From: an uncultured virus (IMG/VR IMGVR_UViG_3300042988_001938)
Lineage: Duplodnaviria > Heunggongvirae > Uroviricota > Caudoviricetes
Direction: 5' to 3' (one strand)
Length of the DNA stretch: 64,000 bases
Virus record (IMG/VR): IMGVR_UViG_3300042988_001938
Shown: positions 1-64,000 of the stretch, in pieces
Numbering within the stretch: the first letter of the stretch is position 1
Layout of the letters: the number at the start of each line of letters is the position of its first letter
The notes under the pieces: model-generated
The model's input: only the letters and a program-made list of their open reading frames with translations
What the model was told of the DNA's origin: nothing
Databases searched by the model: none
Made by a program: the position numbers and the translations under genes

Positions 1-62
1 ATTCATAGTCTCTCTTTTTATTTGTTTACATCACTCTAACAACTGAAATTTCAAAAATCACA

Positions 63-183
63 AAAATTATAAATCTATTTGTTTTTTTATTATAAATTTA
101 GAAAATTGTGCAAACCCAGAGTTTAATGCAGGCTGGAGTCTACTCTTCCGACTGTATTTCAAAGCCAGGCCCCTTTTATATAG
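63..183 (-). ncRNA. putative small RNA cassette (family copy 1)
   Basis: No ORF between motif copies 184 and 34; core AGAGTAGACTCCAGCCTGC (128-146) shared with three other non-coding cassettes. Confidence 0.5.
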
Positions 184-307
184 CTCTAACAACTGGAATC
201 TCAAAAATCACAAAACCCCCAGTTGGTAGGCTGGGGGTCTCGCTGGACTAAACAAACAGGGCTAACCAGCCCACCTGCACGCAGCAGGTCTCGACAAACA
301 AACTTTT

Positions 308-499
308 TTATTTATTTTCAGTTACGCTTTTAATAGCGTCAATGTAATCTTTCTGCAACTTCTCTGCTCCTGCCTCATCTACCGTCTTCAACTTGGCAAT
401 AAGGTCATTTACACCACAACCCTTAACAGGAAGTGTTTTATTTTTGATGGCTTTCAGTTTTGTCTTGATAGCCTTCTCTAGGTCGTCTGCGTAACTCAT
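308..499 (-). CDS. hypothetical protein
   Basis: ATG at 499 (MSYADD...) directly after the stop of 501..680. Confidence 0.7.
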   Translation of the reverse strand: MSYADDLEKAIKTKLKAIKNKTLPVKGCGVNDLIAKLKTVDEAGAEKLQKDYIDAIKSVTENK

Positions 500-500
500 C

Positions 501-680
501 TTAGTTCTCTTCTTTAATTTCAACTGTCAAAATACCGTCTGTGTTAATATCTTTAGGCAACTCAACCTCTGTGTTGTAGACATTTGAAATTTGAAGTGCT
601 CGACCAATTTCAATCAGGCGTACCGCTAGTTGGTCTACTGACCCACTTCCTGAAATGTTTATGTTTAAGTTCTTTGCCAT
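501..680 (-). CDS. hypothetical protein (59 aa, not in ORF track)
   Basis: Hand-translated MAKNLNINISGSGSVDQLAVRL...; ATG 16 nt downstream of motif 697. Confidence 0.7.
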   Translation of the reverse strand: MAKNLNINISGSGSVDQLAVRLIEIGRALQISNVYNTEVELPKDINTDGILTVEIKEEN

Positions 681-729
681 TTTACTTTCTTTACTTATCT
701 AACAACCCGTTTCTCAAAAATCACAGAGT

Positions 730-984
730 TTATTTTGTTAACTTTTCAATCAACTCATTTGGAGTTCCTTTCCAAGTTTTTCCACCAATAGAAACTTCAA
801 TTTCGCAGTTTTCTCTTCTTTTATAAGATTCACCAAAACCCTCAAAAGCATCCACAGAAATGTAATCTTCATGTGAGTTGTTTTCAGAGCCGCCCACAAA
901 AGAAACAACTTGTCCTTTGTTTTCTTGGTAAGAAGGGCTTCCGCCTCTAACACCTGTAACTTTTAAGTTTATTTTTGCGCTCAT
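730..984 (-). CDS. hypothetical protein
   Basis: ATG (MSAKIN) downstream of motif 999; the track's longer start lies inside the motif. Confidence 0.75.
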   Translation of the reverse strand: MSAKINLKVTGVRGGSPSYQENKGQVVSFVGGSENNSHEDYISVDAFEGFGESYKRRENCEIEVSIGGKTWKGTPNELIEKLTK

Positions 985-1029
985 AAATTCGTTTTTAACT
1001 CTAACCACTCGTTTCTCAAAAATCACAAA

Positions 1030-1236
1030 TCAAATGTTTGACTGTGCAATAATTTCCTTTGCTTCATTGGTGAACTCATCATCACTCAAAGCCAATAGTC
1101 GGTCTTTCTCTTCTTCGTCAAACCAAACTGAAACAGCAACAACGTTGTCAGTTACAAGAGCAAGGTTAAATAATCCCTTTGCCATAAGGTTTCCTTCGTT
1201 AAGGCGAATATCGTTTACTTGTCTTAAAACATTCAT
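1030..1236 (-). CDS. hypothetical protein
   Basis: Fills the interval between motifs 1260 and 999. Confidence 0.75.
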   Translation of the reverse strand: MNVLRQVNDIRLNEGNLMAKGLFNLALVTDNVVAVSVWFDEEEKDRLLALSDDEFTNEAKEIIAQSNI

Positions 1237-1290
1237 GTCTATATCATTTGGTTACAAGACTCTAACAACTCGTTTCTCAAAAATCACAAA

Positions 1291-1758
1291 TTACTTATGA
1301 CTTTTTATATATTCCATTTTTTTAGCCAAGGCTTCTTTCATCATGTCCTCAGTGAACCAAGAAAACATTCTGCTGTCAATTACCATGTGAACGAATGTCT
1401 CCACATGAACAACAAAAAATGAACCAGCTGGCTTAACTTCAATTTTGTACTTGTGAGGAATTCCACCGCTACAACTCCAAGAACCATTTTCTTTAATAAA
1501 GCAAGAAATTGTTTCTAAGTTTTCATTGTAGTCAAGACTTTGAGTGTGGACGTGCCAAGCAAGGTCGTTCTTGCTAATTCTCTCCCATCTGTTCCAATTA
1601 CTTGTATGCTCCGAATAGAACCCGTTAAGGAGGTCTGTAACATATCGTGCAACGTCCTCAAGAGTTGGAAGTGTTATTGAACTTGTTCCCTCTTGCGCAG
1701 AAACATATGAAGTTCCCGTTGCGTGTAAATTGTTTGCTTCAAATTTTATTAGTTCCAT
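1291..1758 (-). CDS. hypothetical protein (leaderless)
   Basis: ATG 4 nt from motif 1763. Confidence 0.8.
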   Translation of the reverse strand: MELIKFEANNLHATGTSYVSAQEGTSSITLPTLEDVARYVTDLLNGFYSEHTSNWNRWERISKNDLAWHVHTQSLDYNENLETISCFIKENGSWSCSGGIPHKYKIEVKPAGSFFVVHVETFVHMVIDSRMFSWFTEDMMKEALAKKMEYIKSHK

Positions 1759-1847
1759 GTTACTCTAACAACTCAGTTCTCAAAAATCACAAAGGGAGAG
1801 AAAAACTTCCCTCCCCTTGCAACATGAAAACAAACAACAAACTTTAG

Positions 1848-1922
1848 TGGCACATCAGGGATTCGAACCCAATCAACCTATTATTTCAGTTGCGCCTTCA
1901 CTAGGGAAGCCAATCATGTGCC
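1848..1922 (-). ncRNA. tRNA-like element (degenerate tRNA)
   Basis: Acceptor stem GGCACAT/ATGTGCC plus A, T-arm GGGTTCGAATCCC; non-canonical D and anticodon arms. Confidence 0.55.
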
Positions 1923-1941
1923 GTTTTTTAAGCAGGGAGAA

Positions 1942-2172
1942 TTAACTCCACTGCTTCATTTTTTCTGTGAAGTATGTTACAACTTCGGGAATGTATTTTT
2001 TGTAGTAAGGCTGGTTGTCCATGCACCACTTCTTAACTTCATCTTTTGTCTTGAAGGGGTCAATGTGTGAGCGACCACTCATAATCATATCGAACGTAGG
2101 TTCAAGTTCCTCAATGAACGCCCCAACTGTCCAACCTTCCCAAATGTGCTTATTCAAATTTACGTTTGCCAT
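1942..2172 (-). CDS. hypothetical protein
   Basis: Downstream of motif 2192. Confidence 0.8.
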   Translation of the reverse strand: MANVNLNKHIWEGWTVGAFIEELEPTFDMIMSGRSHIDPFKTKDEVKKWCMDNQPYYKKYIPEVVTYFTEKMKQWS

Positions 2173-2224
2173 ATCTGTTTGTCTTATATTACTCTAACAA
2201 CTCATTTCTCAAAAATCACAAGAG

Positions 2225-2674
2225 TTACTTTAGCAACTCATGTTTTAAGCTTCCAATTCGCTTGTAGAACCCTGCTGTGTGTTTTGAGTCATTAAGTCCA
2301 AGCAACTTGTAGTCGAAGTGGTGACAAAGCTCATGTAGGAGCGTATCCAGTGTTGTCTTGTTCGCTACCACCTTTCCAGTCTTAGCTGTGTGCTTGTAAA
2401 GTGTAATAGTGCTTCCAAGCGCTCTGTAAGTTCCATAAATCTTTGAGGCAAGCGTACCTTTGGAGTTTGTACTGTGCGGCTGCTTTCCACCGTATGAAAT
2501 CGAGCAAACTGGAACTGCGAGGTCCTTGCAAATTGCGTCTGCAATAGACTTTAGTTCACCAACCGTCAAGCTGTCTGCGTTGAAAAACTTTTGGAACTGT
2601 GCTCTTGTTCCTGTCTTAATTTTATTAAGTTTTGGAAGTGTCTCAATGCTGTTTGAAATTTCGTAAGTTGTCAT
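2225..2674 (-). CDS. SprT-like / zincin metallopeptidase-domain protein
   Basis: TLLHELCHH (HExxH) followed by H-x-x-x-F near the C-terminus. Confidence 0.7.
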   Translation of the reverse strand: MTTYEISNSIETLPKLNKIKTGTRAQFQKFFNADSLTVGELKSIADAICKDLAVPVCSISYGGKQPHSTNSKGTLASKIYGTYRALGSTITLYKHTAKTGKVVANKTTLDTLLHELCHHFDYKLLGLNDSKHTAGFYKRIGSLKHELLK

Positions 2675-2724
2675 GTTGCTTGTTTTGTTTGTTTACAACA
2701 CTCTAACAACTCAATTCTCAAAAA

Positions 2725-2931
2725 TCACAAGTACTTTTTACCAAATTCTACAATTTTTTCATTTGGCAAACAAGAATATTTAATATGAATTGGAATTGAA
2801 ACTTTCAGTGCTTTTAGAATCTCTTCTTTTTCTGCTTCATCAGTCTCCTCTTCAAGTTTTTGAATTAAATTAAGTGTTACCTCTTTTAAGAGACCTAAAT
2901 CAATTGTACTGAATAAATTTTCTAAAGTCAT
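2725..2931 (-). CDS. hypothetical protein
   Basis: Stop TGA lies in motif 2701. Confidence 0.75.
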   Translation of the reverse strand: MTLENLFSTIDLGLLKEVTLNLIQKLEEETDEAEKEEILKALKVSIPIHIKYSCLPNEKIVEFGKKYL

Positions 2932-2986
2932 ATTGAGTGTTTATATAAGTCTAACAACTGGAATCTCAATAATCACAATGATGCCA

Positions 2987-3253
2987 CTATTTAATAATGG
3001 CATCAATCTTTTCTTTCTCACTGAAGTTCTTGATGTATTTATCATAGAATTCGGAGTTTGTTGCCTTTTGCTTCTCTGTTGGCTTTAAATAGAATTTTCT
3101 AAAAGACTCAAATCCAGCAATTGAAATACCTATAAATCCAAGTCTTTCATTTACATGAAATGTTAATTCAATTTTACCGTATTTTCTAAAATCAGACTGT
3201 GAAACTGCGCCAGTTGAAACGGTGTTATCTGTTGTAAATCCTGAAATATTCAT
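2987..3253 (-). CDS. hypothetical protein
   Basis: Between motifs 3277 and 2949. Confidence 0.75.
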   Translation of the reverse strand: MNISGFTTDNTVSTGAVSQSDFRKYGKIELTFHVNERLGFIGISIAGFESFRKFYLKPTEKQKATNSEFYDKYIKNFSEKEKIDAIIK

Positions 3254-3300
3254 TATCTTGTTGTTTGGTTACGACACTCTAACAACTCGATTTTCAAAAA

Positions 3301-3597
3301 TCACAGTTTAATTCCTGTAATTACAATTCGCTTATCACTAATATAAGAATACTCAAATAAATCTTTAAACATTTGTTCTTGGTCATCAAAAGGAAAACAC
3401 TCATCCCAATTAACATCAAGAACTGGTTTATCCCCCTCCATTGTCAATCGCATCATACCCTGACCACTTGTTCTTGAGTCTGCTCCAAAAAGCCAAAATG
3501 CTTTGTATTTTTGGTTTGTGAGAATGAATACAATAATTGTCTGCAATTCCATTGCTTTAAGACTTTGAGCTTTTTTCTTTAAATATTGAATGTTCAT
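3301..3597 (-). CDS. hypothetical protein (leaderless)
   Basis: ATG 4 nt from motif 3602; stop in motif 3277. Confidence 0.8.
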   Translation of the reverse strand: MNIQYLKKKAQSLKAMELQTIIVFILTNQKYKAFWLFGADSRTSGQGMMRLTMEGDKPVLDVNWDECFPFDDQEQMFKDLFEYSYISDKRIVITGIKL

Positions 3598-3625
3598 ATC
3601 ACTCTAACAATTAAGTTTTCAAAAA

Positions 3626-3835
3626 TCACAATTTCTCCACCAGCTTAAGTGTGTTTTCATTGACAAGACAAGGCAATGAAAATTTTCCTTCTCCACGGTC
3701 AATAAGTACAATAGCTTCTCCATTTTCGAATTTGCTAAGAATTCCTTTGATTAGAACTCCATTGTGAATACCACAGCACCCAATTGCGCTTACTTGGTGT
3801 CCAATCATTTTATTCACTTCATCAAGAAATACCAT
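3626..3835 (-). CDS. hypothetical protein
   Basis: Stop in motif 3602. Confidence 0.75.
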   Translation of the reverse strand: MVFLDEVNKMIGHQVSAIGCCGIHNGVLIKGILSKFENGEAIVLIDRGEGKFSLPCLVNENTLKLVEKL

Positions 3836-3886
3836 GTTCGTTTTGTTTGCTATAACACTCTAACAACCTAAATCTCAAAAATCACA

Positions 3887-3990
3887 GATTGGCTTGAGGA
3901 GTCCTTTAAAAAAAAATAAGGAGCAGGTTGGAGTCTACCCTCCGCAACAAACAAAGTTGTTGAGCCTGTCTCGGTCTCCCACCGACATAA
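3887..3990 (-). ncRNA. putative small RNA cassette (family copy 2)
   Basis: Motif-flanked, no ORF, hairpins, core AGGGTAGACTCCAACCTGC (3923-3941) then T-tract. Confidence 0.55.
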
Positions 3991-4025
3991 CTCTAACAAC
4001 TCAAATCTCAAAAATCACAACCTTC

Positions 4026-4388
4026 CTACTGAATAGTTATAAAGTACCCACCTCCCAAATATTTCTGTCTAACTTCTTTGTGGTCTCTTCTAAATACTTC
4101 ACGAGCAGCCATTTTGTTTTTTGCCTGAACGGTGCAAGTCCAAAAAACCTCTCTACTTCGGTTGACAATTTTAATGACAAAACTTTTTTCTCCTGATTTT
4201 TTTATTTGGCTTGAGTAGGCTTGTGTGTTAATTGCCGCTCGTTCCTCAGCTCGTTCTCTCAGGTAATGAGCTTTTTCTTCTTCGCTCAAAATAGTACCAT
4301 CCAATGTCAGCCTGTCTCTCTCTTCGGGTGTTAAACCCTCCCAGAAATCCATTTGCTCCATTGAGCCATATTCGTCATTAATATCCAT
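4026..4388 (-). CDS. hypothetical protein
   Basis: Downstream of motif 4412. Confidence 0.8.
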   Translation of the reverse strand: MDINDEYGSMEQMDFWEGLTPEERDRLTLDGTILSEEEKAHYLRERAEERAAINTQAYSSQIKKSGEKSFVIKIVNRSREVFWTCTVQAKNKMAAREVFRRDHKEVRQKYLGGGYFITIQ

Positions 4389-4435
4389 GATAAGCCTTTA
4401 TATTTACAACACTCTAACAACCCAAATCTCAAAAA

Positions 4436-4750
4436 TCACCAACGACCACGCTTTCCGCCCTTGTTTTTTCTTCCCATGAACTTGGAGAACGGGTGGTAAC
4501 TCTCAATCTCTCTCTTGGTAGGAATGTATTCAGTCTCAAATTTTGGAGGCGCAGTTAATAGAATTGTCTCCATTGAAAGTTGTCTTTGTTGCATAATTTC
4601 TTCGTGTTCATTAATATTTTCAAGTGTTGTAATTAAAATACCACCTTTCATGCTTGCTTCTAAACTTGCATTTTCTGCTATTAGTCTCCTAGTAGCTTCC
4701 ATACAAAAACCCATACCAACTACTATAACATTAATTTTCTGCTTTTTCAT
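4436..4750 (-). CDS. hypothetical protein
   Basis: ATG (MKKQKI) after the stop of 4753..4896; stop in motif 4412. Confidence 0.7.
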   Translation of the reverse strand: MKKQKINVIVVGMGFCMEATRRLIAENASLEASMKGGILITTLENINEHEEIMQQRQLSMETILLTAPPKFETEYIPTKREIESYHPFSKFMGRKNKGGKRGRW

Positions 4751-4752
4751 AA

Positions 4753-4896
4753 CTAGAGTTGAACTGTTGTTGAACATTCGAATCGTGTGCCATCCTCATT
4801 GTATAGCCACTGGGTAAGGAGTGTTCCCTTATTTTGTTCTGCAGCAACTTTTTTTGCTTCATCACTCAATTGCTGGTATTTGTATGCTGTTCTCAT
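4753..4896 (-). CDS. small hypothetical protein (47 aa, leaderless)
   Basis: MRTAYKYQQLSDEAKKVA...; ATG 4 nt from motif 4901. Confidence 0.65.
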   Translation of the reverse strand: MRTAYKYQQLSDEAKKVAAEQNKGTLLTQWLYNEDGTRFECSTTVQL

Positions 4897-4924
4897 AATG
4901 TTCTAACAACTAATTTCTCAAAAA

Positions 4925-6025
4925 TCACACATAGTACTCAACATCTTCGCTGTGGGTAATAGAATGTACAATTCTTACAATTCTATAAAATCCCTCACCA
5001 GAACATCTCTCCTTAAAAATTTCTTTTCCGTTTCTTAGTTCGCAAATTTCATAAGGAAGTGTGTTTGGCTTATTCAGTTGAGTTTTATAAATTTTCTTAA
5101 CTAAATACTTGCAATAATCACCACTTCTTAGTCGTCTAATATTGCAATAAGCATTTCCTCTTGAGTAGTACAATTCATGTCTTGCATAACTAAACTGCAA
5201 GACAACCAAGTTATCATCCCCCTCTTGTAATTCACTCGCATCTACTTTTTGAAAATAAACATGACAGCGTTTTTCATAATCCCAAACACAAATGTTATCT
5301 TTATTTTTAACAAAACCTTTTTCATCTATGCAGTCGCTAGGAACTCTATAAGGCATTCCATGTTGTAGCCATCTCCAAGAAGAAAGTTTTTCATCTCGGT
5401 AAACAAGACCATCAATAATTTGAATCGGTGTATGCTTGTATGGGTATTTTGTTGCAAAGTCAAGAGTTCCCTCCTCAGACTTAAATTCACACTCCCAAAA
5501 TTGAACTGTATTTACTTCAAAGTCTTTACCTAGAACATTGAATATTTTTTGTGCTAAATCAGAATCATTCAAAATCACATGGCTTCCAGTATCTTTTGCA
5601 ACCCAGTCAAAACCTCTGTAAACATAAAAGTTTCCAGTAGTAGAATTTGCTTCCCAACCACCAAGAGTTAGCGTGTTATCAGCGGAAGCGTGTCCAGACC
5701 CATCAAGTCTAAAAGACAAATGTGTAATAAATTTAGCTCTACCTCTGTTTTCAACTTTTCCAAAAAAGTCTTGAAACTCCTTAGGTAACTCCTTAACTTT
5801 TAGTATCGCTGGACCTCGGTCTTTACCTGTAAATCTATCAATTCCACAGTCCCAATCGTGAACATGGCAGTTATAATGAATAATGTCTGCGCAATAAACA
5901 TGAACTCCATCAATCTTATCGTATCGACTATTCTCATAGACAGCATAAATAGACTCAATTCGTTTGCCGTTGAACTTCGGCAATTCATCATATTTTATTA
6001 ATGTCTTTTCGTTTCCTAGTGCCAT
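4925..6025 (-). CDS. hypothetical protein (366 aa, largest in the array)
   Basis: Long ORF; stop in motif 4901. Confidence 0.85.
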   Translation of the reverse strand: MALGNEKTLIKYDELPKFNGKRIESIYAVYENSRYDKIDGVHVYCADIIHYNCHVHDWDCGIDRFTGKDRGPAILKVKELPKEFQDFFGKVENRGRAKFITHLSFRLDGSGHASADNTLTLGGWEANSTTGNFYVYRGFDWVAKDTGSHVILNDSDLAQKIFNVLGKDFEVNTVQFWECEFKSEEGTLDFATKYPYKHTPIQIIDGLVYRDEKLSSWRWLQHGMPYRVPSDCIDEKGFVKNKDNICVWDYEKRCHVYFQKVDASELQEGDDNLVVLQFSYARHELYYSRGNAYCNIRRLRSGDYCKYLVKKIYKTQLNKPNTLPYEICELRNGKEIFKERCSGEGFYRIVRIVHSITHSEDVEYYV

Positions 6026-6135
6026 AATGTCTATGTTTTTTAATCTAACAACTCAATTCTCAAAAATCACAAAATCAAAAAGGGGAAGCATTTACTCCCC
6101 CGATTTGGTAACAAACAAACAACAAACTAAAATCT

Positions 6136-6627
6136 TTATTCTTCGACTCCTTCGCCTAAGTATTCATTAATAATCTCGTACTGTGGCATTCCATCTAGGT
6201 CAAGCTCACTTTCTCTTTCTTCAAGAAGAACCATTTCACCAGTACATTGAATCTTGACAAACTTTTCATAAGCTTTCTCTTTATCTTCAAAGTATTCATA
6301 TACAATATATCCGTTCTTACCATGTGTTCCAACTCGGAAATTTGGTGTAATCCCATCAATAACGGAGTCAATCGCAATGCAAAGGTCTTCTAATTTTAGA
6401 GAATCAAAGCTATATTCATATCCTGAATTGTCAAACAATCCATCTTCTGAAATCTCAACAAGCCAACCATTTGAGCCTAAGTTAAACATAGCTTCATCAT
6501 CGTGAATCATAATCACAAGACGACTATTTGTGAATCTACTCTGAACCCCTTTTGTTTCAAGAAGTGTTTCAATAGTATCTTTAACCTTTTGGTTAAATGT
6601 TTCAAGTTTTGCTCCTAATTTTTCCAT
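6136..6627 (-). CDS. hypothetical acidic protein (leaderless)
   Basis: ATG 4 nt from motif 6632; hairpin terminator at about 6075-6103. Confidence 0.8.
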   Translation of the reverse strand: MEKLGAKLETFNQKVKDTIETLLETKGVQSRFTNSRLVIMIHDDEAMFNLGSNGWLVEISEDGLFDNSGYEYSFDSLKLEDLCIAIDSVIDGITPNFRVGTHGKNGYIVYEYFEDKEKAYEKFVKIQCTGEMVLLEERESELDLDGMPQYEIINEYLGEGVEE

Positions 6628-6655
6628 GACTCTCTAACAATTGGTTTCTCAAAAA

Positions 6656-6835
6656 TCACATAGAGTATTTTTTCAACTTCTTGAAGGACTTGGTGTGTCT
6701 TCCTTTCTTCACGTCATCTTGCGAGAAGAAGAAACAACCTTTTTCCTTGGTTGATAGAATTGCTTCCATCTTTGTCGGACGTGCTCTTAGGAAATCCCCT
6801 TTGCTGTTGAATACGTATGTCTTTTGATTTTTCAT
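6656..6835 (-). CDS. small basic hypothetical protein (59 aa, leaderless)
   Basis: MKNQKTYVFNSKGDFLRAR...; ATG 4 nt from motif 6840, stop in motif 6632. Confidence 0.7.
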   Translation of the reverse strand: MKNQKTYVFNSKGDFLRARPTKMEAILSTKEKGCFFFSQDDVKKGRHTKSFKKLKKYSM

Positions 6836-6856
6836 ACTACTCTAACAACTCATTTC

Positions 6857-7207
6857 TCAAAAATCACGCATGAAATCATCCAACTCTTCTCTCAACTCCA
6901 ATTGGGTTGCAATCTTTTGCACTTCCTCAATGACAAACTTATCGCCATTAACAACTTCAAGTTTTAGGTAGGTCAAGACAATTGACTTTAGGCTTGCATT
7001 GTCAATCCCTGAAACGTAAACACCAAACCCACGAGAAAGGTAATGAGAACGCTTAAATCCTAATCCTACTGGGCGCAAGTCCTCTTCCTTTGCTCGTAGG
7101 CTCTCTCCATTCAGTTTCATTACTGAAACCTCATCATTCATCAATTTTCCTGACTGAATGGTAACCACTCCAAATCGTGGGTGCTGTCTGTAGTTTGTAA
7201 AATCCAT
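6857..7207 (-). CDS. hypothetical protein (leaderless)
   Basis: ATG 4 nt from motif 7212; stop is the second TGA of motif 6840. Confidence 0.8.
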   Translation of the reverse strand: MDFTNYRQHPRFGVVTIQSGKLMNDEVSVMKLNGESLRAKEEDLRPVGLGFKRSHYLSRGFGVYVSGIDNASLKSIVLTYLKLEVVNGDKFVIEEVQKIATQLELREELDDFMRDF

Positions 7208-7235
7208 GACTCTCTAACAATTGACTTCTCAAAAA

Positions 7236-7754
7236 TCACAGAAGAATTTCAGCAATTCTTTCAAACTCCTTGAAGGTGTCCTCCAGCGTTGTGTAAAACC
7301 CGTGTGGAATATTTCCACCATAGACCTTAAGAGTCTCGGTCATAAAGCTATCTTGCTTCTTGAACTCTGTGTATTTACCCTCTCTGAGAGAGTCAACGTT
7401 TTGATAAAAACTGAACTCCTCAACGTACAACACCTTGTTATTTTGGTTTTGGTGAACTCTTAGGAGCGACTTGCCAGCCTTAAGTCTTTCTTCAAGACCC
7501 TCCTTGCGTGAAATCTTAACATCAAAGAATACCTTAAGGTCGCCAGCCTTAGCAATCACTCTGTCTCGACTTCTGTTGGGACAAGCACCCCAATTGTGAC
7601 CAACACCAAGTTCAATCACAATTCCACGCTGGGTGTTAACTGCGTCTTTTAGTGTTGTCGGGCAAAGTTCAATCACTTGCGAAGCTGAAAAATAGCAAGT
7701 TGAGTCTGCTAAAATCTTTTGATTAATTTTTAGTCCATCCATCTTTAAAATCAT
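7236..7754 (-). CDS. hypothetical protein
   Basis: Stop in motif 7212. Confidence 0.8.
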   Translation of the reverse strand: MILKMDGLKINQKILADSTCYFSASQVIELCPTTLKDAVNTQRGIVIELGVGHNWGACPNRSRDRVIAKAGDLKVFFDVKISRKEGLEERLKAGKSLLRVHQNQNNKVLYVEEFSFYQNVDSLREGKYTEFKKQDSFMTETLKVYGGNIPHGFYTTLEDTFKEFERIAEILL

Positions 7755-7794
7755 TTAGTCCGACCATCTAACAACTCATCTCTCAAAAATCACA

Positions 7795-7820
7795 AACCCC
7801 AGGAAAATTCTCCTGGGGTC
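7795..7820 (-). terminator. intrinsic terminator hairpin whose T-tail merges into the motif
   Basis: ACCCCAGGA-N5-TCCTGGGGT then TTGTGATTTTT. Confidence 0.7.
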
Positions 7821-7832
7821 TGCTATAGGTTT

Positions 7833-8246
7833 TTAGAAACCTAAGTTCGTGTTGAGAACTTCAAAACCTTCTGCCTTTGCCTTCTCAACTTCTTTCTTGA
7901 GTTGCGCTAGGTGCGTCTTTTTCGCTTGTGCAATTGAAATCTTGAACTTCTGTGTGAAGTAGTTGCCATCCTTCTTCAAGACAAGAGCCTTGGTCTGTCT
8001 CTTTTGAACAATGTTCAACTCTTCCGCAAGACCCATAATTTCACAATCTGTGTCTAGGTTTGCGAGGTGCTGAATATCCTTCCAAGTTTTCCCTTCCGCT
8101 GGGTAATAGTCGTTGCTTCCACCCTTTCCACTATTTTTGACGTGTGCAACCAGTTTACCATCCTCATATAGGTCTGCAGAGAAACATGCTGTTTCTTCAC
8201 TCATGTCCTCATGAAACTTGAGGTTTTTTAAAGTTAATTTTCTCAT
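7833..8246 (-). CDS. hypothetical protein
   Basis: Downstream of motif 8267; SEET-x-CF-x-A...N-x-G-x-GG pattern. Confidence 0.8.
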   Translation of the reverse strand: MRKLTLKNLKFHEDMSEETACFSADLYEDGKLVAHVKNSGKGGSNDYYPAEGKTWKDIQHLANLDTDCEIMGLAEELNIVQKRQTKALVLKKDGNYFTQKFKISIAQAKKTHLAQLKKEVEKAKAEGFEVLNTNLGF

Positions 8247-8343
8247 TTTTTTGTTTTACGTTGAGCCTCTAACAACGCAAATCTCAAAAATCACAAAAAG
8301 AAAAGGAGAGCAAAAGCCCTCCAATCCTACGTGTAACCAAACA

Positions 8344-8526
8344 CTATTTTTTTCCATCCTTTGAGCCGTATTCAATGATGTTCTTCACTTGTTCTACGTT
8401 CTCAATCATGGTACGACCCCCAAACTCAATTTTCACCTTCATTAGCGAGTCGTATAGTTTCTTCTGTTCCTTGTTAAGCTCCTTGCCATTGGTTGTGAGC
8501 TTGTCAATCGCTTGGTTTATTGTCAT
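8344..8526 (-). CDS. hypothetical protein
   Basis: Preceded by a host-type TTG...TAACTTT promoter rather than the motif. Confidence 0.7.
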   Translation of the reverse strand: MTINQAIDKLTTNGKELNKEQKKLYDSLMKVKIEFGGRTMIENVEQVKNIIEYGSKDGKK

Positions 8527-8576
8527 AACTTTTCCTTTGTATAAAGTTATGAAAAAAAGCAGAATTTTTCAAGTTA

Positions 8577-9302
8577 TTATGTGTATTTGAGAATCATGTA
8601 GAACGAATTAATGTCCGCAATGTGCTTGTAGTGTGTAAATTCACCCTCCTCCTTGTAGCCGTAATGCTTAACCCCATCCTTTTCATCAGACTCAAAGCGC
8701 ATACGAATACTCATTATCAATTCACCACTCTTGTTGTAGAACAAAACCTCGTCAGCGGTCATCTTATTGACGTATTCGTTTTCGTTCTTGAAGTGCTCTT
8801 GCATCTTCTTGTGGAGAACCACTTTCCCCTCAAAAAGATTTCTACAATTTTTAACATCAAATGTAATCTTCTCGGCTTTTACCGTTTTCTTAACGGTGCG
8901 GAAGTTATCCATCTTTCCGTCTTTCCAATCCCACTTAAAGTCGTCTTCTTCCTTATCGTATTTTTCTTTGACAACATTGTAAACTATGTAGTCCTCTTGC
9001 TCCTTTAGTGCCTTCTTGGTTATGCGTTTCTCAATGCAATTCACAAAGCCTTGAATTCTCTTTTGGAACATACCCTTAACAAAAGCGTCATCGAACTGAG
9101 CGTATCCCATTAAGCACTGATAATTTGCTTCAGGGTATTCGGGTAAGTCGCACTGAAGAATTGCTTCAGGGAGCATGAAGTGAAATGCATAAGTATCACT
9201 TCTCTTTCCACCCTTTTCTTTCTTTTCTTCCTTAGCGGCTAAGTCCATGAAGTCCTTAAGGAATTTTTTTGTAAGTTCTTGAAGTTCTGTTGAAATTTCC
9301 AT
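8577..9302 (-). CDS. hypothetical protein (leaderless)
   Basis: ATG 4 nt from motif 9307. Confidence 0.85.
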   Translation of the reverse strand: MEISTELQELTKKFLKDFMDLAAKEEKKEKGGKRSDTYAFHFMLPEAILQCDLPEYPEANYQCLMGYAQFDDAFVKGMFQKRIQGFVNCIEKRITKKALKEQEDYIVYNVVKEKYDKEEDDFKWDWKDGKMDNFRTVKKTVKAEKITFDVKNCRNLFEGKVVLHKKMQEHFKNENEYVNKMTADEVLFYNKSGELIMSIRMRFESDEKDGVKHYGYKEEGEFTHYKHIADINSFYMILKYT

Positions 9303-9330
9303 ATCCCTCTAACAACTGGTTTCTCAAAAA

Positions 9331-9669
9331 TCACGCATGAATCATCATCACACGCTTGTCATTAATATGAATCCAGACATGGCTTCTGGTTCTTCCGCAT
9401 TCGTACTTTTCTCCAGAGTTCTTTGCGAAGTCAGAATTTACAAGCCCCTTGCAATCTAGGAGAAGCATTTCCAATAGAAAGTCATCTGGAGTCATTGTCT
9501 TAGCCATCTCTTGAGTTTCCTTATCACCCCATTTGCCTGAGCGGTTGTTCTCAATTGACTTCTTACCCTCTCGGTTCCAGAAGCTAACACAATCAATAAC
9601 CATGTTTGTAACATAGTCAGGCTTTCTGTCCTTAAGTTCGTTCTGAATTTGTAAATTAACTGCTTCCAT
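9331..9669 (-). CDS. hypothetical protein (leaderless)
   Basis: ATG 4 nt from motif 9674; stop in motif 9307. Confidence 0.8.
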   Translation of the reverse strand: MEAVNLQIQNELKDRKPDYVTNMVIDCVSFWNREGKKSIENNRSGKWGDKETQEMAKTMTPDDFLLEMLLLDCKGLVNSDFAKNSGEKYECGRTRSHVWIHINDKRVMMIHA

Positions 9670-9703
9670 ATTATTCTAACAATTGGTTTCTCAAAAATCA
9701 CAA

Positions 9704-9922
9704 TCAGTTAAGCATGGCAGACCAAAGAATGTTTCTCTTTCTCATCAAGACAATCAACTCTTGAGCCTTTGAGTTCTGTTCCTTTGTTATTACGTCCTTC
9801 GGAGTTCCATCGCTATTGAATAGTTCTGTCTTTAGGGAGAGTAGTCTTTTTGTTTCCTCGTGAGACATACCTGCTAGTCCGTCAATGATATGTTCGCCCT
9901 TAAGAAAAATTGGATTGTTCAT
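9704..9922 (-). CDS. hypothetical protein
   Basis: Between motifs 9944 and 9674. Confidence 0.75.
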   Translation of the reverse strand: MNNPIFLKGEHIIDGLAGMSHEETKRLLSLKTELFNSDGTPKDVITKEQNSKAQELIVLMRKRNILWSAMLN

Positions 9923-9974
9923 GTTGTTTGTTTTTGTTCAAAGCTCTAACAACCCAATTATCAAAAATCACAAA

Positions 9975-10308
9975 AACCCCAAGCCCTAAAAGGTTGAGGA
10001 GTTTTTGCTTTTTGTTCTTTTAATCAGTCCGAGAACACTTTTATCGGTCTTGCCGTTACCCGACCTTCGGAATCGCTCTAGGAGGATGCGCCCTTGTTGT
10101 CGCAACCACCATGGCATTGCGGACGGGTAAATCGGCTAATAATCATCTTTTTGGCGTTTATCTAGTGCTATCTCAACCCCGTAGCCACACGAGGTGCGCT
10201 GTTTTTGGAACAGTGGCTTGTCCCATTATCAGCACGTTCGCCATCTTAAGACTAATTAAAGAACTCTTTTGCAGTCACCGTAGCATAAGCCCAACATCTT
10301 GACCGCAA
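9975..10308 (-). ncRNA. large structured non-coding RNA candidate (~300 nt)
   Basis: GC-richer, no minus-strand ORF; long-range stem GTTCTTTAATTAGTC/GACTGATTAAAAGAAC encloses several helices; ECF-type promoter upstream, terminator hairpin downstream. Confidence 0.65.
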
Positions 10309-10312
10309 TTCT

Positions 10313-10341
10313 TTTTACGAAATTATTTAAAAAATGTTACA
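10313..10341 (-). promoter_or_regulatory. ECF-sigma-type promoter (TGTAACATTTTT...CGTAAAA)
   Basis: Same AAC...CGTA pattern at 18244, 31677, 35629, 41483, 41910 (minus) and 41945 (plus). Confidence 0.65.
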
Positions 10342-10349
10342 ATTTTCTC

Positions 10350-10523
10350 TTAACAATTTGGCAACCTTGCCCGTGCTTCTGGGCTGCTCAAGTATCCGTG
10401 GGCTACTCGGACTCGTTGAAGCACTATCTTCTGCCCATGACCCTGGAAGGTCATTCTCTCCGCCAACTTGCTTGCCTGCAAGACGACTATGAGAAGGAGT
10501 GCTGTTATCATTAGTGCTATCAT
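10350..10523 (-). CDS. small membrane-anchored hypothetical protein (57 aa, leaderless)
   Basis: MIALMITALLLIVVLQ...; ATG 4 nt from motif 10528. Confidence 0.6.
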   Translation of the reverse strand: MIALMITALLLIVVLQASKLAERMTFQGHGQKIVLQRVRVAHGYLSSPEARARLPNC

Positions 10524-10551
10524 GCTACTCTAACAATTTGTTTCTCAAAAA

Positions 10552-10698
10552 TCACAGAAGACCCAAGATTTTCTTCGCTTCCATCAAGACTTCCTCTTGC
10601 ATTTCAGCATCTGTCTTCTGCTTACGCTTTTCTCGCACCTTGTTAATGCGCTCTGCTTTTCTTTTTCTCTCAATGAGAAGTGTCTGTCTCTCGTTCAT
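10552..10698 (-). CDS. small basic hypothetical protein (48 aa, leaderless)
   Basis: MNERQTLLIERKRKAER...; ATG 4 nt from motif 10703, stop in motif 10528. Confidence 0.7.
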   Translation of the reverse strand: MNERQTLLIERKRKAERINKVREKRKQKTDAEMQEEVLMEAKKILGLL

Positions 10699-10863
10699 GT
10701 CTCTCTAACAATTGGTTTCTCAAAAATCACGAGGGGGCTTGTGTTCCCCTCGGCTTTCTCCTTTGTGAATATTACTTCTCTCCAAAGTAATATTCCATCA
10801 ATGCTACCTCTTTTTCGTACATGGTTCTCTTTTTATTTGTTCAACACTCTAACAACTCATTTC

Positions 10864-11277
10864 TCAAAAATCACAGCCTTCTCCACACTCGCAATATTCA
10901 GGACGAAGACCGCAAAAATCGCAATTTGCTACATGACAACCATGAGCCTCCCATGAGCCATCGAAATCGTCAACGTGATTCTTCATGGTTTCCACATCAG
11001 GAAATCCGAACTCTCGTGCTTTCTCAGGCAGAATAACGTTATGGTAGTACGCTGAATTAGCGGGTGAAATTCTCGTGGTGTTACAACGCTTACTTGGGTC
11101 AACGTTGTTCCAATAGTTGTCCTTACACTTCGTTCCTCCCTTACTCTTGCAAAATACGCTTTGGTAGGACTTCTTGACGTGGCTCGTTCCACATGAAGGA
11201 CAAACAATGGTATCCCCAACCTTTGCATCAAGACATTTCTGTCTTGCTTGAATTAGTTTTTGTTTGTTCTTGTTCAT
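10864..11277 (-). CDS. Cys-rich (zinc-ribbon-like) hypothetical protein
   Basis: CPSC, FC..C, CDFC..CEC; leaderless; stop in motif 10847. Confidence 0.8.
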   Translation of the reverse strand: MNKNKQKLIQARQKCLDAKVGDTIVCPSCGTSHVKKSYQSVFCKSKGGTKCKDNYWNNVDPSKRCNTTRISPANSAYYHNVILPEKAREFGFPDVETMKNHVDDFDGSWEAHGCHVANCDFCGLRPEYCECGEGCDF

Positions 11278-11291
11278 GAGACTCTAACAAC

Positions 11292-11600
11292 TCAATTCTC
11301 AAAAATCACAGACATAGTTATGCAATCAGTTTCATCATCATGCTCCTCCAAGTCTGCATACTCTTCAGAATTGTATTTAATCTTAATGCCTTTGCGCTGT
11401 TCCTCGGTCAATTCAGAAAGGAACTTTTTCTCTGCTTCCTTCCAAGAAAGCGTGCGTGGGTATGGAGACCATCTGTCAAAAATCCAAACACGCTCTTCAG
11501 CTTTAACTTGAATTGAGGTTAATGAGTTTTGTGTGTCATCCTCAAGAAAATAAATCTTGCCGAATACTTCAGTAATGTGTTGTCTGTCTTGTGTCGTCAT
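11292..11600 (-). CDS. hypothetical protein (leaderless)
   Basis: Reads into motif 11282 (VIFEN*). Confidence 0.75.
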   Translation of the reverse strand: MTTQDRQHITEVFGKIYFLEDDTQNSLTSIQVKAEERVWIFDRWSPYPRTLSWKEAEKKFLSELTEEQRKGIKIKYNSEEYADLEEHDDETDCITMSVIFEN

Positions 11601-11628
11601 ACCTCTCTAACAACCAAAATCTCAAAAA

Positions 11629-11970
11629 TCACAAGTACTTAACTTTGTCTTGCAATTTATTTAAGTAATAAGGGGTATTTAATTCTCTTGCATCTGAAAG
11701 GTGTACTTCATACTCTTCATCTGTTACAAAATAGTCACCACTCTCAGGCTCTAAGTCATCTTGAAGGCTATTTTCATTCCAATCCTCCATTTCCTCTCTT
11801 TGCGTTCCAGCGACCTCTGCAACAGTCCCACCAACTGAACTTACCCAGAATAAAAACTTTCCATGTGAGAACAAGTAGTGAATAGTGTTTTCAGCATCTT
11901 CAAATACATTTTTTTTGAAGAAACGAAACTGTTCCTTATCGTTAATGTCGAAACTCAACTTATTTTCCAT
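11629..11970 (-). CDS. hypothetical acidic protein (leaderless)
   Basis: ATG 4 nt from motif 11975; stop in motif 11605. Confidence 0.8.
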   Translation of the reverse strand: MENKLSFDINDKEQFRFFKKNVFEDAENTIHYLFSHGKFLFWVSSVGGTVAEVAGTQREEMEDWNENSLQDDLEPESGDYFVTDEEYEVHLSDARELNTPYYLNKLQDKVKYL

Positions 11971-12159
11971 GGAACTCTAACAACCAGAATCTCAAAAATC
12001 ACAACTTCGTTGTTCGTGCCGAAGCAAATCAAAAAGAGGGATACTCCTGTATCCCTCAATCTGGTAACGTAAAACAACAAACAAAAATCTTTATTCTTCT
12101 GGGTGCCTGTCTGGCTTCAGAACCAGCATCTCATCTTCAGGTCATCCCTTGTATCCTAG

Positions 12160-12233
12160 TACTCCCATCAGGATTCGAACCTGAGACCTACTGCTTAGAA
12201 GGCAGTTGCTCTATCCAGCTGAGCTATGGGAGC
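12160..12233 (-). tRNA. tRNA-Arg(UCU)
   Basis: GCTCCCA/TGGGAGT acceptor, D-arm AGCTCAGCTGGATAGAGC, ACTGC-CTTCTAA-GCAGT anticodon arm, GGTTCGAATCC; no encoded CCA; motif 12242 lies 8 nt upstream. Confidence 0.95.
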
Positions 12234-12265
12234 TTATATATTTCTAACAACTGATTTCTCAAAAA

Positions 12266-12529
12266 TCACACTTTCACCAAGTAACAAGAGAAATCAATGT
12301 CATTTTCTGCAGAAGTCTTAGCCATTGATTTTTCTACATCGTATCCAAACGAGGTAATTAACGACTTGAATTTTTCAAACTGAGTCTTCGTAAGAAACAC
12401 AACTGCATTGTGAAAAATGCCATCTGTACGACCACCCATTGTGTCACCTCGCATGGCGGAGAACAAAAACAAAGCATTGTTCTTTAATCCCACCTTGATA
12501 ATTTCCTGTTTATTTGCTGAATTCTTCAT
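12266..12529 (-). CDS. hypothetical protein (leaderless)
   Basis: ATG 4 nt from motif 12534; stop in motif 12242. Confidence 0.8.
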   Translation of the reverse strand: MKNSANKQEIIKVGLKNNALFLFSAMRGDTMGGRTDGIFHNAVVFLTKTQFEKFKSLITSFGYDVEKSMAKTSAENDIDFSCYLVKV

Positions 12530-12557
12530 GATACTCTAACAACTGATTTTTCAAAAA

Positions 12558-12791
12558 TCACAAAGTCTTTCTTCTCAATTGGTAAACTCTCATTTTTAAA
12601 CTTGAGACTGCACCTTCAATAGTTGAGCCTTGACCATGACAATTTGAGAATTCTCCACCCAATAAAGTTGTGCTATAAAGACCTGTGAAAACATCACGAC
12701 TAAATGAAAACTTCATTGTTCCACCTCCAACTCCTAATAGGGGAGTGGAGTAAATTCCATTAGGGCTTTCGCAAGTAATAATAGTTTCCAT
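12558..12791 (-). CDS. hypothetical protein
   Basis: Stop in motif 12534. Confidence 0.75.
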   Translation of the reverse strand: METIITCESPNGIYSTPLLGVGGGTMKFSFSRDVFTGLYSTTLLGGEFSNCHGQGSTIEGAVSSLKMRVYQLRRKTL

Positions 12792-12837
12792 GTCTGTTTG
12801 TTTAATTACAACACTCTAACAACTCAGTTCTCAAAAA

Positions 12838-13053
12838 TCACAAGGGAGAATTGGCTGCATCAATTCCACGCTGGAACGCTGCATCTGAAAAACCTGACAA
12901 AGACTCGCAAAGTTCTGCAATGTCTTGCTCATAGTATCCAGCAAAGAAGCAAACGTCAACAATTCTTTCGAACAAGGGAGACCCCTCTGGATTCTGAATG
13001 GGGTAGTGCTTCTTAACCACCTCCGCAACTGATTCTTTATCAATGTGTGCCAT
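12838..13053 (-). CDS. hypothetical protein
   Basis: Stop in motif 12814. Confidence 0.7.
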   Translation of the reverse strand: MAHIDKESVAEVVKKHYPIQNPEGSPLFERIVDVCFFAGYYEQDIAELCESLSGFSDAAFQRGIDAANSPL

Positions 13054-13238
13054 ATCTTATTTTTAAAGAGGGGAAAGTCAAACCATCATCTGTATTCAAT
13101 CAAATCCAAGTGATGATGAGGTTCTTGGCAACCATTTTAATGACTTCCCCCATTACTCTAACAACCCAAATATCAAAAATCACAAGAAAGGGAGAGGCAA
13201 TGCCCCTCCCAAACTCTGTAAACAAACAACTAACTTCT

Positions 13239-13856
13239 TTAGTAGTTTTGCACTTGTCGTAATCTGTATTTATCTGTGTATCTACCTCCGTTGTAGGCAT
13301 CACAACAAACTCCGCAAGCGTGCTTTACTCTAGTAGCTTTTTTGTGGCGAGGCGTTTCCTTGCCGCAATTATCACAAATCAATGTGTATTTTGTAGTCTT
13401 TTTTTCTGTCGGCTCTCCACCTATCGGAACACATCTTTCTGCTATTGAAAGGACTTGTGTTGCAATATTCTTCCACTTATAACTATGGTCGCTAAATCCT
13501 CTTATCTCAAAGTCAATAGCGTGTGCAATCTCGTGTCGAATAGTGTTCTCAAATCTCCACGCCTTGTCTAAGTGTTGCTCAAGGTACCAAGTAGAAACAT
13601 AAATGGTTTTCTTTCTTCCAGAGCAAAGTCCAAGAGCCGTTTTTCTTGTATTAAACTCAAAGTGCCATCCAAGGTCAATTAAGTTAAACTCCTTGCGTGT
13701 GAAACTGTTAATGTCAATCGTCCAAGTTGAATTCAGCAATTGAATTGCCAACTGCTTTATCTCCTCCTTTGTTGTGCTTTGCTCTCTATTGAAGAATAAC
13801 TTTTTTGTCAAGTCCTCGAATAGTGCATCGAATTTTGGGTCTTTGATAAGTTTCAT
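13239..13856 (-). CDS. SprT-family zinc metalloprotease-domain protein
   Basis: R..LGLC, HEIAHA, H...WK, C-terminal CxxC...CxxC. Confidence 0.85.
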   Translation of the reverse strand: MKLIKDPKFDALFEDLTKKLFFNREQSTTKEEIKQLAIQLLNSTWTIDINSFTRKEFNLIDLGWHFEFNTRKTALGLCSGRKKTIYVSTWYLEQHLDKAWRFENTIRHEIAHAIDFEIRGFSDHSYKWKNIATQVLSIAERCVPIGGEPTEKKTTKYTLICDNCGKETPRHKKATRVKHACGVCCDAYNGGRYTDKYRLRQVQNY

Positions 13857-13905
13857 GTCGTGTTGTTTATCTGTTACAATACTCTAACAACTGATTTCTC
13901 AAAAA

Positions 13906-14100
13906 TCACAACTCCCAATTATGTGCTTCGCAAATTACAATTGCATCTTCAATCTTGTACGTTTCATCGTAGTGCTTCAAGTTTGTTACCCACATTCTTG
14001 CACTCACCTTACCGAAGTACTTGTCAAAAAACTCTCTCTTTTCAACTGAAAGGTTATCTAAAATATCTTGCTCTTTCTTTGTTAAATTTGGCTTGTCCAT
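13906..14100 (-). CDS. hypothetical protein
   Basis: ATG (MDKPNL) downstream of motif 14125; stop in motif 13882. Confidence 0.7.
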   Translation of the reverse strand: MDKPNLTKKEQDILDNLSVEKREFFDKYFGKVSARMWVTNLKHYDETYKIEDAIVICEAHNWEL

Positions 14101-14148
14101 GTTGTTTGCTGTTTCGTTACAACACTCTAACAACCCAAATCTCAAAAA

Positions 14149-14424
14149 TCACAAGTCATTCAATGACTTTCTTATCACAAAGTAACCATGCTTGAATGGT
14201 TGAGTTCCAGTGTCGCATGGAATTGATATATCAACAAAGTCAAAACCATCCTCCGTGTCATGTACTGAAAAAACTTGGTAATTTTCTTCGTCATCTTGAT
14301 ACTCCCTAACCTCGTCAAGTCTTTCGGGGTGCAAGAAAACGAAATCTCCATATTTCTCAGAAGAACCCTCTCGTGCCTTAATAACTCTGTCTCCGTACTT
14401 TGAGAAAAATTCTTCTTTGGTCAT
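14149..14424 (-). CDS. hypothetical protein (leaderless)
   Basis: ATG 4 nt from motif 14429; stop in motif 14125. Confidence 0.8.
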   Translation of the reverse strand: MTKEEFFSKYGDRVIKAREGSSEKYGDFVFLHPERLDEVREYQDDEENYQVFSVHDTEDGFDFVDISIPCDTGTQPFKHGYFVIRKSLNDL

Positions 14425-14452
14425 ATCACTCTAACAACTGACTTATCAAAAA

Positions 14453-14917
14453 TCACAACTCAACATCCACAGAGCACTCAAGCCAAATCGGTTCATCCTC
14501 ACCTCTTGCGCCAATAATGTTAAAGTATGCGTATTCTTGCGCTCCTTCATAGTCCCAATTATTCTGAGCCATCAAAATTTCAATAAGTTTCTCGACTGAG
14601 TAAATCAAGCGCATAGAATGGTAATCAAAGCCCATAACCGCTTCATCAAAGCCCTCTTGCTTTCCTATTAAGTCATTGCCAAGGTTCGCTTCAAGAAACT
14701 CCATTCGGCTCGGTCCTTTATAGGTGTTTTCTTTTTCCGCTTCCTTCAATGACTCATTGATAATTCCCTTTACCAATATGTCATTGGCGAAGAATAAGGC
14801 AATACAAACCACCATCAATGGTGCTCCAATGGCTACATTCCCGAACGCCAATAGAATTACGGCAATTGGAAGTAGTACGACTAAGGGGTAGAAAATTGCA
14901 ATGTGAATTTTTTTCAT
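14453..14917 (-). CDS. membrane protein with conserved phage domain
   Basis: Two N-terminal hydrophobic helices; GFDEAVMG...IYSVEK...A.EY..FNI.GA domain related to 43843..44364. Confidence 0.75.
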   Translation of the reverse strand: MKKIHIAIFYPLVVLLPIAVILLAFGNVAIGAPLMVVCIALFFANDILVKGIINESLKEAEKENTYKGPSRMEFLEANLGNDLIGKQEGFDEAVMGFDYHSMRLIYSVEKLIEILMAQNNWDYEGAQEYAYFNIIGARGEDEPIWLECSVDVEL

Positions 14918-14966
14918 GACTGTTTGTTTATCTGTTACATTACTCTAACAACTCATTTCTCAAAAA

Positions 14967-15302
14967 TCACACAATCTCGCTTAATTCTTTTTCTAAATCC
15001 TCTCTCGTAATCCCATACTCCAAGCAAGCAATTTCTTTAAACAACTCCAATTTTTCCTGACCAACACGAATCGCATCATTAATGGTTGGAAATATATCAG
15101 AAGCCAAAATATCTTTTTTATCTTCTAATTCCCCAGTGTGCCAGCCACCAGCGTCATTAACAAACACATACCGACCTACAGCAAGTTCCTTCTTCATGAA
15201 CTCAATACCACTATCGAGAACATTAACCCTTACGTTTTCAAGTTCTTGAATGCTTGATATAATCATCCAATAAACTCCGTTGTAAAATCCAAATAGTTTC
15301 AT
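14967..15302 (-). CDS. hypothetical protein
   Basis: Stop in motif 14943. Confidence 0.8.
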   Translation of the reverse strand: MKLFGFYNGVYWMIISSIQELENVRVNVLDSGIEFMKKELAVGRYVFVNDAGGWHTGELEDKKDILASDIFPTINDAIRVGQEKLELFKEIACLEYGITREDLEKELSEIV

Positions 15303-15360
15303 GTTGTGTTCGTCTTATATCTGTTACACCACTCTAACAACCCAAATCTCAAAAATCACA

Positions 15361-15465
15361 AGAGCATCTTGAGGGAGACCCTAAAAAAAATAAAGAGCAG
15401 GCTGGAGTCCACCCTATGCGCTTTCCGAAGAATGCGAACCCGTATCGCTTGTGGCACCTACACCA
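15361..15465 (-). ncRNA. putative small RNA cassette (family copy 3)
   Basis: Motif-flanked; GTAGGTGC..AGCGATACGGGTTC..AGGGTGGACTCCAGCCTGC..T-tract. Confidence 0.6.
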
Positions 15466-15489
15466 CTCTAACAACCCAATTCTCAAAAA

Positions 15490-15699
15490 TCACAGGTTTG
15501 TTTCCTTCCAATCCTGGTACTCACAGAAAATAACCAGAACACCCTTGCTTGGCTTTTTCTTCTGGAACTCCTCATGTTCCTCCTCGCTCATCGAAATAAC
15601 TGCTTCAATAGTGCTAACAACTTTCGCATCCATGTGAGAGCCAATCTTTACAATATTGCTTCTCTCTAGTTCCTTTATAAATTCAATTGTCTTGCTCAT
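15490..15699 (-). CDS. hypothetical protein (leaderless)
   Basis: ATG 4 nt from motif 15704; stop in motif 15466. Confidence 0.75.
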   Translation of the reverse strand: MSKTIEFIKELERSNIVKIGSHMDAKVVSTIEAVISMSEEEHEEFQKKKPSKGVLVIFCEYQDWKETNL

Positions 15700-15732
15700 G
15701 ATACTCTAACAACCCAATTCTCAAAAATCACA

Positions 15733-15761
15733 AAAAAGGCTTCACAACCGTGAAGCCTTTC
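15733..15761 (-). terminator. intrinsic terminator
   Basis: AAAGGCTTCAC-GGTT-GTGAAGCCTTTTTTT running into the motif. Confidence 0.75.
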
Positions 15762-15815
15762 AATTTTTCCGAAATATCTATTAATCTTATTTGAGTTTAA
15801 TGTTTTCCTCGCCCG

Positions 15816-16049
15816 TTAAGTAAAGCCCACAGGGTACTCCTTAGCGTTTGAGAATGCCCCATTGGGCTTGCGTGCGTTCAACTCAACAAAGACCTCAAGA
15901 CCTACAGCGAAATCGCCTACCTCTTCATCAATCGCCATAACCGCCTGAGAGGTCGAAGCCACCACCTGAACATCAGGCTTCTGCTTCTCGAACTTCTCTG
16001 CTTGATGGCTTGAGAACAAGAGGGTTAATATGAGTGTCGTTATTATCAT
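15816..16049 (-). CDS. hypothetical secreted protein
   Basis: N-terminal signal-peptide-like segment; downstream of motif 16057. Confidence 0.65.
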   Translation of the reverse strand: MIITTLILTLLFSSHQAEKFEKQKPDVQVVASTSQAVMAIDEEVGDFAVGLEVFVELNARKPNGAFSNAKEYPVGFT

Positions 16050-16089
16050 TCTGTTACTCTAACAATTGGTTTCTCAAAAATCACAAGAC

Positions 16090-16302
16090 TTAGGCGTTTA
16101 ATATTTTATCTGCCATTCTTCCAATTCTTCTTAACTCCTCAAGAGCATGAGAATTCAAAGTGCTAACTGAAATTAAATCAACCTCCTGAATACCTTGAAG
16201 CGTGTTTACAATTTCGTTCTTTGTATCAAAAATCATCGCTTCTTTCTCATCAGTGAATATTTTTCCATTCACTTCAAATGCGTTTATTTTATTTACTGCC
16301 AT
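16090..16302 (-). CDS. hypothetical protein
   Basis: Downstream of motif 16323. Confidence 0.75.
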   Translation of the reverse strand: MAVNKINAFEVNGKIFTDEKEAMIFDTKNEIVNTLQGIQEVDLISVSTLNSHALEELRRIGRMADKILNA

Positions 16303-16365
16303 GTCGTTTGTTGTTTATATCTTTCTAACAATTGGTTTCTCAAAAATCACAAGATATTGAAGGTT

Positions 16366-16686
16366 TCACCCCTCAACTCTTGAATTAATTACACTTATCA
16401 AAACGTCCACGTAAATCCCTTCCATCTTGTCAACAATCTTTCCTTTCGCTGTCGTGAAGTATAGGGTGAATGTATCATCCCAACCAAGAGCAATATAAAC
16501 GTGTCCGTAGTGCTTTCTTCCTTGAACCATGAAGCGTGCAAACAAGTCCTTGTGAACCGCAAAGGCATGAGCGCCCCAGCAAGCCATTGTCCAAAATGCA
16601 CCCTTTCTCATGGCTGTTAATAACTCCTTTGGGTCGAAACTTCTTTGCCCAATTTTGTCTGTCTCAATTGTTTCTCCAATATTCAT
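16366..16686 (-). CDS. hypothetical protein
   Basis: ATG (MNIGET) downstream of motif 16711. Confidence 0.8.
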   Translation of the reverse strand: MNIGETIETDKIGQRSFDPKELLTAMRKGAFWTMACWGAHAFAVHKDLFARFMVQGRKHYGHVYIALGWDDTFTLYFTTAKGKIVDKMEGIYVDVLISVINSRVEG

Positions 16687-16750
16687 GTTGCTTGTTGTTT
16701 GGTTACAACACTCTAACAACCCAAATCTCAAAAATCACAAAGGGAGACTT

Positions 16751-17050
16751 TTAATTTAAGTTAATATCCCCTAGCAATTCATCAACCGCCTTTTGAGCCT
16801 GCATATCCTCCACAATCTCTTCAAGTTTGTGAGTGCTCTCAATATTTAATGAGAACGCTCCAATAGACTTATCTACCCAATGAATGTGGACTTTAAGACC
16901 AATGATGTATGGTTGCTCGTTTTCAGGTCGAATAACGGCTAAAAACTCTGTTGTTCCCTTAACTTGCTGACCAATGTTTGCGAAAGGGAGAAGCTCCTGC
17001 AAAGCTTGAACTACCAAGTCCAATTCTTCTTTACCATTCAAAAATTCCAT
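16751..17050 (-). CDS. hypothetical protein (leaderless)
   Basis: ATG 4 nt from motif 17055. Confidence 0.8.
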   Translation of the reverse strand: MEFLNGKEELDLVVQALQELLPFANIGQQVKGTTEFLAVIRPENEQPYIIGLKVHIHWVDKSIGAFSLNIESTHKLEEIVEDMQAQKAVDELLGDINLN

Positions 17051-17145
17051 ATTATTCTAACAACCCACTTCTCAAAAATCACAACTTCTATTTTTTTAGA
17101 AATAAAGGGAGAGTTCTGTGATTTTTGAAATTCCAGTTGTTAGAG

Positions 17146-17230
17146 TATTGTAGGTGCGAGAGCGATACGGGTTCAGGGAGAGATTTCTGCAGAGGGTAGA
17201 CTCCGACCTACCTTATATTTTTTTTGGGGA
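17146..17230 (+). ncRNA. putative small RNA cassette (family copy 4, inverted)
   Basis: After inverted motif 17117; GTAGGTGC..AGCGATACGGGTTC..AGGGTAGACTCCGACCTAC..T-tract. Confidence 0.6.
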
Positions 17231-17503
17231 GAGTTTCTAAACTTATAAAAATTCGTTTTTCCGCCCCCTTTTGAGGAGCGGTCAAGATTCAGTTTAACTT
17301 GGCTCTGCACACCCATGCAGTCAGTTAACACGTTTTCGGAGGGAGAGTTTCAGTCTCAGTAACCTTTCTTCATTGTCTTTCTCTTTTTGCTTATCTCTCT
17401 AACAACCCATTTCTCAAAAATCACAACTTCGTTATTCGTTCCGAAGCAAGGGAGGGAGAGATTCTTTTTAGATGGATGGGAGGGCTTAGCCCTCCCCAAT
17501 CTT

Positions 17504-18085
17504 TTAGTCAATGATTCGGTATTCAAACCCGCCAATCACAAACCCCTTCAAGTTGTCGAAGTCAACGGTACGGAAGCAGAAATCATTCTCGCTATCAACC
17601 GCCCCACGTCCACTTGTGTACTCTTTTGGGTTAAGTCCTGCAGGAGTGATGTAGTCAGCGTTCCAAACTTGCTCCTTGTTCACCTCTTGCATTGTTTCAG
17701 CAATGTAAAGTTTGTGGTCGCTTACTCTTGTGTGGTTCTCAACAATGAACACTAGGTAACGCTTTGTTTGTGTCTTTGTGTCACGTACCACAGGCGACCC
17801 GTCAATGTAGTACTCCTTGCCGAATTGTGGTTGAGCCACGAAGTTAATAACCTCACCTTGCTTGTTCTCAACAATTCGGTTTACTTTCTTCTCGTAGTCT
17901 GAACCAATCGTTGCGTTCAACTTTACGAATTTCTTAAGCAATTTCTTGCCTCCAACCGTTTTGCTTTCAGCAACATCTACCAAGTAAGAAAGGCTTGAAA
18001 ATGCTACTCCACTTGCTGAAATGTTCTTGTAGTCCTCGAACATTGCTACCGCTTGTGCTTTTGTAATGTGTTTTAAATTTTTCAT
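17504..18085 (-). CDS. hypothetical protein
   Basis: 193-aa ORF downstream of motif 18113; hairpin terminator at about 17476-17499. Confidence 0.85.
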   Translation of the reverse strand: MKNLKHITKAQAVAMFEDYKNISASGVAFSSLSYLVDVAESKTVGGKKLLKKFVKLNATIGSDYEKKVNRIVENKQGEVINFVAQPQFGKEYYIDGSPVVRDTKTQTKRYLVFIVENHTRVSDHKLYIAETMQEVNKEQVWNADYITPAGLNPKEYTSGRGAVDSENDFCFRTVDFDNLKGFVIGGFEYRIID

Positions 18086-18449
18086 GTCTATCGTTTTTTG
18101 TTTGTTACACTACTCTAACAACTGACTTCTCAAAAATCACAAGTTTTTAAGAAATTCTGAAAAAACTTTAAGTTTTTTCTTGTTATACTATTCTAACAAC
18201 TGACTTCTCAAAAATCACAAGACTTTCAAAAAGCTTTAAGCTTTTTTACGTAAGAAACGAAAAAATGTTACAAACAAAAGTTTATCGCAGGTCTGGATTA
18301 CCCTTGCGCTTTCTGTTTCACTAGCGGGCTTACACTACTCTAACAACCCAATTCTCAAAAATCACAAGATTTTTTTTTATTTATTTTTGACTAATGTTGT
18401 GATTTTTGAGATGATAATTGTTAGTATTATGTAACCAAACAACAAAACA

Positions 18450-18623
18450 ATGACAAAGAAAATGAAAATATCAAGAGAGCAAATTCTGACAATGGAGCGA
18501 GCAATTCGCAGACAAGAAGAAATTGACGCTCGCCCGCTTGGTGGCTTCGCTGCAACGCACAAAGTCCACAAGAGCAAGAAGGCATACAACCGCAAGGAAA
18601 AGCACAAGGGGAGAGAATTTTAG
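18450..18623 (+). CDS. small basic protein, ArfA-like C-terminal motif (57 aa, not in ORF track)
   Basis: MTKKMKISREQ...HKVHKSKKAYNRKEKHKGREF; inverted motif 18398 plus GTAACCAAACAACAAAACA leader. Confidence 0.65.
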   Translation: MTKKMKISREQILTMERAIRRQEEIDARPLGGFAATHKVHKSKKAYNRKEKHKGREF

Positions 18624-19170
18624 CCCTTGTCGCCTATTTAAGGGGTCTAATGGATTAGCACCCTATACGACCCCCCTAGGGCTTAAATAAGGGGTCTATT
18701 TAGGCTCGCTCGGATAATAAGCCCCCTAAATACCAACCCCCCTGAGGAGGGTCCAGGACCGCTCACAAAATTTTCCCCAATTTTTTCCAAAATTTCTCAA
18801 CCAACGAATTCATATAGCCCCCAGAGGTTATAACACACAGTTAAAGCTCACAGGCGTTATAATTCTGGCTCAAAATTCTCAACCAATGAGCTACAAATAA
18901 AAAGAGGGGTACCCCAAAAAAGAGAGGGGGGGGTCGAAAAGTGCATCTGAAAAAATTTTTTCCCAAAAAAAAATAGTCAAAAATCTGGACCCTATTAACC
19001 ATCGGAATGACCAACGGAATTTTTACTAGAGAGTCTTGATGAATCCCTTACTGGGCGTGGTCTACAGAAGATTTACAACGAACGGAATTTTTTTTCTATC
19101 AACTAAGAAATAAGTTGACTCATCAAGCCATTCACTTACTTTTTTTTATTGGTGTAGTTATAATAAAAAT
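18624..19170. other. non-coding junction with G/C and A/T homopolymer tracts and short direct repeats (candidate origin / terminal-repeat boundary / pac region)
   Basis: taaggggtcta x2, ttctcaaccaa x2, cggaat x3, long runs; no ORF; marks the end of the motif array. Confidence 0.4.
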
Positions 19171-19173
19171 CGT

Positions 19174-19569
19174 ATGGGAAAATTTAAACCTTTTATTGAG
19201 CTTGAGCCTAAGAGGCCAAATAGATTTATTGTAGAACTTATAGGGACGGATGTTCAGAGTTGGGCAATATATGAGGCTAGAAGACCTGTGTACACACTGG
19301 AAGATGGGTGGCAGGACATTGAGATAGAGCTATTGGACCCGATTGGACCTTCAACATCTCAGGCTATATATAATGGAATTATAAATAAGGGCTTGAGAAA
19401 TCGTGAGATTCAAATAAAACTATTAGACCCTACTGGTATTGAAGTTGAGAAGTGGGAAATTAAGGGTGACTATAAGGTTATAAACTTCGGTGAACTTAGC
19501 TACTCTAGTGATGAATTAATGAAGATAAAAATAACATTCAAGGTATTATCTTGCAAACTGTGTTATTGA
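19174..19569 (+). CDS. T4 gp19-like tail tube family protein
   Basis: NRF.V, W.DI.I.L.DPI.PS, LLDPTG..VEKW, FGEL.Y.SD motifs. Confidence 0.8.
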   Translation: MGKFKPFIELEPKRPNRFIVELIGTDVQSWAIYEARRPVYTLEDGWQDIEIELLDPIGPSTSQAIYNGIINKGLRNREIQIKLLDPTGIEVEKWEIKGDYKVINFGELSYSSDELMKIKITFKVLSCKLCY

Positions 19570-19619
19570 TTTGACTATTTTTTCTATATTTAGAAGAAAT
19601 TAAAAACCTAAAAAACGTC

Positions 19620-19805
19620 ATGAAAAAAATATTTCTCTATATAGTCTCAGCCGTATTATTAACAACATACTCTTGCAAGACATCCAGTCATGGTAGTTGC
19701 GATGCATATGGCCAAGTAGAGGATAATCAAGAGAGCGATATTCATAAGCTGAATATTGAGGCCTCTAAGAAGTACATGACGGTTACAACGGTTAGACTAA
19801 ATTAA
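19620..19805 (+). CDS. small lipoprotein
   Basis: MKK + hydrophobic stretch + TYS-C lipobox-like site. Confidence 0.6.
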   Translation: MKKIFLYIVSAVLLTTYSCKTSSHGSCDAYGQVEDNQESDIHKLNIEASKKYMTVTTVRLN

Positions 19806-20022
19806 TAGAGGACTCTTCTCCGCAGTGGTCCTCATAGATTTTACATATTCTAAGCGCTGTCTCCATCTTGAGGCAAAATAGAAGGAACTCATCATTTGAC
19901 ACACCGTTCCAGGAGAAGTTAGCAGCCAGAAACTCATAGTATGCTCCTTCATAGAATTCTATGTATGAGGCCCAGCTTTGGTCTGGAAGTGAGTCTAAGT
20001 ATAATTGGCTTGGGATTTTCAA
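19792..20022 (-). CDS. HC-tail family small protein
   Basis: C-terminal ...KIYEDHC. Confidence 0.65.
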   Translation of the reverse strand: MKIPSQLYLDSLPDQSWASYIEFYEGAYYEFLAANFSWNGVSNDEFLLFCLKMETALRICKIYEDHCGEESSINLV

Positions 20023-20225
20023 GTGCAGTGTTTTTTTAGTGTTCTTAAATAAATAAGTTTGATGACATAATTTAGGTAAAATTTAGCAGCCCCTTGTCTA
20101 TCATACTCCAATGCAAGATTATATCTATACATATAATATTCTGCTTCTCCATAGACAGAATTATACTTGAGATTGATTATACCAGTATGTGGGTCAACTA
20201 TTGGCCTATTATCTCTCATGAGCAA
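20019..20225 (-). CDS. HC-tail family small protein
   Basis: Ends LKKHCT. Confidence 0.7.
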   Translation of the reverse strand: MLMRDNRPIVDPHTGIINLKYNSVYGEAEYYMYRYNLALEYDRQGAAKFYLNYVIKLIYLRTLKKHCT

Positions 20226-20443
20226 TATTTTTGGTGCATGATTTCAATTCTAAACTTTATGCTATTTATCAAGCTATTGAATAGCGGTTGAACCACAGCT
20301 TCTCTAGTAAACTTATCTGGTCCAATAATAAATTCACTTCCACTTGATGAATAAACCTTAAGCCCGTTGAAGTATTCGTCATACAGGACGTTAACTCTGG
20401 AATCTGTAATATCAAGAATTTCTTTAGTGTTAAAAATGAACAT
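20216..20443 (-). CDS. HC-tail family small protein (KYC variant)
   Basis: Ends IMHQKYCS. Confidence 0.7.
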   Translation of the reverse strand: MFIFNTKEILDITDSRVNVLYDEYFNGLKVYSSSGSEFIIGPDKFTREAVVQPLFNSLINSIKFRIEIMHQKYCS

Positions 20444-20693
20444 TGCAATGACTATTATAAATTTTTCTTAATTGAAGTCTGATTGACATCTCCAGAAATA
20501 TAGATGCAATTCTAGGAACGGAATCTATGAACTCAAGATATTCTTCATTATAGAATGAGATTGTTTCATCTATGGAGTTCTGCTCAAGACATTCATCTAG
20601 CCCATCGACTTCAAGCTCTCTCCACTCCAAGAGCTCATCATCATCGAAAGATGACCAGAATTCTTCTCTTATATTTCCACTATCAGATGTCAC
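20430..20693 (-). CDS. HC-tail family small protein
   Basis: Ends KIYNSHCNVHF. Confidence 0.7.
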   Translation of the reverse strand: MTSDSGNIREEFWSSFDDDELLEWRELEVDGLDECLEQNSIDETISFYNEEYLEFIDSVPRIASIFLEMSIRLQLRKIYNSHCNVHF

Positions 20694-20941
20694 TGGCAGT
20701 GTTTTGATTTAATTATTGCTGTCCTAATTGGTATTATTCTCCTCAGGCAATCTATTGCATCATGATATTCCCCAGCCTCTAAATTAATTGTTAGCATAAG
20801 CTCAGGGCGGTCTAGCTTATTTAAGCCCGTTGGCTCATAGCTCTTACCATTGATTTTATATGATACAATTTTTTGAGTATCATCAATAATTAGCGACATA
20901 GAAATGTTACTGTTCCAATTTTTATGATGAATAAAATCCAT
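20690..20941 (-). CDS. HC-tail family small protein
   Basis: Ends IIKSKHCQ. Confidence 0.7.
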   Translation of the reverse strand: MDFIHHKNWNSNISMSLIIDDTQKIVSYKINGKSYEPTGLNKLDRPELMLTINLEAGEYHDAIDCLRRIIPIRTAIIKSKHCQ

Positions 20942-20970
20942 GAAAACTCCTATAACCTCATCCTTATGCT

Positions 20971-21387
20971 TCAGAACTCATATACATTTTTAACTCTCAA
21001 CATCTTCTGGGATAGCCTAGCATACTTCTTAGGCTCATCATTGAACGACAGGTGATGAAGTCCATCAATAAAATTCTCAAGTCTCTCCTCAACTTCTCCT
21101 TCTCTTGCTCCTATAAGGTACAGGTGAGCCTTAAGCTCTGAGTCAGAGACTTCGTAGTTATATTGCTTGAAGGTGCAAGGGACGTTGCAGCTAACAAAGA
21201 TACTTGTAGGTCTCTCCTCTGGAATAAGAGTGACTGAACCACCAAGCTTCATAATTCTCTGGAGCAGATTCCTGGAGTTCTCAGATAGAGGCTGTATTTC
21301 AAACTTAAATTCCTTAAGCTGGACGCTGTAGGGATGAAGGGGAAGGGGAAGTTCAACAGTTGGGTCTGTAACTTGTTTCATATGCAA
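20971..21387 (-). CDS. hypothetical protein
   Basis: 138-aa ORF in a tightly packed minus-strand run. Confidence 0.7.
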   Translation of the reverse strand: MHMKQVTDPTVELPLPLHPYSVQLKEFKFEIQPLSENSRNLLQRIMKLGGSVTLIPEERPTSIFVSCNVPCTFKQYNYEVSDSELKAHLYLIGAREGEVEERLENFIDGLHHLSFNDEPKKYARLSQKMLRVKNVYEF

Positions 21388-21620
21388 TGTTTATTTTTTA
21401 TTTTCCTTATTATTAAAGTTATGAGATTTTTATATTCACTCAAGCAGGCTTCATAATTAATTTCAAGACCTCTTGAGTTAAGTTCTATTGCACTACTTAA
21501 CATAACATCTAAGTATTCAATATCATCGTCTATTGTCTTATTTTCACGAGAAGTTATTTCTATAAGAGCTTCAAAGATGTCAAATTTCTTAGATTTTTTT
21601 GATGTTAGTGAGTTATGCAC
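21378..21620 (-). CDS. HC-tail family small protein
   Basis: Ends KIKNKHCI. Confidence 0.7.
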   Translation of the reverse strand: MHNSLTSKKSKKFDIFEALIEITSRENKTIDDDIEYLDVMLSSAIELNSRGLEINYEACLSEYKNLITLIIRKIKNKHCI

Positions 21621-21918
21621 AGTGCTTATTTTTTATATTTTCAATCATTAATTTTATTAAATTTCTATTGGATGAGAAACAGACTTCTATATTACTGAGC
21701 CAACCTGCAAGAATAATAGGGTAGTAATGTTCAGCAGCTCTCCTATAGACTTCAATTTTCTTATCAATTGTTAATTCAATATTATTATTTTCACTTAAAG
21801 GTTCCATCGTCATTGATAAAAATGAATTCGTGCATGGGGTCAACTCTGAATATGAAGTATTCCTTCTCTCCAGAGCAAACCTCATAGTCACACTCAGTCT
21901 CTGTATCCCAGCAAACAA
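21613..21918 (-). CDS. HC-tail family small protein (true start probably ~21810)
   Basis: Ends NIKNKHCA. Confidence 0.6.
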   Translation of the reverse strand: MFAGIQRLSVTMRFALERRNTSYSELTPCTNSFLSMTMEPLSENNNIELTIDKKIEVYRRAAEHYYPIILAGWLSNIEVCFSSNRNLIKLMIENIKNKHCA

Positions 21919-22060
21919 TTAGGTCACCACCAATAATTACATTCTCCTGGCTGAGCTCATAGGTCTGCACAACAACGCCAAACTTAATTCCTCCAGCCTG
22001 GCAGACCTTATCACCCACCTCAAGAAACTCTCGATACTCTATGTCAATTACGTGTTGCAA
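21791..22060 (-). CDS. hypothetical protein
   Basis: TTG start embedded in the HC codons of the upstream gene. Confidence 0.65.
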   Translation of the reverse strand: MQHVIDIEYREFLEVGDKVCQAGGIKFGVVVQTYELSQENVIIGGDLIVCWDTETECDYEVCSGEKEYFIFRVDPMHEFIFINDDGTFK

Positions 22061-22461
22061 TGCTCTAACTTAATTTTTTCTGAATACAATATAATTTGTC
22101 TCATGATTAATTCTTCCATAAATTGAGTGTTCTTCCCAATACTGTGGCACTTAGTTATCTTAATATCATTATACCTAATCTTATCATAAAGTGACGCTTT
22201 ATTATATTCTGGAATAAATGCCATCTTAAATTCAAATGGAGTAGACCTATCTCTTCCAAGTATTTCAAACGTCTCTTCAAGTGTATATAAATCATACCCC
22301 ATCGCCATTAAGATTTGATTTAATCCACATGAATGAATTATCAAACTCAGGAGACTGGGCCCACTTGGCAGAGCCATTTCTAATAACCTTTGCTCCACAT
22401 TCTGGACATGGATTAGCTGTGTGAAGGTCCTCATAGAGTCCGATAAGACCGCAGTTCTCAT
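22048..22461 (-). CDS. HC-tail family protein (true start probably ~22308)
   Basis: Ends KIKLEHCNT. Confidence 0.6.
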   Translation of the reverse strand: MRTAVLSDSMRTFTQLIHVQNVEQRLLEMALPSGPSLLSLIIHSCGLNQILMAMGYDLYTLEETFEILGRDRSTPFEFKMAFIPEYNKASLYDKIRYNDIKITKCHSIGKNTQFMEELIMRQIILYSEKIKLEHCNT

Positions 22462-22678
22462 TTGAGCACTTATTCACATTTGCAAACGTTCCCTTAACAT
22501 ACCCGTGATACCTTGGCTTAAGATTCTTTGCCATTACCTTTATCAATCTAGGCATTGGAGGTGGGGAAGTTGCAATTCTCCTAAGGTCCCTAGGCTTCTC
22601 CTCCTGAGTATTCTTTCCTAGCTTATATCCAATAGCCATGAATAGTATGGATACAATTAAAAATTCAATCATTGTCAT
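22292..22678 (-). CDS. membrane-anchored zinc-ribbon protein
   Basis: N-terminal TM; CSNENC...CPECG. Confidence 0.7.
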   Translation of the reverse strand: MTMIEFLIVSILFMAIGYKLGKNTQEEKPRDLRRIATSPPPMPRLIKVMAKNLKPRYHGYVKGTFANVNKCSNENCGLIGLYEDLHTANPCPECGAKVIRNGSAKWAQSPEFDNSFMWIKSNLNGDGV

Positions 22679-22863
22679 GTGCAGTGTATTTTCATTATTC
22701 TATCAATCAAGAGTGGGATTTCACTTGTGAGTGAAATGGCTTCCATATATGTATTAAAAAAACTTATATATTGCATTGTGGACATAGGTGTTCCATTCAC
22801 AATTGTACCAGAAATTCTGGCAGAATCATCCCAAACAAGCTCAACATTAATGCTAAGAGACAT
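22675..22863 (-). CDS. HC-tail family small protein
   Basis: Ends RIMKIHCT. Confidence 0.7.
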   Translation of the reverse strand: MSLSINVELVWDDSARISGTIVNGTPMSTMQYISFFNTYMEAISLTSEIPLLIDRIMKIHCT

Positions 22864-23631
22864 TTATCGAATAATCTGAAGTGGTTTTCTTGCTCTAAAG
22901 TTATATAGCTTAAGAAGCTCATCAATAAGCATCTCCGCCTTTGGTTGGTCATGCACGATTGCGCTGGCAGACCTTAACTTCTCCTCCATCTGTGATGGCT
23001 TATATTCTGGGTGCAAGTAAAGTCTAAGAAGCGCACGAATGAATCTTTCCTTATCAGCGAAGTCGTAGTAATTTTGGAACATTTGTGCATGCTCGAAGAA
23101 ATCATCAATGTTGATGTCATCTCTAAACTGGAACACACCCTTCTTAACTAGGTCTGAATAGTTTCTGATAGAGTCGGTCATCTTACCAAAGTGTGAGATA
23201 ACTGATATTTTCTGCTTGTACTTAGCGGCAAGGTCCATCATTCTAATATAAGGCTCTCTATGTCTCTTAGCGTAGTGCTCAACATAGTCATTGATTCCCC
23301 AGTTCTTAGAAGCCTGGTTAATTTCTGCAGCAGCATAGATTTTAATGTCTCTGGAAACAATGAAGTAGATTGGCTTCCCAAGTTCCTTGCATGCAAGGAA
23401 TCTATTCTGTCCGTCAACGATGTTCATTTCCTTATCTACAAGGATTGGTTGATACATGGTGTAATCCTTTTCTCTAATGGAGTCACGCACTTTCTTATAG
23501 TGAGAAGGAACTCTGTTGAACTCGTTAAGCTTGAACTTGCTATAGTCTGTAGCAACCCAAATTTTAACTTCCGACTCAACCGCAAACGGTTCTTCACCAA
23601 CGGTTTCTGAATGATATTCTACGTCTAGCAT
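22864..23631 (-). CDS. ParB/Srx-like N-terminal domain protein
   Basis: PILVD...IVDGQNRFLAC motif. Confidence 0.75.
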   Translation of the reverse strand: MLDVEYHSETVGEEPFAVESEVKIWVATDYSKFKLNEFNRVPSHYKKVRDSIREKDYTMYQPILVDKEMNIVDGQNRFLACKELGKPIYFIVSRDIKIYAAAEINQASKNWGINDYVEHYAKRHREPYIRMMDLAAKYKQKISVISHFGKMTDSIRNYSDLVKKGVFQFRDDINIDDFFEHAQMFQNYYDFADKERFIRALLRLYLHPEYKPSQMEEKLRSASAIVHDQPKAEMLIDELLKLYNFRARKPLQIIR

Positions 23632-23708
23632 AATGAATAAAAATTTGTTATTAATTTATTTAGTAACAGCGAAGTTATGAAATGAAGATGATATTTGCAA
23701 ATTTTTTT

Positions 23709-23927
23709 TTATTTGCAGTGCCTATCTAGGATTTTTTGAATGAGGGCTGAAACCTTATCATCAAGTATTGCAAGGTCAATTTCTGCCTTCGCTATTGGTG
23801 TTAACTCAAGACCACCTCTAATACCAAGTATAGAAGCGCTGAAGCTCAATACAGAAGGGAACTCAAAAGTTTCACCTCCTTTAATCATGCGATTAAAAAA
23901 TTCTTCTGGTTTTAACAATTCACTCAC
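23709..23927 (-). CDS. HC-tail family small protein
   Basis: Ends KILDRHCK. Confidence 0.7.
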   Translation of the reverse strand: MSELLKPEEFFNRMIKGGETFEFPSVLSFSASILGIRGGLELTPIAKAEIDLAILDDKVSALIQKILDRHCK

Positions 23928-24081
23928 AGTGTTTAATTTTAATGTCTGTTAACAAGTGTTGTATTCTAGCTGCTAAAAATACAAACTCCAGTTTATTCTG
24001 GAACTCTGTGCTATTGAGCTTAGCAGCTGTTGGACTTGGTATATCGCTATACGTAATTCTCATCTTTATCTTCTTACTCAC
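23920..24081 (-). CDS. HC-tail family small protein (53 aa, not in track)
   Basis: Hand-translated; ends DIKIKHCE. Confidence 0.6.
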   Translation of the reverse strand: MSKKIKMRITYSDIPSPTAAKLNSTEFQNKLEFVFLAARIQHLLTDIKIKHCE

Positions 24082-24166
24082 AGTGCCTAGCTTTTATTTT
24101 ATTAATTAACTCAAGCAAGGATTTCTTAACAAAAAAAAGGCTTACCTTAACTTTTATATTACTCAC
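24074..24166 (-). CDS. HC-tail family minimal peptide (30 aa, not in track)
   Basis: GTG start; ...SLFFVKKSLLELINKIKARHCE; duplicate of the neighbour's 3' end. Confidence 0.5.
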   Translation of the reverse strand: MSNIKVKVSLFFVKKSLLELINKIKARHCE

Positions 24167-24329
24167 AGTGCTTATTTTTTATTTTATCAATTAACTCAAA
24201 CAAATCTTTCTTCACGAAGAAAAGATTTAGTCTAGCCATGAATTCATCTTCATTGATTGTTTTTGTGGTCCAAACCTTATTTACGTCAAACGATGGAGAG
24301 TTTGTATTTATATGTATGTCATCCGACAT
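24159..24329 (-). CDS. HC-tail family small protein (56 aa, not in track)
   Basis: MSDDIHINT...LFFVKKDLFELIDKIKNKHCE. Confidence 0.65.
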   Translation of the reverse strand: MSDDIHINTNSPSFDVNKVWTTKTINEDEFMARLNLFFVKKDLFELIDKIKNKHCE

Positions 24330-24332
24330 TGA

Positions 24333-24566
24333 TTAGCAGTGTTTTTTAAATATTTCGGAGTACTTAATTTCAGTTAGAACTCTTAGCATCGAGAGTTGTA
24401 GATTAAGGCCTCCAACTGAAAGTTTTTCTATGGCTGAGCCTGATGCTCCGACAGAGCGTGATTTACTGACTGGAGTCCAAGGGGTTGTAAAATCAACATC
24501 ATCAACACCCTTACTCAAGGCGGCCACTGATTGATACTTAGGCTTTCCTTTATCTGAATTGCTCAT
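24333..24566 (-). CDS. HC-tail family small protein
   Basis: Ends EIFKKHC; TAAATTTG box upstream. Confidence 0.7.
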   Translation of the reverse strand: MSNSDKGKPKYQSVAALSKGVDDVDFTTPWTPVSKSRSVGASGSAIEKLSVGGLNLQLSMLRVLTEIKYSEIFKKHC

Positions 24567-24592
24567 AGGTGCAAATTTAACAAATTAATAGC

Positions 24593-24826
24593 TCACTTGC
24601 AATGCTTTCTTATAATTTTATCAGTGATAATGACAACAAGGTTCTCAAGAGCCTTAATCTTAACACCATTGTCTGGGTGATTCCTTGAGATTGCATTAAG
24701 CCCTCTGACAACTTCATCCTCGGTGGATGAAATGCTCATATATATCTCTCCATCATAGACAAAGGAGCCTTTGCTATATTTTCCGAGGTCACGAAACTTA
24801 TCCCTATTGTATGAGAAGTCATCCAT
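24593..24826 (-). CDS. HC-tail family small protein
   Basis: Ends KIIRKHCK. Confidence 0.7.
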   Translation of the reverse strand: MDDFSYNRDKFRDLGKYSKGSFVYDGEIYMSISSTEDEVVRGLNAISRNHPDNGVKIKALENLVVIITDKIIRKHCK

Positions 24827-24960
24827 ACTAATAAATAGACATCAATTATTTCATATTATGAAAAAAATGAGTATATTTATAAATACGCTCGACCTGCCCA
24901 TGGAAGATGGGGGTTCTCAACTAAGAGTTCTTCAAGTGGGCTTCACATAAACTATTGATT

Positions 24961-25302
24961 ATGAAGAAGCTACTAATACTCGTTTTCTTAATGTTGTTCG
25001 GGAGCGCAGTCTCTCAAGAATCTCTTTTCGATGAAGAATGGCACCAAGGTCTAGGCAGTGACCTAGAGTACATTTGCTATCCAAGCTACACCAATGATAC
25101 ACTGAGTGTGAGGGTCTATAGGGGCACATCTGAGCAGCATCTTATGACAATTAAGAATGAAGTGGGAACTGTTGTCTACACGCAAGTGTTTAGCAGGGAA
25201 GAGGATTTGGACTTGTCCAAGCTTTGCAGTGGGGTGTACGTCCTAACTGTGTCAAATGATAAGACCAACCAATCTCAGGTAATTTTTGTTAGCATAAATT
25301 AA
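24961..25302 (+). CDS. signal peptide + T9SS (Por) C-terminal sorting-domain-like protein
   Basis: MKKLLIL signal; YP...D.L.V, I.N..G..V, LDLS.L.SGVYVL. Confidence 0.7.
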   Translation: MKKLLILVFLMLFGSAVSQESLFDEEWHQGLGSDLEYICYPSYTNDTLSVRVYRGTSEQHLMTIKNEVGTVVYTQVFSREEDLDLSKLCSGVYVLTVSNDKTNQSQVIFVSIN

Positions 25303-25376
25303 ACTCCTGGCAGCTTGGGCGAGGGGTAAAAATTGGGCTCAAAAAAAATTTTTGCGCTTTCCTGTTTTAAAGTTAA

Positions 25377-25697
25377 TTAGCAGTCGCTTGCATGGTCCTT
25401 GCAAAGCTTGTATGTTGCACAGTCTGGATTATCTTCATCGACTGGATTACCGCAGTAGCACTTATTGGGCCCAAGAGCTTTTTCTCTTGGAACAGCGTCA
25501 AGATGTTCAAGTAGCATTTTCTTAAATCTTTCATACCCATCTGCGAGTGAGAACTCTGAATCATCCAGACAAATTCCTATTCCATATAGGAAGTCATCAA
25601 TAATTGTCTTAACTGAATAACCCTCATGACCAAGTTGCTTGTCATAGGTATTCACGTAGTTCTTAAATTTTTCTAAGTCAAAATTTTCCATAATCAC
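25377..25697 (-). CDS. hypothetical protein with C-terminal Cys cluster
   Basis: CYCG...C...LC..H. Confidence 0.7.
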   Translation of the reverse strand: MIMENFDLEKFKNYVNTYDKQLGHEGYSVKTIIDDFLYGIGICLDDSEFSLADGYERFKKMLLEHLDAVPREKALGPNKCYCGNPVDEDNPDCATYKLCKDHASDC

Positions 25698-25888
25698 ATT
25701 ATATAAACATTTCCATCAATTATTACTGGGACTGGTGTGTAATCTGAGGAAACCTCTTGTCCCGTGCATATTGCATAAATTATTATTGCTAGGAGAACCA
25801 ATAGCAACGATGGCATAAGCAGCTTCATGACTATGTGCTCAAGCCAGGTATCATACTTACACTTTCTAAAGTAGTCAAAAAATATCAT
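25694..25888 (-). CDS. small membrane protein
   Basis: Single hydrophobic helix; overlapping start/stop. Confidence 0.65.
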   Translation of the reverse strand: MIFFDYFRKCKYDTWLEHIVMKLLMPSLLLVLLAIIIYAICTGQEVSSDYTPVPVIIDGNVYIM

Positions 25889-26067
25889 TGCTCACTATTT
25901 TCTGTTTCTGAAATGGAGTCAAATAGCTCAACGACTCCCATTACCCTCTGGTAGAACTCATTGAGGTCAACCTTGGTGACCACGCCTTGAACAGACTCGT
26001 CAAGCTCTCTATAGAGACTTTTCTCTCTGATGCTCTTAATTGTCTTGATTATATCTTGTGCTTCCAT
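25885..26067 (-). CDS. hypothetical protein
   Basis: Packed minus-strand run. Confidence 0.6.
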   Translation of the reverse strand: MEAQDIIKTIKSIREKSLYRELDESVQGVVTKVDLNEFYQRVMGVVELFDSISETENSEQ

Positions 26068-26824
26068 TTACTTTTGTTATATTAATTCCGTTGCTACGGT
26101 CATATTGAAGGGTGATTCCATCAAGCTCCTCAGCCACCATTACTCCATTTGAGATATTTGAGATAATCTTATTTAACTTAAAATAAGCGGTTGGATTAAT
26201 CATGTTGAATATGAGTCTTGGCAGTATGTTTCTAATATTAGAATAAACTTCATCATATTCTCTCTCAAGAGAAATGGCTTTCTTATATTCGACTCCAGTC
26301 ATTTGTACCTGTCCGTCTTCTTCTCTCATTAAGAATGGCTCTTCAATTCCGATGGGCTCCAGATTATTTGGCCTAAATCTATCTGGGTCATAAGAATGTT
26401 GCCCGATTTGTCTATAGAGGTCAGCGGTCCTGGACTCTCCATCAATAACTAGGAAAACGTCATCATGAATCATTGATGGTATGCATCTGTAAAATGAATT
26501 ATCACTTGCTGAAAACATAGTAGAACTTCCACTAAGATATTTATATTCATTGGAGTGTATTAAAACTCTTAATGCCGAAGTAGTAAGCTCTATAGAGTAT
26601 TTCTTTGCCGCAGCAAGCTTTTCACCCTTATTGTATAGCTCAGCGTATCTGGAGTGGCTTATAGTAATCCTGTCATCACCAACTGCCTTAGCGACATTAT
26701 CAGTTGCCTTTGCTACCTTGTCTGTTGCCTTTGCTACTCTATCCGTTGCAGCTGCAACTGCACTGTTGTCAATCGTCACACTTGTGGTTGACCTAACTAT
26801 CGTTGTTGTTGAGAATAGTCCCAT
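26036..26824 (-). CDS. hypothetical protein with heptad repeat (ATDxVAK)n
   Basis: ATDRVAKATDKVAKATDNVAKA. Confidence 0.8.
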   Translation of the reverse strand: MGLFSTTTIVRSTTSVTIDNSAVAAATDRVAKATDKVAKATDNVAKAVGDDRITISHSRYAELYNKGEKLAAAKKYSIELTTSALRVLIHSNEYKYLSGSSTMFSASDNSFYRCIPSMIHDDVFLVIDGESRTADLYRQIGQHSYDPDRFRPNNLEPIGIEEPFLMREEDGQVQMTGVEYKKAISLEREYDEVYSNIRNILPRLIFNMINPTAYFKLNKIISNISNGVMVAEELDGITLQYDRSNGINITKVNGSTRYNQDN

Positions 26825-26909
26825 ATCTATTTTTATTTTTTAAAGACGTTCGATAAACTAAAGAATGCAAGGCATCCTAGTAATAAAAGGTAAATAATAA
26901 CTAACATCT

Positions 26910-27176
26910 TCATCTTTCTAATTCTCGAATACAATATAGCTTTTCTGAGAAAAACATCGTAATGTCGTTTAAATCTTCTGGATTAACAATATCCAACATT
27001 TCATCTCCAGGATTTGAAATAGATTGAAGGATTTGTACGATTTCTAAGATAGCTATTTTAAAGCCCTCAGGGCCTTCATACTTTTCGTTTTTGTTAAGGA
27101 TACAAACTGGAAGGGCTTCAAAAATTTTTAAAGTCTCAGTTCTATTAATCACATCTCTAATTCTTAACTCCTTCAT
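26910..27176 (-). CDS. hypothetical protein
   Basis: ORF track, packed run. Confidence 0.65.
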   Translation of the reverse strand: MKELRIRDVINRTETLKIFEALPVCILNKNEKYEGPEGFKIAILEIVQILQSISNPGDEMLDIVNPEDLNDITMFFSEKLYCIRELER

Positions 27177-27402
27177 CTTCTGTTTGATTTAGTTTTTCAT
27201 ACATGTCCTTAAGACAATCTTCTGGATTCCAAAATCCTGGCCACTCATTTTCTTTGCCATCAACTTCCCAGTTCCAAAGTCCATAATTGTCTCTTCCACT
27301 GGGCAATTCAAGACCAGATGAATCTTCTTCACATCTTCTAAACTCACAAGTTATCTTGATGGAGCTCGTCTTTTTCATTAGCTCGATTAATTTATCGCTC
27401 AT
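27157..27402 (-). CDS. hypothetical protein
   Basis: ORF track, packed run. Confidence 0.65.
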   Translation of the reverse strand: MSDKLIELMKKTSSIKITCEFRRCEEDSSGLELPSGRDNYGLWNWEVDGKENEWPGFWNPEDCLKDMYEKLNQTEDEGVKN

Positions 27403-27418
27403 ATTCCTGTTTTTAATA

Positions 27419-28165
27419 TTATTTTAAATCAGATACTTTAATCATACCAACCCTGTGTTTCTTGGTATATCTAGTCTCAATCTTTGACTCTAGCTCAATG
27501 TCAGGCTTAATTTCATTTTTTGAACTAACCTCTCCATAGGAATTTGGGTCAACCTCTTTCTTGTAATACCTACTCTTAGTTTCGTCATATATGAATCCTG
27601 GGTCAATTGAAGTTACAATCCTATAAGGGGCTAAATAAGCTCCGTCATAAGGGATTGATTTGCTTATTTTATAAAGCTGCTTCCAAATTTCTTCAGATAC
27701 TTCTATTTTATGGTTTGTGAAAACTTGTCTATCACAAATCATACATGTTCCCTTGGATAAGTTAATCCCTCCAGAGTTTCCGCCACCCATATTGAAGGAT
27801 ACGGATACATGCTTAGCTGAATCGCAGCACATGCACTTAAGACGGCTGAATCCAGGAAACATATAATTGAGTACATCAATTCTATCTCCCTTGGTCATTC
27901 CTCCACCGCCAGTGAAGCAGGGCTCATTGTTTAGGTAGTCGTCTGGGACATCTTCATCAATTATAACAATGTGTCTATCACCGAATTGAACTGCGTCAAT
28001 GAATTCCTTATCCAGTTCAAGGTGTTTAAAATTCTCGTACCACATATTAAGCACATGAAATCCTCCAAGTGAAAAATAATTTCCGTAATCTACTGGATAC
28101 TTTTCTTTGTTAATACCCACGAGGCTAACATATCCAATATCGTTTTTAACTCTAACTTTTTGCAT
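27419..28165 (-). CDS. hypothetical protein with CxxC pairs
   Basis: CMCC...CMIC. Confidence 0.8.
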   Translation of the reverse strand: MQKVRVKNDIGYVSLVGINKEKYPVDYGNYFSLGGFHVLNMWYENFKHLELDKEFIDAVQFGDRHIVIIDEDVPDDYLNNEPCFTGGGGMTKGDRIDVLNYMFPGFSRLKCMCCDSAKHVSVSFNMGGGNSGGINLSKGTCMICDRQVFTNHKIEVSEEIWKQLYKISKSIPYDGAYLAPYRIVTSIDPGFIYDETKSRYYKKEVDPNSYGEVSSKNEIKPDIELESKIETRYTKKHRVGMIKVSDLK

Positions 28166-28168
28166 TTA

Positions 28169-28357
28169 TTAAAATTTTGTAGCTTTATCAAGCAACATGT
28201 CAAGCTCTTCTTTAGTATATCTCTTTGGCTCGTTTAAAATCACTTCAGAAAGAATATGATACATTCCAGCCTCAGTCCATTCATTGTGATGTGCGGGTCC
28301 AGTCTCTACAAGATACTTAAGCGCATCTAGTTGATTATAGTCTCTTTCGGTACTCAT
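28169..28357 (-). CDS. hypothetical protein
   Basis: Packed run. Confidence 0.65.
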   Translation of the reverse strand: MSTERDYNQLDALKYLVETGPAHHNEWTEAGMYHILSEVILNEPKRYTKEELDMLLDKATKF

Positions 28358-28360
28358 AAA

Positions 28361-28654
28361 TTATTGTTTTTTAATGTCACTATAGTGTATTCCACATTCT
28401 TTGCAGATAAAGTATTCCTCTAAAATCCAACTGGCAAAACCAGGTCCAAGTACACCGTTATTATCTCTTCTGCAGTAGTGCGTCTTATCTTTTGACTTAC
28501 ACAGTGGACACTCGATTGCGTTAACCCTATCAATCTCAAATTGCATCTCATCACGCTTTCTCTTCTCATTCTCTCTTTCATTGTCAAATAATCGAGACAT
28601 AAAATCAACTGGAGCGCTATCCTTATTGTCTTTTTCTTTTTCGTTATTCTCCAT
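28361..28654 (-). CDS. zinc-ribbon protein
   Basis: CPLC...CKECG. Confidence 0.7.
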   Translation of the reverse strand: MENNEKEKDNKDSAPVDFMSRLFDNERENEKRKRDEMQFEIDRVNAIECPLCKSKDKTHYCRRDNNGVLGPGFASWILEEYFICKECGIHYSDIKKQ

Positions 28655-29027
28655 CGTTAAAGTCTTTTATTATTTCGATTCTACCGTCTTTCCAGTGCCT
28701 AACAAATTGCTTGTGCTTATTCAGATAGACCATGGCAATTCCCTTATCCCAAGTTTCCTCTACAATTAGCTTGGATAGCTCTTTCTTGAAGGTCTCATTT
28801 TTCCAGGCTTCTGATTCCTGACCTTCAACCATGTGGCTGTCAAGAACGTCTTGCTCAAGTTGTCTTACTGGTTTTTCACTGGGGAATATTAAGGCCAATA
28901 CACAGATGATGATTCCAGCAGGAATTAGGAATGATGTAAGATGTGGCTTATTAGATATAGCTGGATAAAACATCGTTGTAATTCCAATAATGTAAATTAA
29001 GTTAACCAATATAAATCTCATACTCAT
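28644..29027 (-). CDS. membrane protein
   Basis: Two N-terminal TM segments. Confidence 0.7.
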   Translation of the reverse strand: MSMRFILVNLIYIIGITTMFYPAISNKPHLTSFLIPAGIIICVLALIFPSEKPVRQLEQDVLDSHMVEGQESEAWKNETFKKELSKLIVEETWDKGIAMVYLNKHKQFVRHWKDGRIEIIKDFNDGE

Positions 29028-29030
29028 ATA

Positions 29031-29696
29031 TTAATGTTTTCTATCTTGAAAAATTATTTCGAGAATTTCTTTGTCATAAAAGTTTCTTGAATCATCTCCA
29101 CCGCCAATTGAAGATTTCTCAACCACATATCCGTTAATATGACTCTCGTTCCACTCTGAGCCAATTACCTTGTAGACTGTTGTCACATAGTCGCTGGACT
29201 CATTTTTGTTTATTTCAATCATTGTAACTGGTCCAATCCAATCGTAATAGTCCTTCTTGATGATTACAGAATCACTGCTGGCATACATAGGGTTGTTGTT
29301 AATGGTTACAACTTTTGCCAGATAGAGCTCCTTGCCTTGAAAGTACTCGTCAAGAAATTCAAGCTCTGCACAGTCTCTTCCTAAAAACCTATTCTTCCAG
29401 CCTATTCCATGATAATTTCTATAGAACTGGTATTCAATCCAGCCAAAGAACCTGCTATCAATCTCCTTGGCTACCTTATCAAAATCTTCAGAGTATGTAA
29501 CCAGGATGTTTGTCCAATCAATCTTATTCTGGCATCCTCCATGGTCTGTGTGAGACAACTCTTCTCCGTGAGCACCAAACATGAAGGTGATAGAGTTGCC
29601 ACACTCATAGAACACATCTTGAGATTGTCTACTAGAGTCTGGCTGTCTCTCAAACTGCTTAGCTCCGCAATGTGGACATAATTCTTTTCCTATCAT
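29031..29696 (-). CDS. hypothetical protein with N-terminal Zn ribbon
   Basis: CPHCG...YECG. Confidence 0.75.
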   Translation of the reverse strand: MIGKELCPHCGAKQFERQPDSSRQSQDVFYECGNSITFMFGAHGEELSHTDHGGCQNKIDWTNILVTYSEDFDKVAKEIDSRFFGWIEYQFYRNYHGIGWKNRFLGRDCAELEFLDEYFQGKELYLAKVVTINNNPMYASSDSVIIKKDYYDWIGPVTMIEINKNESSDYVTTVYKVIGSEWNESHINGYVVEKSSIGGGDDSRNFYDKEILEIIFQDRKH

Positions 29697-30544
29697 AAAT
29701 TTTTAATTTCTGATGATAAATTATTAGCCTGTTCACGTATTTCAAGGAGCTTCACAAGCTCTGGACACTTTCTGTAGTCAAACTCTTCAATCTTTTTTTG
29801 TAAGTCCTCAATTGCTTTTATTTTTGCTTTCATACCTTCTACTCCATCACCAAAATTAAATCTATGGCTATCTGAGAATACTTTTTCAACCGTTTCCACA
29901 CATCTACTTTGCGTCCTTTCTGGAGTTGAACCATTCCACTTGACATCAACTTTGCCTTCTTCTTCAAAAATAATATACACGCCATCAGCTGGGGCCCCAT
30001 TTTTTGGTTTAATATAAAATCCTAGATTTCTAGCGAAAGACTGAAATAGATTTCTTGGCTCGTGCCACATGATTACTTCAATGTATTTGTCCTGAAAATA
30101 ATCATTTAGATAAGCTAGTGATGCATCAAACAAAATCTTTCCTTCGGTATTATACCTATCAAATATGGGCTTAGCCTTCTTTCTGGCTTCTATTATAAAC
30201 TTTACTTTATTACAAAAGTCAGATAGTTGTTTCGTGATGTCTTTATTGTAGTTTAGTGTGGTTGATGGGATATTTTGCTTGGGGTCATATTTATCTATTA
30301 TCTCAAAATCGTTGACCCAATCTTGTATTGTAGAAATAACTAAAAGCTTAACAGAGTTTTTGAAGGTTGCTCGGATAATGATTCCACTAAAGAAAATTGT
30401 CATAGCACCTTTTTCAAGCTGATATGTTAATTCTCCAAGATTACTTGATAGTATTTCAAATAGCTGTTTCTCTATAGGTGAATACTTTATTGTGTCGTGA
30501 ATCTTATCTCCATTACTCTTTATGTTTGTCTCAATTATATTCAT
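29693..30544 (-). CDS. hypothetical protein
   Basis: 283-aa ORF. Confidence 0.8.
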   Translation of the reverse strand: MNIIETNIKSNGDKIHDTIKYSPIEKQLFEILSSNLGELTYQLEKGAMTIFFSGIIIRATFKNSVKLLVISTIQDWVNDFEIIDKYDPKQNIPSTTLNYNKDITKQLSDFCNKVKFIIEARKKAKPIFDRYNTEGKILFDASLAYLNDYFQDKYIEVIMWHEPRNLFQSFARNLGFYIKPKNGAPADGVYIIFEEEGKVDVKWNGSTPERTQSRCVETVEKVFSDSHRFNFGDGVEGMKAKIKAIEDLQKKIEEFDYRKCPELVKLLEIREQANNLSSEIKNL

Positions 30545-30702
30545 CTGCAGTGCTTGTTATTAATTGATTTTATCCTTTCCTCTATAGATTGCATAAGTCG
30601 GTCAACTATGTTGTTCATAACTATCAATTTCCTTCTAATGCTTACTCTATCATTTTTGGAATCAATAACTTTAATCAACTTATCATATCGACCATCAATC
30701 AT
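30541..30702 (-). CDS. HC-tail family small protein (53 aa, not in track)
   Basis: MIDGRYDK...IKSINNKHCR; ATGA overlap with the next gene; TATCTTTG box upstream. Confidence 0.6.
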   Translation of the reverse strand: MIDGRYDKLIKVIDSKNDRVSIRRKLIVMNNIVDRLMQSIEERIKSINNKHCR

Positions 30703-31062
30703 TTTACAAAGATATTAATAATTAACGTTTTGCGCAAGAAATTTTGACTATTTATATCCAAACTTAAAAATGAGCGAAGATGGATAAGGAATTTGATGAT
30801 TATGATTGGTTTCCAGACCATGGATTATAACAAAAAACCCCATATCTTTCAACACGGGGTTTTTCAATAGCAACCGATGCACTGTAACACCAGTTTCAAC
30901 CAAATATAACATTAAAAGCACGACAGAATTATGCCTCTCTAAAATTATAAAATCTATAAAGTAAAATAAAGGTAAAAATAGAAAAAGCCACCCCCGCAGG
31001 AGAGTGGCTTTTTCTGTTGAACCAATAAAAAGAGACTGAGCCTCTAAGTTATTATCTTTTAG

Positions 31063-31404
31063 TTAGTCCCAGATACCAGAGCCCTTGCTCGTGTTATCTG
31101 ATTGACTGCTATTTTTTTCGTCCCTTAAGGCTGAGTTTACAACATCATTCGTCTTGTTATAGACAAACTTTGCTCCATTCATGGCCTGGTCATACATCTT
31201 GGCAATTGTGCTGTTCATTTTGTCATTCACATCTTGTATCTTCTGACCAAGATACTTAAGACCACCCTTTTCAACCTCTTCGTGAAAGAAATTTGCGAGT
31301 TTTGCCTGTTCATCAATCTCAAGAGTTGAGAACATTACCTTAATGAACTCAATCTTTTCTTCTTTGGAGAGTTCTTTTTTTGCTTCGTTGTTTACCTCAG
31401 ACAT
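31063..31404 (-). CDS. hypothetical protein
   Basis: Followed by hairpin terminator at about 30981-31014. Confidence 0.75.
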   Translation of the reverse strand: MSEVNNEAKKELSKEEKIEFIKVMFSTLEIDEQAKLANFFHEEVEKGGLKYLGQKIQDVNDKMNSTIAKMYDQAMNGAKFVYNKTNDVVNSALRDEKNSSQSDNTSKGSGIWD

Positions 31405-31405
31405 A

Positions 31406-31672
31406 TTATCCGTTTAAAATTGTTTTTCCCTTGTTTGCATTTAATTTTGCGCTATCATAATGATTATCAATTCTGATGTCACCCAGTATTGTGAATAAAA
31501 CCACAAAACCATTAATCAAAATTGCTATTCCATACATAGCGATTCCAAGCATAATACCTGAGAACGTGTCAACAGATTCTGAGTTAATTACAGCAAAAGA
31601 TAACACACTGCATGTAATCAGCGATATTACGTTGTGAATTAAAAATTTTGAAATGTACTTATTCATGTTCAA
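31406..31672 (-). CDS. membrane protein
   Basis: Two TM helices; ECF-type promoter 31677-31705. Confidence 0.7.
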   Translation of the reverse strand: MNMNKYISKFLIHNVISLITCSVLSFAVINSESVDTFSGIMLGIAMYGIAILINGFVVLFTILGDIRIDNHYDSAKLNANKGKTILNG

Positions 31673-31702
31673 TTATTTATACGATTAATAAAAAAAAATG
31701 TT

Positions 31703-32152
31703 TCAATCCTCCTTGTAAAAATTATTCTCACTTAGATAGATTTTATCTACAACAGCTGATGACTTTCCGTCAAACTCTGGGGTTGATAGAATCTCTGTAG
31801 CTAGTTCATATCTCTTATTAGCTTCTCTTGGGTCAAGATTCAATATTGAATTAAGAAGCCAAATAACAGTTGTCTTGTTGATGTTATTTGAGGCCTCTTC
31901 CACCTGATATGCGCTACGGAATGCACTCCTTTTATCTGGAGACTGTAAAATACCCTTAATCCTATCTGCTTTAATTGTTAAGAGCTTTTGAATAATCATT
32001 TTACCAATATCCTCCTTATCGTCCTTAGAAAGGTATTCATCATGATAAAATGACATCTTGCAAACTATCTCATCCTGAACAGCATCAGATACTAGAAGTT
32101 TTCTGCCGTCATCCGATATATGCAAGTCAAACTTTACTTTTTTTATTTCCAT
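31703..32152 (-). CDS. hypothetical protein
   Basis: ORF track. Confidence 0.75.
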   Translation of the reverse strand: MEIKKVKFDLHISDDGRKLLVSDAVQDEIVCKMSFYHDEYLSKDDKEDIGKMIIQKLLTIKADRIKGILQSPDKRSAFRSAYQVEEASNNINKTTVIWLLNSILNLDPREANKRYELATEILSTPEFDGKSSAVVDKIYLSENNFYKED

Positions 32153-32155
32153 AAT

Positions 32156-32500
32156 TTACTTATTTTCTTCCTTATTCCAATAATCTATGTAGTGCTGAAC
32201 CTGAGCATCAAGATTAAGGTCTAATTCATTCAGGTGTCTATGGTATGATGTTAGTATAACAGCTGACATATCATCTGGGTGTGATAAGCCTAGGTTGGTG
32301 AAATAGCTATATAACTTGCTATCCTTTGTCCATAGCCCCCAATTATTTCTTATCCACCTACCAAGTCCGTGATGAGACTTAATGACAGCCTCTTCCTCAT
32401 TGGCACTCTTAAACCAATCAGCATCATCTGCATCACTCATGATTTTATCTAGGCTCTTAAAGCACTCTAGCAGATTATTTGGCTGTAATTCATCTTCCAT
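32156..32500 (-). CDS. conserved hypothetical protein
   Basis: HHGLGRWIRNNWGLW...HPDDMS motif. Confidence 0.75.
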   Translation of the reverse strand: MEDELQPNNLLECFKSLDKIMSDADDADWFKSANEEEAVIKSHHGLGRWIRNNWGLWTKDSKLYSYFTNLGLSHPDDMSAVILTSYHRHLNELDLNLDAQVQHYIDYWNKEENK

Positions 32501-32591
32501 TTTTACATCTTCCAGTAAACAAAGTTAATTATTTATTTCGTTTTTCCAAAAAATAAATTAAATTTGCCTTATACAAACACAACAAAAGCAA

Positions 32592-33164
32592 ATGAAAAAC
32601 ATAATCGTTTTCGGACCTCCAGGAACTGGCAAGGGAACTGTATCTAAGAGACTCTCTGAGGAATTTGGTCTAAAGCACATATCTACTGGAGATATTATCA
32701 GAAAAAATCAAGAAGAGAAAACAAAAATAGGCCAGCTTGCCGATAAAATTGTTGATGGGGGGAATTTGTTACCAGATAACATAGTCAACGAGATGATTAA
32801 GCAGGAAATAATTGATAATCCTAATGTGACTGGATTTATATTTGATGGATACCCAAGAACAGCTGAGCAAGCAAAAGTATTGGACCAATTCCTAAATCAA
32901 AGAGGAACTCCAGTATCTAAGGCTATATTCTTAAACACTCCTAAGTGGGTTGTTCTGAATAGAATCATAGACAGAGGTCGTCAGAGCGGAAGGAAGGATG
33001 ATACTCAAGAGATTTTTGGAACTAGATGGGAGGCTTATCAAAAACAAACAGTTCCAGCTCTTAACTACTTTACAGAGAGGGGAAGAGTCATAGAGATTGA
33101 TGGGGATAGAGAAATGGAAGTTGTATATTCTGATTGCAAAAATGTAATTGATGGCATTGCTTGA
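32592..33164 (+). CDS. adk: adenylate kinase (short, LID-less type)
   Basis: GPPGTGKGT P-loop, HISTGD, FIFDGYPRT, GRKDD. Confidence 0.95.
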   Translation: MKNIIVFGPPGTGKGTVSKRLSEEFGLKHISTGDIIRKNQEEKTKIGQLADKIVDGGNLLPDNIVNEMIKQEIIDNPNVTGFIFDGYPRTAEQAKVLDQFLNQRGTPVSKAIFLNTPKWVVLNRIIDRGRQSGRKDDTQEIFGTRWEAYQKQTVPALNYFTERGRVIEIDGDREMEVVYSDCKNVIDGIA

Positions 33165-33486
33165 TGAATATTTAATGTGGGTCAGCGAACTGAATGACGA
33201 AGGTGGTACAGTTTGGTGCGAGGGCCACAAGATAATTTATGAAGAAGAAAGGTCTGTAGAAAAGTTTTCCATAGAATTTGATATTGATTGGTTGAAGATA
33301 ATGCTGGCCGATGAATTTGATGGATTTATGAAAGTTGGAAGACTTTTTTACTACACACACTCAATTAATCCTGGAGTAGAGGAATTTAGAATTAGGCTAA
33401 CAGATTTTCCAGAACCAACAAAGGAAGAGATAGAGCTTGCCAGGAAGGCTGCAGAGGAATGGGAAGAGTTTCTTAAGGGTGATTAA
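33148..33486 (+). CDS. hypothetical acidic protein
   Basis: Overlaps the adk stop. Confidence 0.65.
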   Translation: MMALLDEYLMWVSELNDEGGTVWCEGHKIIYEEERSVEKFSIEFDIDWLKIMLADEFDGFMKVGRLFYYTHSINPGVEEFRIRLTDFPEPTKEEIELARKAAEEWEEFLKGD

Positions 33487-33920
33487 ATAAGGTCTGGGTC
33501 TATCTTTCTCGAAAGCTTAGAGTTGACAGCTTGAATAAAGTTCTTATATCCCTGAACTGGGCCGACAGATTCAATCATCACAGGCTCATTGGAGCCACGC
33601 TCAACCTCTCCTAGATTAAGTTTCCAGTAGCTTTCATAGTTTGGGCTAATCATGTGAATGATTTCTATCAATTGACTTCCTCCATAGTTTGTATCAATCT
33701 CAAACATCCAAGTTTCTTTCATCTCAGAGTTTGGGAAATAGCTGCTCATATAATAATGCTGAAGTCCGCTAATATCCTTGGAAAGTTTATTAACTCCAAA
33801 TGCTCTACCAGATTCAAAATTGTAGAGAATAGGCTCATCATCGACCTGCTGAAAGTCTGCTATCTCAAGAAGGGTTTTTCTAAGTTCCTCTTGAACTATT
33901 TTTCTAATTATCCTTTCCAT
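33483..33920 (-). CDS. putative virion head-associated protein
   Basis: N-terminal IRKIVQEEL..LLE; CTATTTATAG upstream. Confidence 0.6.
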   Translation of the reverse strand: MERIIRKIVQEELRKTLLEIADFQQVDDEPILYNFESGRAFGVNKLSKDISGLQHYYMSSYFPNSEMKETWMFEIDTNYGGSQLIEIIHMISPNYESYWKLNLGEVERGSNEPVMIESVGPVQGYKNFIQAVNSKLSRKIDPDLI

Positions 33921-33942
33921 ACCTATAAATAGGTGGAGAAAA

Positions 33943-34473
33943 TCAGGATTCCTTATTAAAGTTGTTGATTATGTCGATGATGCCATTAAGAGCCTCAAGA
34001 GTTCCAGCTCTTGACTGTAGCAGCTTATCGGTCATAGCTTGTCTGTGATTTGCATCTGGAGTACTTCGTATCTTATTCTCAAATTCAAAATACTCCTTAA
34101 GAATGATAATCTTGTCCTCAATTGAAGTAATTGGATTTTCACCAAATGCAACAGATAAGTAACTCACGAGATTGCTCTTGAAGTCTTCAGACATTTGAAA
34201 CTCCTCCATTCCATCCTTGAGGTTTTTATTATGAAGGAGCTTATAGTATTGATTATACACAGTCTCGATGTCAGATGGTGTGCTGGCTATATCAAGCGAG
34301 TTAGCAATCTTTTCCTTATCATCTTGAGTGAGGTGAAATTCACTCATAAGCCTGGTTGAATATCCAAGCTTGAGGTTGATTAACTCTAGTTGTTTCTTCT
34401 CCTCTGATAAAGTATAATTTTGAAGCTCAAGCTCTTTAATCCTTAATTGTTCTGGTGTCTCTCTATTTTCCAT
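33943..34473 (-). CDS. hypothetical protein resembling the prohead scaffold C-terminal domain
   Basis: N.KL.Y...L.....LT...K..I...LD.A....I..VY pattern. Confidence 0.5.
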   Translation of the reverse strand: MENRETPEQLRIKELELQNYTLSEEKKQLELINLKLGYSTRLMSEFHLTQDDKEKIANSLDIASTPSDIETVYNQYYKLLHNKNLKDGMEEFQMSEDFKSNLVSYLSVAFGENPITSIEDKIIILKEYFEFENKIRSTPDANHRQAMTDKLLQSRAGTLEALNGIIDIINNFNKES

Positions 34474-35606
34474 TATTCCGATATTTCATATTTAACTGCA
34501 TACGATTCTGTCTGGTCTGGAACGTCAAGACTCCAAATCATATCTTCTACAGCTTTTTCTGGTACCTTGTACTCTCTATTACTATTCTGGCTCAAAAGTT
34601 TCTTGTAGGGCACTTCTAAGTAAATAACAACAACTTTTGCTCCGTACTCCTCGAACTCCTTGATTACCTTTCCACGCATATCCTTTGTGATATTTGTAGC
34701 ATTAAAGACAAAATCCCTCTTAGCTCTCATATGAGTTTTGCATATGTCCTTAATTTCTTGGTAAACTTGACCTTCTGCCTTGGAGTCACCTCGCTTAACC
34801 TTTCTTTCCCTTCTGAGTTCGTCAATTGATACCATTGGGATATTACTAAGGTTATTCTTAATGTAAGTATCTTTTCCAGAGCCAGGAAGAGCGCACATGA
34901 CATATGCTGTAAAGTTCTTTTCATCAAAAGGCTCATAGCCAGGCCAGCCATCTTCATTCTTGAAGAAGTATCTTCTACCAAGCTCTGATTTAAACTCTCT
35001 CTTATTTCCTAGGCATTCATTGACACTGCATGCCCACTCAAACATTTCAACCCTAGCCATCATGTCACCAGAGTCCTCAGCAATTCTGCCTAGAATATCT
35101 GCCTTAGCAAATAATGCGAGCATCTTTGTGTCAAGCTTCCAACTAAGTTCTGTTACAAACTTTTCTAGGTTTTCTCTATCCATAGCCCAGATTGGTGCTC
35201 CATGGTGTCTTACGAGCTTGCAAATATGCTCTCTTATGTGGAATGGAGTTGGAATTTCTTTATACAAGATAACCCTTGAAGTTTTCTCACCCTTCTTTGC
35301 ATGATTCTTAGATGTAATTCTTAGTTGACCGTCAATTTCCTCATACTCTGTAGTAGAGCGTTTTTCAACATCGTGCAGCATTGCTGTAGCAAACAAGATG
35401 TGCTTATCTTGCTCTGATAGGGCCTGGAAGTCTGGGTGTGAGACAAGTGCTTCAGCGACCATTTTTGTATGGATAAAGACATCCCCTTCAGCATGCCAAA
35501 TCGCATCCTGCTCGACACCTTTCATATCTCGGAACCATTCAAACTCACTTTCAAGCTTGTCCCAAGGTATAGGTTGTCCAACTTCATAATGAGGGAACTT
35601 CCACAT
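34473..35606 (-). CDS. HD-domain phosphohydrolase fused to P-loop (polynucleotide-kinase-like) kinase
   Basis: HAEGDVFIHT, LHDVEK, ADILGR; ALPGSGKDT P-loop, FNATN. Confidence 0.88.
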   Translation of the reverse strand: MWKFPHYEVGQPIPWDKLESEFEWFRDMKGVEQDAIWHAEGDVFIHTKMVAEALVSHPDFQALSEQDKHILFATAMLHDVEKRSTTEYEEIDGQLRITSKNHAKKGEKTSRVILYKEIPTPFHIREHICKLVRHHGAPIWAMDRENLEKFVTELSWKLDTKMLALFAKADILGRIAEDSGDMMARVEMFEWACSVNECLGNKREFKSELGRRYFFKNEDGWPGYEPFDEKNFTAYVMCALPGSGKDTYIKNNLSNIPMVSIDELRRERKVKRGDSKAEGQVYQEIKDICKTHMRAKRDFVFNATNITKDMRGKVIKEFEEYGAKVVVIYLEVPYKKLLSQNSNREYKVPEKAVEDMIWSLDVPDQTESYAVKYEISE

Positions 35607-35653
35607 ACAATTAATGTTTATTATGATATTATACGTAATATGATAGAAAAATG

Positions 35654-35821
35654 TTACTTATTTTTCTTTGAATTATTACCTTTGCTATATGGACAATTTT
35701 TGCAACCACCTCCGCAACAATAACCTCTCTTAAGTAGATACGCCTCAGTAAAAACTCTAAATTTTATACCGTTTACTTCTTCCCAGTAGTAATCAATTCC
35801 TTCGATGAGCTGCTTGTCCAT
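35654..35821 (-). CDS. small Cys-rich protein (DUF5522-like, 55 aa, not in track)
   Basis: VFTEAYLLKRGYCCGGGCKNCPY. Confidence 0.75.
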   Translation of the reverse strand: MDKQLIEGIDYYWEEVNGIKFRVFTEAYLLKRGYCCGGGCKNCPYSKGNNSKKNK

Positions 35822-35822
35822 A

Positions 35823-36224
35823 TTATTCTTGAAACTCTATTTTTTCTTCGACATAATGCCCAGGTGTAACTGTGCCCTCTATACTCTTAATTAGTTTCAA
35901 TTCTTTTTTTCCATTTTCATTTCTTGAAATTCCGTAAATTTCTTTCCAAACACGGTCAACATTAGCTCTTGGTGGCCAAACCGCAAGAGTTGTGTATGGA
36001 TTTGGTGCTTGCCTCTTAACTATTTCTATGAAATTTCCATCATGAGTTTCAAGAAAATTAAAGCTTTCAATTTTCACTAGGTTTTGATTATAGAATAATG
36101 AGTCAACTAACGATGAACCAATTGATGTTGTCGATGAACCATCATTTAACGAAGTACCATCAGTAATTGTGTAGCTAAACTCCCCTATTGTTGAGGTGGA
36201 TTTGTTTAAATTTTCTTCTGCCAT
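35823..36224 (-). CDS. hypothetical protein
   Basis: ORF track. Confidence 0.7.
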   Translation of the reverse strand: MAEENLNKSTSTIGEFSYTITDGTSLNDGSSTTSIGSSLVDSLFYNQNLVKIESFNFLETHDGNFIEIVKRQAPNPYTTLAVWPPRANVDRVWKEIYGISRNENGKKELKLIKSIEGTVTPGHYVEEKIEFQE

Positions 36225-36303
36225 GTCTTCAAAATTTTATGCAATATAGCTATAATATTTTACAATATCAATTGTTTTTTTCTATTTATGAAAAAGTGCT
36301 TTT

Positions 36304-36558
36304 ATGGAGGGAATAGTTAAGAAAATCGTGAGGGAAGAATTCGAGAGTGTTTTGTCAAAAACATACTCTGAAGATGAAATTAGAGAAGCTATTAACAAAA
36401 AGCACTTTATTCATACAAAAGACGGCTCAGTTTATTCTCCAGTGATTCTTAAGAGGGGCTTTGTATTAGGTGTAAACAATGATTGTCAACACGTTGATAT
36501 ACCTCTTGAAGAGATAACGTTGGTCCAAAGCAGGGAAGGAAGATTTGGAATTAAATAA
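36304..36558 (+). CDS. putative virion head-associated protein
   Basis: N-terminal IVKKIVREEF; CTATTTAT upstream. Confidence 0.6.
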   Translation: MEGIVKKIVREEFESVLSKTYSEDEIREAINKKHFIHTKDGSVYSPVILKRGFVLGVNNDCQHVDIPLEEITLVQSREGRFGIK

Positions 36559-36660
36559 AAGTCAAAAAAATCTTTGATTTTTTTGACTTATTTTCACTAA
36601 AAACATTAGTGTTTATAAATTAAGGGCTCTATTTATAATAGAATTTACAGGATAAACAGC

Positions 36661-36951
36661 ATGTCAAAGGTAGATAAAAAAGTAAGATTTATAAAAGCGT
36701 GGTACATTAAGGAGTGTGCTAATCTTGACTTTAGCGATAGGCTAAAGCTTGCCAGAGTATGGATTGAAATCTGCCTGAAAGACGAAGAGTATGAAATGGC
36801 AGCAGCCATAAGGGAAGAGAAGAGAAACATAGTTAAAAAACACATAAAAGAAAAGAGAAGCCAAAGAAGCTTCTCTCAAAGGTTTGTAATATTTATGTTT
36901 CTTCTTAAGAGAAGGATTTCTTCTCTATTCAAAAGTAAGCAATCAAAGTAG
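36661..36951 (+). CDS. hypothetical protein with UVR-like motif
   Basis: EEYEMAAAIRE; CTATTTATA upstream. Confidence 0.65.
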   Translation: MSKVDKKVRFIKAWYIKECANLDFSDRLKLARVWIEICLKDEEYEMAAAIREEKRNIVKKHIKEKRSQRSFSQRFVIFMFLLKRRISSLFKSKQSK

Positions 36952-37264
36952 TTTTCTTAAGAGCTTGAGCCTTGTCAAGCGAGTCCTTTGTGCCCTTGCT
37001 GGACCCATCCCAAAATACCACAACCATATCACAATTTTCTATGATTGTTGTATTTCTGAGGAAACCAGCCTTCTTTCCAAATAGGTCCCACTGAGGAACA
37101 TAAATCTCTTTTTGTAGGCCTTTTTCATTGGCGTATTTCTCACCGAGAGAATCTGCACCTCTTGCACCTCCAGAAACTATAACAGTAATTGGATATAGGT
37201 CAAGAATTCTCTTGACCCTATTGTAGTCATCGAAGTTTCTTGAGCCAATTACTGCTACTTTCAT
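36929..37264 (-). CDS. SLOG-family (YspA/DUF2493-like) nucleotide-binding protein
   Basis: VIGSRNF, VSGGARGAD, AGFLRN, FWDGSSKGT. Confidence 0.85.
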   Translation of the reverse strand: MKVAVIGSRNFDDYNRVKRILDLYPITVIVSGGARGADSLGEKYANEKGLQKEIYVPQWDLFGKKAGFLRNTTIIENCDMVVVFWDGSSKGTKDSLDKAQALKKTTLIAYF

Positions 37265-37476
37265 TAGAATGCAATTATGAAGGCCCAGCAAATTAAGGCT
37301 ATAATAAAGAATTTTATAGGCTGAAAAGTTCGTTTAATACCTTTTAGTTTATCAAGAGTCTCTTGAATTGAGCCAGGATATTTTAAAGATGCGTTAAGTG
37401 CTACAAGACCAAGGATAGAACAAAAAACTGCAACTGGCCACGCAATTATGTGAAGGAAAAAAATCAGATTATCCAT
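37264..37476 (-). CDS. small membrane protein
   Basis: Two hydrophobic helices. Confidence 0.65.
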   Translation of the reverse strand: MDNLIFFLHIIAWPVAVFCSILGLVALNASLKYPGSIQETLDKLKGIKRTFQPIKFFIIALICWAFIIAF

Positions 37477-37682
37477 TATATTTTATTTAGTAGTGAATGT
37501 CCAAACCTCATCCAGGAAGACATCCCTTTGTCTCCCTGAAAATATTCAGTATTGCTATCTGCTCTAACAAACATAAGTAGTCCAACAATAGAGCAAGCTA
37601 AACAAAGACTTATCAGCATCCAGATTATTAGCAATAATCCAATTCCAATTTTAGCCATTTGTTCTGTATTTTGAAGAGTCAA
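37476..37682 (-). CDS. small membrane protein
   Basis: Hydrophobic N-terminal half. Confidence 0.6.
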   Translation of the reverse strand: MTLQNTEQMAKIGIGLLLIIWMLISLCLACSIVGLLMFVRADSNTEYFQGDKGMSSWMRFGHSLLNKI

Positions 37683-38526
37683 ACACTGGAATTGTTTCCA
37701 TCTTGTGTTTATTTGAAGAGTTAAATCTTCTGTATATTTTCAAAACCTCTATTTGACGCTCTGTAAGTGTTTGGTCATCGCTATCTACGTAGTAAGCTCC
37801 AACACCTTGCTCAACGTTTGTGTGGTCTTCAATCCAGTTCATTGCCCACTCAAGCTCATCGTATGTAGCTCCAATTTGGTCCTCATCAGTTCTTCCATCT
37901 GCATGAAGCCCGTCTGTTGGGGCTGCAGTAAGGATGTCATTTCCAACTCCAAGCTCTGCTCCAAGTGCATAAACTTCTGACTTCATTAAATCACCGATTG
38001 GAGAGATGTCAACACCACCATCACCGTACTTGGTATAGAATCCAATTCCGAAGTCCTCAACCTTGTTTCCAGTTCCAGCAACAAGCATTCGATACATTCC
38101 AGCGTGTTGGTAAAGGGTGACCATTCTAAGGCGTGAACGTGTATTTGCCATAGAGAAGTCATAATCCTCTTGCATAATCTGCCTTCCAAATGGTGGCTCT
38201 CCCTTAGAAAAATCCTCATATAGGATGTCATATGCATCTGTAAGGTCAATTTCTTTTGACTCTACATTTGGAAAACTTGCTTTAAGCCACTTAATGTGGT
38301 TCTTGGCTCTTGTAACCTGGTCTTGACCTTGGTGAATTGGCATTTCTAAAATTAGAAGTGGTAATCCTGTGCGTGCACATAGGGTCGAAACAACGGCAGA
38401 GTCAATACCGCCAGATACACCCATCACAAAACCTCTTTGCCCAGATTTTTGAGCGTATTCCTTAAGCCAACTAGAGATTCCATTAGCAAGTTCTGTGTAA
38501 TTTAAAGTTTTAACAACTGTTTCCAT
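37651..38526 (-). CDS. nadE: NH3-dependent NAD+ synthetase
   Basis: GVSGGIDSA, NTRSRLRM, GTGNKVE, FYTKYGDG, PTDGL; ATG start METVVK. Confidence 0.95.
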   Translation of the reverse strand: METVVKTLNYTELANGISSWLKEYAQKSGQRGFVMGVSGGIDSAVVSTLCARTGLPLLILEMPIHQGQDQVTRAKNHIKWLKASFPNVESKEIDLTDAYDILYEDFSKGEPPFGRQIMQEDYDFSMANTRSRLRMVTLYQHAGMYRMLVAGTGNKVEDFGIGFYTKYGDGGVDISPIGDLMKSEVYALGAELGVGNDILTAAPTDGLHADGRTDEDQIGATYDELEWAMNWIEDHTNVEQGVGAYYVDSDDQTLTERQIEVLKIYRRFNSSNKHKMETIPVFDSSKYRTNG

Positions 38527-38530
38527 TTTC

Positions 38531-39151
38531 TTAATTATTAAAGAGATTGTTTTTCTTAATGTGTTCGATGACCTTATCTGGAACCAAGAATCTAAATGAT
38601 AGATTGTTCTTGATACATTTTCTGATATATGTAGCAGATACATCAACCTGAGGCACATCTGTTAGATAGATAGATACTGAGTGAGCCTTTTCTGTTAGCT
38701 CCCACTTCTTATCCTTTTCAGATAGTGTTCGAGGATATACGATTATGTCGTGATTATCCAACACTTCTTCACTTTTCTTCCAATAGTTTCCCATTTTTCT
38801 CTGGGTATCAGTTCCAGCTACAATTGAAAAATGGGTATCTGGATTCTGATTTCTAAGTAAGCGCAAGGTATCTGCTGTGTATGATGGTCTTGGCATATTA
38901 AACTCCGCATCACATACAAAGAACCCATCTCTACCCTCAATTGCAATCTTAGCCATCTCAAGCCTGTGATTTGCATCCTCAAGCTCACCAGTCTTTCTCT
39001 TTGCTGGGTTTTCTGGAGATACGACAAACCAAATTTCATCAATATCTGTCTGAGATAGAGCTGTCTCGGCAACAATCAAGTGACCAACGTGAATTGGATT
39101 GAATGAACCGAAAAACAATCCAACTTTTTTATTCAGAAGCTTCATTTGCAT
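38531..39151 (-). CDS. nadD: nicotinate-nucleotide adenylyltransferase
   Basis: FFGSFNPIHVGH, VSPENP, PSYTADTL, VSATYIR. Confidence 0.95.
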   Translation of the reverse strand: MQMKLLNKKVGLFFGSFNPIHVGHLIVAETALSQTDIDEIWFVVSPENPAKRKTGELEDANHRLEMAKIAIEGRDGFFVCDAEFNMPRPSYTADTLRLLRNQNPDTHFSIVAGTDTQRKMGNYWKKSEEVLDNHDIIVYPRTLSEKDKKWELTEKAHSVSIYLTDVPQVDVSATYIRKCIKNNLSFRFLVPDKVIEHIKKNNLFNN

Positions 39152-39791
39152 CGCTATTCATTTTTTCCATTAATTCCTGGTAGTACTTAAGACCCATTTC
39201 AACTCTGTCACCATTTCTTAAGTGCCAAAGAGCATTTGCTCCAATAATTGTCTTAGCATCAACTATTTCACCACTTCCAAACATCTTAAAGAATTCTGGA
39301 GCCTTAATATTGTGAATCTCAATGTTTTCGTGCTCACCTTCAACACCGCCACCATTAGAAACTTTATCTTCATTTGATACACTGGCAGCGAATAGATGAA
39401 TAATCTCCGTTGAATATCCTGGAGAAGCAAAGAAGCTACTTCTGTATAGAAGGTTTTCTCCTTTGATTCGGTATCCAATTTCCTCCTCAACTTCACGGAT
39501 TGCGGTTTGATTTGGCTCCTCTCCTTCATCCATTTTCCCAGCAACGATTTCGTATATGTCACCATTAACCTTACCCAGTGTTGGGTATCTGTGTTGCTTA
39601 ACTAGAATTACTGTATCTTCATCTGAATTGTAAACGATTACAGCTACAGCATTTGGTCGCACAACTTTTGAGCGTTGAAAAGATGCCTCTTCTCCATTTT
39701 CACCTATTTCTTTAACTACAGCTTCATCTATTTTGATGTAACCGTCATAAACTCTTTTTTCAGAGGCTATTTCAATTTTCACTTTGCTCAT
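39129..39791 (-). CDS. Nudix hydrolase (ADP-ribose pyrophosphatase-like)
   Basis: Nudix box AGKMDEGEEPNQTAIREVEEEIGY, SPG, E.E.I, DAKT. Confidence 0.9.
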   Translation of the reverse strand: MSKVKIEIASEKRVYDGYIKIDEAVVKEIGENGEEASFQRSKVVRPNAVAVIVYNSDEDTVILVKQHRYPTLGKVNGDIYEIVAGKMDEGEEPNQTAIREVEEEIGYRIKGENLLYRSSFFASPGYSTEIIHLFAASVSNEDKVSNGGGVEGEHENIEIHNIKAPEFFKMFGSGEIVDAKTIIGANALWHLRNGDRVEMGLKYYQELMEKMNSDANEASE

Positions 39792-40197
39792 GTTCTAATC
39801 TTTGTTTAATTTCTTCTTCAATTTCTAATTTAGCTCCAACACCAAGCGGTCTCTTATTACCCTCATCGTCTATTCGGACAAATATTACTTTTGTCTGGCA
39901 AACAAGTTTTTCCTCTTTGGTGTAAACGTTGTATTTTCTTGCCTCCATCTTAAGAACTATGGATGTATTTCCAATACTCTCAACTTCACCGTAAATCCAT
40001 ACTTGTTGATTTTCCTTAACCTTTCGTACAAACTTAATAGTTTCTATCTCAGCTGTAACCATTTTGTTTGATTGACATAGACGTGTAGCTTCAATCGCTG
40101 CGGCCTTATCAAGCCATGACATCATAGCCCCTCCAAATAAGTTTCCATGTACTCCAAGGTCTTTTGCTAAACACAATTCTCTAGTTATAAGTTTCAT
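39772..40197 (-). CDS. hotdog-fold acyl-CoA thioesterase
   Basis: HGNLFGG.MM.W.D.AA, VTA, GNTS. Confidence 0.88.
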   Translation of the reverse strand: MKLITRELCLAKDLGVHGNLFGGAMMSWLDKAAAIEATRLCQSNKMVTAEIETIKFVRKVKENQQVWIYGEVESIGNTSIVLKMEARKYNVYTKEEKLVCQTKVIFVRIDDEGNKRPLGVGAKLEIEEEIKQRLEHEQSEN

Positions 40198-40229
40198 TTG
40201 CTGCTATATTTACAGCAAATTTATATACT

Positions 40230-41459
40230 TTATTGAACTTCTGCAAGTTTTTCTGAATTTTGTAATCTCAAAGTTCTCTTACAAAGGTCGATTTCATCTG
40301 GAGTACCAGTATGCTTACCTGGATTATCACTAAGTTTAACAGTATCAACCCAAACATCACCAATAAGAACTTGAGTAATCTTGATTACAATGTTAAGCGG
40401 CTTAACGCCTACATCATTTGTCAAGTTAGTTCCAATACCAAATGAAGTTCTAATCTTTGAGTCAGCGAAATTGATTCCAAGCTTATTGCAGTACTTGTAG
40501 ATTTCTACAGCAAGTTCTGGATTCAGTCCATCTGAAAATACTATTGTCTTGGTTGATGGGTCGATGCCTAGTTTCTTGTAGTGAGCAACAACCTTGTCTG
40601 CGAATTCGAATGGGTCTCCAGAATCATGTCGAACACCATCAAATAGTTTTGCAAATTTTTTATCAAAGACTCTGAAGAAGTCTTCGGTTGTAAATGTGTC
40701 TGATAGGGCAATTCCAAGGTCTCCCTCATACACTTGAACCCAGTTCTCAAGAGCTCTAAAGTTTGCTCTTGTGTATCCATACTCTACTGCATGGAACATG
40801 AACCACTCGTGAGCGTGAGTTCCAATTGGAGTAAGTCCAAGCTCCATTGCGATAAACACATTTGATGTACCCACAAGGAACTTGTCACTTCCGAAGCACG
40901 ACTTCAAGTCAGTCACAACTTCCAGCTGATTATCAAATGAGTAGCGTCTTCTAGTTCCAAAGTCGGCAACCTTAAGACTGTTTTGATAGAAAAGTTTACC
41001 CTTTTCAATGTTTTTATTTTCTCTAACATTTCTTTGCTCAATTTCCTGGCCAGTCATTTCAAAGTATAACTCGGAGATAAGCGCCATAAGTGGGACCTCC
41101 CAAAGAACTGTTCGATACCAATATCCCTGAATGGTTACGGTTAGTTCACCGCCATTTTGTGTAACACCAACCTCTGAGGAGTCGAATTTATATCCACGAA
41201 GAAACTCAACGAAAGCTCTCTTGAAGAATGGGAGCTTGTATAGAAATGACTCTTCCTTCTCCGTGAGGGATAATTCCTCCATTTTTTTTAATTCCTGTCT
41301 GAGTCTTGAGTCAAATCCAATTGGGAACTGAGTCTTACCTCGGTTGATAAACAGATACCTTACAATTCTGTTTGGAAACAAAAACATAATTGCTTGCATC
41401 ATTGTTAGCTTATAGAGGTCTGTATCCAAAATCGACCTAATCATTCCTTTATTATTCAT
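40230..41459 (-). CDS. pncB: nicotinate phosphoribosyltransferase
   Basis: LDTDLYKLTM, DFGTRRR, GTSNV, GTHAHEW, RHDSGDP, FSDGL, FGIGT, KLSD. Confidence 0.95.
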   Translation of the reverse strand: MNNKGMIRSILDTDLYKLTMMQAIMFLFPNRIVRYLFINRGKTQFPIGFDSRLRQELKKMEELSLTEKEESFLYKLPFFKRAFVEFLRGYKFDSSEVGVTQNGGELTVTIQGYWYRTVLWEVPLMALISELYFEMTGQEIEQRNVRENKNIEKGKLFYQNSLKVADFGTRRRYSFDNQLEVVTDLKSCFGSDKFLVGTSNVFIAMELGLTPIGTHAHEWFMFHAVEYGYTRANFRALENWVQVYEGDLGIALSDTFTTEDFFRVFDKKFAKLFDGVRHDSGDPFEFADKVVAHYKKLGIDPSTKTIVFSDGLNPELAVEIYKYCNKLGINFADSKIRTSFGIGTNLTNDVGVKPLNIVIKITQVLIGDVWVDTVKLSDNPGKHTGTPDEIDLCKRTLRLQNSEKLAEVQ

Positions 41460-41482
41460 GGTAAAAATTTACTTACACCTTC

Positions 41483-41511
41483 TTATACGACAAACACTAA
41501 AAAATGTTTCA
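41483..41511 (-). promoter_or_regulatory. ECF-type promoter of the pncB operon
   Basis: TGAAACATTTTT...GTCGTATAA. Confidence 0.65.
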
Positions 41512-41521
41512 GACAGTAGAA

Positions 41522-41893
41522 TTAAATTTCTAAATAGAAATCCTTGTAGAAATATCGTGTACCATCGCTGTACCACCCACCACCTTCGCTTATCTTGCAG
41601 TTCTCACTTCTCAATTTAATGCCAGATTCATTAAGAATATCATTAAGACTTTTGCACCCAATATATCTAATCTCCATCCCTCTGGATAGAGCTTGTTCGT
41701 TTCTCTTATTATCAAGCATGTATGGGTGTTCGATTTGTCCGTCAAAAATTTTAGACATATGTGCCACCCCTCTTATAAAGCTCTTAATTCGCTTGTTATC
41801 TGCAGGTAATTTTAACTTATACTCCTTGCTTGTCTCTAAGCTAAAGTCTTTTGCAATCTCGGTTACAAAGTCTATATATGACAACTCTTTCAT
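41522..41893 (-). CDS. hypothetical protein
   Basis: ECF-type promoter 41910-41938 upstream. Confidence 0.75.
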   Translation of the reverse strand: MKELSYIDFVTEIAKDFSLETSKEYKLKLPADNKRIKSFIRGVAHMSKIFDGQIEHPYMLDNKRNEQALSRGMEIRYIGCKSLNDILNESGIKLRSENCKISEGGGWYSDGTRYFYKDFYLEI

Positions 41894-41993
41894 TAGAAGA
41901 TTTTAAAACTTATACGAACAAAGAAAAAAAATGTTTACTTGGTGTTAAACATTTTTGTATTTTTGACGTAAAATATAATATTTATATACAAAT

Positions 41994-42440
41994 ATGTTTT
42001 ATCTTACACTCATTCTATTTTGGTCAATAATTGTTATGTTGACGCTTGTCATAGTCTCGGCTGCATTAATTGAAGTATTCGGAAAAAAGAAGGGATATAA
42101 AGTTTTCTTTGATGACCTAAGAACTGTAGATATGGTGTATGACTCAAGCATGGAATCTGAGTTCATTGTTGTTAGAAACGTAAAAGATTTTAAGAAACTT
42201 ATTCAGGAAAAGGGAATTCCAGATTTTGTAAGTTTTGACCACGACCTTGGAGAGGATGAGTTTGGGAATATAGCTGAAGATGTATATGATGCTGTTAAAT
42301 GGATGGTATACGTTAAGGAATATGACCTAAGAAAAATGGACTTCGTTGTTCACTCTGACAATCCAGTGGGAGCAAAAAACATTGAATCGCTTATTAACAA
42401 CTGGAACAGGGAATTAGATAGAAGAGATGGAAAATTATAA
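41994..42440 (+). CDS. cyclic-phosphate-processing receiver-domain protein with N-terminal TM
   Basis: FFDDLR, SFDHDLG, HSDNPVG. Confidence 0.75.
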   Translation: MFYLTLILFWSIIVMLTLVIVSAALIEVFGKKKGYKVFFDDLRTVDMVYDSSMESEFIVVRNVKDFKKLIQEKGIPDFVSFDHDLGEDEFGNIAEDVYDAVKWMVYVKEYDLRKMDFVVHSDNPVGAKNIESLINNWNRELDRRDGKL

Positions 42441-43848
42441 CATTAGAAAAAAAATAAGAAACATACTTAAGGAGATGTTTATACAGGAAGAAATTGGAGA
42501 ATCCCAAAAGAGCAGACTATTGTCAATTCTGAACTCTCTTGAGTTTAAAGATGATGTTATTGCTGCTGGAGGTGATATTTACGCTGTTGGAGGGATTGTT
42601 CGTGATGCTGTTATGGGAACTACAAGTGATGACTTGGACATTGTTGTCAGAGGCGTTCCATATGATAAGCTATTTGCTATACTTTCAAAGTACGGAAAAC
42701 CGACTGATACATCACACGTTGACGAAAATGGAAAGAAAGATTTCGGCTCCACAAAGTTTGTTTCATCGAATCAAGACTTCAATAAGTTCCTGGCATCGAA
42801 TGGTGTTGCAAGGGATATTGATGTAATGCTTCCTCGTAAGGATGCTAAGGACCCGAATGTAAAAGGACACAAGGGTATACAGTCAGATGTTAATCCGATG
42901 TACACAATTCAAGATGACTTAGATAGACGTGATATTACAATCAACGCTATTGCCATGGACTTAAATGGGAATCTGATTGCAAATGGAACTGGTCTTGAGG
43001 ATATAAAAAATGGTGTGATTAAGGCTGTTAATGAAGATGCGTTTATAGAGGACCCATTAAGAATGCTTCGTGCAGTTAGGTTTGCAGCACGATACAATTA
43101 CAACTGGGACCCAGTAACTGTAAAACTAATTAAGGGTAATGCACCAATGCTTGCAGACAAGGCTGAATTACCAAAGGAGAGATTCCTTATGGAGTTTAAG
43201 AAAATGATTGGTAAATCTGACCTTGGAAGGGCTGTAAAGGCTCTTGTTGACTTTGGCATGTATGAGCCAATATTTGGAGTAAGTCCTAAGATAGGAGACT
43301 ACAGTAAGTTTGACAAGGCTAATTCTATTGGAGAGTTTGCGTACATGATGTTTGAGAATGAGCCAGAAAATACAATCGTAAACCTGGTTAACAGCAACAT
43401 AACAAATGACAACTCAACCCTAAGCTATGTTAAAGCTCTTGTAGATTACAACAAAATGTCTGCTGGCTCTCCTAGGGGAATTATGTCTAAGATGATGCCC
43501 CCAAACATTAAAATAGGTCAACTGGCTGGCTTGTATAAATTATCTCCAGAGGCCATGATGAACTCATCTTACATTCAAGGTGTTGATAAGGGTATAATTG
43601 AAAAATTTGTATCTGGAGCACTTCCTAAGAGTGAGAATGAAATCGAGCTAAAGGGTGATGAATTCAAGAACTTCATTATTGATATGATTACCAATAGGGA
43701 AGGTGACTTCAACATCAAGAGAGATGGCGTTAAGATGGGTAAGGCAAAAAGAATGGTCGTAGATGCAATCTATAACGAACAAGTTCCAAACACTTCTGGT
43801 GCGATTAAGAAGTACTTAATTGCTAACGCAGATAAATGGATGTTATAA
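42427..43848 (+). CDS. cca: CCA-adding tRNA nucleotidyltransferase / poly(A) polymerase family
   Basis: VGG.VRD, DLDI, DL.RRDITINA, EDPLRMLRAVRFAAR, ERF..E. Confidence 0.9.
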   Translation: MENYNIRKKIRNILKEMFIQEEIGESQKSRLLSILNSLEFKDDVIAAGGDIYAVGGIVRDAVMGTTSDDLDIVVRGVPYDKLFAILSKYGKPTDTSHVDENGKKDFGSTKFVSSNQDFNKFLASNGVARDIDVMLPRKDAKDPNVKGHKGIQSDVNPMYTIQDDLDRRDITINAIAMDLNGNLIANGTGLEDIKNGVIKAVNEDAFIEDPLRMLRAVRFAARYNYNWDPVTVKLIKGNAPMLADKAELPKERFLMEFKKMIGKSDLGRAVKALVDFGMYEPIFGVSPKIGDYSKFDKANSIGEFAYMMFENEPENTIVNLVNSNITNDNSTLSYVKALVDYNKMSAGSPRGIMSKMMPPNIKIGQLAGLYKLSPEAMMNSSYIQGVDKGIIEKFVSGALPKSENEIELKGDEFKNFIIDMITNREGDFNIKRDGVKMGKAKRMVVDAIYNEQVPNTSGAIKKYLIANADKWML

Positions 43849-44364
43849 TTCGATTGAAAATTCCTCTGTAACTGCAAATGCTGGAGTAACAGAGTCGCTT
43901 AGGCCATATCCAAGGTCATTGAATTCATACCACTCTACAGCATTTGAGTAGTAGCTTTCGTATTCTTCATCTATTTCCATGCCATCTTCTTCGTATTGTT
44001 TTGCGAGGTCTTCAAGGTATTTTTCCTTGTCGTATAGAAGCGATGCCTTATCGTCAAATGTTACATATCCAATTATACCAATATTCATTTGTGGCATTGG
44101 GAAAACTGGTGTTGAACTTGCTTGGTTTGCTAGTCTTTCAGCCTCCTCTGGGTCTCTTACTATAAAGGTATTGACACCTAGATATAGAGGTATAAAATGG
44201 CAACCAAATCTTTCTGCATATCCTATTAGTTTATCATGATTCTGGTCATCAAATTCAATGCATGGGTCAATTTCCAATAGGCGTTCTCTAACTTCGTCAG
44301 CAAGCTCTTTATTCATAGTTAAAAATTTTACATCAAAATTACTTAACTTTTTTTTCTTGTGCAA
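43843..44364 (-). CDS. hypothetical protein (domain shared with 14453..14917)
   Basis: IIG...LYDKEK...AVEWYEFN. Confidence 0.7.
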   Translation of the reverse strand: MHKKKKLSNFDVKFLTMNKELADEVRERLLEIDPCIEFDDQNHDKLIGYAERFGCHFIPLYLGVNTFIVRDPEEAERLANQASSTPVFPMPQMNIGIIGYVTFDDKASLLYDKEKYLEDLAKQYEEDGMEIDEEYESYYSNAVEWYEFNDLGYGLSDSVTPAFAVTEEFSIEL

Positions 44365-44422
44365 GAAAAGTGCTAAAATTGCATTTTTTTGTCTATTTAT
44401 TAGAAAGCGTCTATTAACAGTT

Positions 44423-44818
44423 ATGGATAAGAAGGTAATAAATGAATCTCAATTCAGAAAATTAGTAATTAGCGAAGCTAAGAAAATAATGATTTCAGAG
44501 GGTGAGGATAAAGCATCAGCTGAAAATTCTGAATTTAAGTCAAAAAGAAAGGTAACCTTTGAGGGTATTGAGTCTCTTATTGATAAAATGCAGGGAATGA
44601 ATAAGTCGATAGCATCAATTATCGAAGAGGAAAGTGTTAACAGTTCTGGAGAACTTATTGAAGGTCAGCAAACTGAAACTTGGGTGCCTAAACAAGAGAG
44701 GGACTTGAATCCGATTGAACACAATAAGAAAAAGAATATCATGCATGTTAATGAAGGCGAGAAGGATAAGTGGAACAGGATGCTCAACTACAAAATCCCT
44801 TCAGATGATGAAAGATAA
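44423..44818 (+). CDS. putative virion head-associated protein
   Basis: MDKKVINESQFRKLVISE; CTATTTAT upstream. Confidence 0.65.
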   Translation: MDKKVINESQFRKLVISEAKKIMISEGEDKASAENSEFKSKRKVTFEGIESLIDKMQGMNKSIASIIEEESVNSSGELIEGQQTETWVPKQERDLNPIEHNKKKNIMHVNEGEKDKWNRMLNYKIPSDDER

Positions 44819-44894
44819 ATAACACAACAATATGAAATTGCCTCAGCATTATGCTGGGGCTTTTTTTTTGTCACTTTTTTGCTTACATTTAACC

Positions 44895-45362
44895 ATGAGT
44901 GATATAGTTAAAGGAGAATATGACTTCAAAAAAGACCTCCAGAAAGGTATAGATGGGGAGGAGGTTATAATTAGGTATATGCAAAATCTTGGATTTACAT
45001 TTATAGATAGATGTAATGATAACAGGTATGATTTTTCTATGATGTATAATGACAAAGTATATACCTACGAACTCAAAACAGACATGTATTGCAGCAAAGG
45101 CAACGATACAGGAAATATAGCAATAGAAGTTGAGAGCAGGGGTCGTCCGTCTGGAATATCAGTGACTCATTCTGATTTTTTCGTTACATACTTCCCACAC
45201 CTGGGAGAGATATGGAGTATATCTACCAACAATCTAAGAAAATTGATTACAGAACAAAATTTACCTTTAAAAGAAGGTAAGGGGGACCCAGGTAGTAACA
45301 CTAAGTTTTATCTGGTTAAGAGAGAAAAGTTCAAACAAAACTTCAAGGTTCACTACATATAA
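44895..45362 (+). CDS. PD-(D/E)XK nuclease-like protein
   Basis: G..GE, YD, YELKTD, TGNIAIE, PSGI..T.SD. Confidence 0.7.
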   Translation: MSDIVKGEYDFKKDLQKGIDGEEVIIRYMQNLGFTFIDRCNDNRYDFSMMYNDKVYTYELKTDMYCSKGNDTGNIAIEVESRGRPSGISVTHSDFFVTYFPHLGEIWSISTNNLRKLITEQNLPLKEGKGDPGSNTKFYLVKREKFKQNFKVHYI

Positions 45363-45396
45363 TCAAACTTTATCTTTTCGAAACTATTTATAACAA

Positions 45397-46707
45397 ATGG
45401 AGGCAGAAGGTAAAATACCAGAAGGTGGAGGTGGAAGGAACCTATCACAAACAGCTAAGAGAAGTGCTAAGTACAGGAATCCAAAAGGCCCTGCAAAATA
45501 CTTTGCGCCCTATAAGAATATTAATTACATAATGGTAGGAGAAGACGTTGAGGCATCCGATGTAGATGTTCCAGTAGCACCTCTTCGTGATAAGCTTAAT
45601 TCTAAAATATGGACAGCCGATAACAAGCTTAAGCCAGAAGTTAGACAAGCGCTGATTGATATTGCCAATTCATACTTTGAGTCTATTGACCTTGACCTAA
45701 AACTTAAGGATATTTTGTTTACTGGAAGCTTGGCTAATTATGGTTGGACTAGCAGTAGTGACATCGACCTTCACCTTATTGTTGACTATACTGGATATGA
45801 TGATATTCCATTCCTTGAGGATTACCTTTATCTAAAGAAAAAGAAGTGGCTTGAGAATCATAAAATATCAATCTATGGATTTGAGGTTGAACCTTTTGCT
45901 AAAGATGAGGAAAAGCAACATGAATATAAGTCTATATACAGCGTTCTGAATGACGCTTGGGTCGTTGAGCCTAGAAAGGATAAGCCTACCATTGACTTCG
46001 AAACAGTAAAGGAAAAGACTGCCAGCTTAATGAATGACATCGACAGAATATTTGAAATTTCCAATACAGATAAAAGACATAGGGAAGCAAAAAAGCTAGG
46101 AGATAAAATTGGTGGACTTAGAAATATAGGACTTAGCCAGGAGGGTGAATATTCAAACGAAAACTTGATATACAAGACACTCAGAAAAGCAGGATACATT
46201 GATAAACTTGAAGATATTGAACATAAGGCGGTTGACCAAAAGCTATCACTAAATGAAGGGCTTAATCCTAGTAAGCTTATTAATCTTGGAGTAACCCCTA
46301 TGGTTCATACACTTGATGTTCAAAAGGGAATTGAAGGTATGACTCCAGAAAAAATTGAAGTCGTGAAGGATTTTATAAGCTTCGTATGTGGCAAACTTAA
46401 GATGGAGGAGCCAGTTCATGTATTTCTAAGAAAGGGAAGAGATGAGTACATCCAAACAACCGCATCTTACGTTCCAGGAGACAACACAAACCATATCAGA
46501 TGTGGTGGTAGAGCTCTTGTAGATATTTTAAGAAGTATAGCTCACGAGCTTGTGCACAACAGACAAAGAGAGTTGAATATGTTTAAGCCTGGAGAGGCTG
46601 TTCAGAACATAGGAGGGCACATAGAAGACCAAGCAAACAGTGTCGCTGGAGTTTTTATTAAGGACTTTACACACAACTATGGATTCGATGGAATCTATGA
46701 TTTTTAA
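45397..46707 (+). CDS. Pol-beta-superfamily nucleotidyltransferase fused to a C-terminal HExxH domain
   Basis: TGSLANY.W...SDIDLH; GEYS.ENL.YK.LR; LNE linker; IAHELVH..Q...E..AN. Confidence 0.8.
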   Translation: MEAEGKIPEGGGGRNLSQTAKRSAKYRNPKGPAKYFAPYKNINYIMVGEDVEASDVDVPVAPLRDKLNSKIWTADNKLKPEVRQALIDIANSYFESIDLDLKLKDILFTGSLANYGWTSSSDIDLHLIVDYTGYDDIPFLEDYLYLKKKKWLENHKISIYGFEVEPFAKDEEKQHEYKSIYSVLNDAWVVEPRKDKPTIDFETVKEKTASLMNDIDRIFEISNTDKRHREAKKLGDKIGGLRNIGLSQEGEYSNENLIYKTLRKAGYIDKLEDIEHKAVDQKLSLNEGLNPSKLINLGVTPMVHTLDVQKGIEGMTPEKIEVVKDFISFVCGKLKMEEPVHVFLRKGRDEYIQTTASYVPGDNTNHIRCGGRALVDILRSIAHELVHNRQRELNMFKPGEAVQNIGGHIEDQANSVAGVFIKDFTHNYGFDGIYDF

Positions 46708-46712
46708 AAAAT

Positions 46713-47048
46713 ATGAAAATAAATAACTTAAATGAGTTGAGAATGTTGATTAGGCGTGTGTTAAGTGAAGATTATGAGTTTAATATAGAGCCTGAATTAA
46801 ACATTGTTGGAGAAATTAATCCAAATGAAATAAGTGGAACAGTTCCTAAGGGAGCTCAATATGCCCACCTAAATCCGACTGAAAAATTTATTCAAAAATT
46901 CTATAAATTTGAAGAAGTTAAATTTAATGATGGAACTGTTAACAATATTCTAAAATATTGGGGTGAGCAAGGTGGGTGGCACCCTTCTGGGTACAACAGT
47001 AGCGAAAGAAAAAATTTAAAAGACGAAAAGTTTTTAAAAATAATCTAA
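46713..47048 (+). CDS. putative virion head-associated protein
   Basis: N-terminal ELRMLIRRVLSE. Confidence 0.6.
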   Translation: MKINNLNELRMLIRRVLSEDYEFNIEPELNIVGEINPNEISGTVPKGAQYAHLNPTEKFIQKFYKFEEVKFNDGTVNNILKYWGEQGGWHPSGYNSSERKNLKDEKFLKII

Positions 47049-47049
47049 A

Positions 47050-47919
47050 TCAAAAGAATTTCATTTGATTAGGTGATATTGTCTTATCTGGCTTATTAAT
47101 ACCAAATTTCTTCGCAACCTCTTTCATCTGAAAGTTAATCGAATTATTTCTATATGGCCCACTATCAGGAAGTCTTGGGTCAACGTAGAAGGTGTGGTCG
47201 AATAACCAATTTTCCTGAGCAATTCTAATGCACTCATGAGTTAGAACATCAGCGTCTTGAAGTCCAAATTGATTAACATGAAACAGGAGTGATGAGTATG
47301 GCTTGAGTTTTAAGTCTGGGTATCCACCAGGAACAGAGGCAGCAGCAAATCCAAGCTCAGACCTTCTCTTAAATGAATTGGAGTCCATGAATATGTCTAG
47401 CTCTTTTGAGCGTCTTACATCTGATAGAATGATGTTGTCGAATCCATTGGCATCAATCTCCATGGCCTTATTAATCCAATAATATGGACCATTTACCTCT
47501 CTAAGCTTTTCTCCATACCAAATGATATATGGACGTAGAATCTTTTTTAACTCAAGGTCTTCAGTAAAAAAGTCTATTCTGTCAACGGTAAAAGGTTTAT
47601 AGTTGACCAACGCTCCCTCTTCTATTAGTTTATGAACTTCTCTTTCTTCTCTTTCATTTATGTCCTTACAAACAACTTCCTTAAGGAATTTGTTCATCTC
47701 TCTCTTGATATTATCAGCAAATGCAACACGATGAAAACCATAATCATCAATAAATCTCTTTGCGATTGTGTCTTTACCAGATTTCCCATATCCACACAAT
47801 CCTATAAGCACCTTATTTTCTAATAGGTGTTCAAATATGTGGTTATGTTTTTCTTTTGTAATTAATTCCTGAGGAATTTCAATATCGAAGTTGTATTGAT
47901 GATTAAACATATATCTCAT
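47050..47919 (-). CDS. deoxynucleoside monophosphate kinase (T4 gp1-like)
   Basis: IGLCGYGKSGKDT, AFADNIK, R......GE..R, SDVR. Confidence 0.85.
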   Translation of the reverse strand: MRYMFNHQYNFDIEIPQELITKEKHNHIFEHLLENKVLIGLCGYGKSGKDTIAKRFIDDYGFHRVAFADNIKREMNKFLKEVVCKDINEREEREVHKLIEEGALVNYKPFTVDRIDFFTEDLELKKILRPYIIWYGEKLREVNGPYYWINKAMEIDANGFDNIILSDVRRSKELDIFMDSNSFKRRSELGFAAASVPGGYPDLKLKPYSSLLFHVNQFGLQDADVLTHECIRIAQENWLFDHTFYVDPRLPDSGPYRNNSINFQMKEVAKKFGINKPDKTISPNQMKFF

Positions 47920-47952
47920 TTTTATTTGGAGACAAATATACAGCTTTTTTTA

Positions 47953-49047
47953 TTAAATTGCAACAGGAGCTGGAATATGTGGATAAGGGTTATAATCAAG
48001 AACTTTAATATCCTTATATTGGAAGTCGAAGATATTCTTAATTTCTGGATTTAACCAAAGAGTTGGAAGCTTTGGACCATCATACAGACCAGTTGCTGGG
48101 TCACCATCAAAGAAATCATATATTTCACCTTCTTGATAGGTACCATCTTCTGGCTGTGGATTAAGCGTTCTTGAAAGGAATTCGTTTACCTGTTCCTTGT
48201 GATTTAGATAAAGATGTGCATCTCCAAATGTGTGGACAAACTTACCTGGTTTCATTCCAGTTACATGACATACCATGTGAAGTAATAGAGCATATGATGC
48301 AATATTGAATGGTACTCCAAGGAATGTGTCTGCAGAGCGCTGGTATAGCTGAAGTGATAACTCATATTTTGGAATTTTTTCGTCATTTAAAAACAAATCT
48401 ACATCATTTGTTTCCATATTATGAAAAGGCATATCAATAAATGGATTTTTATTATACCAGATTTTTTTTCTTTCCCATGATTCAAGTTTTCTTGATTGAA
48501 ATTGAAAGAATGCATGACAAGGGCGAAGTGCCATCGTATCAAGTTCTCCAACATTCCAAGCCGATACTATAAGTCCTCTATCAGTCGGGTTGAAATTTTT
48601 ATGACCTTCCGTTAGCTTGTCAATTATTATTTGAATTTGATTGATTCCGTTGAAGTGTTTGCCAGTAGAATTGGTTTCACCATTCCAATGTCCAGAAGAA
48701 AACCAACCACCCCAGTCAGTCCACTGAGTTCCATAGACAGGTCCAAGATTTCCCTCTTCATCAGCCCACTCGTCCCAAATGCGAACCTTGTTATCAACTA
48801 GATACTTTATGTTTGTCTGAGGGAGGTCCTTATATGCTTCAAGTTTCTTGTGATTACCAAGAAACCACAAGAGCTCATGAGTAACTCCAGGCATCCAGGT
48901 CTTCTTTAGGGTAAGAAGAGGAAATCCATCATCCATGTTGTACACACTCTGGTGTCCAAATATCTTTATTGTTCCAGTTCCAGTTCTATCATCTGATTCA
49001 GAACCTTCTCTGATTATTCTTGTAACTAAGTCTACGTATTGCTTCAT
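47953..49047 (-). CDS. thyA: thymidylate synthase
   Basis: [56 protein letters not shown]. Confidence 0.97.
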
Positions 49048-49053
49048 AATGTG

Positions 49054-49899
49054 TTATTGAGGGAAATTTTTATGTACGCCACTGTAAGATACACCCATTG
49101 AATCCATGTACTCCATAATTATGGTTTTTTGAGCTTTTTTGATTTGTATGCCGTCAGCGGGTACTGCAGTTTCAAACTCAAGAGAACCATTTAAACTATT
49201 GTAATTCAAGCATAAGTAAATGTACTTAGATTCACTAGATGACGCTGTAATGTCATACGAAAGCAAAAGTACAAATTTTCCAGCAAATATTTCCTCAATC
49301 TTTTCAGATAATTTAATTTTTTTCAAGTGACTCTCCAGCTGCTCTCTGTCTGTAATTAAACTAACAAGCAGGGGTCCATTATAATCCTTAGCCTCTTCAA
49401 GAAATGTAAAAGCGCCAAGGAAGTCTTTAGGATTCCACTTAAAATCCTTTGAAAATACATTGCTATTAGGATTTGCCTTAATAGACTGGATTATCTTATC
49501 TTTTTCATCCTTAGATACACTGATTCTCTCCCAATCAGTCTTTGGTGGAACTAAGCCTCCATTATTAATTTTTCTACCAACTTCTTCAGCTACATATTGA
49601 GAGTATGAAATAGACTCTTCACTTAATTCTGGATTTTCAAACCTGTCTTTAACTCCAGAGGCGATTAAGGCCATTCTCCTAATCGTGTCTTTTCTTTTTT
49701 CTTGTTCTTCCTCGCTCTTGATGAAGTCAATTATTTCTTTCTTTGCCTTATCATCAAAAGTGTGGTCACTTATCTTGTTGATTTCTGGAATATCAAGGCC
49801 CAACTCATCCTTAAGCTCAAATAGGAGGTTATTGATGCTAACTATATACTCCCTAACCTTTTTTCTATCATAATTGTTATTAAACTGTCTCATTGCCAT
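49054..49899 (-). CDS. hypothetical protein
   Basis: 281-aa ORF. Confidence 0.8.
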   Translation of the reverse strand: MAMRQFNNNYDRKKVREYIVSINNLLFELKDELGLDIPEINKISDHTFDDKAKKEIIDFIKSEEEQEKRKDTIRRMALIASGVKDRFENPELSEESISYSQYVAEEVGRKINNGGLVPPKTDWERISVSKDEKDKIIQSIKANPNSNVFSKDFKWNPKDFLGAFTFLEEAKDYNGPLLVSLITDREQLESHLKKIKLSEKIEEIFAGKFVLLLSYDITASSSESKYIYLCLNYNSLNGSLEFETAVPADGIQIKKAQKTIIMEYMDSMGVSYSGVHKNFPQ

Positions 49900-49955
49900 G
49901 CGAAATTTGCTTTTCTATTTTTAGAAAAATAAAAAAAAATATTAATATTAACAAA

Positions 49956-51101
49956 TCAGTAGGAAGAAAAAAGTTTGAAGTATTCTTCTGTTGTTATATG
50001 AGAACCAAATGAGCTCTTTACGTGTGAAATTTGGGTATTGATATAGTCAACATCCTTCTTCATCTTTGCAGCACCCTCAAAGTCATCTGCCTCAGATAGG
50101 GAAACCATTCGTCTTGATAGGAATGAGTTTAATTCTTCCGCCTTTTGCTCAATATCAGAAATTGATATGAACTTTCTTGACTCCGCAATGCTCTCTATTT
50201 TAATTTTGTTTGATAGATTGATTAGGGTGTCAAAACCCATTCTATTTGTTTCAACAACAATCGCTTGATTTGGGGTTAGGAACTTTCTTATTTCAGCAAA
50301 CTTGTATGGATATTTTTTCTCTTGAATCATAACAGCTCCAGACTTTTCTACACTGGTCTGATACCTGAAGAATCCGCTATAGAGTATACCAACTTCCTTG
50401 AGTAGGTCTGATTGCTTCTTACAGCTGCTTAGGATGATGGAATTTGGCTTATTCGGGTCAAATACTCTCTCGAAGTCTGAAGATACTATTTTGATATAGT
50501 TTCTGTCATCGTAGTCGTCAGAATCTCTAAAGTCACCATTAAACCTGATAGATGGTTTTCCTTGGTGATTAAATGCCAACTCTAGGAATAGGTAAAAATA
50601 TAGTGTAACCTTTTCTCCAACTTCTGGCTCCCTGAATTTAAACTTGAACAGTTCTTTCTTTGATTCTATTAGCTTATTCTTAGTTTCAATTGTTAATTCT
50701 GGTAAATCATCAATATCATAAGAAAAATCAGTTATACCATTAACCGACTCTATGTTTTTGTGCGCCAGCTTATCAGCCTCTGCCTTGAGATTACTTAATT
50801 CTTTAATTATATCAACTTCCAACTTTCTGCTATATTTTAATCCAAATTCTTCAAGCAGCTTCTTTATCTCATTTTGAGAGGATTCCTCTATTGAGTTGTT
50901 AGATGATTCGAATTGAAGTGGTGCCGTTTCTGTATATCCAAATTTTTCTATTACGTCCTTTATGTCTTTGTATTCATCATTTTCAGATAATTCGATACTC
51001 TTCTTACCTCTTCCAGACTTAGATATGAATATCATATTTCTACTACCATTTGAAAAGGGGTTAGGTATTATACAGAAGTTAAGTTTTAAGCGTTTCTTCA
51101 T
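49956..51101 (-). CDS. hypothetical protein with C-terminal UVR-like motif
   Basis: DDFEGAAKMKK; CTATTTATA upstream. Confidence 0.8.
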   Translation of the reverse strand: MKKRLKLNFCIIPNPFSNGSRNMIFISKSGRGKKSIELSENDEYKDIKDVIEKFGYTETAPLQFESSNNSIEESSQNEIKKLLEEFGLKYSRKLEVDIIKELSNLKAEADKLAHKNIESVNGITDFSYDIDDLPELTIETKNKLIESKKELFKFKFREPEVGEKVTLYFYLFLELAFNHQGKPSIRFNGDFRDSDDYDDRNYIKIVSSDFERVFDPNKPNSIILSSCKKQSDLLKEVGILYSGFFRYQTSVEKSGAVMIQEKKYPYKFAEIRKFLTPNQAIVVETNRMGFDTLINLSNKIKIESIAESRKFISISDIEQKAEELNSFLSRRMVSLSEADDFEGAAKMKKDVDYINTQISHVKSSFGSHITTEEYFKLFSSY

Positions 51102-51135
51102 AAAAGATTTTTTTTATAAATAGTTTAGGAAAATA

Positions 51136-51729
51136 TTGACATATTTATTGAAATATGATATTAATAAAATGTCAAAATTTAAAGTTAAAAAAGGCAAAAA
51201 ATTCTTCTGGGGACCAAGAGGTTGGATAATCGAGAGGAATAGAAATGGATTCTTAGCAAAAGCGTTCTTCCACCATAACTGCATCTACAGACTAACTGAA
51301 AACTACGACCAGATAAACAAGCTAACTGGACAATCATTTAGACTTTTTCCATTCTATGATAAAGTGGAAAGAAAGATAAAACCAGGTCATCATAAGGATA
51401 GTGTTAGATTTGGATGGAGGTGCCTAGATGGTGAAAACATAGAACTTCTTGCATATGTCTACATAAGCGGTGAGAGAAAAAGCAAAACCCTGCTCTCAAT
51501 AAAAACTGGTGAGTGGGCTCACTTAAAGTTCACAGAGACGGACAGCTTCTACACATTCAGAGTATTGGATGAAAACGGGGAATCGGCTATTGCAAAATTC
51601 AAAAAGGATACTACTAAAAAGGGTTTTCTTGGACTATTTATAAGTAGATTATATCCATACTTTGGAGGTAAAAAATCAGCTCCACACAATATGGAAATAG
51701 AGTTACTACACATAAAAAATGAAAGATGA
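51136..51729 (+). CDS. hypothetical protein (start probably MSKFK, ~51169)
   Basis: INKL.G, S.RFGWR, YFGG...APH motifs. Confidence 0.75.
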   Translation: MTYLLKYDINKMSKFKVKKGKKFFWGPRGWIIERNRNGFLAKAFFHHNCIYRLTENYDQINKLTGQSFRLFPFYDKVERKIKPGHHKDSVRFGWRCLDGENIELLAYVYISGERKSKTLLSIKTGEWAHLKFTETDSFYTFRVLDENGESAIAKFKKDTTKKGFLGLFISRLYPYFGGKKSAPHNMEIELLHIKNER

Positions 51730-51983
51730 TGAATAATCTAACAGAAGAAGATATAAGAGATATTGTAAGAGAAATGCTAGTCTCTGGAGAGTTAAGTGAG
51801 TATGATGCTCTATATCACAAGGAAAAGGAGTGGAAACAAGAATCAAGAGAACTTAGAACATTGCTTGTAGCCTTACTCAAGAATATTGAGAACGATGACT
51901 ACAAGGAAGGTGTCAGCAAAATTGATGATGTTGTTCACAAGCTACAAACTTGGAAAAGAAAAATTGAAAAATTCTTAAACTAA
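51726..51983 (+). CDS. putative virion head-associated protein
   Basis: LTEEDIRDIVREML...LSE. Confidence 0.6.
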   Translation: MMNNLTEEDIRDIVREMLVSGELSEYDALYHKEKEWKQESRELRTLLVALLKNIENDDYKEGVSKIDDVVHKLQTWKRKIEKFLN

Positions 51984-51988
51984 TAGTC

Positions 51989-52093
51989 ATGGAAGATAAC
52001 GTTTGTTCTTGCGGCTGTGAGTCATGTGAATCATGCTCTTGCCAAACTTGCTCATGCGAAGGTTGCGATTGCAATCAGTCAGCTGAGGATTGA
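51989..52093 (+). CDS. metallothionein-like micro-protein (34 aa, 10 Cys; not in track)
   Basis: MEDNVCSCGCESCESCSCQTCSCEGCDCNQSAED. Confidence 0.65.
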   Translation: MEDNVCSCGCESCESCSCQTCSCEGCDCNQSAED

Positions 52094-52986
52094 GTCTTAA
52101 ATGAAATAAGCTCTGGTCTACTCTTGAGAATATAGTTCCAATTAGAATCATCGAGCTTTGAAAAATTACAGTGAGCCAGAAATATTTCTGGCTTTTCTAT
52201 TAATAGAATTTCCCAGCCAAGAGGACTAATTGAGTCAACACCTCTATCCAGTATTAAGTGAGATAGGTCTGGAGAGTCAAACATACAACAAAGCTTTATT
52301 GAATAGTAGATGTCTCCGCTCATGAACTTTGAATAATTACAATACTTAAGCATCTCAGGCCTAACCTCAAGCAGGTTAATCCAATCAATGTTTGTAAGAG
52401 TTGAAATATCGAGTATATCAAGGTCTCTTTCCCCAGTGTTAACTAATATATCTGAAACCTGATAACCTTTTAAAGATTTGTAATTTACGTTCTCCAGAAT
52501 ATTTCTGTCAAAATTATAAGCCTTAACTATGTTCATTGATTCCCTGAAGTTGAAGTTATGCTTAGAAAGGTCTATTTTATCAAGGAAATAAATACTACCG
52601 AATGAGAGCAGCATAGCCGCATCAACAGTGTCTACTTCATTAAGGTCTATTGGGAAGAACTCTATAAACTCTGGCCTTCTCATAAAGAGGAAGTTCAAGT
52701 CCTTAACTCTGTATTCATAATGTTGAAGACTCTTCTTTATTTTTTCCAGGTCATTGACATTCTGGTCTATACATCTAATTAATATCCTGATAAGTTTCAT
52801 TTTATCAAGTCTATCCCATCTGATTATATCCCTAACCCTTTCATTATCAGCAACAACTCTATCTGGAATTGATTCATAATCCACTACTCTTGAGATATGT
52901 CTAAGCACTGAGAGCGGTAGTGTCTCCCAGTGATTGCAAAGCATATCAGATAAAAATGCATTTGTAGATATTGATATTACGTCCAT
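52075..52986 (-). CDS. hypothetical protein with degenerate W..LL..RP repeats
   Basis: DWINLLEVRP, GWEILLIEKP, NWNYILKSRP. Confidence 0.8.
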   Translation of the reverse strand: MDVISISTNAFLSDMLCNHWETLPLSVLRHISRVVDYESIPDRVVADNERVRDIIRWDRLDKMKLIRILIRCIDQNVNDLEKIKKSLQHYEYRVKDLNFLFMRRPEFIEFFPIDLNEVDTVDAAMLLSFGSIYFLDKIDLSKHNFNFRESMNIVKAYNFDRNILENVNYKSLKGYQVSDILVNTGERDLDILDISTLTNIDWINLLEVRPEMLKYCNYSKFMSGDIYYSIKLCCMFDSPDLSHLILDRGVDSISPLGWEILLIEKPEIFLAHCNFSKLDDSNWNYILKSRPELISFKTQSSAD

Positions 52987-53099
52987 TTGTTGATTTTAGA
53001 AGCTTAATTACTTACATTTTATAATGTATAAGATACTCAGTAATGAGTCAAACATAAATAATAAAATAAAAATTAGTACATATTTAAAGAGAACAAGTT

Positions 53100-53420
53100 A
53101 TGGAAGAAGGTAAGCAACAAGTTTCTATAGAAATGGCCGATATGATTGGTAAGACCTATTTTAAAGTGGCTACATGGTTTAATCAAGACTTTAATGAAGG
53201 CAAAGAAAGGCAAGATGCTCTAAAACATGTTTGTGCGGAAATCGTTCAACAAATCCTTGAAGATACATTTCTTCAAATTGACGGGATTGGAGCATATGAA
53301 GCAAAAACAGTTAAGAATTCTGAAGTTCCAGAAAGACCAATTAATCAAACATCTACAGGCACTGGCAAGATAATCAACATTAGTGAAGACGTGTTTACTA
53401 GAGCTCTAAGAGGAAAATAA
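53100..53420 (+). CDS. hypothetical protein
   Basis: ORF track. Confidence 0.7.
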   Translation: MEEGKQQVSIEMADMIGKTYFKVATWFNQDFNEGKERQDALKHVCAEIVQQILEDTFLQIDGIGAYEAKTVKNSEVPERPINQTSTGTGKIINISEDVFTRALRGK

Positions 53421-53427
53421 AAATACA

Positions 53428-54267
53428 ATGAATAAGTTTTTTCAATTTTTAACCAACCCAAAGAATGCCAGAATGATTATTCTGGCTGGGTTTATTATTT
53501 TAGTTCTATTACTTTTGCATCAGTGCAATAGAAGTAAAGGTCTCAAGAATGAGCTTGAGAAGCAAAAAACAGAGGCTCAGAGAGCTCAAAATAACTATGA
53601 GGCATCAAAGGGCTCTATCAGACAATATAAGCTTGATGATAGTACCTGGAGAGCTGAGAAGCTAGGATATGAATTAACTCTCGATGAGCTCAAGGGTAAG
53701 TATGCAGACTTACTTGGAGATTTTGAGGTGGAGAAAAATAAACCACCAAAGGTCGTAATCAAAACAATCGTAGAGATAAAAGAAGTAATAAGAGAAGTTC
53801 CAGTATTGGTTGAAATTGATGAGAACGGTGGCACCAATCTTGTTTTCAGAGATAGCACAAGACATAATACCAATAACTACAGAGTAATAGATGGAAGGAT
53901 TCCATACAAGATAGTGTTCAGCGAAAAGGATTCTACATACAATCTTGTTCCAGGAAATGCAACACTTGGTCTTGAGCTTGGTATGAACTTAAATCTTGGA
54001 CTATTCCAGGATAAGAAAACAAAAAAGGTGAGCATTGTAGCTGATACAGACTATCCAGGAATAACATTTACAAAACTAGAAGGTGCGAGCATAATGGATG
54101 ACCCTAAGAATAAACAAGCTCTTAGAAGCATGAGGAAAACATGGGGTCTTGGATTGAACTTGGGATATGGCGCAGTTGTCAATCCTTCATCTGGTTCAGT
54201 TAATCTTGGGCCTTACTTTGGACTCGGATTAAGCTATAACCCAAAATTTTTACAGTGGGGTAAATAA
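53428..54267 (+). CDS. membrane-anchored coiled-coil protein, possible spanin
   Basis: N-terminal TM, coiled coil, C-terminal amphipathic beta-hairpin WGLGLNLGYG...YFGLGLSY. Confidence 0.55.
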   Translation: MNKFFQFLTNPKNARMIILAGFIILVLLLLHQCNRSKGLKNELEKQKTEAQRAQNNYEASKGSIRQYKLDDSTWRAEKLGYELTLDELKGKYADLLGDFEVEKNKPPKVVIKTIVEIKEVIREVPVLVEIDENGGTNLVFRDSTRHNTNNYRVIDGRIPYKIVFSEKDSTYNLVPGNATLGLELGMNLNLGLFQDKKTKKVSIVADTDYPGITFTKLEGASIMDDPKNKQALRSMRKTWGLGLNLGYGAVVNPSSGSVNLGPYFGLGLSYNPKFLQWGK

Positions 54268-54303
54268 AAAAGCTTTTTTGAAGGTATTTATAGTAAAAGA
54301 ACA

Positions 54304-54855
54304 ATGGCTGCAAAAGATAACATAAAGGGTGGACTTGCTGATAAAATATCTGCTGAGGATATTGCAAAGAAACATGATGTAAGCCTAAAGAGTATAGAAG
54401 CCCAAATTAAGATGGGTGAGAAGGTCGAGATGGAGCATGTTGACGATAAAAAGTTAGCAAGAGAAATAGCTCTTGACCACTTATTTGAAATACCTGATTA
54501 CTATTCAAGACTTGATAAAATGGAAAAAGAAGCAAAAAAAGAAAACATCACTGAGTTTGCAAGAAGGATGAGAGAGCTTGCTGGTCTTTCTGAGAATACT
54601 CAAAAAAAGACAATTAGCACAATTCAGGAAGGAAAACTTCCAGGAGAGCTAGATGATAATGGAATGCCTATTCCAGCTGTTTGTCCAGCTCATCTAATGG
54701 GTGTTGAGATTAATGAATCTGAAGAAAAGGAATTTGAAACTCATAAATTTGAACAGAAGACAATAGAAGAAGCTAAAGAAGATGGCGAGCTTTACAGCCT
54801 TAATGAAAACACTATAATTGTTCTCGACTTCTTGGATGATGAGGATGAAAAATAA
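54304..54855 (+). CDS. DUF5661-like phage protein, probably virion-associated
   Basis: G.KVEMEH...IALDHL.E.PDYY.RL; RMRELAGLSE. Confidence 0.7.
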   Translation: MAAKDNIKGGLADKISAEDIAKKHDVSLKSIEAQIKMGEKVEMEHVDDKKLAREIALDHLFEIPDYYSRLDKMEKEAKKENITEFARRMRELAGLSENTQKKTISTIQEGKLPGELDDNGMPIPAVCPAHLMGVEINESEEKEFETHKFEQKTIEEAKEDGELYSLNENTIIVLDFLDDEDEK

Positions 54856-54941
54856 AGATACCTTGGGACAATAACGGACCCATCCTTTTAGGACCGTTAT
54901 AGTTACAAAAAAGAGGCCTTCGCTGGGCCTCTTTTATTTTT

Positions 54942-55187
54942 TTAGTACTCTGAGTAATCTTCTTCGTTTTCAGCCCCCATATAAGGTCCCTGTGGCGCTT
55001 GTGGCGCTTGTTGTGGAATATTCGCCTGTTGTTCTTGAGCACTCTTTGCTTGATTTTGCAGAGAGTTTAAATAAGAGATAGCTAAATAAATATAGTGACT
55101 CTCCTCAAGAGAATATACACCCCCCTTATTGTGTGCGATGTTTACGGCTGAAATTAGTGTGTTTAACGCTTCTGCTACTGAATTCAT
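54942..55187 (-). CDS. hypothetical protein
   Basis: Convergent with 54304..54855 on a bidirectional terminator at about 54907-54941. Confidence 0.7.
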   Translation of the reverse strand: MNSVAEALNTLISAVNIAHNKGGVYSLEESHYIYLAISYLNSLQNQAKSAQEQQANIPQQAPQAPQGPYMGAENEEDYSEY

Positions 55188-55254
55188 AATTACAAATTTT
55201 GGTTTATTCTAAATATAGAAAAATGAAAATTTAAAGTAAATGATTTTAATAAAA

Positions 55255-55719
55255 TTATCCAGCAGCCTCTACAGAAACATCACCAGCACCTCCTTGATGG
55301 AATGATTTAAAATACCATCTGCTACCATCAGATATGAATTCAACCTGGTCAAAAAGTTTTGCAGTAGCTGCAGCAAAAACTAATTTAGAAAATGAAGAAT
55401 AACTTTTGATGCCATTATCAGAAGTATGAGAAAAACCTCCAAGAGAATCTGTTGTAGGGCCCAATCTTATTGCAACACCAGAACCAGCGTTAACACTTAT
55501 TACAAATGTGTATCTAAATCCAACTGCAGAAGATGGAGAAGGTAAATTGTAAGTTACGTTATTGCTAGGATTAGATGGGTTTATGTTAATTATTGACTCA
55601 TTAGGATAAGCGGTAGTAGTCATATTCCTAACAATAGCGCCATCATTATTGTTTTCAGAAAAAATAAGGCTCTTTGTAAAAGCCTTATTATCTGTGTCAT
55701 TAAAATTTAATCCACTCAT
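55255..55719 (-). CDS. tail-fibre-associated / structural protein
   Basis: LP.P....G.RYTF, D.VE..SDG..WY fold shared with the fibre C-terminus. Confidence 0.6.
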   Translation of the reverse strand: MSGLNFNDTDNKAFTKSLIFSENNNDGAIVRNMTTTAYPNESIININPSNPSNNVTYNLPSPSSAVGFRYTFVISVNAGSGVAIRLGPTTDSLGGFSHTSDNGIKSYSSFSKLVFAAATAKLFDQVEFISDGSRWYFKSFHQGGAGDVSVEAAG

Positions 55720-55732
55720 ATTTTATTAGTTT

Positions 55733-57583
55733 TTACCAAGTAAATAAATTTGAACCGTCAGAGTAAAGCCTTGCAACACCAAAATTTGCAGTTATAGTTA
55801 CTCCAGTTGTTCCGTCAATTGTTTCAGCACCTTCAGTTTCAATTGTAATATTGCTTATTCCTGCATTTCCTCCCTGGTCTTTTATTATAAAAATTCTTCC
55901 AATTACAACGTCAGAAGATGAAATTGTAATTGTGCCACCAGTTGTAGCAGAAAATCCGTGAATAACATGCCCTGATGTGAAAAAGCTTGAACCTGATGTA
56001 AAAAGGCCAGTATCAAAAGATTTTTTAAGATTAAAATTTTCTGTATATAATGTATTTGATGTTGTAGCAGTTATATCTTGTCCACCTGCAATAACTGAAT
56101 TTATTGATGTTGATATAATAGCGTTTTTTGAACCCCCTATTATAGAGGAATAATTAGAATTTAACTCAATTATATTAAATTTACCATTTCCGATAAATGA
56201 ATAATTAGCGGAAGCCGAATTATTAGCACCATTTCCAATAAAAGAAAAGGAAGCTGAAGACAAATTGTTAGCACCGTTTACAACCGATGAATAAGTATTT
56301 GAAGATTTATTACCTTTTCCATTAATTACTGAAGTATGTATTGATGTTGCTGAATTTTGAAAACCTGTGGCAACAATTGATTTAGTTCCTGAAGCTAAAT
56401 TTTGATTTCCATTCAAAATTAAAGAATACTCTCCTGATGAATAATTCGATACACCGCCAAGAACTATTGGAGACATTTTAGATACAGCTTTATTGTTTTT
56501 ACCATTACCAACTAAAGAAATAATACCATTTGATGTATTATTAAAACCACCAACAATAGATGAATACAAACTTATTGCATTATTTTTATAACCTCCAAGA
56601 ATTGAAGAATATATACCATTTGTTGAGTTTTTAAAACCTCCAATAATTGAGGAATATTTTAAAGATAATGTATTTTCTACACCACCTCCAATAAATGAAT
56701 AATTTCCATTTAATAGATTTGAGCGACCTGCAACAACTGAAGAGCCTCTTGTATTAGCTGAATTTGATAGACCTCCTCCAACAAATGAATAATATCCACT
56801 TGATAGATTTGAGCGACCTGCAACAACTGAAGCAAATTGAGAAGATGCTCTATTAGACTGACCACCACCTATAAAAGAAGAGGTTCCGTTAGATTGATTT
56901 TGAGAGCCGCCTACTACTATAGAATAATTTGCTCCAGCCGTATTATTTGAACCACCGACAATAGATGAAGATAAATATTTAGATGTGTTATATTGACCAC
57001 CCCCAACAAATGATTTATTTCCTAATGCGTTATTTGAATAGCCGCCAACTACAACTGAATAATTATTTGTTGCAACGTTATATAAACCATTTCCAACAAA
57101 TGTAAATCTAGTTGAAGCTGTGTTTTTATATCCATTAGCGATGAAAGAATAATCTCCATTTGCAATACTCCCACTCCCTGCAGCAAAAGAATAACTACCA
57201 CTAGCTAAGTTCCCAGTTCCGTTATTTGCAATAATAGAGTTATTTCCAGTTGAAGCTGTCCATAAATTTCCAGATGTGCCTCCAGCTCCAAAAATATCAT
57301 AAAGATTTGTAGAACCAGAATAAAGTGTATCAGCAGATATAGAAGATACGTTTATATTGTCATTCATGGAGACAGAATAAATAGGAGGAGTGCTAACTCC
57401 AGATAAAGATACCTGAATGTTATCATCACCATTAACCACAACCGTTTGGCCTGTGTTAGCAGAAGCGACCCAAGATACAAGGGCACATCCAACGGCATCA
57501 AAGTTATTATTCCAGATGTTTCTACCTTCGTCTGGGTTGTGATGCTGTTCTACTCTAGTTATACCTGTAAAGCAATAAGACAT
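55733..57583 (-). CDS. tail fibre / beta-helix repeat structural protein
   Basis: ~15-aa repeats S.I.GG..N.A; C-terminal IIKD.GGNA...NITI...ETIDG...LYSDG. Confidence 0.75.
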   Translation of the reverse strand: MSYCFTGITRVEQHHNPDEGRNIWNNNFDAVGCALVSWVASANTGQTVVVNGDDNIQVSLSGVSTPPIYSVSMNDNINVSSISADTLYSGSTNLYDIFGAGGTSGNLWTASTGNNSIIANNGTGNLASGSYSFAAGSGSIANGDYSFIANGYKNTASTRFTFVGNGLYNVATNNYSVVVGGYSNNALGNKSFVGGGQYNTSKYLSSSIVGGSNNTAGANYSIVVGGSQNQSNGTSSFIGGGQSNRASSQFASVVAGRSNLSSGYYSFVGGGLSNSANTRGSSVVAGRSNLLNGNYSFIGGGVENTLSLKYSSIIGGFKNSTNGIYSSILGGYKNNAISLYSSIVGGFNNTSNGIISLVGNGKNNKAVSKMSPIVLGGVSNYSSGEYSLILNGNQNLASGTKSIVATGFQNSATSIHTSVINGKGNKSSNTYSSVVNGANNLSSASFSFIGNGANNSASANYSFIGNGKFNIIELNSNYSSIIGGSKNAIISTSINSVIAGGQDITATTSNTLYTENFNLKKSFDTGLFTSGSSFFTSGHVIHGFSATTGGTITISSSDVVIGRIFIIKDQGGNAGISNITIETEGAETIDGTTGVTITANFGVARLYSDGSNLFTW

Positions 57584-57658
57584 TGTTTGTGTTATTCATA
57601 GTTTCTCTTAATAAATAACACAAGAAAACTTTAAGCACATCTGTTTGAGTGCTTTTTT

Positions 57659-58426
57659 TTAAATATTATTTGACCTAAAATCTAAATTTAGAAACTTGAG
57701 GACCTCCTTGTTTTCTAGCTCCTTAAAGTCGCTTGCATAGAGAGCGTACTCACTATACATTCTAAGGTATTTATCCACTGGAGGCTTATTACTCTTTCCA
57801 AATTTCTGCGTTGTTGTTCTGCTGTTAACATCAACCTCTATTGTTACGTGCGGAAGGTTGTTCTTATCTCTGATAGACAGGATTATTGATTGCCTGTTCT
57901 TTACCTTGGACTTATAGTTTTTTCCGCCTACACAGTGGCCCATTATCTTGCCCTCATGTGTCAAATCATCCTCGCTTAATAGGTACAGGAAGTGTTCTTT
58001 ATCACTGAATCTAAATATCACTCTCTTTGGGTCTATTTCTGGAATATTTATCCTTTCGATTTGGTACTTCCTCATCATCTCATCATGCCAATCTTTCTGG
58101 GCCTCATATGCGCTTGAAAAGTTGTATTGAAATATGTCAGCATTTGTTTCTGTAGCCCAATCTACAATAAGCCTTATCTCAAAGGCTTTATTCAGAATAT
58201 CAGCATCTTTCTTCACTTCCTTTGAAATCCAGACATCATACTTATGCTTCCTTTTCTCAGCCTTATCCTTATTCTGAGTTACGTTTCCACCAATATATCC
58301 AATAGAATCTCCTATGGCAGATATTTTCTGCACCATAGAAATAGCCTCTCCCTCTTCCAGGTGAGAAAAAAAGGTATTCTTTATGTATTCTTCTCTATTC
58401 GTTAGCATTTCTGGCCTCTCCAACAA
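57659..58426 (-). CDS. PcfJ-like domain protein
   Basis: L..EG..MGHCVG, I.S.RD..N.PHVTIE. Confidence 0.75.
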   Translation of the reverse strand: MLERPEMLTNREEYIKNTFFSHLEEGEAISMVQKISAIGDSIGYIGGNVTQNKDKAEKRKHKYDVWISKEVKKDADILNKAFEIRLIVDWATETNADIFQYNFSSAYEAQKDWHDEMMRKYQIERINIPEIDPKRVIFRFSDKEHFLYLLSEDDLTHEGKIMGHCVGGKNYKSKVKNRQSIILSIRDKNNLPHVTIEVDVNSRTTTQKFGKSNKPPVDKYLRMYSEYALYASDFKELENKEVLKFLNLDFRSNNI

Positions 58427-58673
58427 TTAATTTAAGAACAACATCTTCATCAAGTTCCTCCACCTCAAATCTACCAGAATATTCCTTAGAATCATTTAAT
58501 CTAAGCCCATTTATCTTATGGCTTTTTTTGAAGGTGAATTCATTGGTTTCGTCATTTAGGTCAAAATCTACAATAGTGTAACACTTCATAAGCACCCTTA
58601 GTTTGTGCTGAATAGTGGAGAGCTTTCTTTTCTTAAAAACCCTCTTATTGATGACAAAATCCTTGCTGACCAT
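58395..58673 (-). CDS. hypothetical protein
   Basis: Packed run. Confidence 0.65.
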   Translation of the reverse strand: MVSKDFVINKRVFKKRKLSTIQHKLRVLMKCYTIVDFDLNDETNEFTFKKSHKINGLRLNDSKEYSGRFEVEELDEDVVLKLIVGEARNANE

Positions 58674-58676
58674 GGA

Positions 58677-59252
58677 TTACTTTGTTTTTTTCTTTTTCTT
58701 TTTTATTCCAAGGGCATTGATTTTCTTTTGAACGCTGCTTTCATTTCTATTTAAGTGAGTTGCGCAATACTTTCTTCCCTTCGTTGGATAGTGCTTTTTG
58801 AGGAATTGAATATCTTCTTCTGTCCACTCACCCTTAATGAACCCAGCTTCAACATACTGCTCAACCTGGCCGTTAACCACCTCAAGCCTATCAAGGTCTC
58901 CAGTGATTATCATTTCAGGAACATCAACAACGATAGTATTTTCTGTTGTGTGGAAGTGGTCCATTGGTTCATCATTGTTTGAGTCACTTGTTGAATCGAA
59001 GGTTGTTGTTACAACATCTTCAGATGATTCAACGACTTCATCGCTTATTAGCGAAAAAGATACAGATTCCATCAATTGAGCTGGTTCCATTGTTATAAAT
59101 CCTCTTTGTCTAAATACTCTTATTGTTTTTGTATCATAAGTGTCCACAATAATAGCGTCTCCAGCTGGAATAGTCACCTGCTTCTCAACGCCATTAATCA
59201 TGGCAAATAGAGTAATTGCATCACTGTGTACATTTTTAATTTCACTCTTCAT
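58677..59252 (-). CDS. protein with C-terminal Myb-like/HTH domain
   Basis: WTEEDIQFLKKHY...A..LNR...SVQKK...LG. Confidence 0.7.
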   Translation of the reverse strand: MKSEIKNVHSDAITLFAMINGVEKQVTIPAGDAIIVDTYDTKTIRVFRQRGFITMEPAQLMESVSFSLISDEVVESSEDVVTTTFDSTSDSNNDEPMDHFHTTENTIVVDVPEMIITGDLDRLEVVNGQVEQYVEAGFIKGEWTEEDIQFLKKHYPTKGRKYCATHLNRNESSVQKKINALGIKKKKKKTK

Positions 59253-59371
59253 GTCTTATATTAATTTTTTCCGTTTTTAGAAATTTAAACAACAGGGGTA
59301 AAAAAATCAAATTAAATGAAATAAAAAATCCACCATTAGGTGGATTCTTTGATATTTATTTTAAAAGTTTG

Positions 59372-61270
59372 TTAGTTAACTTTAAAGTTTGGGTTTCTAA
59401 CTAATCTTCCAAGTTCAGAATCAAAGTAGTAAGCTGTATTTGGAATTTCTTTAGATGGTCTTGGTTCAACACTCTCATTGATTGTAGAAACTTCTTCCTC
59501 AATTGTGTATTCCTCAACTTCTTGAGACTTATAGTTAGGGTTGTTTACCAAGTTTCCTGTGTTAAGGTCAAGGATAAACGCCTTGCTTTCATTAAGGTAA
59601 TCATCTTCAAATACTTTGAACTCAGCTCCAGAAAGAGAACCTGGTTTAGCAACAGCCATAACCACTCTTCCATTTACTTCATCACCAGCATTAACTGACT
59701 GATTTCTCTTCATGAATTCTGCCTTGTTTTCTTCTTCACCCTGTTCTCTTGAAACCATTTTTTCTCTGGTACCGTCTTCAATTGGACAACCGCAAGATTC
59801 AGCAAGCTTAACTGTAGAGTTTTTCTCAAAGTTAGAAAGAGATGCCCATCTATTCTTTTCCTCGTCAGAGTTTCTCTTGTGAGTTATGATATACCTCTTA
59901 TTAACTCCCTTCTCTTCATTTTCAGAGATGGTGAAAAATTTCTTCTTGTTAAGGTCAAGACCTTCTGAGAGACCCTTAGCTTCCTTACCTTTCATTGCAG
60001 CTCTTCCTTTTGGAGAACCCTTAGAAAGTCTGTCTTCCTCTGCAGAATTAACATCAACTCCATGCAATCCAAGTGGATGGTTTTTATCCATTCCCTTAGG
60101 AGCATATCCATCAGCATCAAGTTCAACAGTTGTCCAACCATTTACATTTTCTCTCTTAAGAGACCTTTTCTTGTCTCTTTGAGCGTAAGGTGTTTGAGCA
60201 AACTTATCTTCAGTTTCGCTTACTTTCTTTGTTGGCTTATTAGGTTTTTTCATTTCTTTATCGAAATCACCACCCTTAGCGAATGCACCAGGAGTTAAGT
60301 AAGCGCCCGCACCAGCTCCGCCAGCACTCATTGTAACCTCATCAAGATTCTTCTCTTTTTCTGACTCCCAGTCATTATTTATTGTCTTCCACTCAGATGG
60401 CTTAAGTTCCTTAGGATTTGAAGCACCGAAGTGTTTCATCTTCTTCTCGAAGTAATCTCTGTAGTCTTTTCCGTGCTTTTCTTCAGCCTCTTCAAGGTCA
60501 TCAAACAAAAGATTTCCAGGAGAATTTGCGTCCTTAACTTCTGGGTGATTAAGTTCTACATCTCCCTTTTCCTTCTTCTTTGTAGATTCCATGATTTTGT
60601 TGATTGTCTCATCAAAATCTCCACTAAGAATGTCTTTTAAGCTTAATTTGTTCATGTTATTTTCAACCATTGAGTTTATACTTTTTTCTACTCTATCTTC
60701 AATACCTAATTTTGTTTTTATCATGTAGTTAGCCTCTCTAACTGCATAATCATCAAACTTCTTCTTTAGTTCTTTCTTAAAGGTGTCCATTTGGTCTACC
60801 TTCATGCTGCATACATCATCAATCATGAAAGGGCCTTTCTTGTCATGATGACCTCTGAAGAATGAATCTTCAGTTGTCTTATAGGTGATGTCCATAGTTT
60901 TTGACTCGACATCCACATCAACGTGAATCTCGATAACCATTCTCTTACCACCGAAGCTGATAATTTTCTCAAAAAATCCGTTTGTTGCCTTCGGCCCCTT
61001 AACTCTGTTAACCTTAACATTGCACTGACCCTTTGCAGCACCCGTTCCATAGGTTGAACCGTCACCATAAACACCTCTATTCCAGCCTTGTTGGCCGCTT
61101 GAATCTTCTACACTACGAGTCTCAACCCCCTCGGACTTGAATGCTTTATCTGTAGAATCAATTAACTGCTCCTCAATCGCATCATAGACCTTAGACTTAA
61201 GTTCTTGATTTGTTGCGAATTCAGAACGCTGCTTGTCATTCTTTTCTGGATTATTTTCTATATTGGCCAT
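59372..61270 (-). CDS. large charged protein, probably virion head protein
   Basis: Many (I/L/V)xE sites, LDE..S.GG.G.Y.TP.AF motif; CTATTTATAG upstream. Confidence 0.7.
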   Translation of the reverse strand: MANIENNPEKNDKQRSEFATNQELKSKVYDAIEEQLIDSTDKAFKSEGVETRSVEDSSGQQGWNRGVYGDGSTYGTGAAKGQCNVKVNRVKGPKATNGFFEKIISFGGKRMVIEIHVDVDVESKTMDITYKTTEDSFFRGHHDKKGPFMIDDVCSMKVDQMDTFKKELKKKFDDYAVREANYMIKTKLGIEDRVEKSINSMVENNMNKLSLKDILSGDFDETINKIMESTKKKEKGDVELNHPEVKDANSPGNLLFDDLEEAEEKHGKDYRDYFEKKMKHFGASNPKELKPSEWKTINNDWESEKEKNLDEVTMSAGGAGAGAYLTPGAFAKGGDFDKEMKKPNKPTKKVSETEDKFAQTPYAQRDKKRSLKRENVNGWTTVELDADGYAPKGMDKNHPLGLHGVDVNSAEEDRLSKGSPKGRAAMKGKEAKGLSEGLDLNKKKFFTISENEEKGVNKRYIITHKRNSDEEKNRWASLSNFEKNSTVKLAESCGCPIEDGTREKMVSREQGEEENKAEFMKRNQSVNAGDEVNGRVVMAVAKPGSLSGAEFKVFEDDYLNESKAFILDLNTGNLVNNPNYKSQEVEEYTIEEEVSTINESVEPRPSKEIPNTAYYFDSELGRLVRNPNFKVN

Positions 61271-61371
61271 TGAAAATATATTTTTCTATAAATAGCTAAA
61301 AAAACTGAATTACAATAAAAAAGCCCGCTAATTACAGCGAGCTTTTCTAAGTTTGGTAGTTTAGGGTGCTT

Positions 61372-61674
61372 TTACTTAATCAAACCTTTCAATTTCCAGA
61401 CTTCCCAAGTTTCACTATCTACAGTGTGTCTAAATCCAGGATTATCGAGATACATAGAACCCTTGTACATATATCCAACAAATCTCCTCTTCGTAACCCT
61501 CTTTTTCTTGAAGGATATTTTACCAGTTATGTCAACATTATCTAAGGATAATTCATTATCTTCAACTTCATATGAGTGCATCTTGAACATCTTTTCAGCA
61601 AGTAACCAAAATTTATAGTTCCAGATAGCATTAAGTATATAAAATCTCAAACTTGAATGTTTCCAAATTTTCAT
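61372..61674 (-). CDS. hypothetical protein
   Basis: Terminator at about 61317-61347. Confidence 0.7.
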   Translation of the reverse strand: MKIWKHSSLRFYILNAIWNYKFWLLAEKMFKMHSYEVEDNELSLDNVDITGKISFKKKRVTKRRFVGYMYKGSMYLDNPGFRHTVDSETWEVWKLKGLIK

Positions 61675-61982
61675 GACAAAGTTATGTTGGAAAATATAAA
61701 ATACAAGAGGAATACAAAAAGAGATACCATTCCCGTCATCATAAAGAACATAGTTAAATTAAATCTAATTCTTCTCCAGATTGACAGTTCATCATAACCC
61801 TCTTGCTTTCTTGTTGTTTGGAAATCATTCCAGACACTCCAAACCGCAAACACATCTGCAATAGATAGTATGGCCAATATGACTTTTAAAAGTATTATCA
61901 TTTCTCTTCGTTGTTTTCTTCTTGAGATTCTGGCTTTGGTGGCATCATTGACTCCGCTAATTGTAACATGAAGAATTCGCAC
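61671..61982 (-). CDS. membrane protein (start probably ~61901)
   Basis: Two TM helices. Confidence 0.6.
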   Translation of the reverse strand: MRILHVTISGVNDATKARISRRKQRREMIILLKVILAILSIADVFAVWSVWNDFQTTRKQEGYDELSIWRRIRFNLTMFFMMTGMVSLFVFLLYFIFSNITLS

Positions 61983-62191
61983 TCTTGCATTTTTGCGTGT
62001 ATATCAGATAGCTTACCAAGCTCAAACTCTATTTTATCCATTAAGTCAACTTCGTTGCTGGCATTTGATAGTAGTGCATTTATATTATGCATAATACCAG
62101 CCTGCTTTGACTTAAGGGAAAGCATTACCTGTGATAATATTTCAAGCTTATTGGACATTTGTTCTTGAAATCTCAACGTCAAGGTCTTCAT
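61898..62191 (-). CDS. hypothetical protein (start probably MSNKL, ~62158)
   Basis: Packed run. Confidence 0.65.
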   Translation of the reverse strand: MKTLTLRFQEQMSNKLEILSQVMLSLKSKQAGIMHNINALLSNASNEVDLMDKIEFELGKLSDIHAKMQECEFFMLQLAESMMPPKPESQEENNEEK

Positions 62192-62603
62192 AGAAGACTT
62201 CGATTACTGGAGAAATTCCTACGTTTGTTGTCTCATATGTGAACATAGCGTCACTCAAGTACTCATCAAGGATTTCACCAGCATTTTTAACAGACTCAGC
62301 TTCTACCATATAGTTCTGCTTAACTTTTGTAATCTTGTCACCATCCTCGTGTGCAATGCTGATTTTACACAAGTACCACTGGCCGCCTTCATCGTTTCTT
62401 ACGATTTCAGTTACTTCTGTCACTGCCATGGCATGAACAAGGAATTCACCATCTGCAGTCTTACCAATCTCTTTGTTGATTCTTGCTTCTGCATCAGTAA
62501 AAGAAACTGCTGGAAGTAGAAATGCTTCGTTAACTTTCTTAGACTCTTCTCCTTCAGTGCCTTTTTTGTTGTACTTAACCTTTACGGTATACCATCTATT
62601 CAT
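62148..62603 (-). CDS. DUF4494-like Bacteroidota protein
   Basis: WY.VKVKY, A.SFTDAEARI, WY.CKI, YMVEA.S. Confidence 0.7.
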   Translation of the reverse strand: MNRWYTVKVKYNKKGTEGEESKKVNEAFLLPAVSFTDAEARINKEIGKTADGEFLVHAMAVTEVTEIVRNDEGGQWYLCKISIAHEDGDKITKVKQNYMVEAESVKNAGEILDEYLSDAMFTYETTNVGISPVIEVFYEDLDVEISRTNVQ

Positions 62604-62659
62604 AATGTCTATTTTTAGTTTACCACAAATTTATAACTTTACAAATTAAAATGCAATAG

Positions 62660-63493
62660 TTATCTGTGGATTCTGCTATTTGTTGTAGACATTATTTTGG
62701 TATTGAAGATTCCCATCCCCTTATTTGTACCAGCTCCGCCAGCTTTTCTGAGATTCTTCTTAGTATTTAGATTATCTTGATTTAGTGAGCCCATCTCCTG
62801 GTTTACCCAGTCCCTTCCAGAATCACCTCCACGAAGTTCCCATGATTGTATAATTCCTGAGTTTTCAATAGTCTTTCCAGCTGCCTTTTCTTTTCTGTGC
62901 TGCTCCTCATGAGTATCAAAGAAAGACTTCATCTTTCTCATCATATCAAAACTTTGAGTTTGTTTTGATGCTAGTTCTTTGGCTTTATTAAGTCCAGAGC
63001 CAATATCGGTACCAGATTGAGTGAGATTATTTCTTGAGACCACATTTATTGCAGCTTGCGATTTCTGTGCAACATTTGGTGGTGGAGTAAAAGTCTTGTT
63101 ATTATCAAAGTTAAATGCTTCACTCAGCACACTTCTGACTATGCTCCTAATCTCTTGTATGAATTCCTCTTTCATTTTTGGGTATCTAATCATAGTGTCA
63201 GAGTGCTCGTAAGATTTGTGCACACCCTGGTTTAACTTAAATCCAAATTTTTTATAAAACTGTACCAGCTTATTTTTGTTTCCACCAAAATCCGATGATG
63301 GAGTTAGGGTGATTACTTTTGTTGTATTGTCTGCGTAGTTCACAAGGTCGTTCATTATCTTGGTTCCAATTCCTTGATTTCTGAACTCAGGATTAATTAT
63401 AATTCTAGGAACTTTGATGCTACTGTTATTTTCGTGTACATCAAGCCCCAATAAATATTCTTCATACTTATCTCGTAAATAACCCTCAATCAT
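62660..63493 (-). CDS. GNAT acetyltransferase domain fused to a phage domain
   Basis: PEFRNQGIGT...FYKKFGF; IRSIVRSVLSE linker; PP..V...WELRGGD.G..W. Confidence 0.75.
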   Translation of the reverse strand: MIEGYLRDKYEEYLLGLDVHENNSSIKVPRIIINPEFRNQGIGTKIMNDLVNYADNTTKVITLTPSSDFGGNKNKLVQFYKKFGFKLNQGVHKSYEHSDTMIRYPKMKEEFIQEIRSIVRSVLSEAFNFDNNKTFTPPPNVAQKSQAAINVVSRNNLTQSGTDIGSGLNKAKELASKQTQSFDMMRKMKSFFDTHEEQHRKEKAAGKTIENSGIIQSWELRGGDSGRDWVNQEMGSLNQDNLNTKKNLRKAGGAGTNKGMGIFNTKIMSTTNSRIHR

Positions 63494-63500
63494 CTTATCC

Positions 63501-63983
63501 TTATTTAATCAAGTTAAGAATAGCCGTCTTTATATCTTGTGGTAATTTAGAGGGAAAACCTAAGTTAGCAAGATTCCAATTAACCTCGTCATAGAACGCA
63601 ATGTTATTTACTGGCGCTCCACTATTGAGTGTTCTCTTAATTGCCAATTCAAGAGCCTCACCATCCTTAAGAGCTATAGCATTCCCTTGTGCCCCTTGGT
63701 ACATTGTTGGATTGCTGTATAGATTGTCAATGATTGAAGTAACTGTTCTTGGCTGAGCAACACCACGCATACCGCCACCTGGTTCAGAGCCACCCATAAA
63801 GCCGCCCTGCTCAGATTCTTTTAGAGCTGCTGTATTCTCTCCAGAAGCAAGAGAGGATAATCTCCTGAACTCTTCCTGAAGTTTTTCTGCATTAGTTTCT
63901 TGTCTTTCTTCCTTAAAGATTTCACCCTTTTGCTCATAAGCCTGAGTAAGCTTACGCATTCTGTCTTTCTCTCTGTTTTCCAT
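63501..63983 (-). CDS. putative virion head-associated protein
   Basis: EKDRMRKL, LQEEFRRL..LA, LKE. Confidence 0.6.
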   Translation of the reverse strand: MENREKDRMRKLTQAYEQKGEIFKEERQETNAEKLQEEFRRLSSLASGENTAALKESEQGGFMGGSEPGGGMRGVAQPRTVTSIIDNLYSNPTMYQGAQGNAIALKDGEALELAIKRTLNSGAPVNNIAFYDEVNWNLANLGFPSKLPQDIKTAILNLIK

Positions 63984-64000
63984 TTTACCAAGTTATTACA

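Follow-up and report, generated by a model that had tools for sequence, protein, structure and literature searches.

What does a 29-base, promoter-like signal do when near-identical copies of it head nearly every small gene of a long variable region? Does it start transcription, does it recombine, or does it do both? We addressed this question in a stretch of 64,000 nucleotides of an uncultured virus (hereafter, the window), whose source is a large, probably lytic phage of Bacteroidota (order Flavobacteriales). Our results are best explained by a hypervariable region in which one promoter class heads almost every gene, non-coding RNA (ncRNA) and tRNA, and in which related phages differ by whole promoter-plus-gene units. 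We give a better than even chance to the motif being the core of an ECF-type sigma promoter whose near-identical copies also recombine, shuffling whole promoter-leader-gene units.

Distribution of the motif in the window

The motif TGTGATTTTTGAGA-N5-GTTGTTAGAG was found in 51 copies with at most three mismatches (23 of them perfect), and all of these copies are located between positions 34 and 18426 (Table 1). No match was observed in 100 dinucleotide-preserving shuffles. Relaxing the search to five mismatches yielded no extra copy and none in the remaining 18.4–64 kb of the window, which confirms that the copies are confined to this region. These results agree with the original prediction of about 51 copies lying between nearly all genes and of an array that ends abruptly. 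The 49 copies of the minus strand share the orientation of the genes downstream of them, and the two copies of the plus strand (17117 and 18398) head plus-strand products. One copy precedes a tRNA-Arg(TCT) and at least three precede structured ncRNAs; the ORF-less stretch 67–179 is also an ncRNA candidate, with a GTAGACTCC module. Among the longer products, the 193-aa ORF 17504–18085 is conserved at 83–91% in two relatives.

Successive copies of the minus strand delimit 48 intervals. A single ORF that starts at most 30 nt from its own motif and ends at most 20 nt from—or inside—the next motif was found in 27 of them, in line with the tight one-gene intervals described initially. Across the 48 intervals, the next motif supplies the stop codon of 18 ORFs: the TGA of TGTGA in 15 cases, the TGA of TTTGAGA in two cases and a stop in the variable part in one case. 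The motif was thus rightly described as a stop-codon donor for these ORFs, but the claim that any ORF placed between two copies gains a stop was an overstatement, since the stops of the motif cover only two of the three frames. Stop donation looks like a by-product of tight packing.

The array probably continues past the first base of the window, because the copy at 34–62 heads a gene that leaves the window and because the arrays of related phages span about 44–45 kb. The leader of this incomplete window-edge gene may resemble that of the sigma gene found in relatives.

Table 1. Copies of the 29-bp motif, the products that they head and larger features of the array
Positions	Strand	Feature	Heads	Remarks
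1–18426	−	putative promoter-plus-gene cassette array		leftward transcription; cut by window start; ends at divergent promoter pair 18338–18426
34–62	−	motif	leadered gene, ATG 4–6	1 mismatch; gene leaves window
184–212	−	motif	ORF-less 67–179	perfect; terminator hairpin directly upstream
697–725	−	motif	ORF 501–680 (59 aa), then motif-less ORF 308–499 (63 aa)	
999–1027	−	motif	ORF 730–984	
1260–1288	−	motif	ORF 1030–1236	cassette order differs in relatives
1763–1791	−	motif	leaderless ORF 1291–1758	hairpin upstream
2192–2220	−	motif	ORF 1942–2172, then tRNA-like stretch 1826–1929	shuffled cassette (ORF)
2701–2729	−	motif	ORF 2225–2674	
2949–2977	−	motif	ORF 2725–2931	2 mismatches; hairpin upstream
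3277–3305	−	motif	ORF 2987–3253	
3602–3630	−	motif	leaderless ORF 3301–3597	
3858–3886	−	motif	ORF 3626–3835	
3991–4019	−	motif	ncRNA 3908–3986	
4412–4440	−	motif	ORF 4026–4388	
4901–4929	−	motif	leaderless ORF 4753–4896, then ORF 4436–4777	
6043–6071	−	motif	ORF 4925–6025 (366 aa)	hairpin upstream
6632–6660	−	motif	leaderless ORF 6136–6627	shuffled cassette
6840–6868	−	motif	leaderless ORF 6656–6835	
7212–7240	−	motif	leaderless ORF 6857–7207	
7766–7794	−	motif	ORF 7236–7754	hairpin upstream
8267–8295	−	motif	ORF 7833–8246	hairpin upstream
9307–9335	−	motif	leaderless ORF 8577–9302, then ORF 8344–8526	
9674–9702	−	motif	leaderless ORF 9331–9669	
9944–9972	−	motif	ORF 9704–9922	hairpin upstream
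10528–10556	−	motif	leaderless ORF 10350–10523	then ~380 nt without assigned product
10703–10731	−	motif	leaderless ORF 10552–10698	
10847–10875	−	motif		following 115-nt interval with 16-codon ORF only
11282–11310	−	motif	leaderless ORF 10864–11277	
11605–11633	−	motif	leaderless ORF 11292–11600	
11975–12003	−	motif	leaderless ORF 11629–11970	
12242–12270	−	motif	tRNA-Arg(TCT) 12159–12233	tRNA 5′ end 4 nt past predicted start
12534–12562	−	motif	leaderless ORF 12266–12529	
12814–12842	−	motif	ORF 12558–12791	
13156–13184	−	motif	possible products: short ORFs, then ORF 12838–13053	hairpin upstream
13882–13910	−	motif	ORF 13239–13856	SprT-like metalloprotease
14125–14153	−	motif	ORF 13906–14100	
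14429–14457	−	motif	leaderless ORF 14149–14424	
14943–14971	−	motif	ORF 14453–14917	
15332–15360	−	motif	ORF 14967–15302	
15466–15494	−	motif	ncRNA 15383–15461	
15704–15732	−	motif	leaderless ORF 15490–15699	hairpin upstream
16057–16085	−	motif	ORF 15816–16049	
16323–16351	−	motif	ORF 16090–16302	right-hand edge of two-cassette indel
16352–17104	−	two-cassette indel		absent from two related contigs; bounded by motif copies
16711–16739	−	motif	ORF 16366–16686 (106 aa)	
17055–17083	−	motif	leaderless ORF 16751–17050	left-hand edge of two-cassette indel
17117–17145	+	motif	ncRNA 17150–17225 (+)	divergent from copy at 17055
17397–17425	−	motif		313-nt interval behind it
18113–18141	−	motif	ORF 17504–18085 (193 aa)	
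18191–18219	−	motif		49 nt upstream of next copy (putative tandem promoters)
18338–18366	−	motif		first minus-strand copy of array; then 118-nt ORF-less stretch (ncRNA candidate)
18398–18426	+	motif	ORF 18450–18623 (+)	divergent; 3 mismatches; ORF conserved in relatives

Promoter anatomy and predicted start site

In the anatomy that we propose, GTGAT would occupy about −32 to −28, followed by 15 bases and by TGTTAGA at −12 to −6, and transcription would start at the purine found 5 nt past the motif. This predicted start coincides with the position suggested originally, 5 nt past GTTAGAG. Counting five bases from the end of the motif, a purine was found in every copy of the window and of four related contigs (202/202). 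This also applies to the copies without the A of an ATG at that position (165/165; background: 68% purine), and the base preceding this purine is never a G. In 37 of the 202 copies, the distance from the motif to the first ATG is exactly 4 nt; it is almost never 5–15 nt and presents a broad hump at 16–30 nt. With this start, 17 of the 49 minus-strand transcripts would be leaderless: the first base of about one third of the mRNAs would be the A of the ATG, and the remaining mRNAs would have RTAAC at their 5′ end and an A/C-rich leader of 12–26 nt. In a covarying ncRNA family, the first base pair begins at the predicted start base in all eight members.

Terminator-like hairpins are enriched (29 found vs. 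12.0 ± 3.4 expected) and a strong hairpin lies directly upstream of 11 of 50 motif copies (vs. 43 of 500 random sites), which implies that transcription must restart at the motif. The need for new initiation bears on the idea that the motif acts in RNA, where a long transcript would be cut at this processing or translation signal to give messages of one gene each. This idea would account for the direct repeats that separate all genes, often with no intervening terminator, and for the exact ATG distance in a third of the copies. We nevertheless consider it most improbable: besides the terminators, the motif is unstructured, its plus-strand copies within the minus-strand array precede plus-strand RNAs, and sigma genes accompany it in related phages.

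Alternatively, the motif could be a promoter of the host sigma-A, with GATTTTTG in its first half representing a variant of the Bacteroidota −7 box. In that case, the start would lie within the variable N5, and the second half, TTGTTAGAG, would either belong to the transcript or serve as an operator (a regulator site or leader element fixed 4 nt before the ATG). GATTTTTG fits five of the six fixed positions of the host box TAnnTTTG, which is located at −12 to −5 in F. psychrophilum (PMC9723704), and host-type boxes elsewhere in the window lie 21–36 nt before the ATG, as compared with 30 nt for the short class of the array (leaderless ATG). In addition, early genes of lytic phages normally need the host enzyme, and the motif is present in chromosomal islands without an adjoining sigma gene. 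However, all 202 copies have a G instead of the initial T of the box, and a −33 element is lacking. This reading leaves unexplained why leadered copies have an invariant purine, why so few ATGs lie at intermediate distances and why the ncRNA helices start at this purine. Other lineages keep the geometry with GTAAC as first box, which is not a −7 box. Moreover, host genomes hardly ever contain the motif: it was present in only 5 of the 401 genomes sampled from the order. A sigma-70 consensus was not enriched (36 found vs. 42.7 expected) and TAnnTTTG boxes were found only four times on the coding strand of the array. A host sigma-A promoter therefore appears doubtful, and we count the apparent distinctness of the motif from host-type promoters in favor of the ECF-type reading.

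Sigma factors in related phages

The IMG/VR relatives carry per-gene motifs of their own, with equal geometry but other letters. In one relative, GTAAC-N15-CGTTATA was found in 74 copies (71 on one strand), only within 39.4–83.3 kb of a 142-kb record, and the position 12 nt after the C presents either RTAAC or a leaderless ATG. The spacing in the window is the same, with GTGAT and TGTT instead. ECF promoters usually have AAC and CGT, whereas the boxes of the window are GAT and TGT, which counts against the ECF reading.

Matches to Sigma70_r2 above Pfam's cut-off were obtained in all five IMG/VR relatives; two of their sigma genes lie in the examined array stretches and one lies between motif copies of the 44-kb array. 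These ECF-like genes inside the arrays are each found behind a motif copy. Contigs with the window's own motif gave the same picture: sigma region 2 lies directly behind a motif copy in L136 (45.3 bits) and behind copies in L094 and L097, whose sequences are incomplete, and region 4 lies directly behind a copy in L116 (37.4 bits). No sigma gene was found among the 119 window ORFs scanned, so the link to a sigma factor comes from the relatives, the window being part of a genome. The sigma factor is most likely phage-encoded. An ECF-type (group 4) member of the sigma-70 family would read the motif, and its gene would be an array gene headed by the very promoter that the factor recognizes, generating positive feedback. 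Anatomy and comparison together support a promoter role. The layout, its conservation, the sigma genes of relatives and the breakpoints at motifs were observed directly; from these we infer promoter activity, start site, the identity of the sigma factor and the mechanism of recombination.

Chromosomal islands and site-specific recombination

Gene clusters headed by the same motif are also found in chromosomal islands of Bacteroidota, and these islands encode serine recombinases: a small one directly behind a motif copy (L204 12097 and L206 8061) and a large one nearby. The SprT-like metalloprotease cassette (ORF 13239–13856) is common to the window and one island, and the family of the 106-aa ORF 16366–16686 (alignment A1) is found in islands as well as in IMG/VR jumbo phage records. 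These islands present no sigma gene nearby; either their motif is read by a host factor or they are silent without the phage.

The island recombinases and the layout of two invariant arms flanking a variable 5–6 nt would be expected if the motif were acted upon by a dedicated site-specific recombinase that excises and inserts cassettes, as in integron, shufflon or resolvase systems. However, the two arms do not form an inverted repeat, and no folding was seen in five copies (0 to −0.5 kcal/mol; z ≥ 0). No recombinase was detected among the 119 window ORFs or in the examined parts of the relatives, and neither the window nor the examined phage contigs encode a homologue of the island recombinases. 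Furthermore, transcription is indicated by the fixed ATG spacing, by the sigma genes and by where the ncRNAs start. A dedicated recombinase is thus very unlikely, and the tyrosine-recombinase site proposed earlier, with neither inverted arms nor a hairpin, is not supported.

Cassette shuffling among relatives

Of 46 array proteins, 15 have a homologue in the examined parts of four related contigs, where their order differs, and for 31 of the 43 free ends of homology blocks the nearest motif is at most 20 nt away (vs. 19% at random), which supports cassette shuffling. One junction was resolved to the 3′ edge of the motif: the upstream gene and the motif, including its variable part, are identical and are followed by different genes. 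The same three cassettes were found in three different orders in three independent assemblies. Together with the two-cassette indel, these comparisons corroborate the prediction of gain, loss and reordering at motif copies, in relatives that are short-read metagenome contigs of about 75% identity, in which repeats may lead to erroneous joins. In Logan contigs, the sequence is interrupted at every motif copy, and the apparent joints there are mapping artefacts. Breakpoints at the motif are also breakpoints at gene boundaries, and selection for intact genes could give an equal pattern.

The motif could accordingly be a promoter only, the repeat itself having no part in recombination, and the differences in content and order would result either from ordinary illegitimate recombination, with selection then retaining intact genes, or from repeats that were misassembled. 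Since the motif fills nearly the whole intergenic space, intergenic breakpoints would all fall on it, and the divergence of the relatives and the broken Logan contigs are compatible with this scenario. We find it unlikely because unrelated neighbors have no common sequence except the motif, because nearly all copies are direct repeats, and because neither the three orders nor the resolved junction is readily explained; recombination between promoter repeats was also demonstrated experimentally in T4-type phages (PMC2839356).

Under the favored reading of a promoter that also recombines, the ~50 to >70 near-identical copies in direct orientation may act as short homologies. Recombination between them would delete, duplicate, insert and reorder whole promoter-leader-gene units, so that the region would behave as a cassette pool of uncharacterized proteins, plausibly genes for host take-over or anti-defence.

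Comparison with known systems

The integron-like platform that had been proposed is not supported: no recombinase was found in the window or in the examined parts of relatives, the motif has no dyad or hairpin, and integrons present the opposite layout to that of the array, where a promoter accompanies each cassette. Among known systems, the array comes closest to T4-type phages, whose PeSL promoter cassettes shuffle ORFans (PMC2839356, PMC4122927). With this precedent, the idea of shuffled promoter cassettes is less new than was first assumed.

A repeated motif precedes each cassette of the array

We scanned the window for the motif TGTGATTTTTGAGA-N5-GTTGTTAGAG and detected 51 matches at three mismatches or fewer, 23 of which were perfect, relative to 0 matches in 100 shuffled windows. 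Allowing up to five mismatches yielded no extra copies: all 51 lie within 34-18426, leaving the remaining 45 kb of the window without any, which confirms the repeated motif described in the original prediction. The vast majority of the copies (49) are found on the minus strand, the coding strand of this region, and the two plus-strand copies (17117 and 18398) both stand before plus-strand products. The direction of the motif matches that of the downstream product, including at two divergent pairs.

Every cassette has its own motif copy in front. Among the 48 spaces between successive minus-strand copies, 27 are entirely occupied by one ORF. One copy precedes a tRNA-Arg and several others head stretches without ORF; an Rfam scan of window 1-20000 returned tRNA only. 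The motif had also been proposed to provide a stop codon to any ORF placed between two of its copies. This holds for 18 ORFs, whose stop codon is donated by the next motif (15 in TGTGA, two in TTTGAGA and one in the variable part), but not as a general rule, since stop codons are present in only two of the motif's three frames. Of the array proteins, Pfam, PHROGs and NCBIfam could name only a SprT-like protease, plus a few families without assigned function. The coordinates of the main features are listed in the table.

Features of the window, related contigs and chromosomal islands (positions refer to the window unless a contig or locus is named)
Feature	Location	Strand	Details
Cassette order, window	6136, 4436, 2225, 1942, 1030, 501		Genes labelled by first window coordinate
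Cassette order, 4.7-kb contig	1942, 6136, 4436, 1030, 2225, 501		Labelled as in the window
Cassette order, activated-sludge contig	1942, 1030, 6136		Labelled as in the window
Two-cassette indel	16352-17104		
ncRNA family	17150-17225	+	~75 nt
ncRNA family	15383-15461	-	~75 nt
ncRNA family	3908-3986	-	~75 nt
ncRNA homologue, chromosomal island	L206 3870-3936		
Motif-driven stretch without ORF	67-179	-	
Motif-driven stretch without ORF	18220-18333	-	
tRNA-like stretch	1826-1929	-	3' of ORF 1942-2172
Sigma region 2	Related contig L136		45.3 bits
Sigma region 2	Related contigs L094 and L097		Incomplete ORFs
Sigma region 4	Related contig L116		37.4 bits
Non-array genes with host-type box (examples)	32156-32500, 32592-33164, 39772-40197, 41994-42440, 47050-47919, 62148-62603		
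CTATTTATAR copies	33923, 36629, 45384, 51114, 51634, 61286		
RNA-repair and NAD module	34473-43848		HD-plus-kinase protein, cyclic-phosphate-processing receiver domain, CCA-adding enzyme, NAD synthetase, nicotinate phosphoribosyltransferase, NUDIX protein
Small protein with type IX secretion C-terminal sorting domain	24961-25302	+	
Chromosomal island L203	G001:C8 100-120 kb		
Chromosomal island L204	G001:C9 44-64 kb		
Chromosomal island L205	G002:C235		
Chromosomal island L206	G003:C28		

Proposed promoter activity and inferred transcription start

A promoter role is well supported by the sequence patterns found in and around the motif. Terminator-like hairpins are enriched in the array (29 vs 12.0 ± 3.4 expected), and a strong hairpin lies directly upstream of 11 of 50 motif copies relative to 43 of 500 random sites, with most copies lacking one. 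In about ten of these cases the T-run of the motif forms the tail of the terminator. Transcription ending at such an upstream hairpin must restart at the motif.

We further analyzed a pooled set of 202 copies, taken from the window together with four related contigs, with the bases of the motif numbered 0-28. Positions 1-11, 13 and 20-27 are nearly invariant. Beyond the motif, position 33 (the fifth base past it) is a purine in 202/202 copies and in 165/165 copies when those with an ATG at this place are set aside (background: 68%), and G is never found at position 32. The first ATG stands exactly 4 nt past the motif in 37 of the 202 copies, 17 of them in the window; it is hardly ever found 5-15 nt past the motif, and a second, broad peak follows at 16-30 nt. 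This spacing fits a start at position 33, as mRNAs would be either leaderless or possess leaders of at least ~12 nt. Three signals (the invariant purine, the spike of ATG positions and the helices of a small RNA family) lead us to infer that transcription starts at position 33. The share of predicted leaderless ORFs in the window (17/49) stands out beside the 5.5% of leaderless mRNAs given for Flavobacterium psychrophilum (PMC9723704).

The small RNA family consists of three paralogues in the window and five members in relatives. These RNAs present three helices, the last of which is a terminator, and compensatory changes were observed in 10 of 19 pairs. The first base pair falls at position 33 past the motif start in 8/8 members, which supports the same transcription start. 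Homologues were found in related phage contigs and in one chromosomal island, and the family has no match in Rfam. Two other motif-driven stretches contain no ORF. One of them (67-179) has the module GTAGACTCC(R)RCCTGC in common with the small RNA family, and a distant IMG/VR relative has a look-alike of this stretch (L209, near 1487), likewise preceded by a motif copy. Separately, the tRNA-like stretch presents a GGTTCGAATCC T-arm and paired ends; it is 85% conserved in the related contig L022 and is called by neither ARAGORN nor Rfam.

The sigma-70 consensus is not enriched in the array (36 sites vs 42.7 ± 5.7 in shuffles) and the motif itself is not among these sites. Folding of five motif copies with their flanks gave 0 to -0.5 kcal/mol, which is no more stable than shuffled sequences and speaks against a promoter or RNA processing site of the hairpin type as well as a recombination site that folds. 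Three other promoter types were rejected: the N4-type hairpin promoter because the motif does not fold, the T7-type single-subunit promoter because the conserved stretch is too far upstream of the inferred start, and sigma-54 because GG/GC boxes are missing.

The motif could instead be a promoter of the host sigma-A, with the -7 box TAnnTTTG located in its first half, GATTTTTG; we consider this quite improbable. The Bacteroidota sigma-A promoter was defined here as TAnnTTTG at -12 to -5 plus TTTG near -33. GATTTTTG agrees with TAnnTTTG at five of the six fixed positions, but the first T of the box is a G in 202/202 copies and no conserved -33 element is found upstream. The spacing is compatible, as host-type boxes outside the array lie 21-36 nt before ATG and the leaderless class, at 30 nt, falls inside this range, but a host -7 box does not account for the signals at position 33. 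Moreover, other lineages have GTAAC in place of the box, the motif was found in only 5 of 401 sampled genomes of the order, and the coding strand of the array contains only four exact TAnnTTTG boxes.

Host-type TAnnTTTG boxes were observed 21-36 nt 5' of ATG in several non-array genes between 24.3 and 62.6 kb, and a box is present within 80 nt in 11 of 75 non-array genes. We also observed six copies of CTATTTATAR relative to 0.59 expected, five of which stand 3-22 nt before a gene start outside the array; this sequence may represent a further promoter class, such as a late one. The genome thus seems to use at least three promoter classes.

A probable phage-encoded ECF-type sigma factor

The motif is probably read by an ECF-type sigma factor encoded by the phages themselves, as judged from the gene content of relatives and the promoter layout. 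Contigs carrying the window's own motif encode an ECF-like sigma factor immediately behind a motif copy (see table for region 2 and region 4 matches). No sigma gene was found among the 119 ORFs of the window; the leftmost gene has only two codons within the window, and its leader resembles that of the sigma gene and also that of another gene.

IMG/VR records of 120-360 kb encode relatives of the 106-aa array protein (16366-16686), and these stretches have dense per-gene motifs of their own. The motif of one IMG/VR lineage is TTGTAACTTTTTAAA-N6-TCGTTATAC, with either RTAACCAA or a leaderless ATG after it; this motif is present in 74 copies, 71 of them on one strand, and only in 39.4-83.3 kb of a 142-kb record. 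Written as GTAACTTTTT-N9-TCGTTATA, the array extends over this 39.4-83.3 kb stretch of the record (G405, 74 copies) and over 111.7-155.6 kb of its sister G406 (75 copies), nearly all copies being on one strand and a sigma gene being located inside. These arrays indicate that the layout of one promoter per gene is a trait of a wider phage group. Sigma-70 region 2 was detected above the Pfam cut-off in 5/5 IMG/VR relatives searched, with one to three proteins each; one of these sigma genes has motif copies of the 44-kb array on both sides, and two are found in the array stretches examined.

The lineages have a layout in common, GTGAT-N15-TGTT in the window and GTAAC-N15-CGTT in the relative, and in both the inferred start is 12 nt away from the second box. 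The promoter consensus of sigma-W and sigma-X of Bacillus is AAC and CGT. GTAAC-N15-CGTT is the layout of an ECF-type sigma promoter, taken here as two boxes ~15-17 nt apart with a CGT-type -10 box and a start ~6-8 nt beyond the latter, and the boxes of the window (GTGAT/TGTTAGA) deviate from the AAC and CGT letters. In flavobacteria, the CGT box is named as a mark of ECF promoters (PMC9723704).

Cassette turnover between relatives

A contig scan revealed arrays with the window's motif in several metagenome assemblies. In the parts compared, the related contigs contain at least 76 copies over ~45 kb, then at least 52, at least 22 and at least 13. Genes common to the window and these relatives present ~75% DNA identity. 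Homologues of 15 of the 46 array proteins of the window were found in the compared parts, which are incomplete and biased to motif-rich stretches, such that the true share may exceed this fraction.

The gain, loss and reordering of cassettes at motif copies is supported by these sequence comparisons, in line with the original prediction. The order of cassettes differs between the window and two contigs (see table). BLAST blocks with a minimum length of 150 nt have 43 free ends, 31 of which are no more than 20 nt away from a motif, compared with 19% of random points; the motif fills the intergenic space, however, and breakpoints between genes necessarily fall on it. Two contigs have an identical gene and an identical motif, including its variable part, followed by different genes, which places the junction at the 3' edge of the motif. 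Finally, a segment of exactly two cassettes is missing from two relatives, with motif copies at both edges. Repeats such as these may mislead short-read assembly.

Joints in Logan contigs of four DNA runs were rejected as evidence of circles or deletions: all fall at the motif with ~30 letters on the short side, and they are uninformative because a 29-bp repeat produces such contig ends. A separate observation concerns a 4,708-bp contig (L013/L014), whose ends overlap by 15 nt and both lie in the homologue of window gene 501-680; its first 100 nt correspond to the end of a 46.6-kb array contig of the same assembly (the end of L116). This contig could represent a repeated cassette, a strain variant or a circle.

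As for the mechanism of shuffling, we favor an exchange between direct motif repeats, which would proceed by homologous recombination. The alternative raised initially, a tyrosine-recombinase site, is not borne out: no Phage_integrase or other recombinase family was detected among the 119 window ORFs, the recombinases of the chromosomal islands have no homologue in the window or in the compared parts of relatives, and the arms of the motif neither are reverse complements of each other nor fold. Homologous exchange, including mini-circles, has been shown experimentally for the repeats of PeSLs (promoter-early stem-loops), the mobile regulatory cassettes of T4-type phages (Arbiol et al. 2010, PMC2839356).

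The motif in chromosomal islands

We scanned 185,579 species genomes and obtained 50 loci, most of which are chance matches. About ten loci possess the full motif, with the three bases ahead of the scan pattern also matching. The MAGs with a full motif are labelled Fluviicola (three), Flavobacterium (two), Bacteroidota (one) and Akkermansia (one), the last of which is probably mis-binned. In three of these genomes, four contigs contain clusters of 4-5 copies placed before small genes, and the ATG of these island ORFs is again often found 4 nt past the motif. The clusters are flanked by ordinary chromosomal loci, among them mutS, ctaA and genes for a topoisomerase and an acetyl-CoA synthetase; they adjoin a large serine recombinase and a small resolvase-type recombinase, together with a Schlafen-like protein and restriction systems of type I and MmeI type. 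The small serine recombinase gene itself lies behind a motif copy in two of the islands.

Islands and phage arrays have at least four protein cassettes and the small RNA in common, with identities of 56-62% for the SprT-like protease and 48-61% for the 106-aa family. The predicted fold of the latter (pLDDT 91) had no match in the PDB at E 0.001 and offered no hint of DNA binding. No sigma factor close to that of the phage was found near the islands; the identity between host ECF sigma factors and the phage sigma fragment does not exceed 40%, and no such host factor is encoded beside an island. Either a host factor reads the motif in the islands or the islands wait for the phage sigma factor. 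If only the phage sigma factor reads the motif, the islands would be silent until a phage of this family infects, upon which the recombinase and cargo would be switched on. Such an element would constitute a satellite or defence island sensing infection through the sigma factor of the invader. That jumbo-type virulent phages and Flavobacteriales islands draw on one cassette pool, with the islands wired to the phage sigma factor, is a speculative and rather unlikely scenario.

Nature of the genome

The window is likely part of a large Bacteroidota phage. Beyond the array, it encodes several functions typical of large phages: thymidylate synthase, dNMP kinase, enzymes of NAD salvage, an RNA-repair protein of the HD-plus-kinase type and a CCA-adding enzyme, along with weak matches to baseplate and tail-tube proteins. 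Families typical of Bacteroidota are present (type IX secretion sorting domain, DUF4494, DUF6794 and PcfJ), and a contig of 137 kb is recorded in the protein cluster of one array gene. These phage-type genes, Bacteroidota families and contig record are the basis of the assignment, which is likely rather than proven since no capsid or terminase gene lies within the window. Several of the enzymes are grouped in an RNA-repair and NAD module, and one small protein carries a type IX secretion C-terminal sorting domain (see table).

DNA of the window was found in freshwater metagenomes from several studies. BLAST searches with the array and with the motif plus leader against 50,697 phage records and 72,556 plasmids returned only tRNA matches and chance hits, an exact motif scan of IMG/VR gave no match, and tblastn with four window proteins yielded distant phage matches only. 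The 632-aa and 381-aa proteins retrieved nothing in PDB sequence searches or in the Atlas, and neither a polymerase nor a sigma factor of this particular genome was detected.

Comparison with known systems

If this reading holds, an entire family of uncultured large Bacteroidota phages runs 40-45 kb of accessory genes as single-gene units, each preceded by the same sigma-specific promoter and about one-third of them without leader. The promoter and sigma factor would form a pair that should be orthogonal to the host's own, and the motif would provide a simple rule to locate the starts of ~50-75 unknown genes or small RNAs per genome. It would also represent the second independent case, after the T4-type PeSLs, of promoter repeats serving as gene-shuffling joints. 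That the motif is also present in islands carrying recombinases and defence genes points to traffic, or to signalling, between phages and islands. We found no description of such arrays in the literature on this motif class, Fluviicola phages or Bacteroidota phage sigma factors.

Like integrons, the array is a one-orientation series of single-gene cassettes, mostly of unknown function, with high turnover between relatives. In contrast to integrons, it lacks a common Pc, no integrase was found among the 119 window ORFs, the motif does not fold like an attC site, and each cassette has its own promoter, which speaks against the integron-like platform suggested at first. In the host take-over module of SPO1 and the pre-early region of T5, small early genes are clustered behind repeated strong promoters, which are read by the host sigma-A; we know of no description of cassette shuffling at these promoters.

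Phage sigma factors that redirect the host core enzyme include SPO1 gp28 and T4 gp55. The sigma factors of phiEco32 and 7-11 likewise redirect this enzyme to phage-specific promoters, which are conserved, few in number and include one before the sigma gene itself (PMC4331800). The array resembles these systems in that the putative sigma gene of relatives lies behind a motif copy, but it possesses one promoter per gene, in tens of copies, and these head a variable accessory region rather than middle or late core genes. As in ECF promoters, two short boxes are separated by ~15-16 nt and the inferred start lies ~12 nt past the C/T of the second box, and related phage lineages have the classic ECF letters GTAAC ... 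CGTT. Unlike usual ECF promoters, the window has the letters GTGAT/TGTTAGA and a much longer conserved stretch, with 19 invariant positions.

Among known systems, the PeSL cassettes of T4-type phages come closest (Arbiol et al. 2010, PMC2839356; Comeau et al. 2014, PMC4122927). There, small genes without known function in hyperplastic regions are bordered by conserved promoter repeats, indels and replacements between related phages end at the repeats, and some copies are joined to a terminator hairpin, as observed here. However, PeSLs are host sigma-70-like promoters that are defined in part by their stem-loop and occur dispersed in several regions of T4-type genomes, whereas the motif of the window is not sigma-70-like and has a hairpin at 11/50 copies only. 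The copies of the array show much greater uniformity and density (51 in 18 kb, and 74-76 in ~45 kb in relatives), a third of its genes are predicted to be leaderless, the likely host belongs to Bacteroidota, and the same promoter also occurs in chromosomal islands. The differences from PeSLs lie in the promoter type, its uniformity and density, the leaderless design, the host phylum and the occurrence in islands.

Follow-up and report, generated by a model that had tools for sequence, protein, structure and literature searches.

Short promoter-linked units of an uncultured phage very probably belong to an uncatalogued family of structured RNAs

Introduction

What is encoded by four short units that lack genes of their own, lie dispersed among the early genes of a phage and are built around the same 19-nt sequence? 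They occur in the window, by which we mean the whole 64,000-nt stretch of an uncultured Caudoviricetes genome analysed here (IMG/VR IMGVR_UViG_3300042988_001938). The initial annotation had read them as small non-coding RNAs and had suggested decoys, repeat mimics or antisense regulators as possible roles. We found that the units are very probably members of a real, trans-encoded family of structured RNAs, which is previously uncatalogued and is carried by many large uncultured phages. Judged from sequence comparisons, a protein- or ligand-binding decoy is the preferred role among those suggested, and we put the probability that these RNAs act as an abundant early decoy or sponge binding one common partner at about 0.4.

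Results

The 19-nt core matched the window four times, as compared to 0.07 matches expected, and none of 100 shuffles reached four (Table 1). A 28-nt promoter-like motif, GTGATTTTTGARATTNNNGTTGTTAGAG, has 48 copies within positions 1-18400 of the window, one of which stands just upstream of each unit. Both the places of the four ORF-less units and their association with the motif were thereby upheld. In 11 early ORFs the ATG stands exactly 4 nt 3' of the motif, and we accordingly placed the RNA start at the fifth base after TTAGAG. Small ORFs at 67-204, 3868-4011 and 15349-15486 overlap units, with their own starts inside the promoter motif and upstream of the inferred RNA start. The units, like their promoter, are presumed to be early. 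Several motif copies are directly preceded by terminator-like hairpins (e.g., 7823-7792, 243-210 and 9355-9333).

Table 1. Features of the four units and of a candidate fifth copy in the window. P1, 5' hairpin; P2, variable hairpin.
Feature	Position	Strand	Remark
Core, copy 1	128-146	-	exact core match
Core, copy 2	3923-3941	-	exact core match
Core, copy 3	15397-15415	-	exact core match
Core, copy 4	17193-17211	+	exact core match
Promoter-like motif, copy 1	184-211	-	0 mismatches
Promoter-like motif, copy 2	3991-4018	-	motif scan
Promoter-like motif, copy 3	15466-15493	-	motif scan
Promoter-like motif, copy 4	17118-17145	+	motif scan; sole plus-strand motif copy
RNA, copy 1	179 to about 118	-	inferred start; model score 47.1 bits; no 5' hairpin
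GGGG, copy 1	170-173	-
P2, copy 1	148-169	-
RNA, copy 2	3986 to about 3909	-	inferred start; covariance-model match
P1, copy 2	3968-3986	-
AGG, copy 2	3965-3967	-
P2, copy 2	3943-3964	-
Terminator-like hairpin, copy 2	3940-3921	-
T9 run, copy 2	3908-3916	-
RNA, copy 3	15461 to about 15384	-	inferred start; covariance-model match
P1, copy 3	15442-15461	-
GGG, copy 3	15439-15441	-
P2, copy 3	15417-15438	-	UUCG-capped
3' hairpin, copy 3	15394-15415	-
T8 run, copy 3	15383-15390	-
RNA, copy 4	17150 to about 17224	+	inferred start; opposite to all neighbouring genes
P1, copy 4	17150-17168	+
GGG, copy 4	17169-17171	+
P2, copy 4	17172-17191	+	GAGA-capped
3' hairpin, copy 4	17193-17214	+
T8 run, copy 4	17218-17225	+
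Candidate degenerate fifth copy	18333 to about 18260	-	motif 18338-18365 upstream; spotted by eye

Other details of the first description also held. Three units end in a T-tract (T8-T9 in copies 2-4), while copy 1 has none and instead carries ACUCU at 118-122, complementary to AGAGU. Copies 3 and 4 have GTAGGTGC..AGCGATACGGGTTC in common. The predicted products are short promoter-driven non-coding RNAs whose core is conserved and whose middle varies, and they come to about 60-80 nt here rather than the ~70-90 nt first given. Covariance model R1 found no significant copies in the window beyond the four. In the candidate fifth copy, the core-like stretch at 18305-18287 lacks GAC, the GG run is lost and the score is not significant (8.6 bits, E-value 7.8).

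Relatives are numerous, and they are common among viral and metagenome contigs from sea and fresh water. The exact core occurred in 119 IMG/VR stretches with 124 hits, 92 of them unique, and 90 of the unique sequences shared the upstream context. It was also present in at least 124 metagenome stretches; among the metagenome matches listed, 104 of 113 new unique sequences had the family context. A covariance model counted 138 copies in 48 viral records, including 12 in one 40-kb fragment and nine in each of three others, and copies in multi-copy records cluster within 10-30 kb. The tally of 48 out of 48 records is true by construction because the records were selected for carrying the core. The exact core was found on 41 stretches in 185,579 species genomes, of which about 13 are family members, those on phage-like contigs. 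The family model had no match in 151 Bacteroidota genomes.

No catalogue entry was found, in keeping with the initial remark that the family was unrecognised. Rfam 15 at the gathering threshold returned only a tRNA at 12160-12233 from the whole window and nothing at the units, and in E-value mode it gave only weak unrelated hits below gathering for 10 family loci and window positions 15300-17300. Among INPHARED phages there was no near relative of the window, only tRNA hits, and the RNA family was found only in Tenacibaculum phage Larrie, with at least three unannotated copies. In the Larrie sequence (ON950054) these copies lie at about 16935-16990, 18784-18838 and 19417-19470. A literature search by the letters of the core returned only unrelated primers, and no paper on the family was among those listed for searches by words.

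The family RNA is about 55-80 nt long. Its GG(G) run is preceded in some members by a 5' hairpin and is followed by a variable, strongly covarying hairpin and then by a 3' hairpin that is almost invariant. The optional 5' hairpin follows the pattern GUN-RRU-helix-loop-helix-GA-N'AC with a conserved 3x2 internal loop, and its third pair covaries among 26 members (C-G in nine, A-U in seven, U-A in six). In the 3' hairpin, the 5' strand AGRGU and the loop AGACUCC, followed by two purines, are near-invariant. Of 94 family members, 85 pair G2 of this hairpin with tail base 2 and 66 pair A1 with tail base 3. Divergent copies retain AGAGUAGACUCC and have tails of three classes, every one complementary to AGAGU; a few divergent copies without the GG run still have the loop.

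Covariation in homologues, of which there are hundreds, was strong in the variable hairpin. In 89 of 93 members, the nucleotide that follows GGG pairs with the one two positions upstream of the core, as C-G in 48 and U-A in 41. In alignment A5, 83.3% of cells paired versus 74.5 ± 0.6% in shuffles, and 120 cells had changed on both sides versus 41.6 ± 6.5; none of 500 shuffles reached either value, and slid controls gave 27-52% pairing. Single-sequence folding energies were no better than those of shuffles (z = +1.13, -0.21, +0.86 and -1.18), and a second run was similar. MAFFT with RNAalifold on 76 members found only a 4-bp GUAG/CUAC stem, the variable hairpin being misaligned by MAFFT, and covariance models were used in its place. 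A candidate H-type pseudoknot between GGG and CUCC has two invariant sides, which leaves it no support from covariation. Its one variable position, the first G versus the purine after CUCC, was C-G in six of seven members of a first set and gave no real signal after 104 members were added.

We next considered whether the units might be cis-acting transcription modules (terminators, insulators or attenuators) or selfish cassettes spread by recombination, without function in trans. The 3' hairpin and U-run resemble an intrinsic terminator: they were flagged as terminator-like in copies 2-4, although not in copy 1, and the hairpin with its U-run is predicted to double as a terminator. A T-run of at least six within 16 nt of the core was present in only 37 of 94 members. 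The early region of the window is built of terminator-promoter junctions like the promoter-early stem-loop (PeSL) cassettes described for T4-type phages (PMC2839356). In a variant of this reading, the 5' GUAGGU might act in copies 3 and 4 as a competitor of the terminator stem; the single-sequence folds of these two copies use a helix between the 5' and 3' ends that would exclude the terminator. This pairing, which the initial annotation had proposed from GTAGGT and RCCTRC, did not carry over to the family: it is complete in only four of 26 members, and a local hairpin takes up the 5' end instead.

Several observations speak against the cis reading, which we consider unlikely. Window copies 1-3 are co-oriented with the downstream gene and copy 4 is not. 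Across the family, 23 of 40 copies run opposite to the gene downstream of them. Both flanking genes lie on the other strand in 21 of 43 copies, and the units are therefore autonomous RNA genes rather than leaders. The RNA sequence is retained behind at least three different promoter types across phages, the variable hairpin covaries, and a bare terminator has no need of an invariant loop and stem sequence.

Autonomy in either orientation also suits a base-pairing regulatory RNA, in which the seed, formed by the loop and 5' strand of the 3' hairpin, would pair with a conserved RNA of host or phage. Like many antisense RNAs, the family has its best-conserved bases in a hairpin loop that tops a terminator stem. 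However, searches for targets did not bear out the antisense role raised at first. Sites in the window like or complementary to GTAGACTCC with at most one mismatch numbered seven versus 7.55 expected, and four of these are the copies themselves. Near-matches of 14 nt on both strands of 101 Bacteroidota genomes were at or below a reversed-pattern control; a seed may be as short as 6-8 nt. Likewise, the exact complement was not above chance in the 185,579 species genomes. We regard this reading as distinctly unlikely.

Mimicry of a host nucleic acid as a decoy, whether of a CRISPR repeat, a type III antitoxin repeat, or part of a tRNA or rRNA, would agree with units that are phage-encoded, promoter-driven, short, multi-copy and placed in accessory regions. 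Type III antitoxin RNAs (ToxI-like) are tandem direct repeats beside a toxin gene, and a phage mimic would match the repeat of its host. The copies here are scattered in both orientations at distances of hundreds of bases to kilobases, and no host tandem copies were found. There was no array among the 41 stretches from species genomes, no host array or copy with the core was found, and near-matches in the 101 Bacteroidota genomes did not exceed the reversed-pattern control. ARAGORN and Rfam gave no tRNA at the four units or in 60 family loci, each about 800 nt long, and no rRNA likeness; mimicry may be purely structural. Possible likenesses to 5S rRNA loop E, the 16S 3' domain, the SRP Alu hairpin, boxA and the T-loop were dropped for want of Rfam hits, and the loop E idea is also contradicted by the pairing register seen in 89 of 93 members. 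The type VI-B (Cas13b) repeat is described as 36 nt with 5'-GUUG and CAAC-3' ends and a poly-U open loop (10.1101/092577), and the family consensus has neither the 36-nt GUUG...CAAC frame nor the poly-U loop. Although the phage Racrs are a precedent (PMC10651486), repeat mimicry as first suggested found no counterpart in the host genomes searched, and mimicry as a whole seems improbable.

A self-cleaving ribozyme or other catalytic RNA is highly improbable: the units are small and phage-associated and have an invariant core and a candidate pseudoknot, which would suit one, but no Rfam ribozyme model matched and no conserved cleavage-site logic was seen.

The RNA-rich regions of family members are ORFan-rich accessory regions with SprT-like and DUF932 proteins. 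Early proteins of the window were 35-60% identical to proteins of these regions in seven of the nine pairs listed; two pairs were at 37% and one at 20%. Searches of 105 and 50 neighbouring proteins with Pfam and PHROGs yielded no RNA-binding candidate.

Discussion

How might such RNAs act as decoys? Each unit would be transcribed from its own copy of a phage promoter, presumed early. The invariant face, made of the GGG run and the 3' hairpin loop and possibly pseudoknotted, would be the docking site for a protein or small ligand, and the variable hairpins would be scaffold. Made in trans from many strongly expressed copies, the RNA would then be a decoy or sponge during the first minutes of infection, which may serve host take-over or counter-defence. 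A stoichiometric role of this kind is suggested because high dosage, early-type promoters, phage-only spread and the absence of a host look-alike occur together.

In one specific form of this reading the partner would be a small molecule. In such an aptamer-type sponge, a pocket formed by GGG and the AGAGUAGACUCC hairpin would bind an immune-signalling nucleotide or other universal small molecule, and a dozen strongly expressed early copies would mop it up. This form is a long shot. If true, it would be an RNA counterpart of phage protein sponges against cyclic-nucleotide defence systems. Far less has been charted of the non-coding RNAs of phages than of their proteins, and the copies in the cultured phage Larrie make the role of the family testable at the bench.

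Among known RNAs, orphan riboswitch-like aptamers and trans-acting riboswitch RNAs have invariant junction and loop bases, peripheral hairpins whose length and sequence vary freely, and an optional extra stem. The family RNA resembles them in these respects. Unlike riboswitch-type aptamers, it is multi-copy and stand-alone, with no downstream gene to control.

The remaining comparisons are with phage elements. The put RNA of HK022 acts in cis on polymerase reading into early genes (PMC9378689) and shares with the family two hairpins directly after early promoters, whereas over half of the family copies point away from downstream genes and many carry a terminator of their own at the 3' end. Racrs are phage-encoded small non-coding RNAs that copy host CRISPR repeats (Camara-Wilpert et al. 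2023, PMC10651486). Like them, the family consists of small phage non-coding RNAs with their own promoter and possible decoy action; unlike them, it resembles no host repeat or array that we found, including in the 151 Bacteroidota genomes. In the PeSL cassettes that Arbiol et al. 2010 (PMC2839356) describe from T4-type phages, strong early promoters abut terminator stem-loops in plastic regions. The window shows the same promoter-terminator arrangement, with dense arrays in ORFan-rich plastic regions and many cassettes per genome, which fits the frame and not the RNA inside the frame. Whereas PeSLs are described as regulatory DNA or terminator modules of one lineage, here a specific folded RNA lies between promoter and U-run, behind unrelated promoter types and in many phages.

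Results

The four ORF-less units proposed in the initial annotation hold up, with their 19-nt cores found as four pattern matches (0.07 expected) and none of 100 shuffles reaching four. As originally described, three of the units end in a T-tract: units 2-4 close with 8-9 T, and unit 1 lacks one. The units belong to an array of a 28-nt promoter-like motif, GTGATTTTTGARATTNNNGTTGTTAGAG, which has 48 copies in window 1-18400 (47 on the minus strand), four of them preceding a short unit with the core AGRGTRGACTCCRRCCTRC instead of an ORF. Since the ATG of 11 early ORFs is placed exactly 4 nt past the motif's TTAGAR, these ORFs are probably leaderless messages. If so, the same spacing would start transcription at the fifth base past the motif, with predicted RNA 5' ends at 179, 3986, 15461, and 17150 and lengths of approximately 62-78 nt. 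Small ORFs overlapping the units start within the motif.

This motif does not have sigma-70 spacing and does not match the Bacteroidota -33/-7 promoter. Terminator-like hairpins directly precede several of its copies, giving a PeSL-like layout. A tRNA-Arg(UCU) gene lies 4-5 nt behind one motif copy and is thus a further ORF-less unit of the early array. Behind motif 18338-18365 is a fifth unit with a decayed core, scoring a non-significant 8.6 bits with the covariance model. A TCTAAA-YTTATAA string is found 3' of copies 1 and 4. Coordinates of these and other features, including several auxiliary genes, are collected in the table.

Features of the window
Feature	Position	Strand	Remarks
Core, copy 1	128-146	-	Pattern match
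Core, copy 2	3923-3941	-	Pattern match
Core, copy 3	15397-15415	-	Pattern match
Core, copy 4	17193-17211	+	Pattern match
tRNA-Arg(UCU)	12159-12269		Includes motif copy 12242-12269
Predicted ORF-less transcript, ~130 nt	17255-17392	-	Follows motif 17397-17424; converges on RNA copy 4; GC-rich hairpin and U-run at end, near 17255-17290; outside the RNA family
'Empty' cassette	18141-18186	-	Motif 18191-18218, then A6..U6 hairpin only, then motif 18113-18140
ParB-like gene	22864-23631
HD + AAA_33 kinase fusion	34473-35606		Auxiliary gene
NAD synthase	37651-38658		Auxiliary gene
Nicotinate phosphoribosyltransferase	40230-41459		Auxiliary gene
CCA-adding/poly(A) polymerase family enzyme	42427-43848		Auxiliary gene
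Thymidylate synthase	47953-49047		Auxiliary gene

The RNA family is real and widespread. Exact cores occurred in 119 IMG/VR stretches (124 hits, 92 unique sequences), with common upstream anatomy in all but two of the unique sequences, and in at least 124 metagenome stretches, where the matches listed included 113 new unique sequences, 104 with family context. Only 41 stretches were found among 185,579 bacterial and archaeal species (one genome each); on visual inspection, roughly 13 of these belong to the family and lie on small phage-like MAG contigs, and the others are chance hits within GC-rich coding DNA. The covariance model R2 made 138 matches in 48 viral records selected for carrying the core; counts reach 12 in one 40-kb fragment, three further records have 9 each, and the copies cluster within 10-30 kb. 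With strict filters, R2 matched none of 151 Bacteroidota genomes. A search of 50,697 deposited phage records found the family only in Tenacibaculum phage Larrie, where the unannotated copies are encoded opposite to the genes. The initial annotation did not recognize the family, and a search of Rfam 15 returned no matching family.

Single-sequence folding energies of the window copies were no better than shuffles. In the model alignment, there were 120 cells with two-sided changes versus 41.6 ± 6.5 in shuffles (reached by 0 of 500), and 83% of cells paired versus 27-52% with partners slid. A 5' hairpin, GUN-RRU-helix-loop-helix-GA-N'AC, begins the RNA in 26 of 94 members (window copies 2-4 among them), and its third pair covaries (C-G 9, A-U 7, U-A 6). 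Next comes a GG(G) run. In 89 of 93 members, the base after the run forms a pair (C-G 48, U-A 41) with the penultimate base ahead of the core, closing a variable hairpin that is free in sequence and length (3-8 pairs). A 3' hairpin arises from the core plus the three bases after it, with AGRGURG pairing to CURC-YUU across the loop ACUCCRRC; a terminator scan detects this hairpin in copies 2-4. The pairing of 5' GTAGGT with 3' RCCTRC suggested earlier appears in the minimum-energy folds of copies 3 and 4, but only 4 of the 26 members carrying the 5' hairpin have it in full; for copies 3 and 4, this pairing may give an alternative fold that excludes the terminator.

In divergent copies, AGAGUAGACUCC is nearly unchanged and the tails fall into three sequence classes, each complementary to AGAGU. 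Invariance is therefore confined to the GG run and, in the last hairpin, to the 5' strand and loop. Two divergent copies (L162 and L171) have an extra hairpin within the 3'-hairpin loop and a duplicated GACUCC. In five loci (L045, L117, L129, L142, L101), an AT-rich hairpin, UUUAGA-N4-UCUAAA, closed by CUUAU/AUAAG, replaces the U-run 13-35 nt past the core; the string beside window copies 1 and 4 is related to it. A candidate pseudoknot between GGG and loop CUCC is attractive. Its two elements are invariant and so offer no covariation, and the only variable position of this pairing gave no signal in an enlarged sequence set.

Of 43 copies drawn from the window and from five RNA-rich regions in other phages, 21 have both flanking genes on the other strand and 12 point the same way as both neighbors; for 23 of 40 copies, the next gene downstream is encoded on the opposite strand. 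Some copies are tail-to-tail on opposite strands (L115 249-349; L005, L043; L161 2124-2230), so their 3' ends would be mutually complementary; on this pattern, Larrie may carry a fourth copy missed by the model. RNA-rich regions are dense in small ORFans, plus SprT-like, DUF932, and GP88 proteins; a PHROGs search of neighboring proteins added nothing. Proteins of the window's promoter-rich region were 35-60% identical to RNA-rich-region proteins in 7 of the 9 pairs returned; of these nine, two pairs were 37% identical and one 20%. Because of this resemblance and the absence of Shine-Dalgarno sequences from window genes, the window phage is taken to share a gene pool with phages using Bacteroidota-type promoters, although its own motif differs. 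A third promoter type precedes other family members. Short TTGTTAA / TTTAACA repeats, which may be a regulator's binding site, cluster beside RNA genes in several unrelated phages (L161 3840-3910 and 4470-4540; L010, L048, L065, L082, L033, L058).

Discussion

The RNA would be a compact molecule with an invariant face, restricted to phages and carried in multiple copies, in either orientation, in accessory regions behind seemingly strong early-type promoters. These properties lead us to tentatively favor, at a probability of roughly 40%, a trans-acting decoy or sponge binding one common partner, either a protein or a small ligand. A purely cis-acting or selfish cassette is unlikely, and the orientation counts rule out leader, attenuator, or put-like activity as the function of the family at large. 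Ranking below it, a short-seed antisense RNA is also improbable: the complementarity expected of the antisense regulator first suggested was at chance level for loop-complementary sites in the window and in 101 Bacteroidota genomes. We doubt still more that the RNA structurally mimics a host RNA. Mimicry of CRISPR or antitoxin repeats, raised in the initial annotation, found no counterpart, as nothing like the RNA turned up in the genomes searched, whether as a host copy, a CRISPR array, or a tandem repeat. The RNA lacks the published hallmarks of type VI-B repeats. No tRNA linkage of the RNA units was seen in 60 family loci. A ribozyme is very improbable.

The family itself appears in neither Rfam 15 nor the literature listings searched, and to that extent was previously uncatalogued. 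Autonomous small phage RNA genes are an already known kind, and the cassette frame of the window resembles the promoter and stem-loop cassettes reported from plastic early regions of T4-type phages (PMC2839356).

Follow-up and report, generated by a model that had tools for sequence, protein, structure and literature searches.

The minus strand of a 64-kb stretch of uncultured phage DNA (64,000 nucleotides, analysed as a whole and referred to here as the window) probably carries, among small early genes, a stand-alone gene for a structured non-coding RNA (ncRNA) of about 295 nt, which would be the only member so far of a new family. The predicted RNA (10308..10014) would fold into a 5' hairpin followed by a multibranched domain, the latter held together by a stem of 15-16 bp, and its primary transcript would be approximately 325-335 nt long with the terminator included. 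The original prediction for this locus had proposed a multibranched RNA of about 300 nt with a promoter of its own, and all the sequence elements that it listed are present on the minus strand at the positions it had assigned to them.

The window derives from a large, uncultivated tailed freshwater phage. Besides a baseplate-like protein, a cREC_REC protein and an HD plus AAA_33 kinase, it encodes a set of metabolic genes (NAPRTase, NAD synthase, nucleotidyltransferase, NUDIX, thymidylate synthase, adenylate kinase and CCA-adding enzyme), as found by a protein-family scan of 76 ORFs of the 64-kb window. An RNA-repair and NAD-salvage cluster was observed at 34473-43848, comprising the HD plus AAA_33 kinase, NAD synthase, a cytidylyltransferase-like protein, NUDIX, a thioesterase, NAPRTase, cREC_REC and the CCA-adding enzyme. 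The host is probably a member of the Bacteroidota, because Por_Secre_tail and DUF4494 matches were found among the window ORFs, because the A/C-rich leaders lack a Shine-Dalgarno sequence, because a TTTG...TATATTTG promoter, which would be of the Bacteroidota type, is present in the related contig L031 and repeated in G001 (one IMG/VR relative, a 434-kb record with terminal repeats found via a neighbouring ORF), and because of the habitat, the sequencing runs being labelled freshwater, aquatic and freshwater sediment. Pieces identical to the window were found in four public runs from four studies; the pieces lying on the RNA all had the window sequence, and none of the contigs spanned the whole RNA. 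Similarity of GenBank phages to window positions 7000-14000 was limited to tRNA-Arg(TCT), and the best match to the adenylate kinase was only 35%, in a Marinimicrobia MAG. The relatives are mosaic at the RNA locus: in L031, homologues of ORFs 10552-10698 and 8344-8526 flank a different gene, while another contig (L046) starts within a 40% homologue of ORF 9704-9922.

The leftmost 18.4 kb of the window form a minus-strand array of small genes, almost each with a 30-nt element upstream. This early promoter element, TGTGATTTTTGAGA-N7-TTGTTAGAG, has 47 minus-strand copies by a strict regular expression, and TTGTTAGAG with at most one mismatch was counted 68 times against 25.8 expected, a number reached by none of 100 shuffles. 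Two opposite-facing copies are located at approximately 17117-17145 and 18397-18445. The spacing from the element to an ATG is exactly 4 nt in 17 of the 47 units, suggesting leaderless or near-leaderless mRNAs, while in others TGTAAC and an A/C-rich leader intervene. One copy lies 8 nt before tRNA-Arg(TCT) (12159-12233, minus strand), the sole tRNA or tmRNA gene found in the window by ARAGORN and 1.9 kb away from the RNA; the element is therefore a transcription signal and not a ribosome-binding site. Its layout is neither that of sigma-70 promoters nor that of the Bacteroidota sigma-A, and it may serve a phage polymerase or factor. The pattern had no occurrence in IMG/VR; the 85 metagenome loci in which it was found delineate a clade of related phages. 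Two early units on the minus strand, 15466-15380 and 18338-18273, are without an ORF and may encode small RNAs with lengths of about 87 and 66 nt, although their folds are not more stable than those of shuffled sequences (z −0.43 and −0.19). A non-coding stretch of approximately 600 nt (18600-19170), next to the divergent early promoters at ~18400, has unusual G-runs and C-runs; it may be an origin, a packaging region or one end of the genome.

Within this array, the RNA is located between a 57-aa ORF with a hydrophobic N-terminus (10523-10350, minus strand), which has a full early promoter at about 10565-10528, and the next early promoter (9973-9944, minus strand), which follows directly after the terminator-like hairpin and drives a 72-aa ORF (9704-9922). 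The 379 nt from the 57-aa ORF to this promoter hold no ORF longer than 43 aa and constitute the largest ORF-poor remainder among the 47 early promoter units, for which the median is 8 nt. In the gene-strand frames of 9975-10349 the longest stop-to-stop opening is 49 codons under table 11, and recoding with TAG as Q or TGA as W, tried as an alternative, opened no sensible frame of the order of a gene. The 43-aa ORF (9986-10117) starts with ATG, is basic and is a possible small protein, which we count against an ncRNA gene. Above-background G+C content had been noted in the original prediction and was confirmed, with 0.465-0.485 for the RNA stretch versus 0.35-0.42 for most neighbours.

The promoter is the best-supported part of the finding. 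Promoters of ECF sigma factors combine an AAC-type −35 element with a −10 element CGT at a distance of about 16-17 nt, and the sequence before the RNA (10341-10313, minus strand) consists of TGTAAC as the −35 element, a 16-nt spacer and CGTAAAA as the −10 region, a TGTAAC-N16-CGTA arrangement that we take to be an ECF sigma promoter layout. The motif GTAACA-N14-17-CGTAWAA has three matches in the window compared to an expectation of 0.00, namely the site before the RNA, one at the head of the early cluster (18271-18244) and one before the HD/kinase gene 34473-35606 (35657-35629). Related contigs contain six distinct sites; two of these are orthologues of the site at 18271, and one precedes a tRNA by 40 nt. 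The pattern TGTAACATT-N12-15-CGTAWAA is present at 129 or more IMG/VR loci; among the matches listed, 84 of 132 have the 13-nt gap used here (24, 13 and 11 have the other three gaps), and among the matches listed an ORF of at least 40 aa lies within 150 nt in 75 of 84, a raw count without a chance baseline. Five IMG/VR records with several copies were checked, and each has a 188-243-aa ORF in which Sigma70_r4_2 scores above the cut-off; moreover, an IMG/VR promoter (L112 and L143) is identical to that of the RNA at 26 of 29 positions. The claim that the RNA has its own ECF-type promoter is thus borne out by a motif that recurs in the window, in its relatives and in IMG/VR phages with sigma genes of ECF size. 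Transcription would start at ~10309 (± 3), about 7 nt after the −10 motif and at the base of the 5' hairpin. The RNA polymerase would use an ECF-like sigma factor, most likely one encoded by the phage.

Several observations on the promoter count against an ncRNA gene. The −10 region CGTAAAA is a minority form in a class that mostly has CGTATAA, TGTAAC also follows many early promoters, and no sigma factor domain was detected among the scanned ORFs of the window. In addition, the TGTAAC of the RNA is preceded by one decayed half of an early promoter (TTGTTAAGAG), which overlaps the stop codon of the 57-aa ORF. As a class, tTGTAACATT-N13-CGTATAA is widespread in IMG/VR phages (L092-L220, at least 129 loci), with several copies per genome. 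Directly after the promoter at 18271, a small hairpin and U-run (AAAAAGCUUAAAGCUUUUU) were observed at 18244-18205; this arrangement is kept in two related contigs (L016 and L019) and may serve as an attenuator or to stabilize the 5' end.

Folding of the minus strand at 10308..10014 yielded a minimum free energy (MFE) of −96.5 kcal/mol (z −3.70) and none of 200 dinucleotide shuffles folded as well, whereas the plus-strand complement reached −76.5 (z −1.02) and 34 of 200 shuffles did as well or better. This strand asymmetry favours a constraint at the RNA level over a fortuitous fold. The RNA was also compared to 38 arbitrary 295-nt segments of the early region on the gene strand (mean z −0.76, sd 0.97, minimum −2.73) and fell outside all 38, with a z of −3.4 in the script used for this background. 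The better z-scores rest on boundaries fitted to the structure, and in a cruder GC-regressed scan of 638 fixed segments the segment 10001-10300 ranked 86, which counts against an ncRNA gene. Overall, the thermodynamic signal is real but moderate and partly boundary-dependent. The strongest outlier of the GC-regressed scan was found at 30801-31100 (z −4.0); the surrounding minus-strand region 30600-31200 is intergenic and has two hairpin and U-run terminators.

The 5' hairpin (10308-10269) has a 9-bp stem, UUGCGGUCA/UGACUGCAA, and a structured top, appears in both the MFE and the centroid structure, and has pair probabilities of 0.72-1.0. The closing stem is formed by 10264-10249 (5' arm) and 10029-10014 (3' arm), is seen in the MFE structure as well as in the pair probabilities (15-16 bp, P ~1 over most pairs), and contains a U-G pair where the opposite strand would have an A-C mismatch. 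The 3' branch domain (10136-10052) is closed by the helices GCCG/CGGC (P 0.97-1.0) and UUACCCG/CGGGUAA (P 0.69-1.0), and its inner pairing is uncertain. The helix map of the original prediction thus holds for these four elements; UGGCG/CGCCA is reduced to P ~0.3, and GUGCU/AGCAC, AGCCAC/GUGGCU and CGCAA/UUGCG have P ~0, which likewise counts against an ncRNA gene. For the 5' branch (10235-10176) the energy model gives instead two adjacent local hairpins in the MFE structure, 10235-10196 and 10195-10176, together with a different pairing inside the 3' domain. The full helix set as first drawn has −57.0 kcal/mol versus −96.5 for the MFE; five of its nine helices have P ≥ 0.7 over most pairs and three of the nine are not favoured by the energy model, and the details of its inner 5' branch are probably incorrect.

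At the 3' end, a terminator had been predicted, and a terminator-like element is present at 9999-9972 (minus strand), where a nine-pair hairpin with a bulge and G-U pairs (9999-9977, −9 kcal/mol, z −0.73) is followed by UUUUU. An element that is 98% identical over 51 nt, again a hairpin and U-run, follows a protein gene in a related contig (L012). However, the hairpin at 9999-9972 is weak and is omitted by the consensus terminator scan, both of which were counted against an ncRNA gene. Transcription of the RNA would end here. In L012, a hairpin of about 75 nt (GATAAGGTA...TACCTTATC; 1745-1670, minus strand) was observed after a gene and just before the next early promoter.

No known family accounts for the RNA. 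With Rfam 15, the whole window gave only the tRNA-Arg at the gathering score, and 9600-10700 and 10000-10320 gave only chance-level snoRNA and lncRNA matches of 12-21 bits at E ≤ 10; the models covered 6S RNA, group I/II introns, GOLLD and ROOL, among others. ARAGORN detected no tRNA-like or tmRNA domain in the RNA stretch and, in agreement with the original prediction, Rfam 15 and ARAGORN gave no RNase P, tmRNA or SRP signal. The search for homologues returned none in GenBank phages and plasmids, IMG/VR or related contigs, a result that we count against an ncRNA gene. It comprised blastn in distant mode against GenBank phages and plasmids, exact 26-mer and 20-mer scans of IMG/VR, and blastn and nhmmer against 90 loci (263 kb, chiefly related metagenome contigs) and against the 129 IMG/VR loci with the ECF-type motif. 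A covariance model built from the single sequence plus its MFE structure (R1) found no homologue in 86 sources (312 kb) and the 434-kb record G001, a set that lies apart from the 129 IMG/VR loci; a DNA search of G001 gave only chance matches of 14-17 nt, and no paralogue of the RNA was found in the window. When the gap was compared by tblastx with 219 related or promoter-bearing loci, the only matches were to the promoter and the terminator. Word searches within an open-access part of the literature returned no description of the RNA or of either promoter motif.

Several of these observations would also be expected if the stretch were a structured 3' UTR or spacer of the 57-aa early gene, an explanation that we consider unlikely. 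It would then be an mRNA tail only, functioning as a stability element, terminator or insulator without a function in trans, and the promoter-like motif would be unused. Neither the sequence nor the consensus scan has a terminator between the stop codon of the 57-aa ORF (10350) and the RNA, and the RNA could thus also arise as a 3' UTR of that gene; the TGTAAC stands behind the decayed half early promoter at the stop codon, in the position that it takes after many functional early promoters; the −10 element is of the minority form; and the fold statistics of fixed segments are only moderate. Against it, the 379 nt are far above the 8-nt median of the other 46 units, the motif GTAACA-N15-CGTAAAA has a window expectation of 0.00 and the 26/29 identity to an IMG/VR phage promoter, and the predicted start coincides with the base of the 5' hairpin. 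Also in the case of a stand-alone gene, the RNA is probably read through by early transcription from the 57-aa gene upstream.

An improbable alternative is that the stretch is a decayed gene remnant or encodes small peptides, with a fortuitous fold. Candidates would be the 43-aa ORF and three peptides of 13-23 aa starting from AAGATG, since AAGAUG is present three times in the RNA; moreover, remnants are plausible in an early region that is mosaic between relatives, and the searches gave the RNA no supporting conservation. However, some 6-mer reaches three copies in 22% of shuffles, none of these ORFs has the promoter-plus-leader geometry of the 47 early units, and the 43-aa ORF starts in a helix of P ~1 and crosses the closing stem and the terminator. 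The tblastx matches, confined to the terminator and promoter, and the strand asymmetry of the fold also argue against a coding origin. It is very improbable that the RNA acts in cis as a leader, either by modifying the polymerase for processive antitermination, as the put RNA of phage HK022 does, or as an attenuator, deciding on passage of the 9999-9972 terminator into the downstream early genes. The order of promoter, structured RNA, terminator and genes is consistent with such a leader, as is the ECF-type promoter at 18271, which is likewise followed by a hairpin, a U-run and early genes, also in L016 and L019. ORF 9704-9922 nevertheless has its own full early promoter at 9973-9944, as do all later genes, no riboswitch, T-box or leader family was matched in Rfam, and the size and branching of the RNA are far beyond those of put RNAs.

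As the product of a stand-alone gene, the RNA would be stable and would act in trans, as a protein-binding scaffold or decoy and not by antisense pairing or cis regulation. Complementarity to window transcripts was at chance level (6 complementary 11-mers compared to 10 expected, and no 12-mers), and antisense action within the window was accordingly rejected. The repeated AAGAUG and GAUAA were considered as protein-binding motifs and discarded, as they are not significant when any k-mer is allowed for. A trans-acting scaffold or decoy is favoured, with low confidence, because complementarity is not in excess, because no repeated motif reaches significance and because the downstream gene has its own promoter. 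The sole contextual hint comes from the promoter class, to which the promoters of a tRNA in a relative and of the RNA-repair-type kinase in the window also belong. A more far-reaching proposal, and an unlikely one, is that the RNA is the founding member of a new class of phage ncRNAs of about 300 nt, expressed in a phage ECF-sigma regulon with tRNA and RNA-repair genes and forming an RNA-only or RNA-protein particle that serves as a decoy or scaffold in an RNA-level conflict between a large phage of Bacteroidota and its host, e.g. by soaking up a host nuclease or an RNA-binding defence protein.

Large structured RNAs outside the classic families are rare, and several of the known large RNAs, such as GOLLD and ROOL, are linked to phages and still without a function. 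If real, the RNA gene described here is a compact and well-delimited transcription unit that is open to synthesis and direct probing. Its analysis also exposed two transcription signals, the early promoter with 47 copies and the ECF-type class common to many IMG/VR phages, which together provide a handle for finding further such RNA genes in uncultivated phages.

Compared to known systems, the RNA resembles the msr-msd of retrons in that hairpins lie inside a main domain whose ends are clamped by inverted repeats like a1/a2 (10264-10249 and 10029-10014, P ~1). It differs in that a terminator-like hairpin and a new promoter follow downstream instead of a reverse transcriptase, and a retron was rejected as no RVT family was present among the 76 ORFs scanned, including 9704-9922 and 9331-9669. 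A T-box or riboswitch was likewise rejected, with no family match and a downstream ORF (9704-9922) that has its own promoter. The guide RNAs of dCas12f-sigmaE systems in Bacteroidota are described as 85-105 nt long and encoded immediately downstream of dcas12f (PMC13472631); they share with the RNA the link between an ECF sigma factor and a structured RNA in Bacteroidota, and differ in size from its ~295 nt. With no Cas, TnpB or IscB among the 76 ORFs and with ORFs of 57 and 72 aa as neighbours, a Cas12f, TnpB or IscB guide RNA was also discarded.

YrlA and other bacterial Y RNA-like RNAs work with RNA repair proteins, and the window encodes a CCA-adding enzyme, a cREC_REC protein and the HD plus AAA_33 kinase, the last sharing the promoter class of the RNA; however, there was no Y RNA-like match in Rfam, no tRNA-like module by ARAGORN, and no Ro/TROVE or RtcB among the 76 ORFs. 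The pRNA of phi29 is the product of an ncRNA gene in the early region of a phage, with its own promoter and a compact multi-helix fold. The RNA shares an early-region phage gene, its own promoter and a multi-helix fold with it, but has no pRNA match in Rfam, is about 120 nt longer, and belongs to a large tailed phage with a baseplate-like gene. GOLLD and ROOL are large ornate RNAs with Rfam families of their own, often carried by phages or prophages near tRNA genes. Although it has no Rfam match at E ≤ 10 and is about half their size or less, the RNA would resemble them as a phage-encoded, large, multibranched and stand-alone ncRNA, with a tRNA gene 1.9 kb away.
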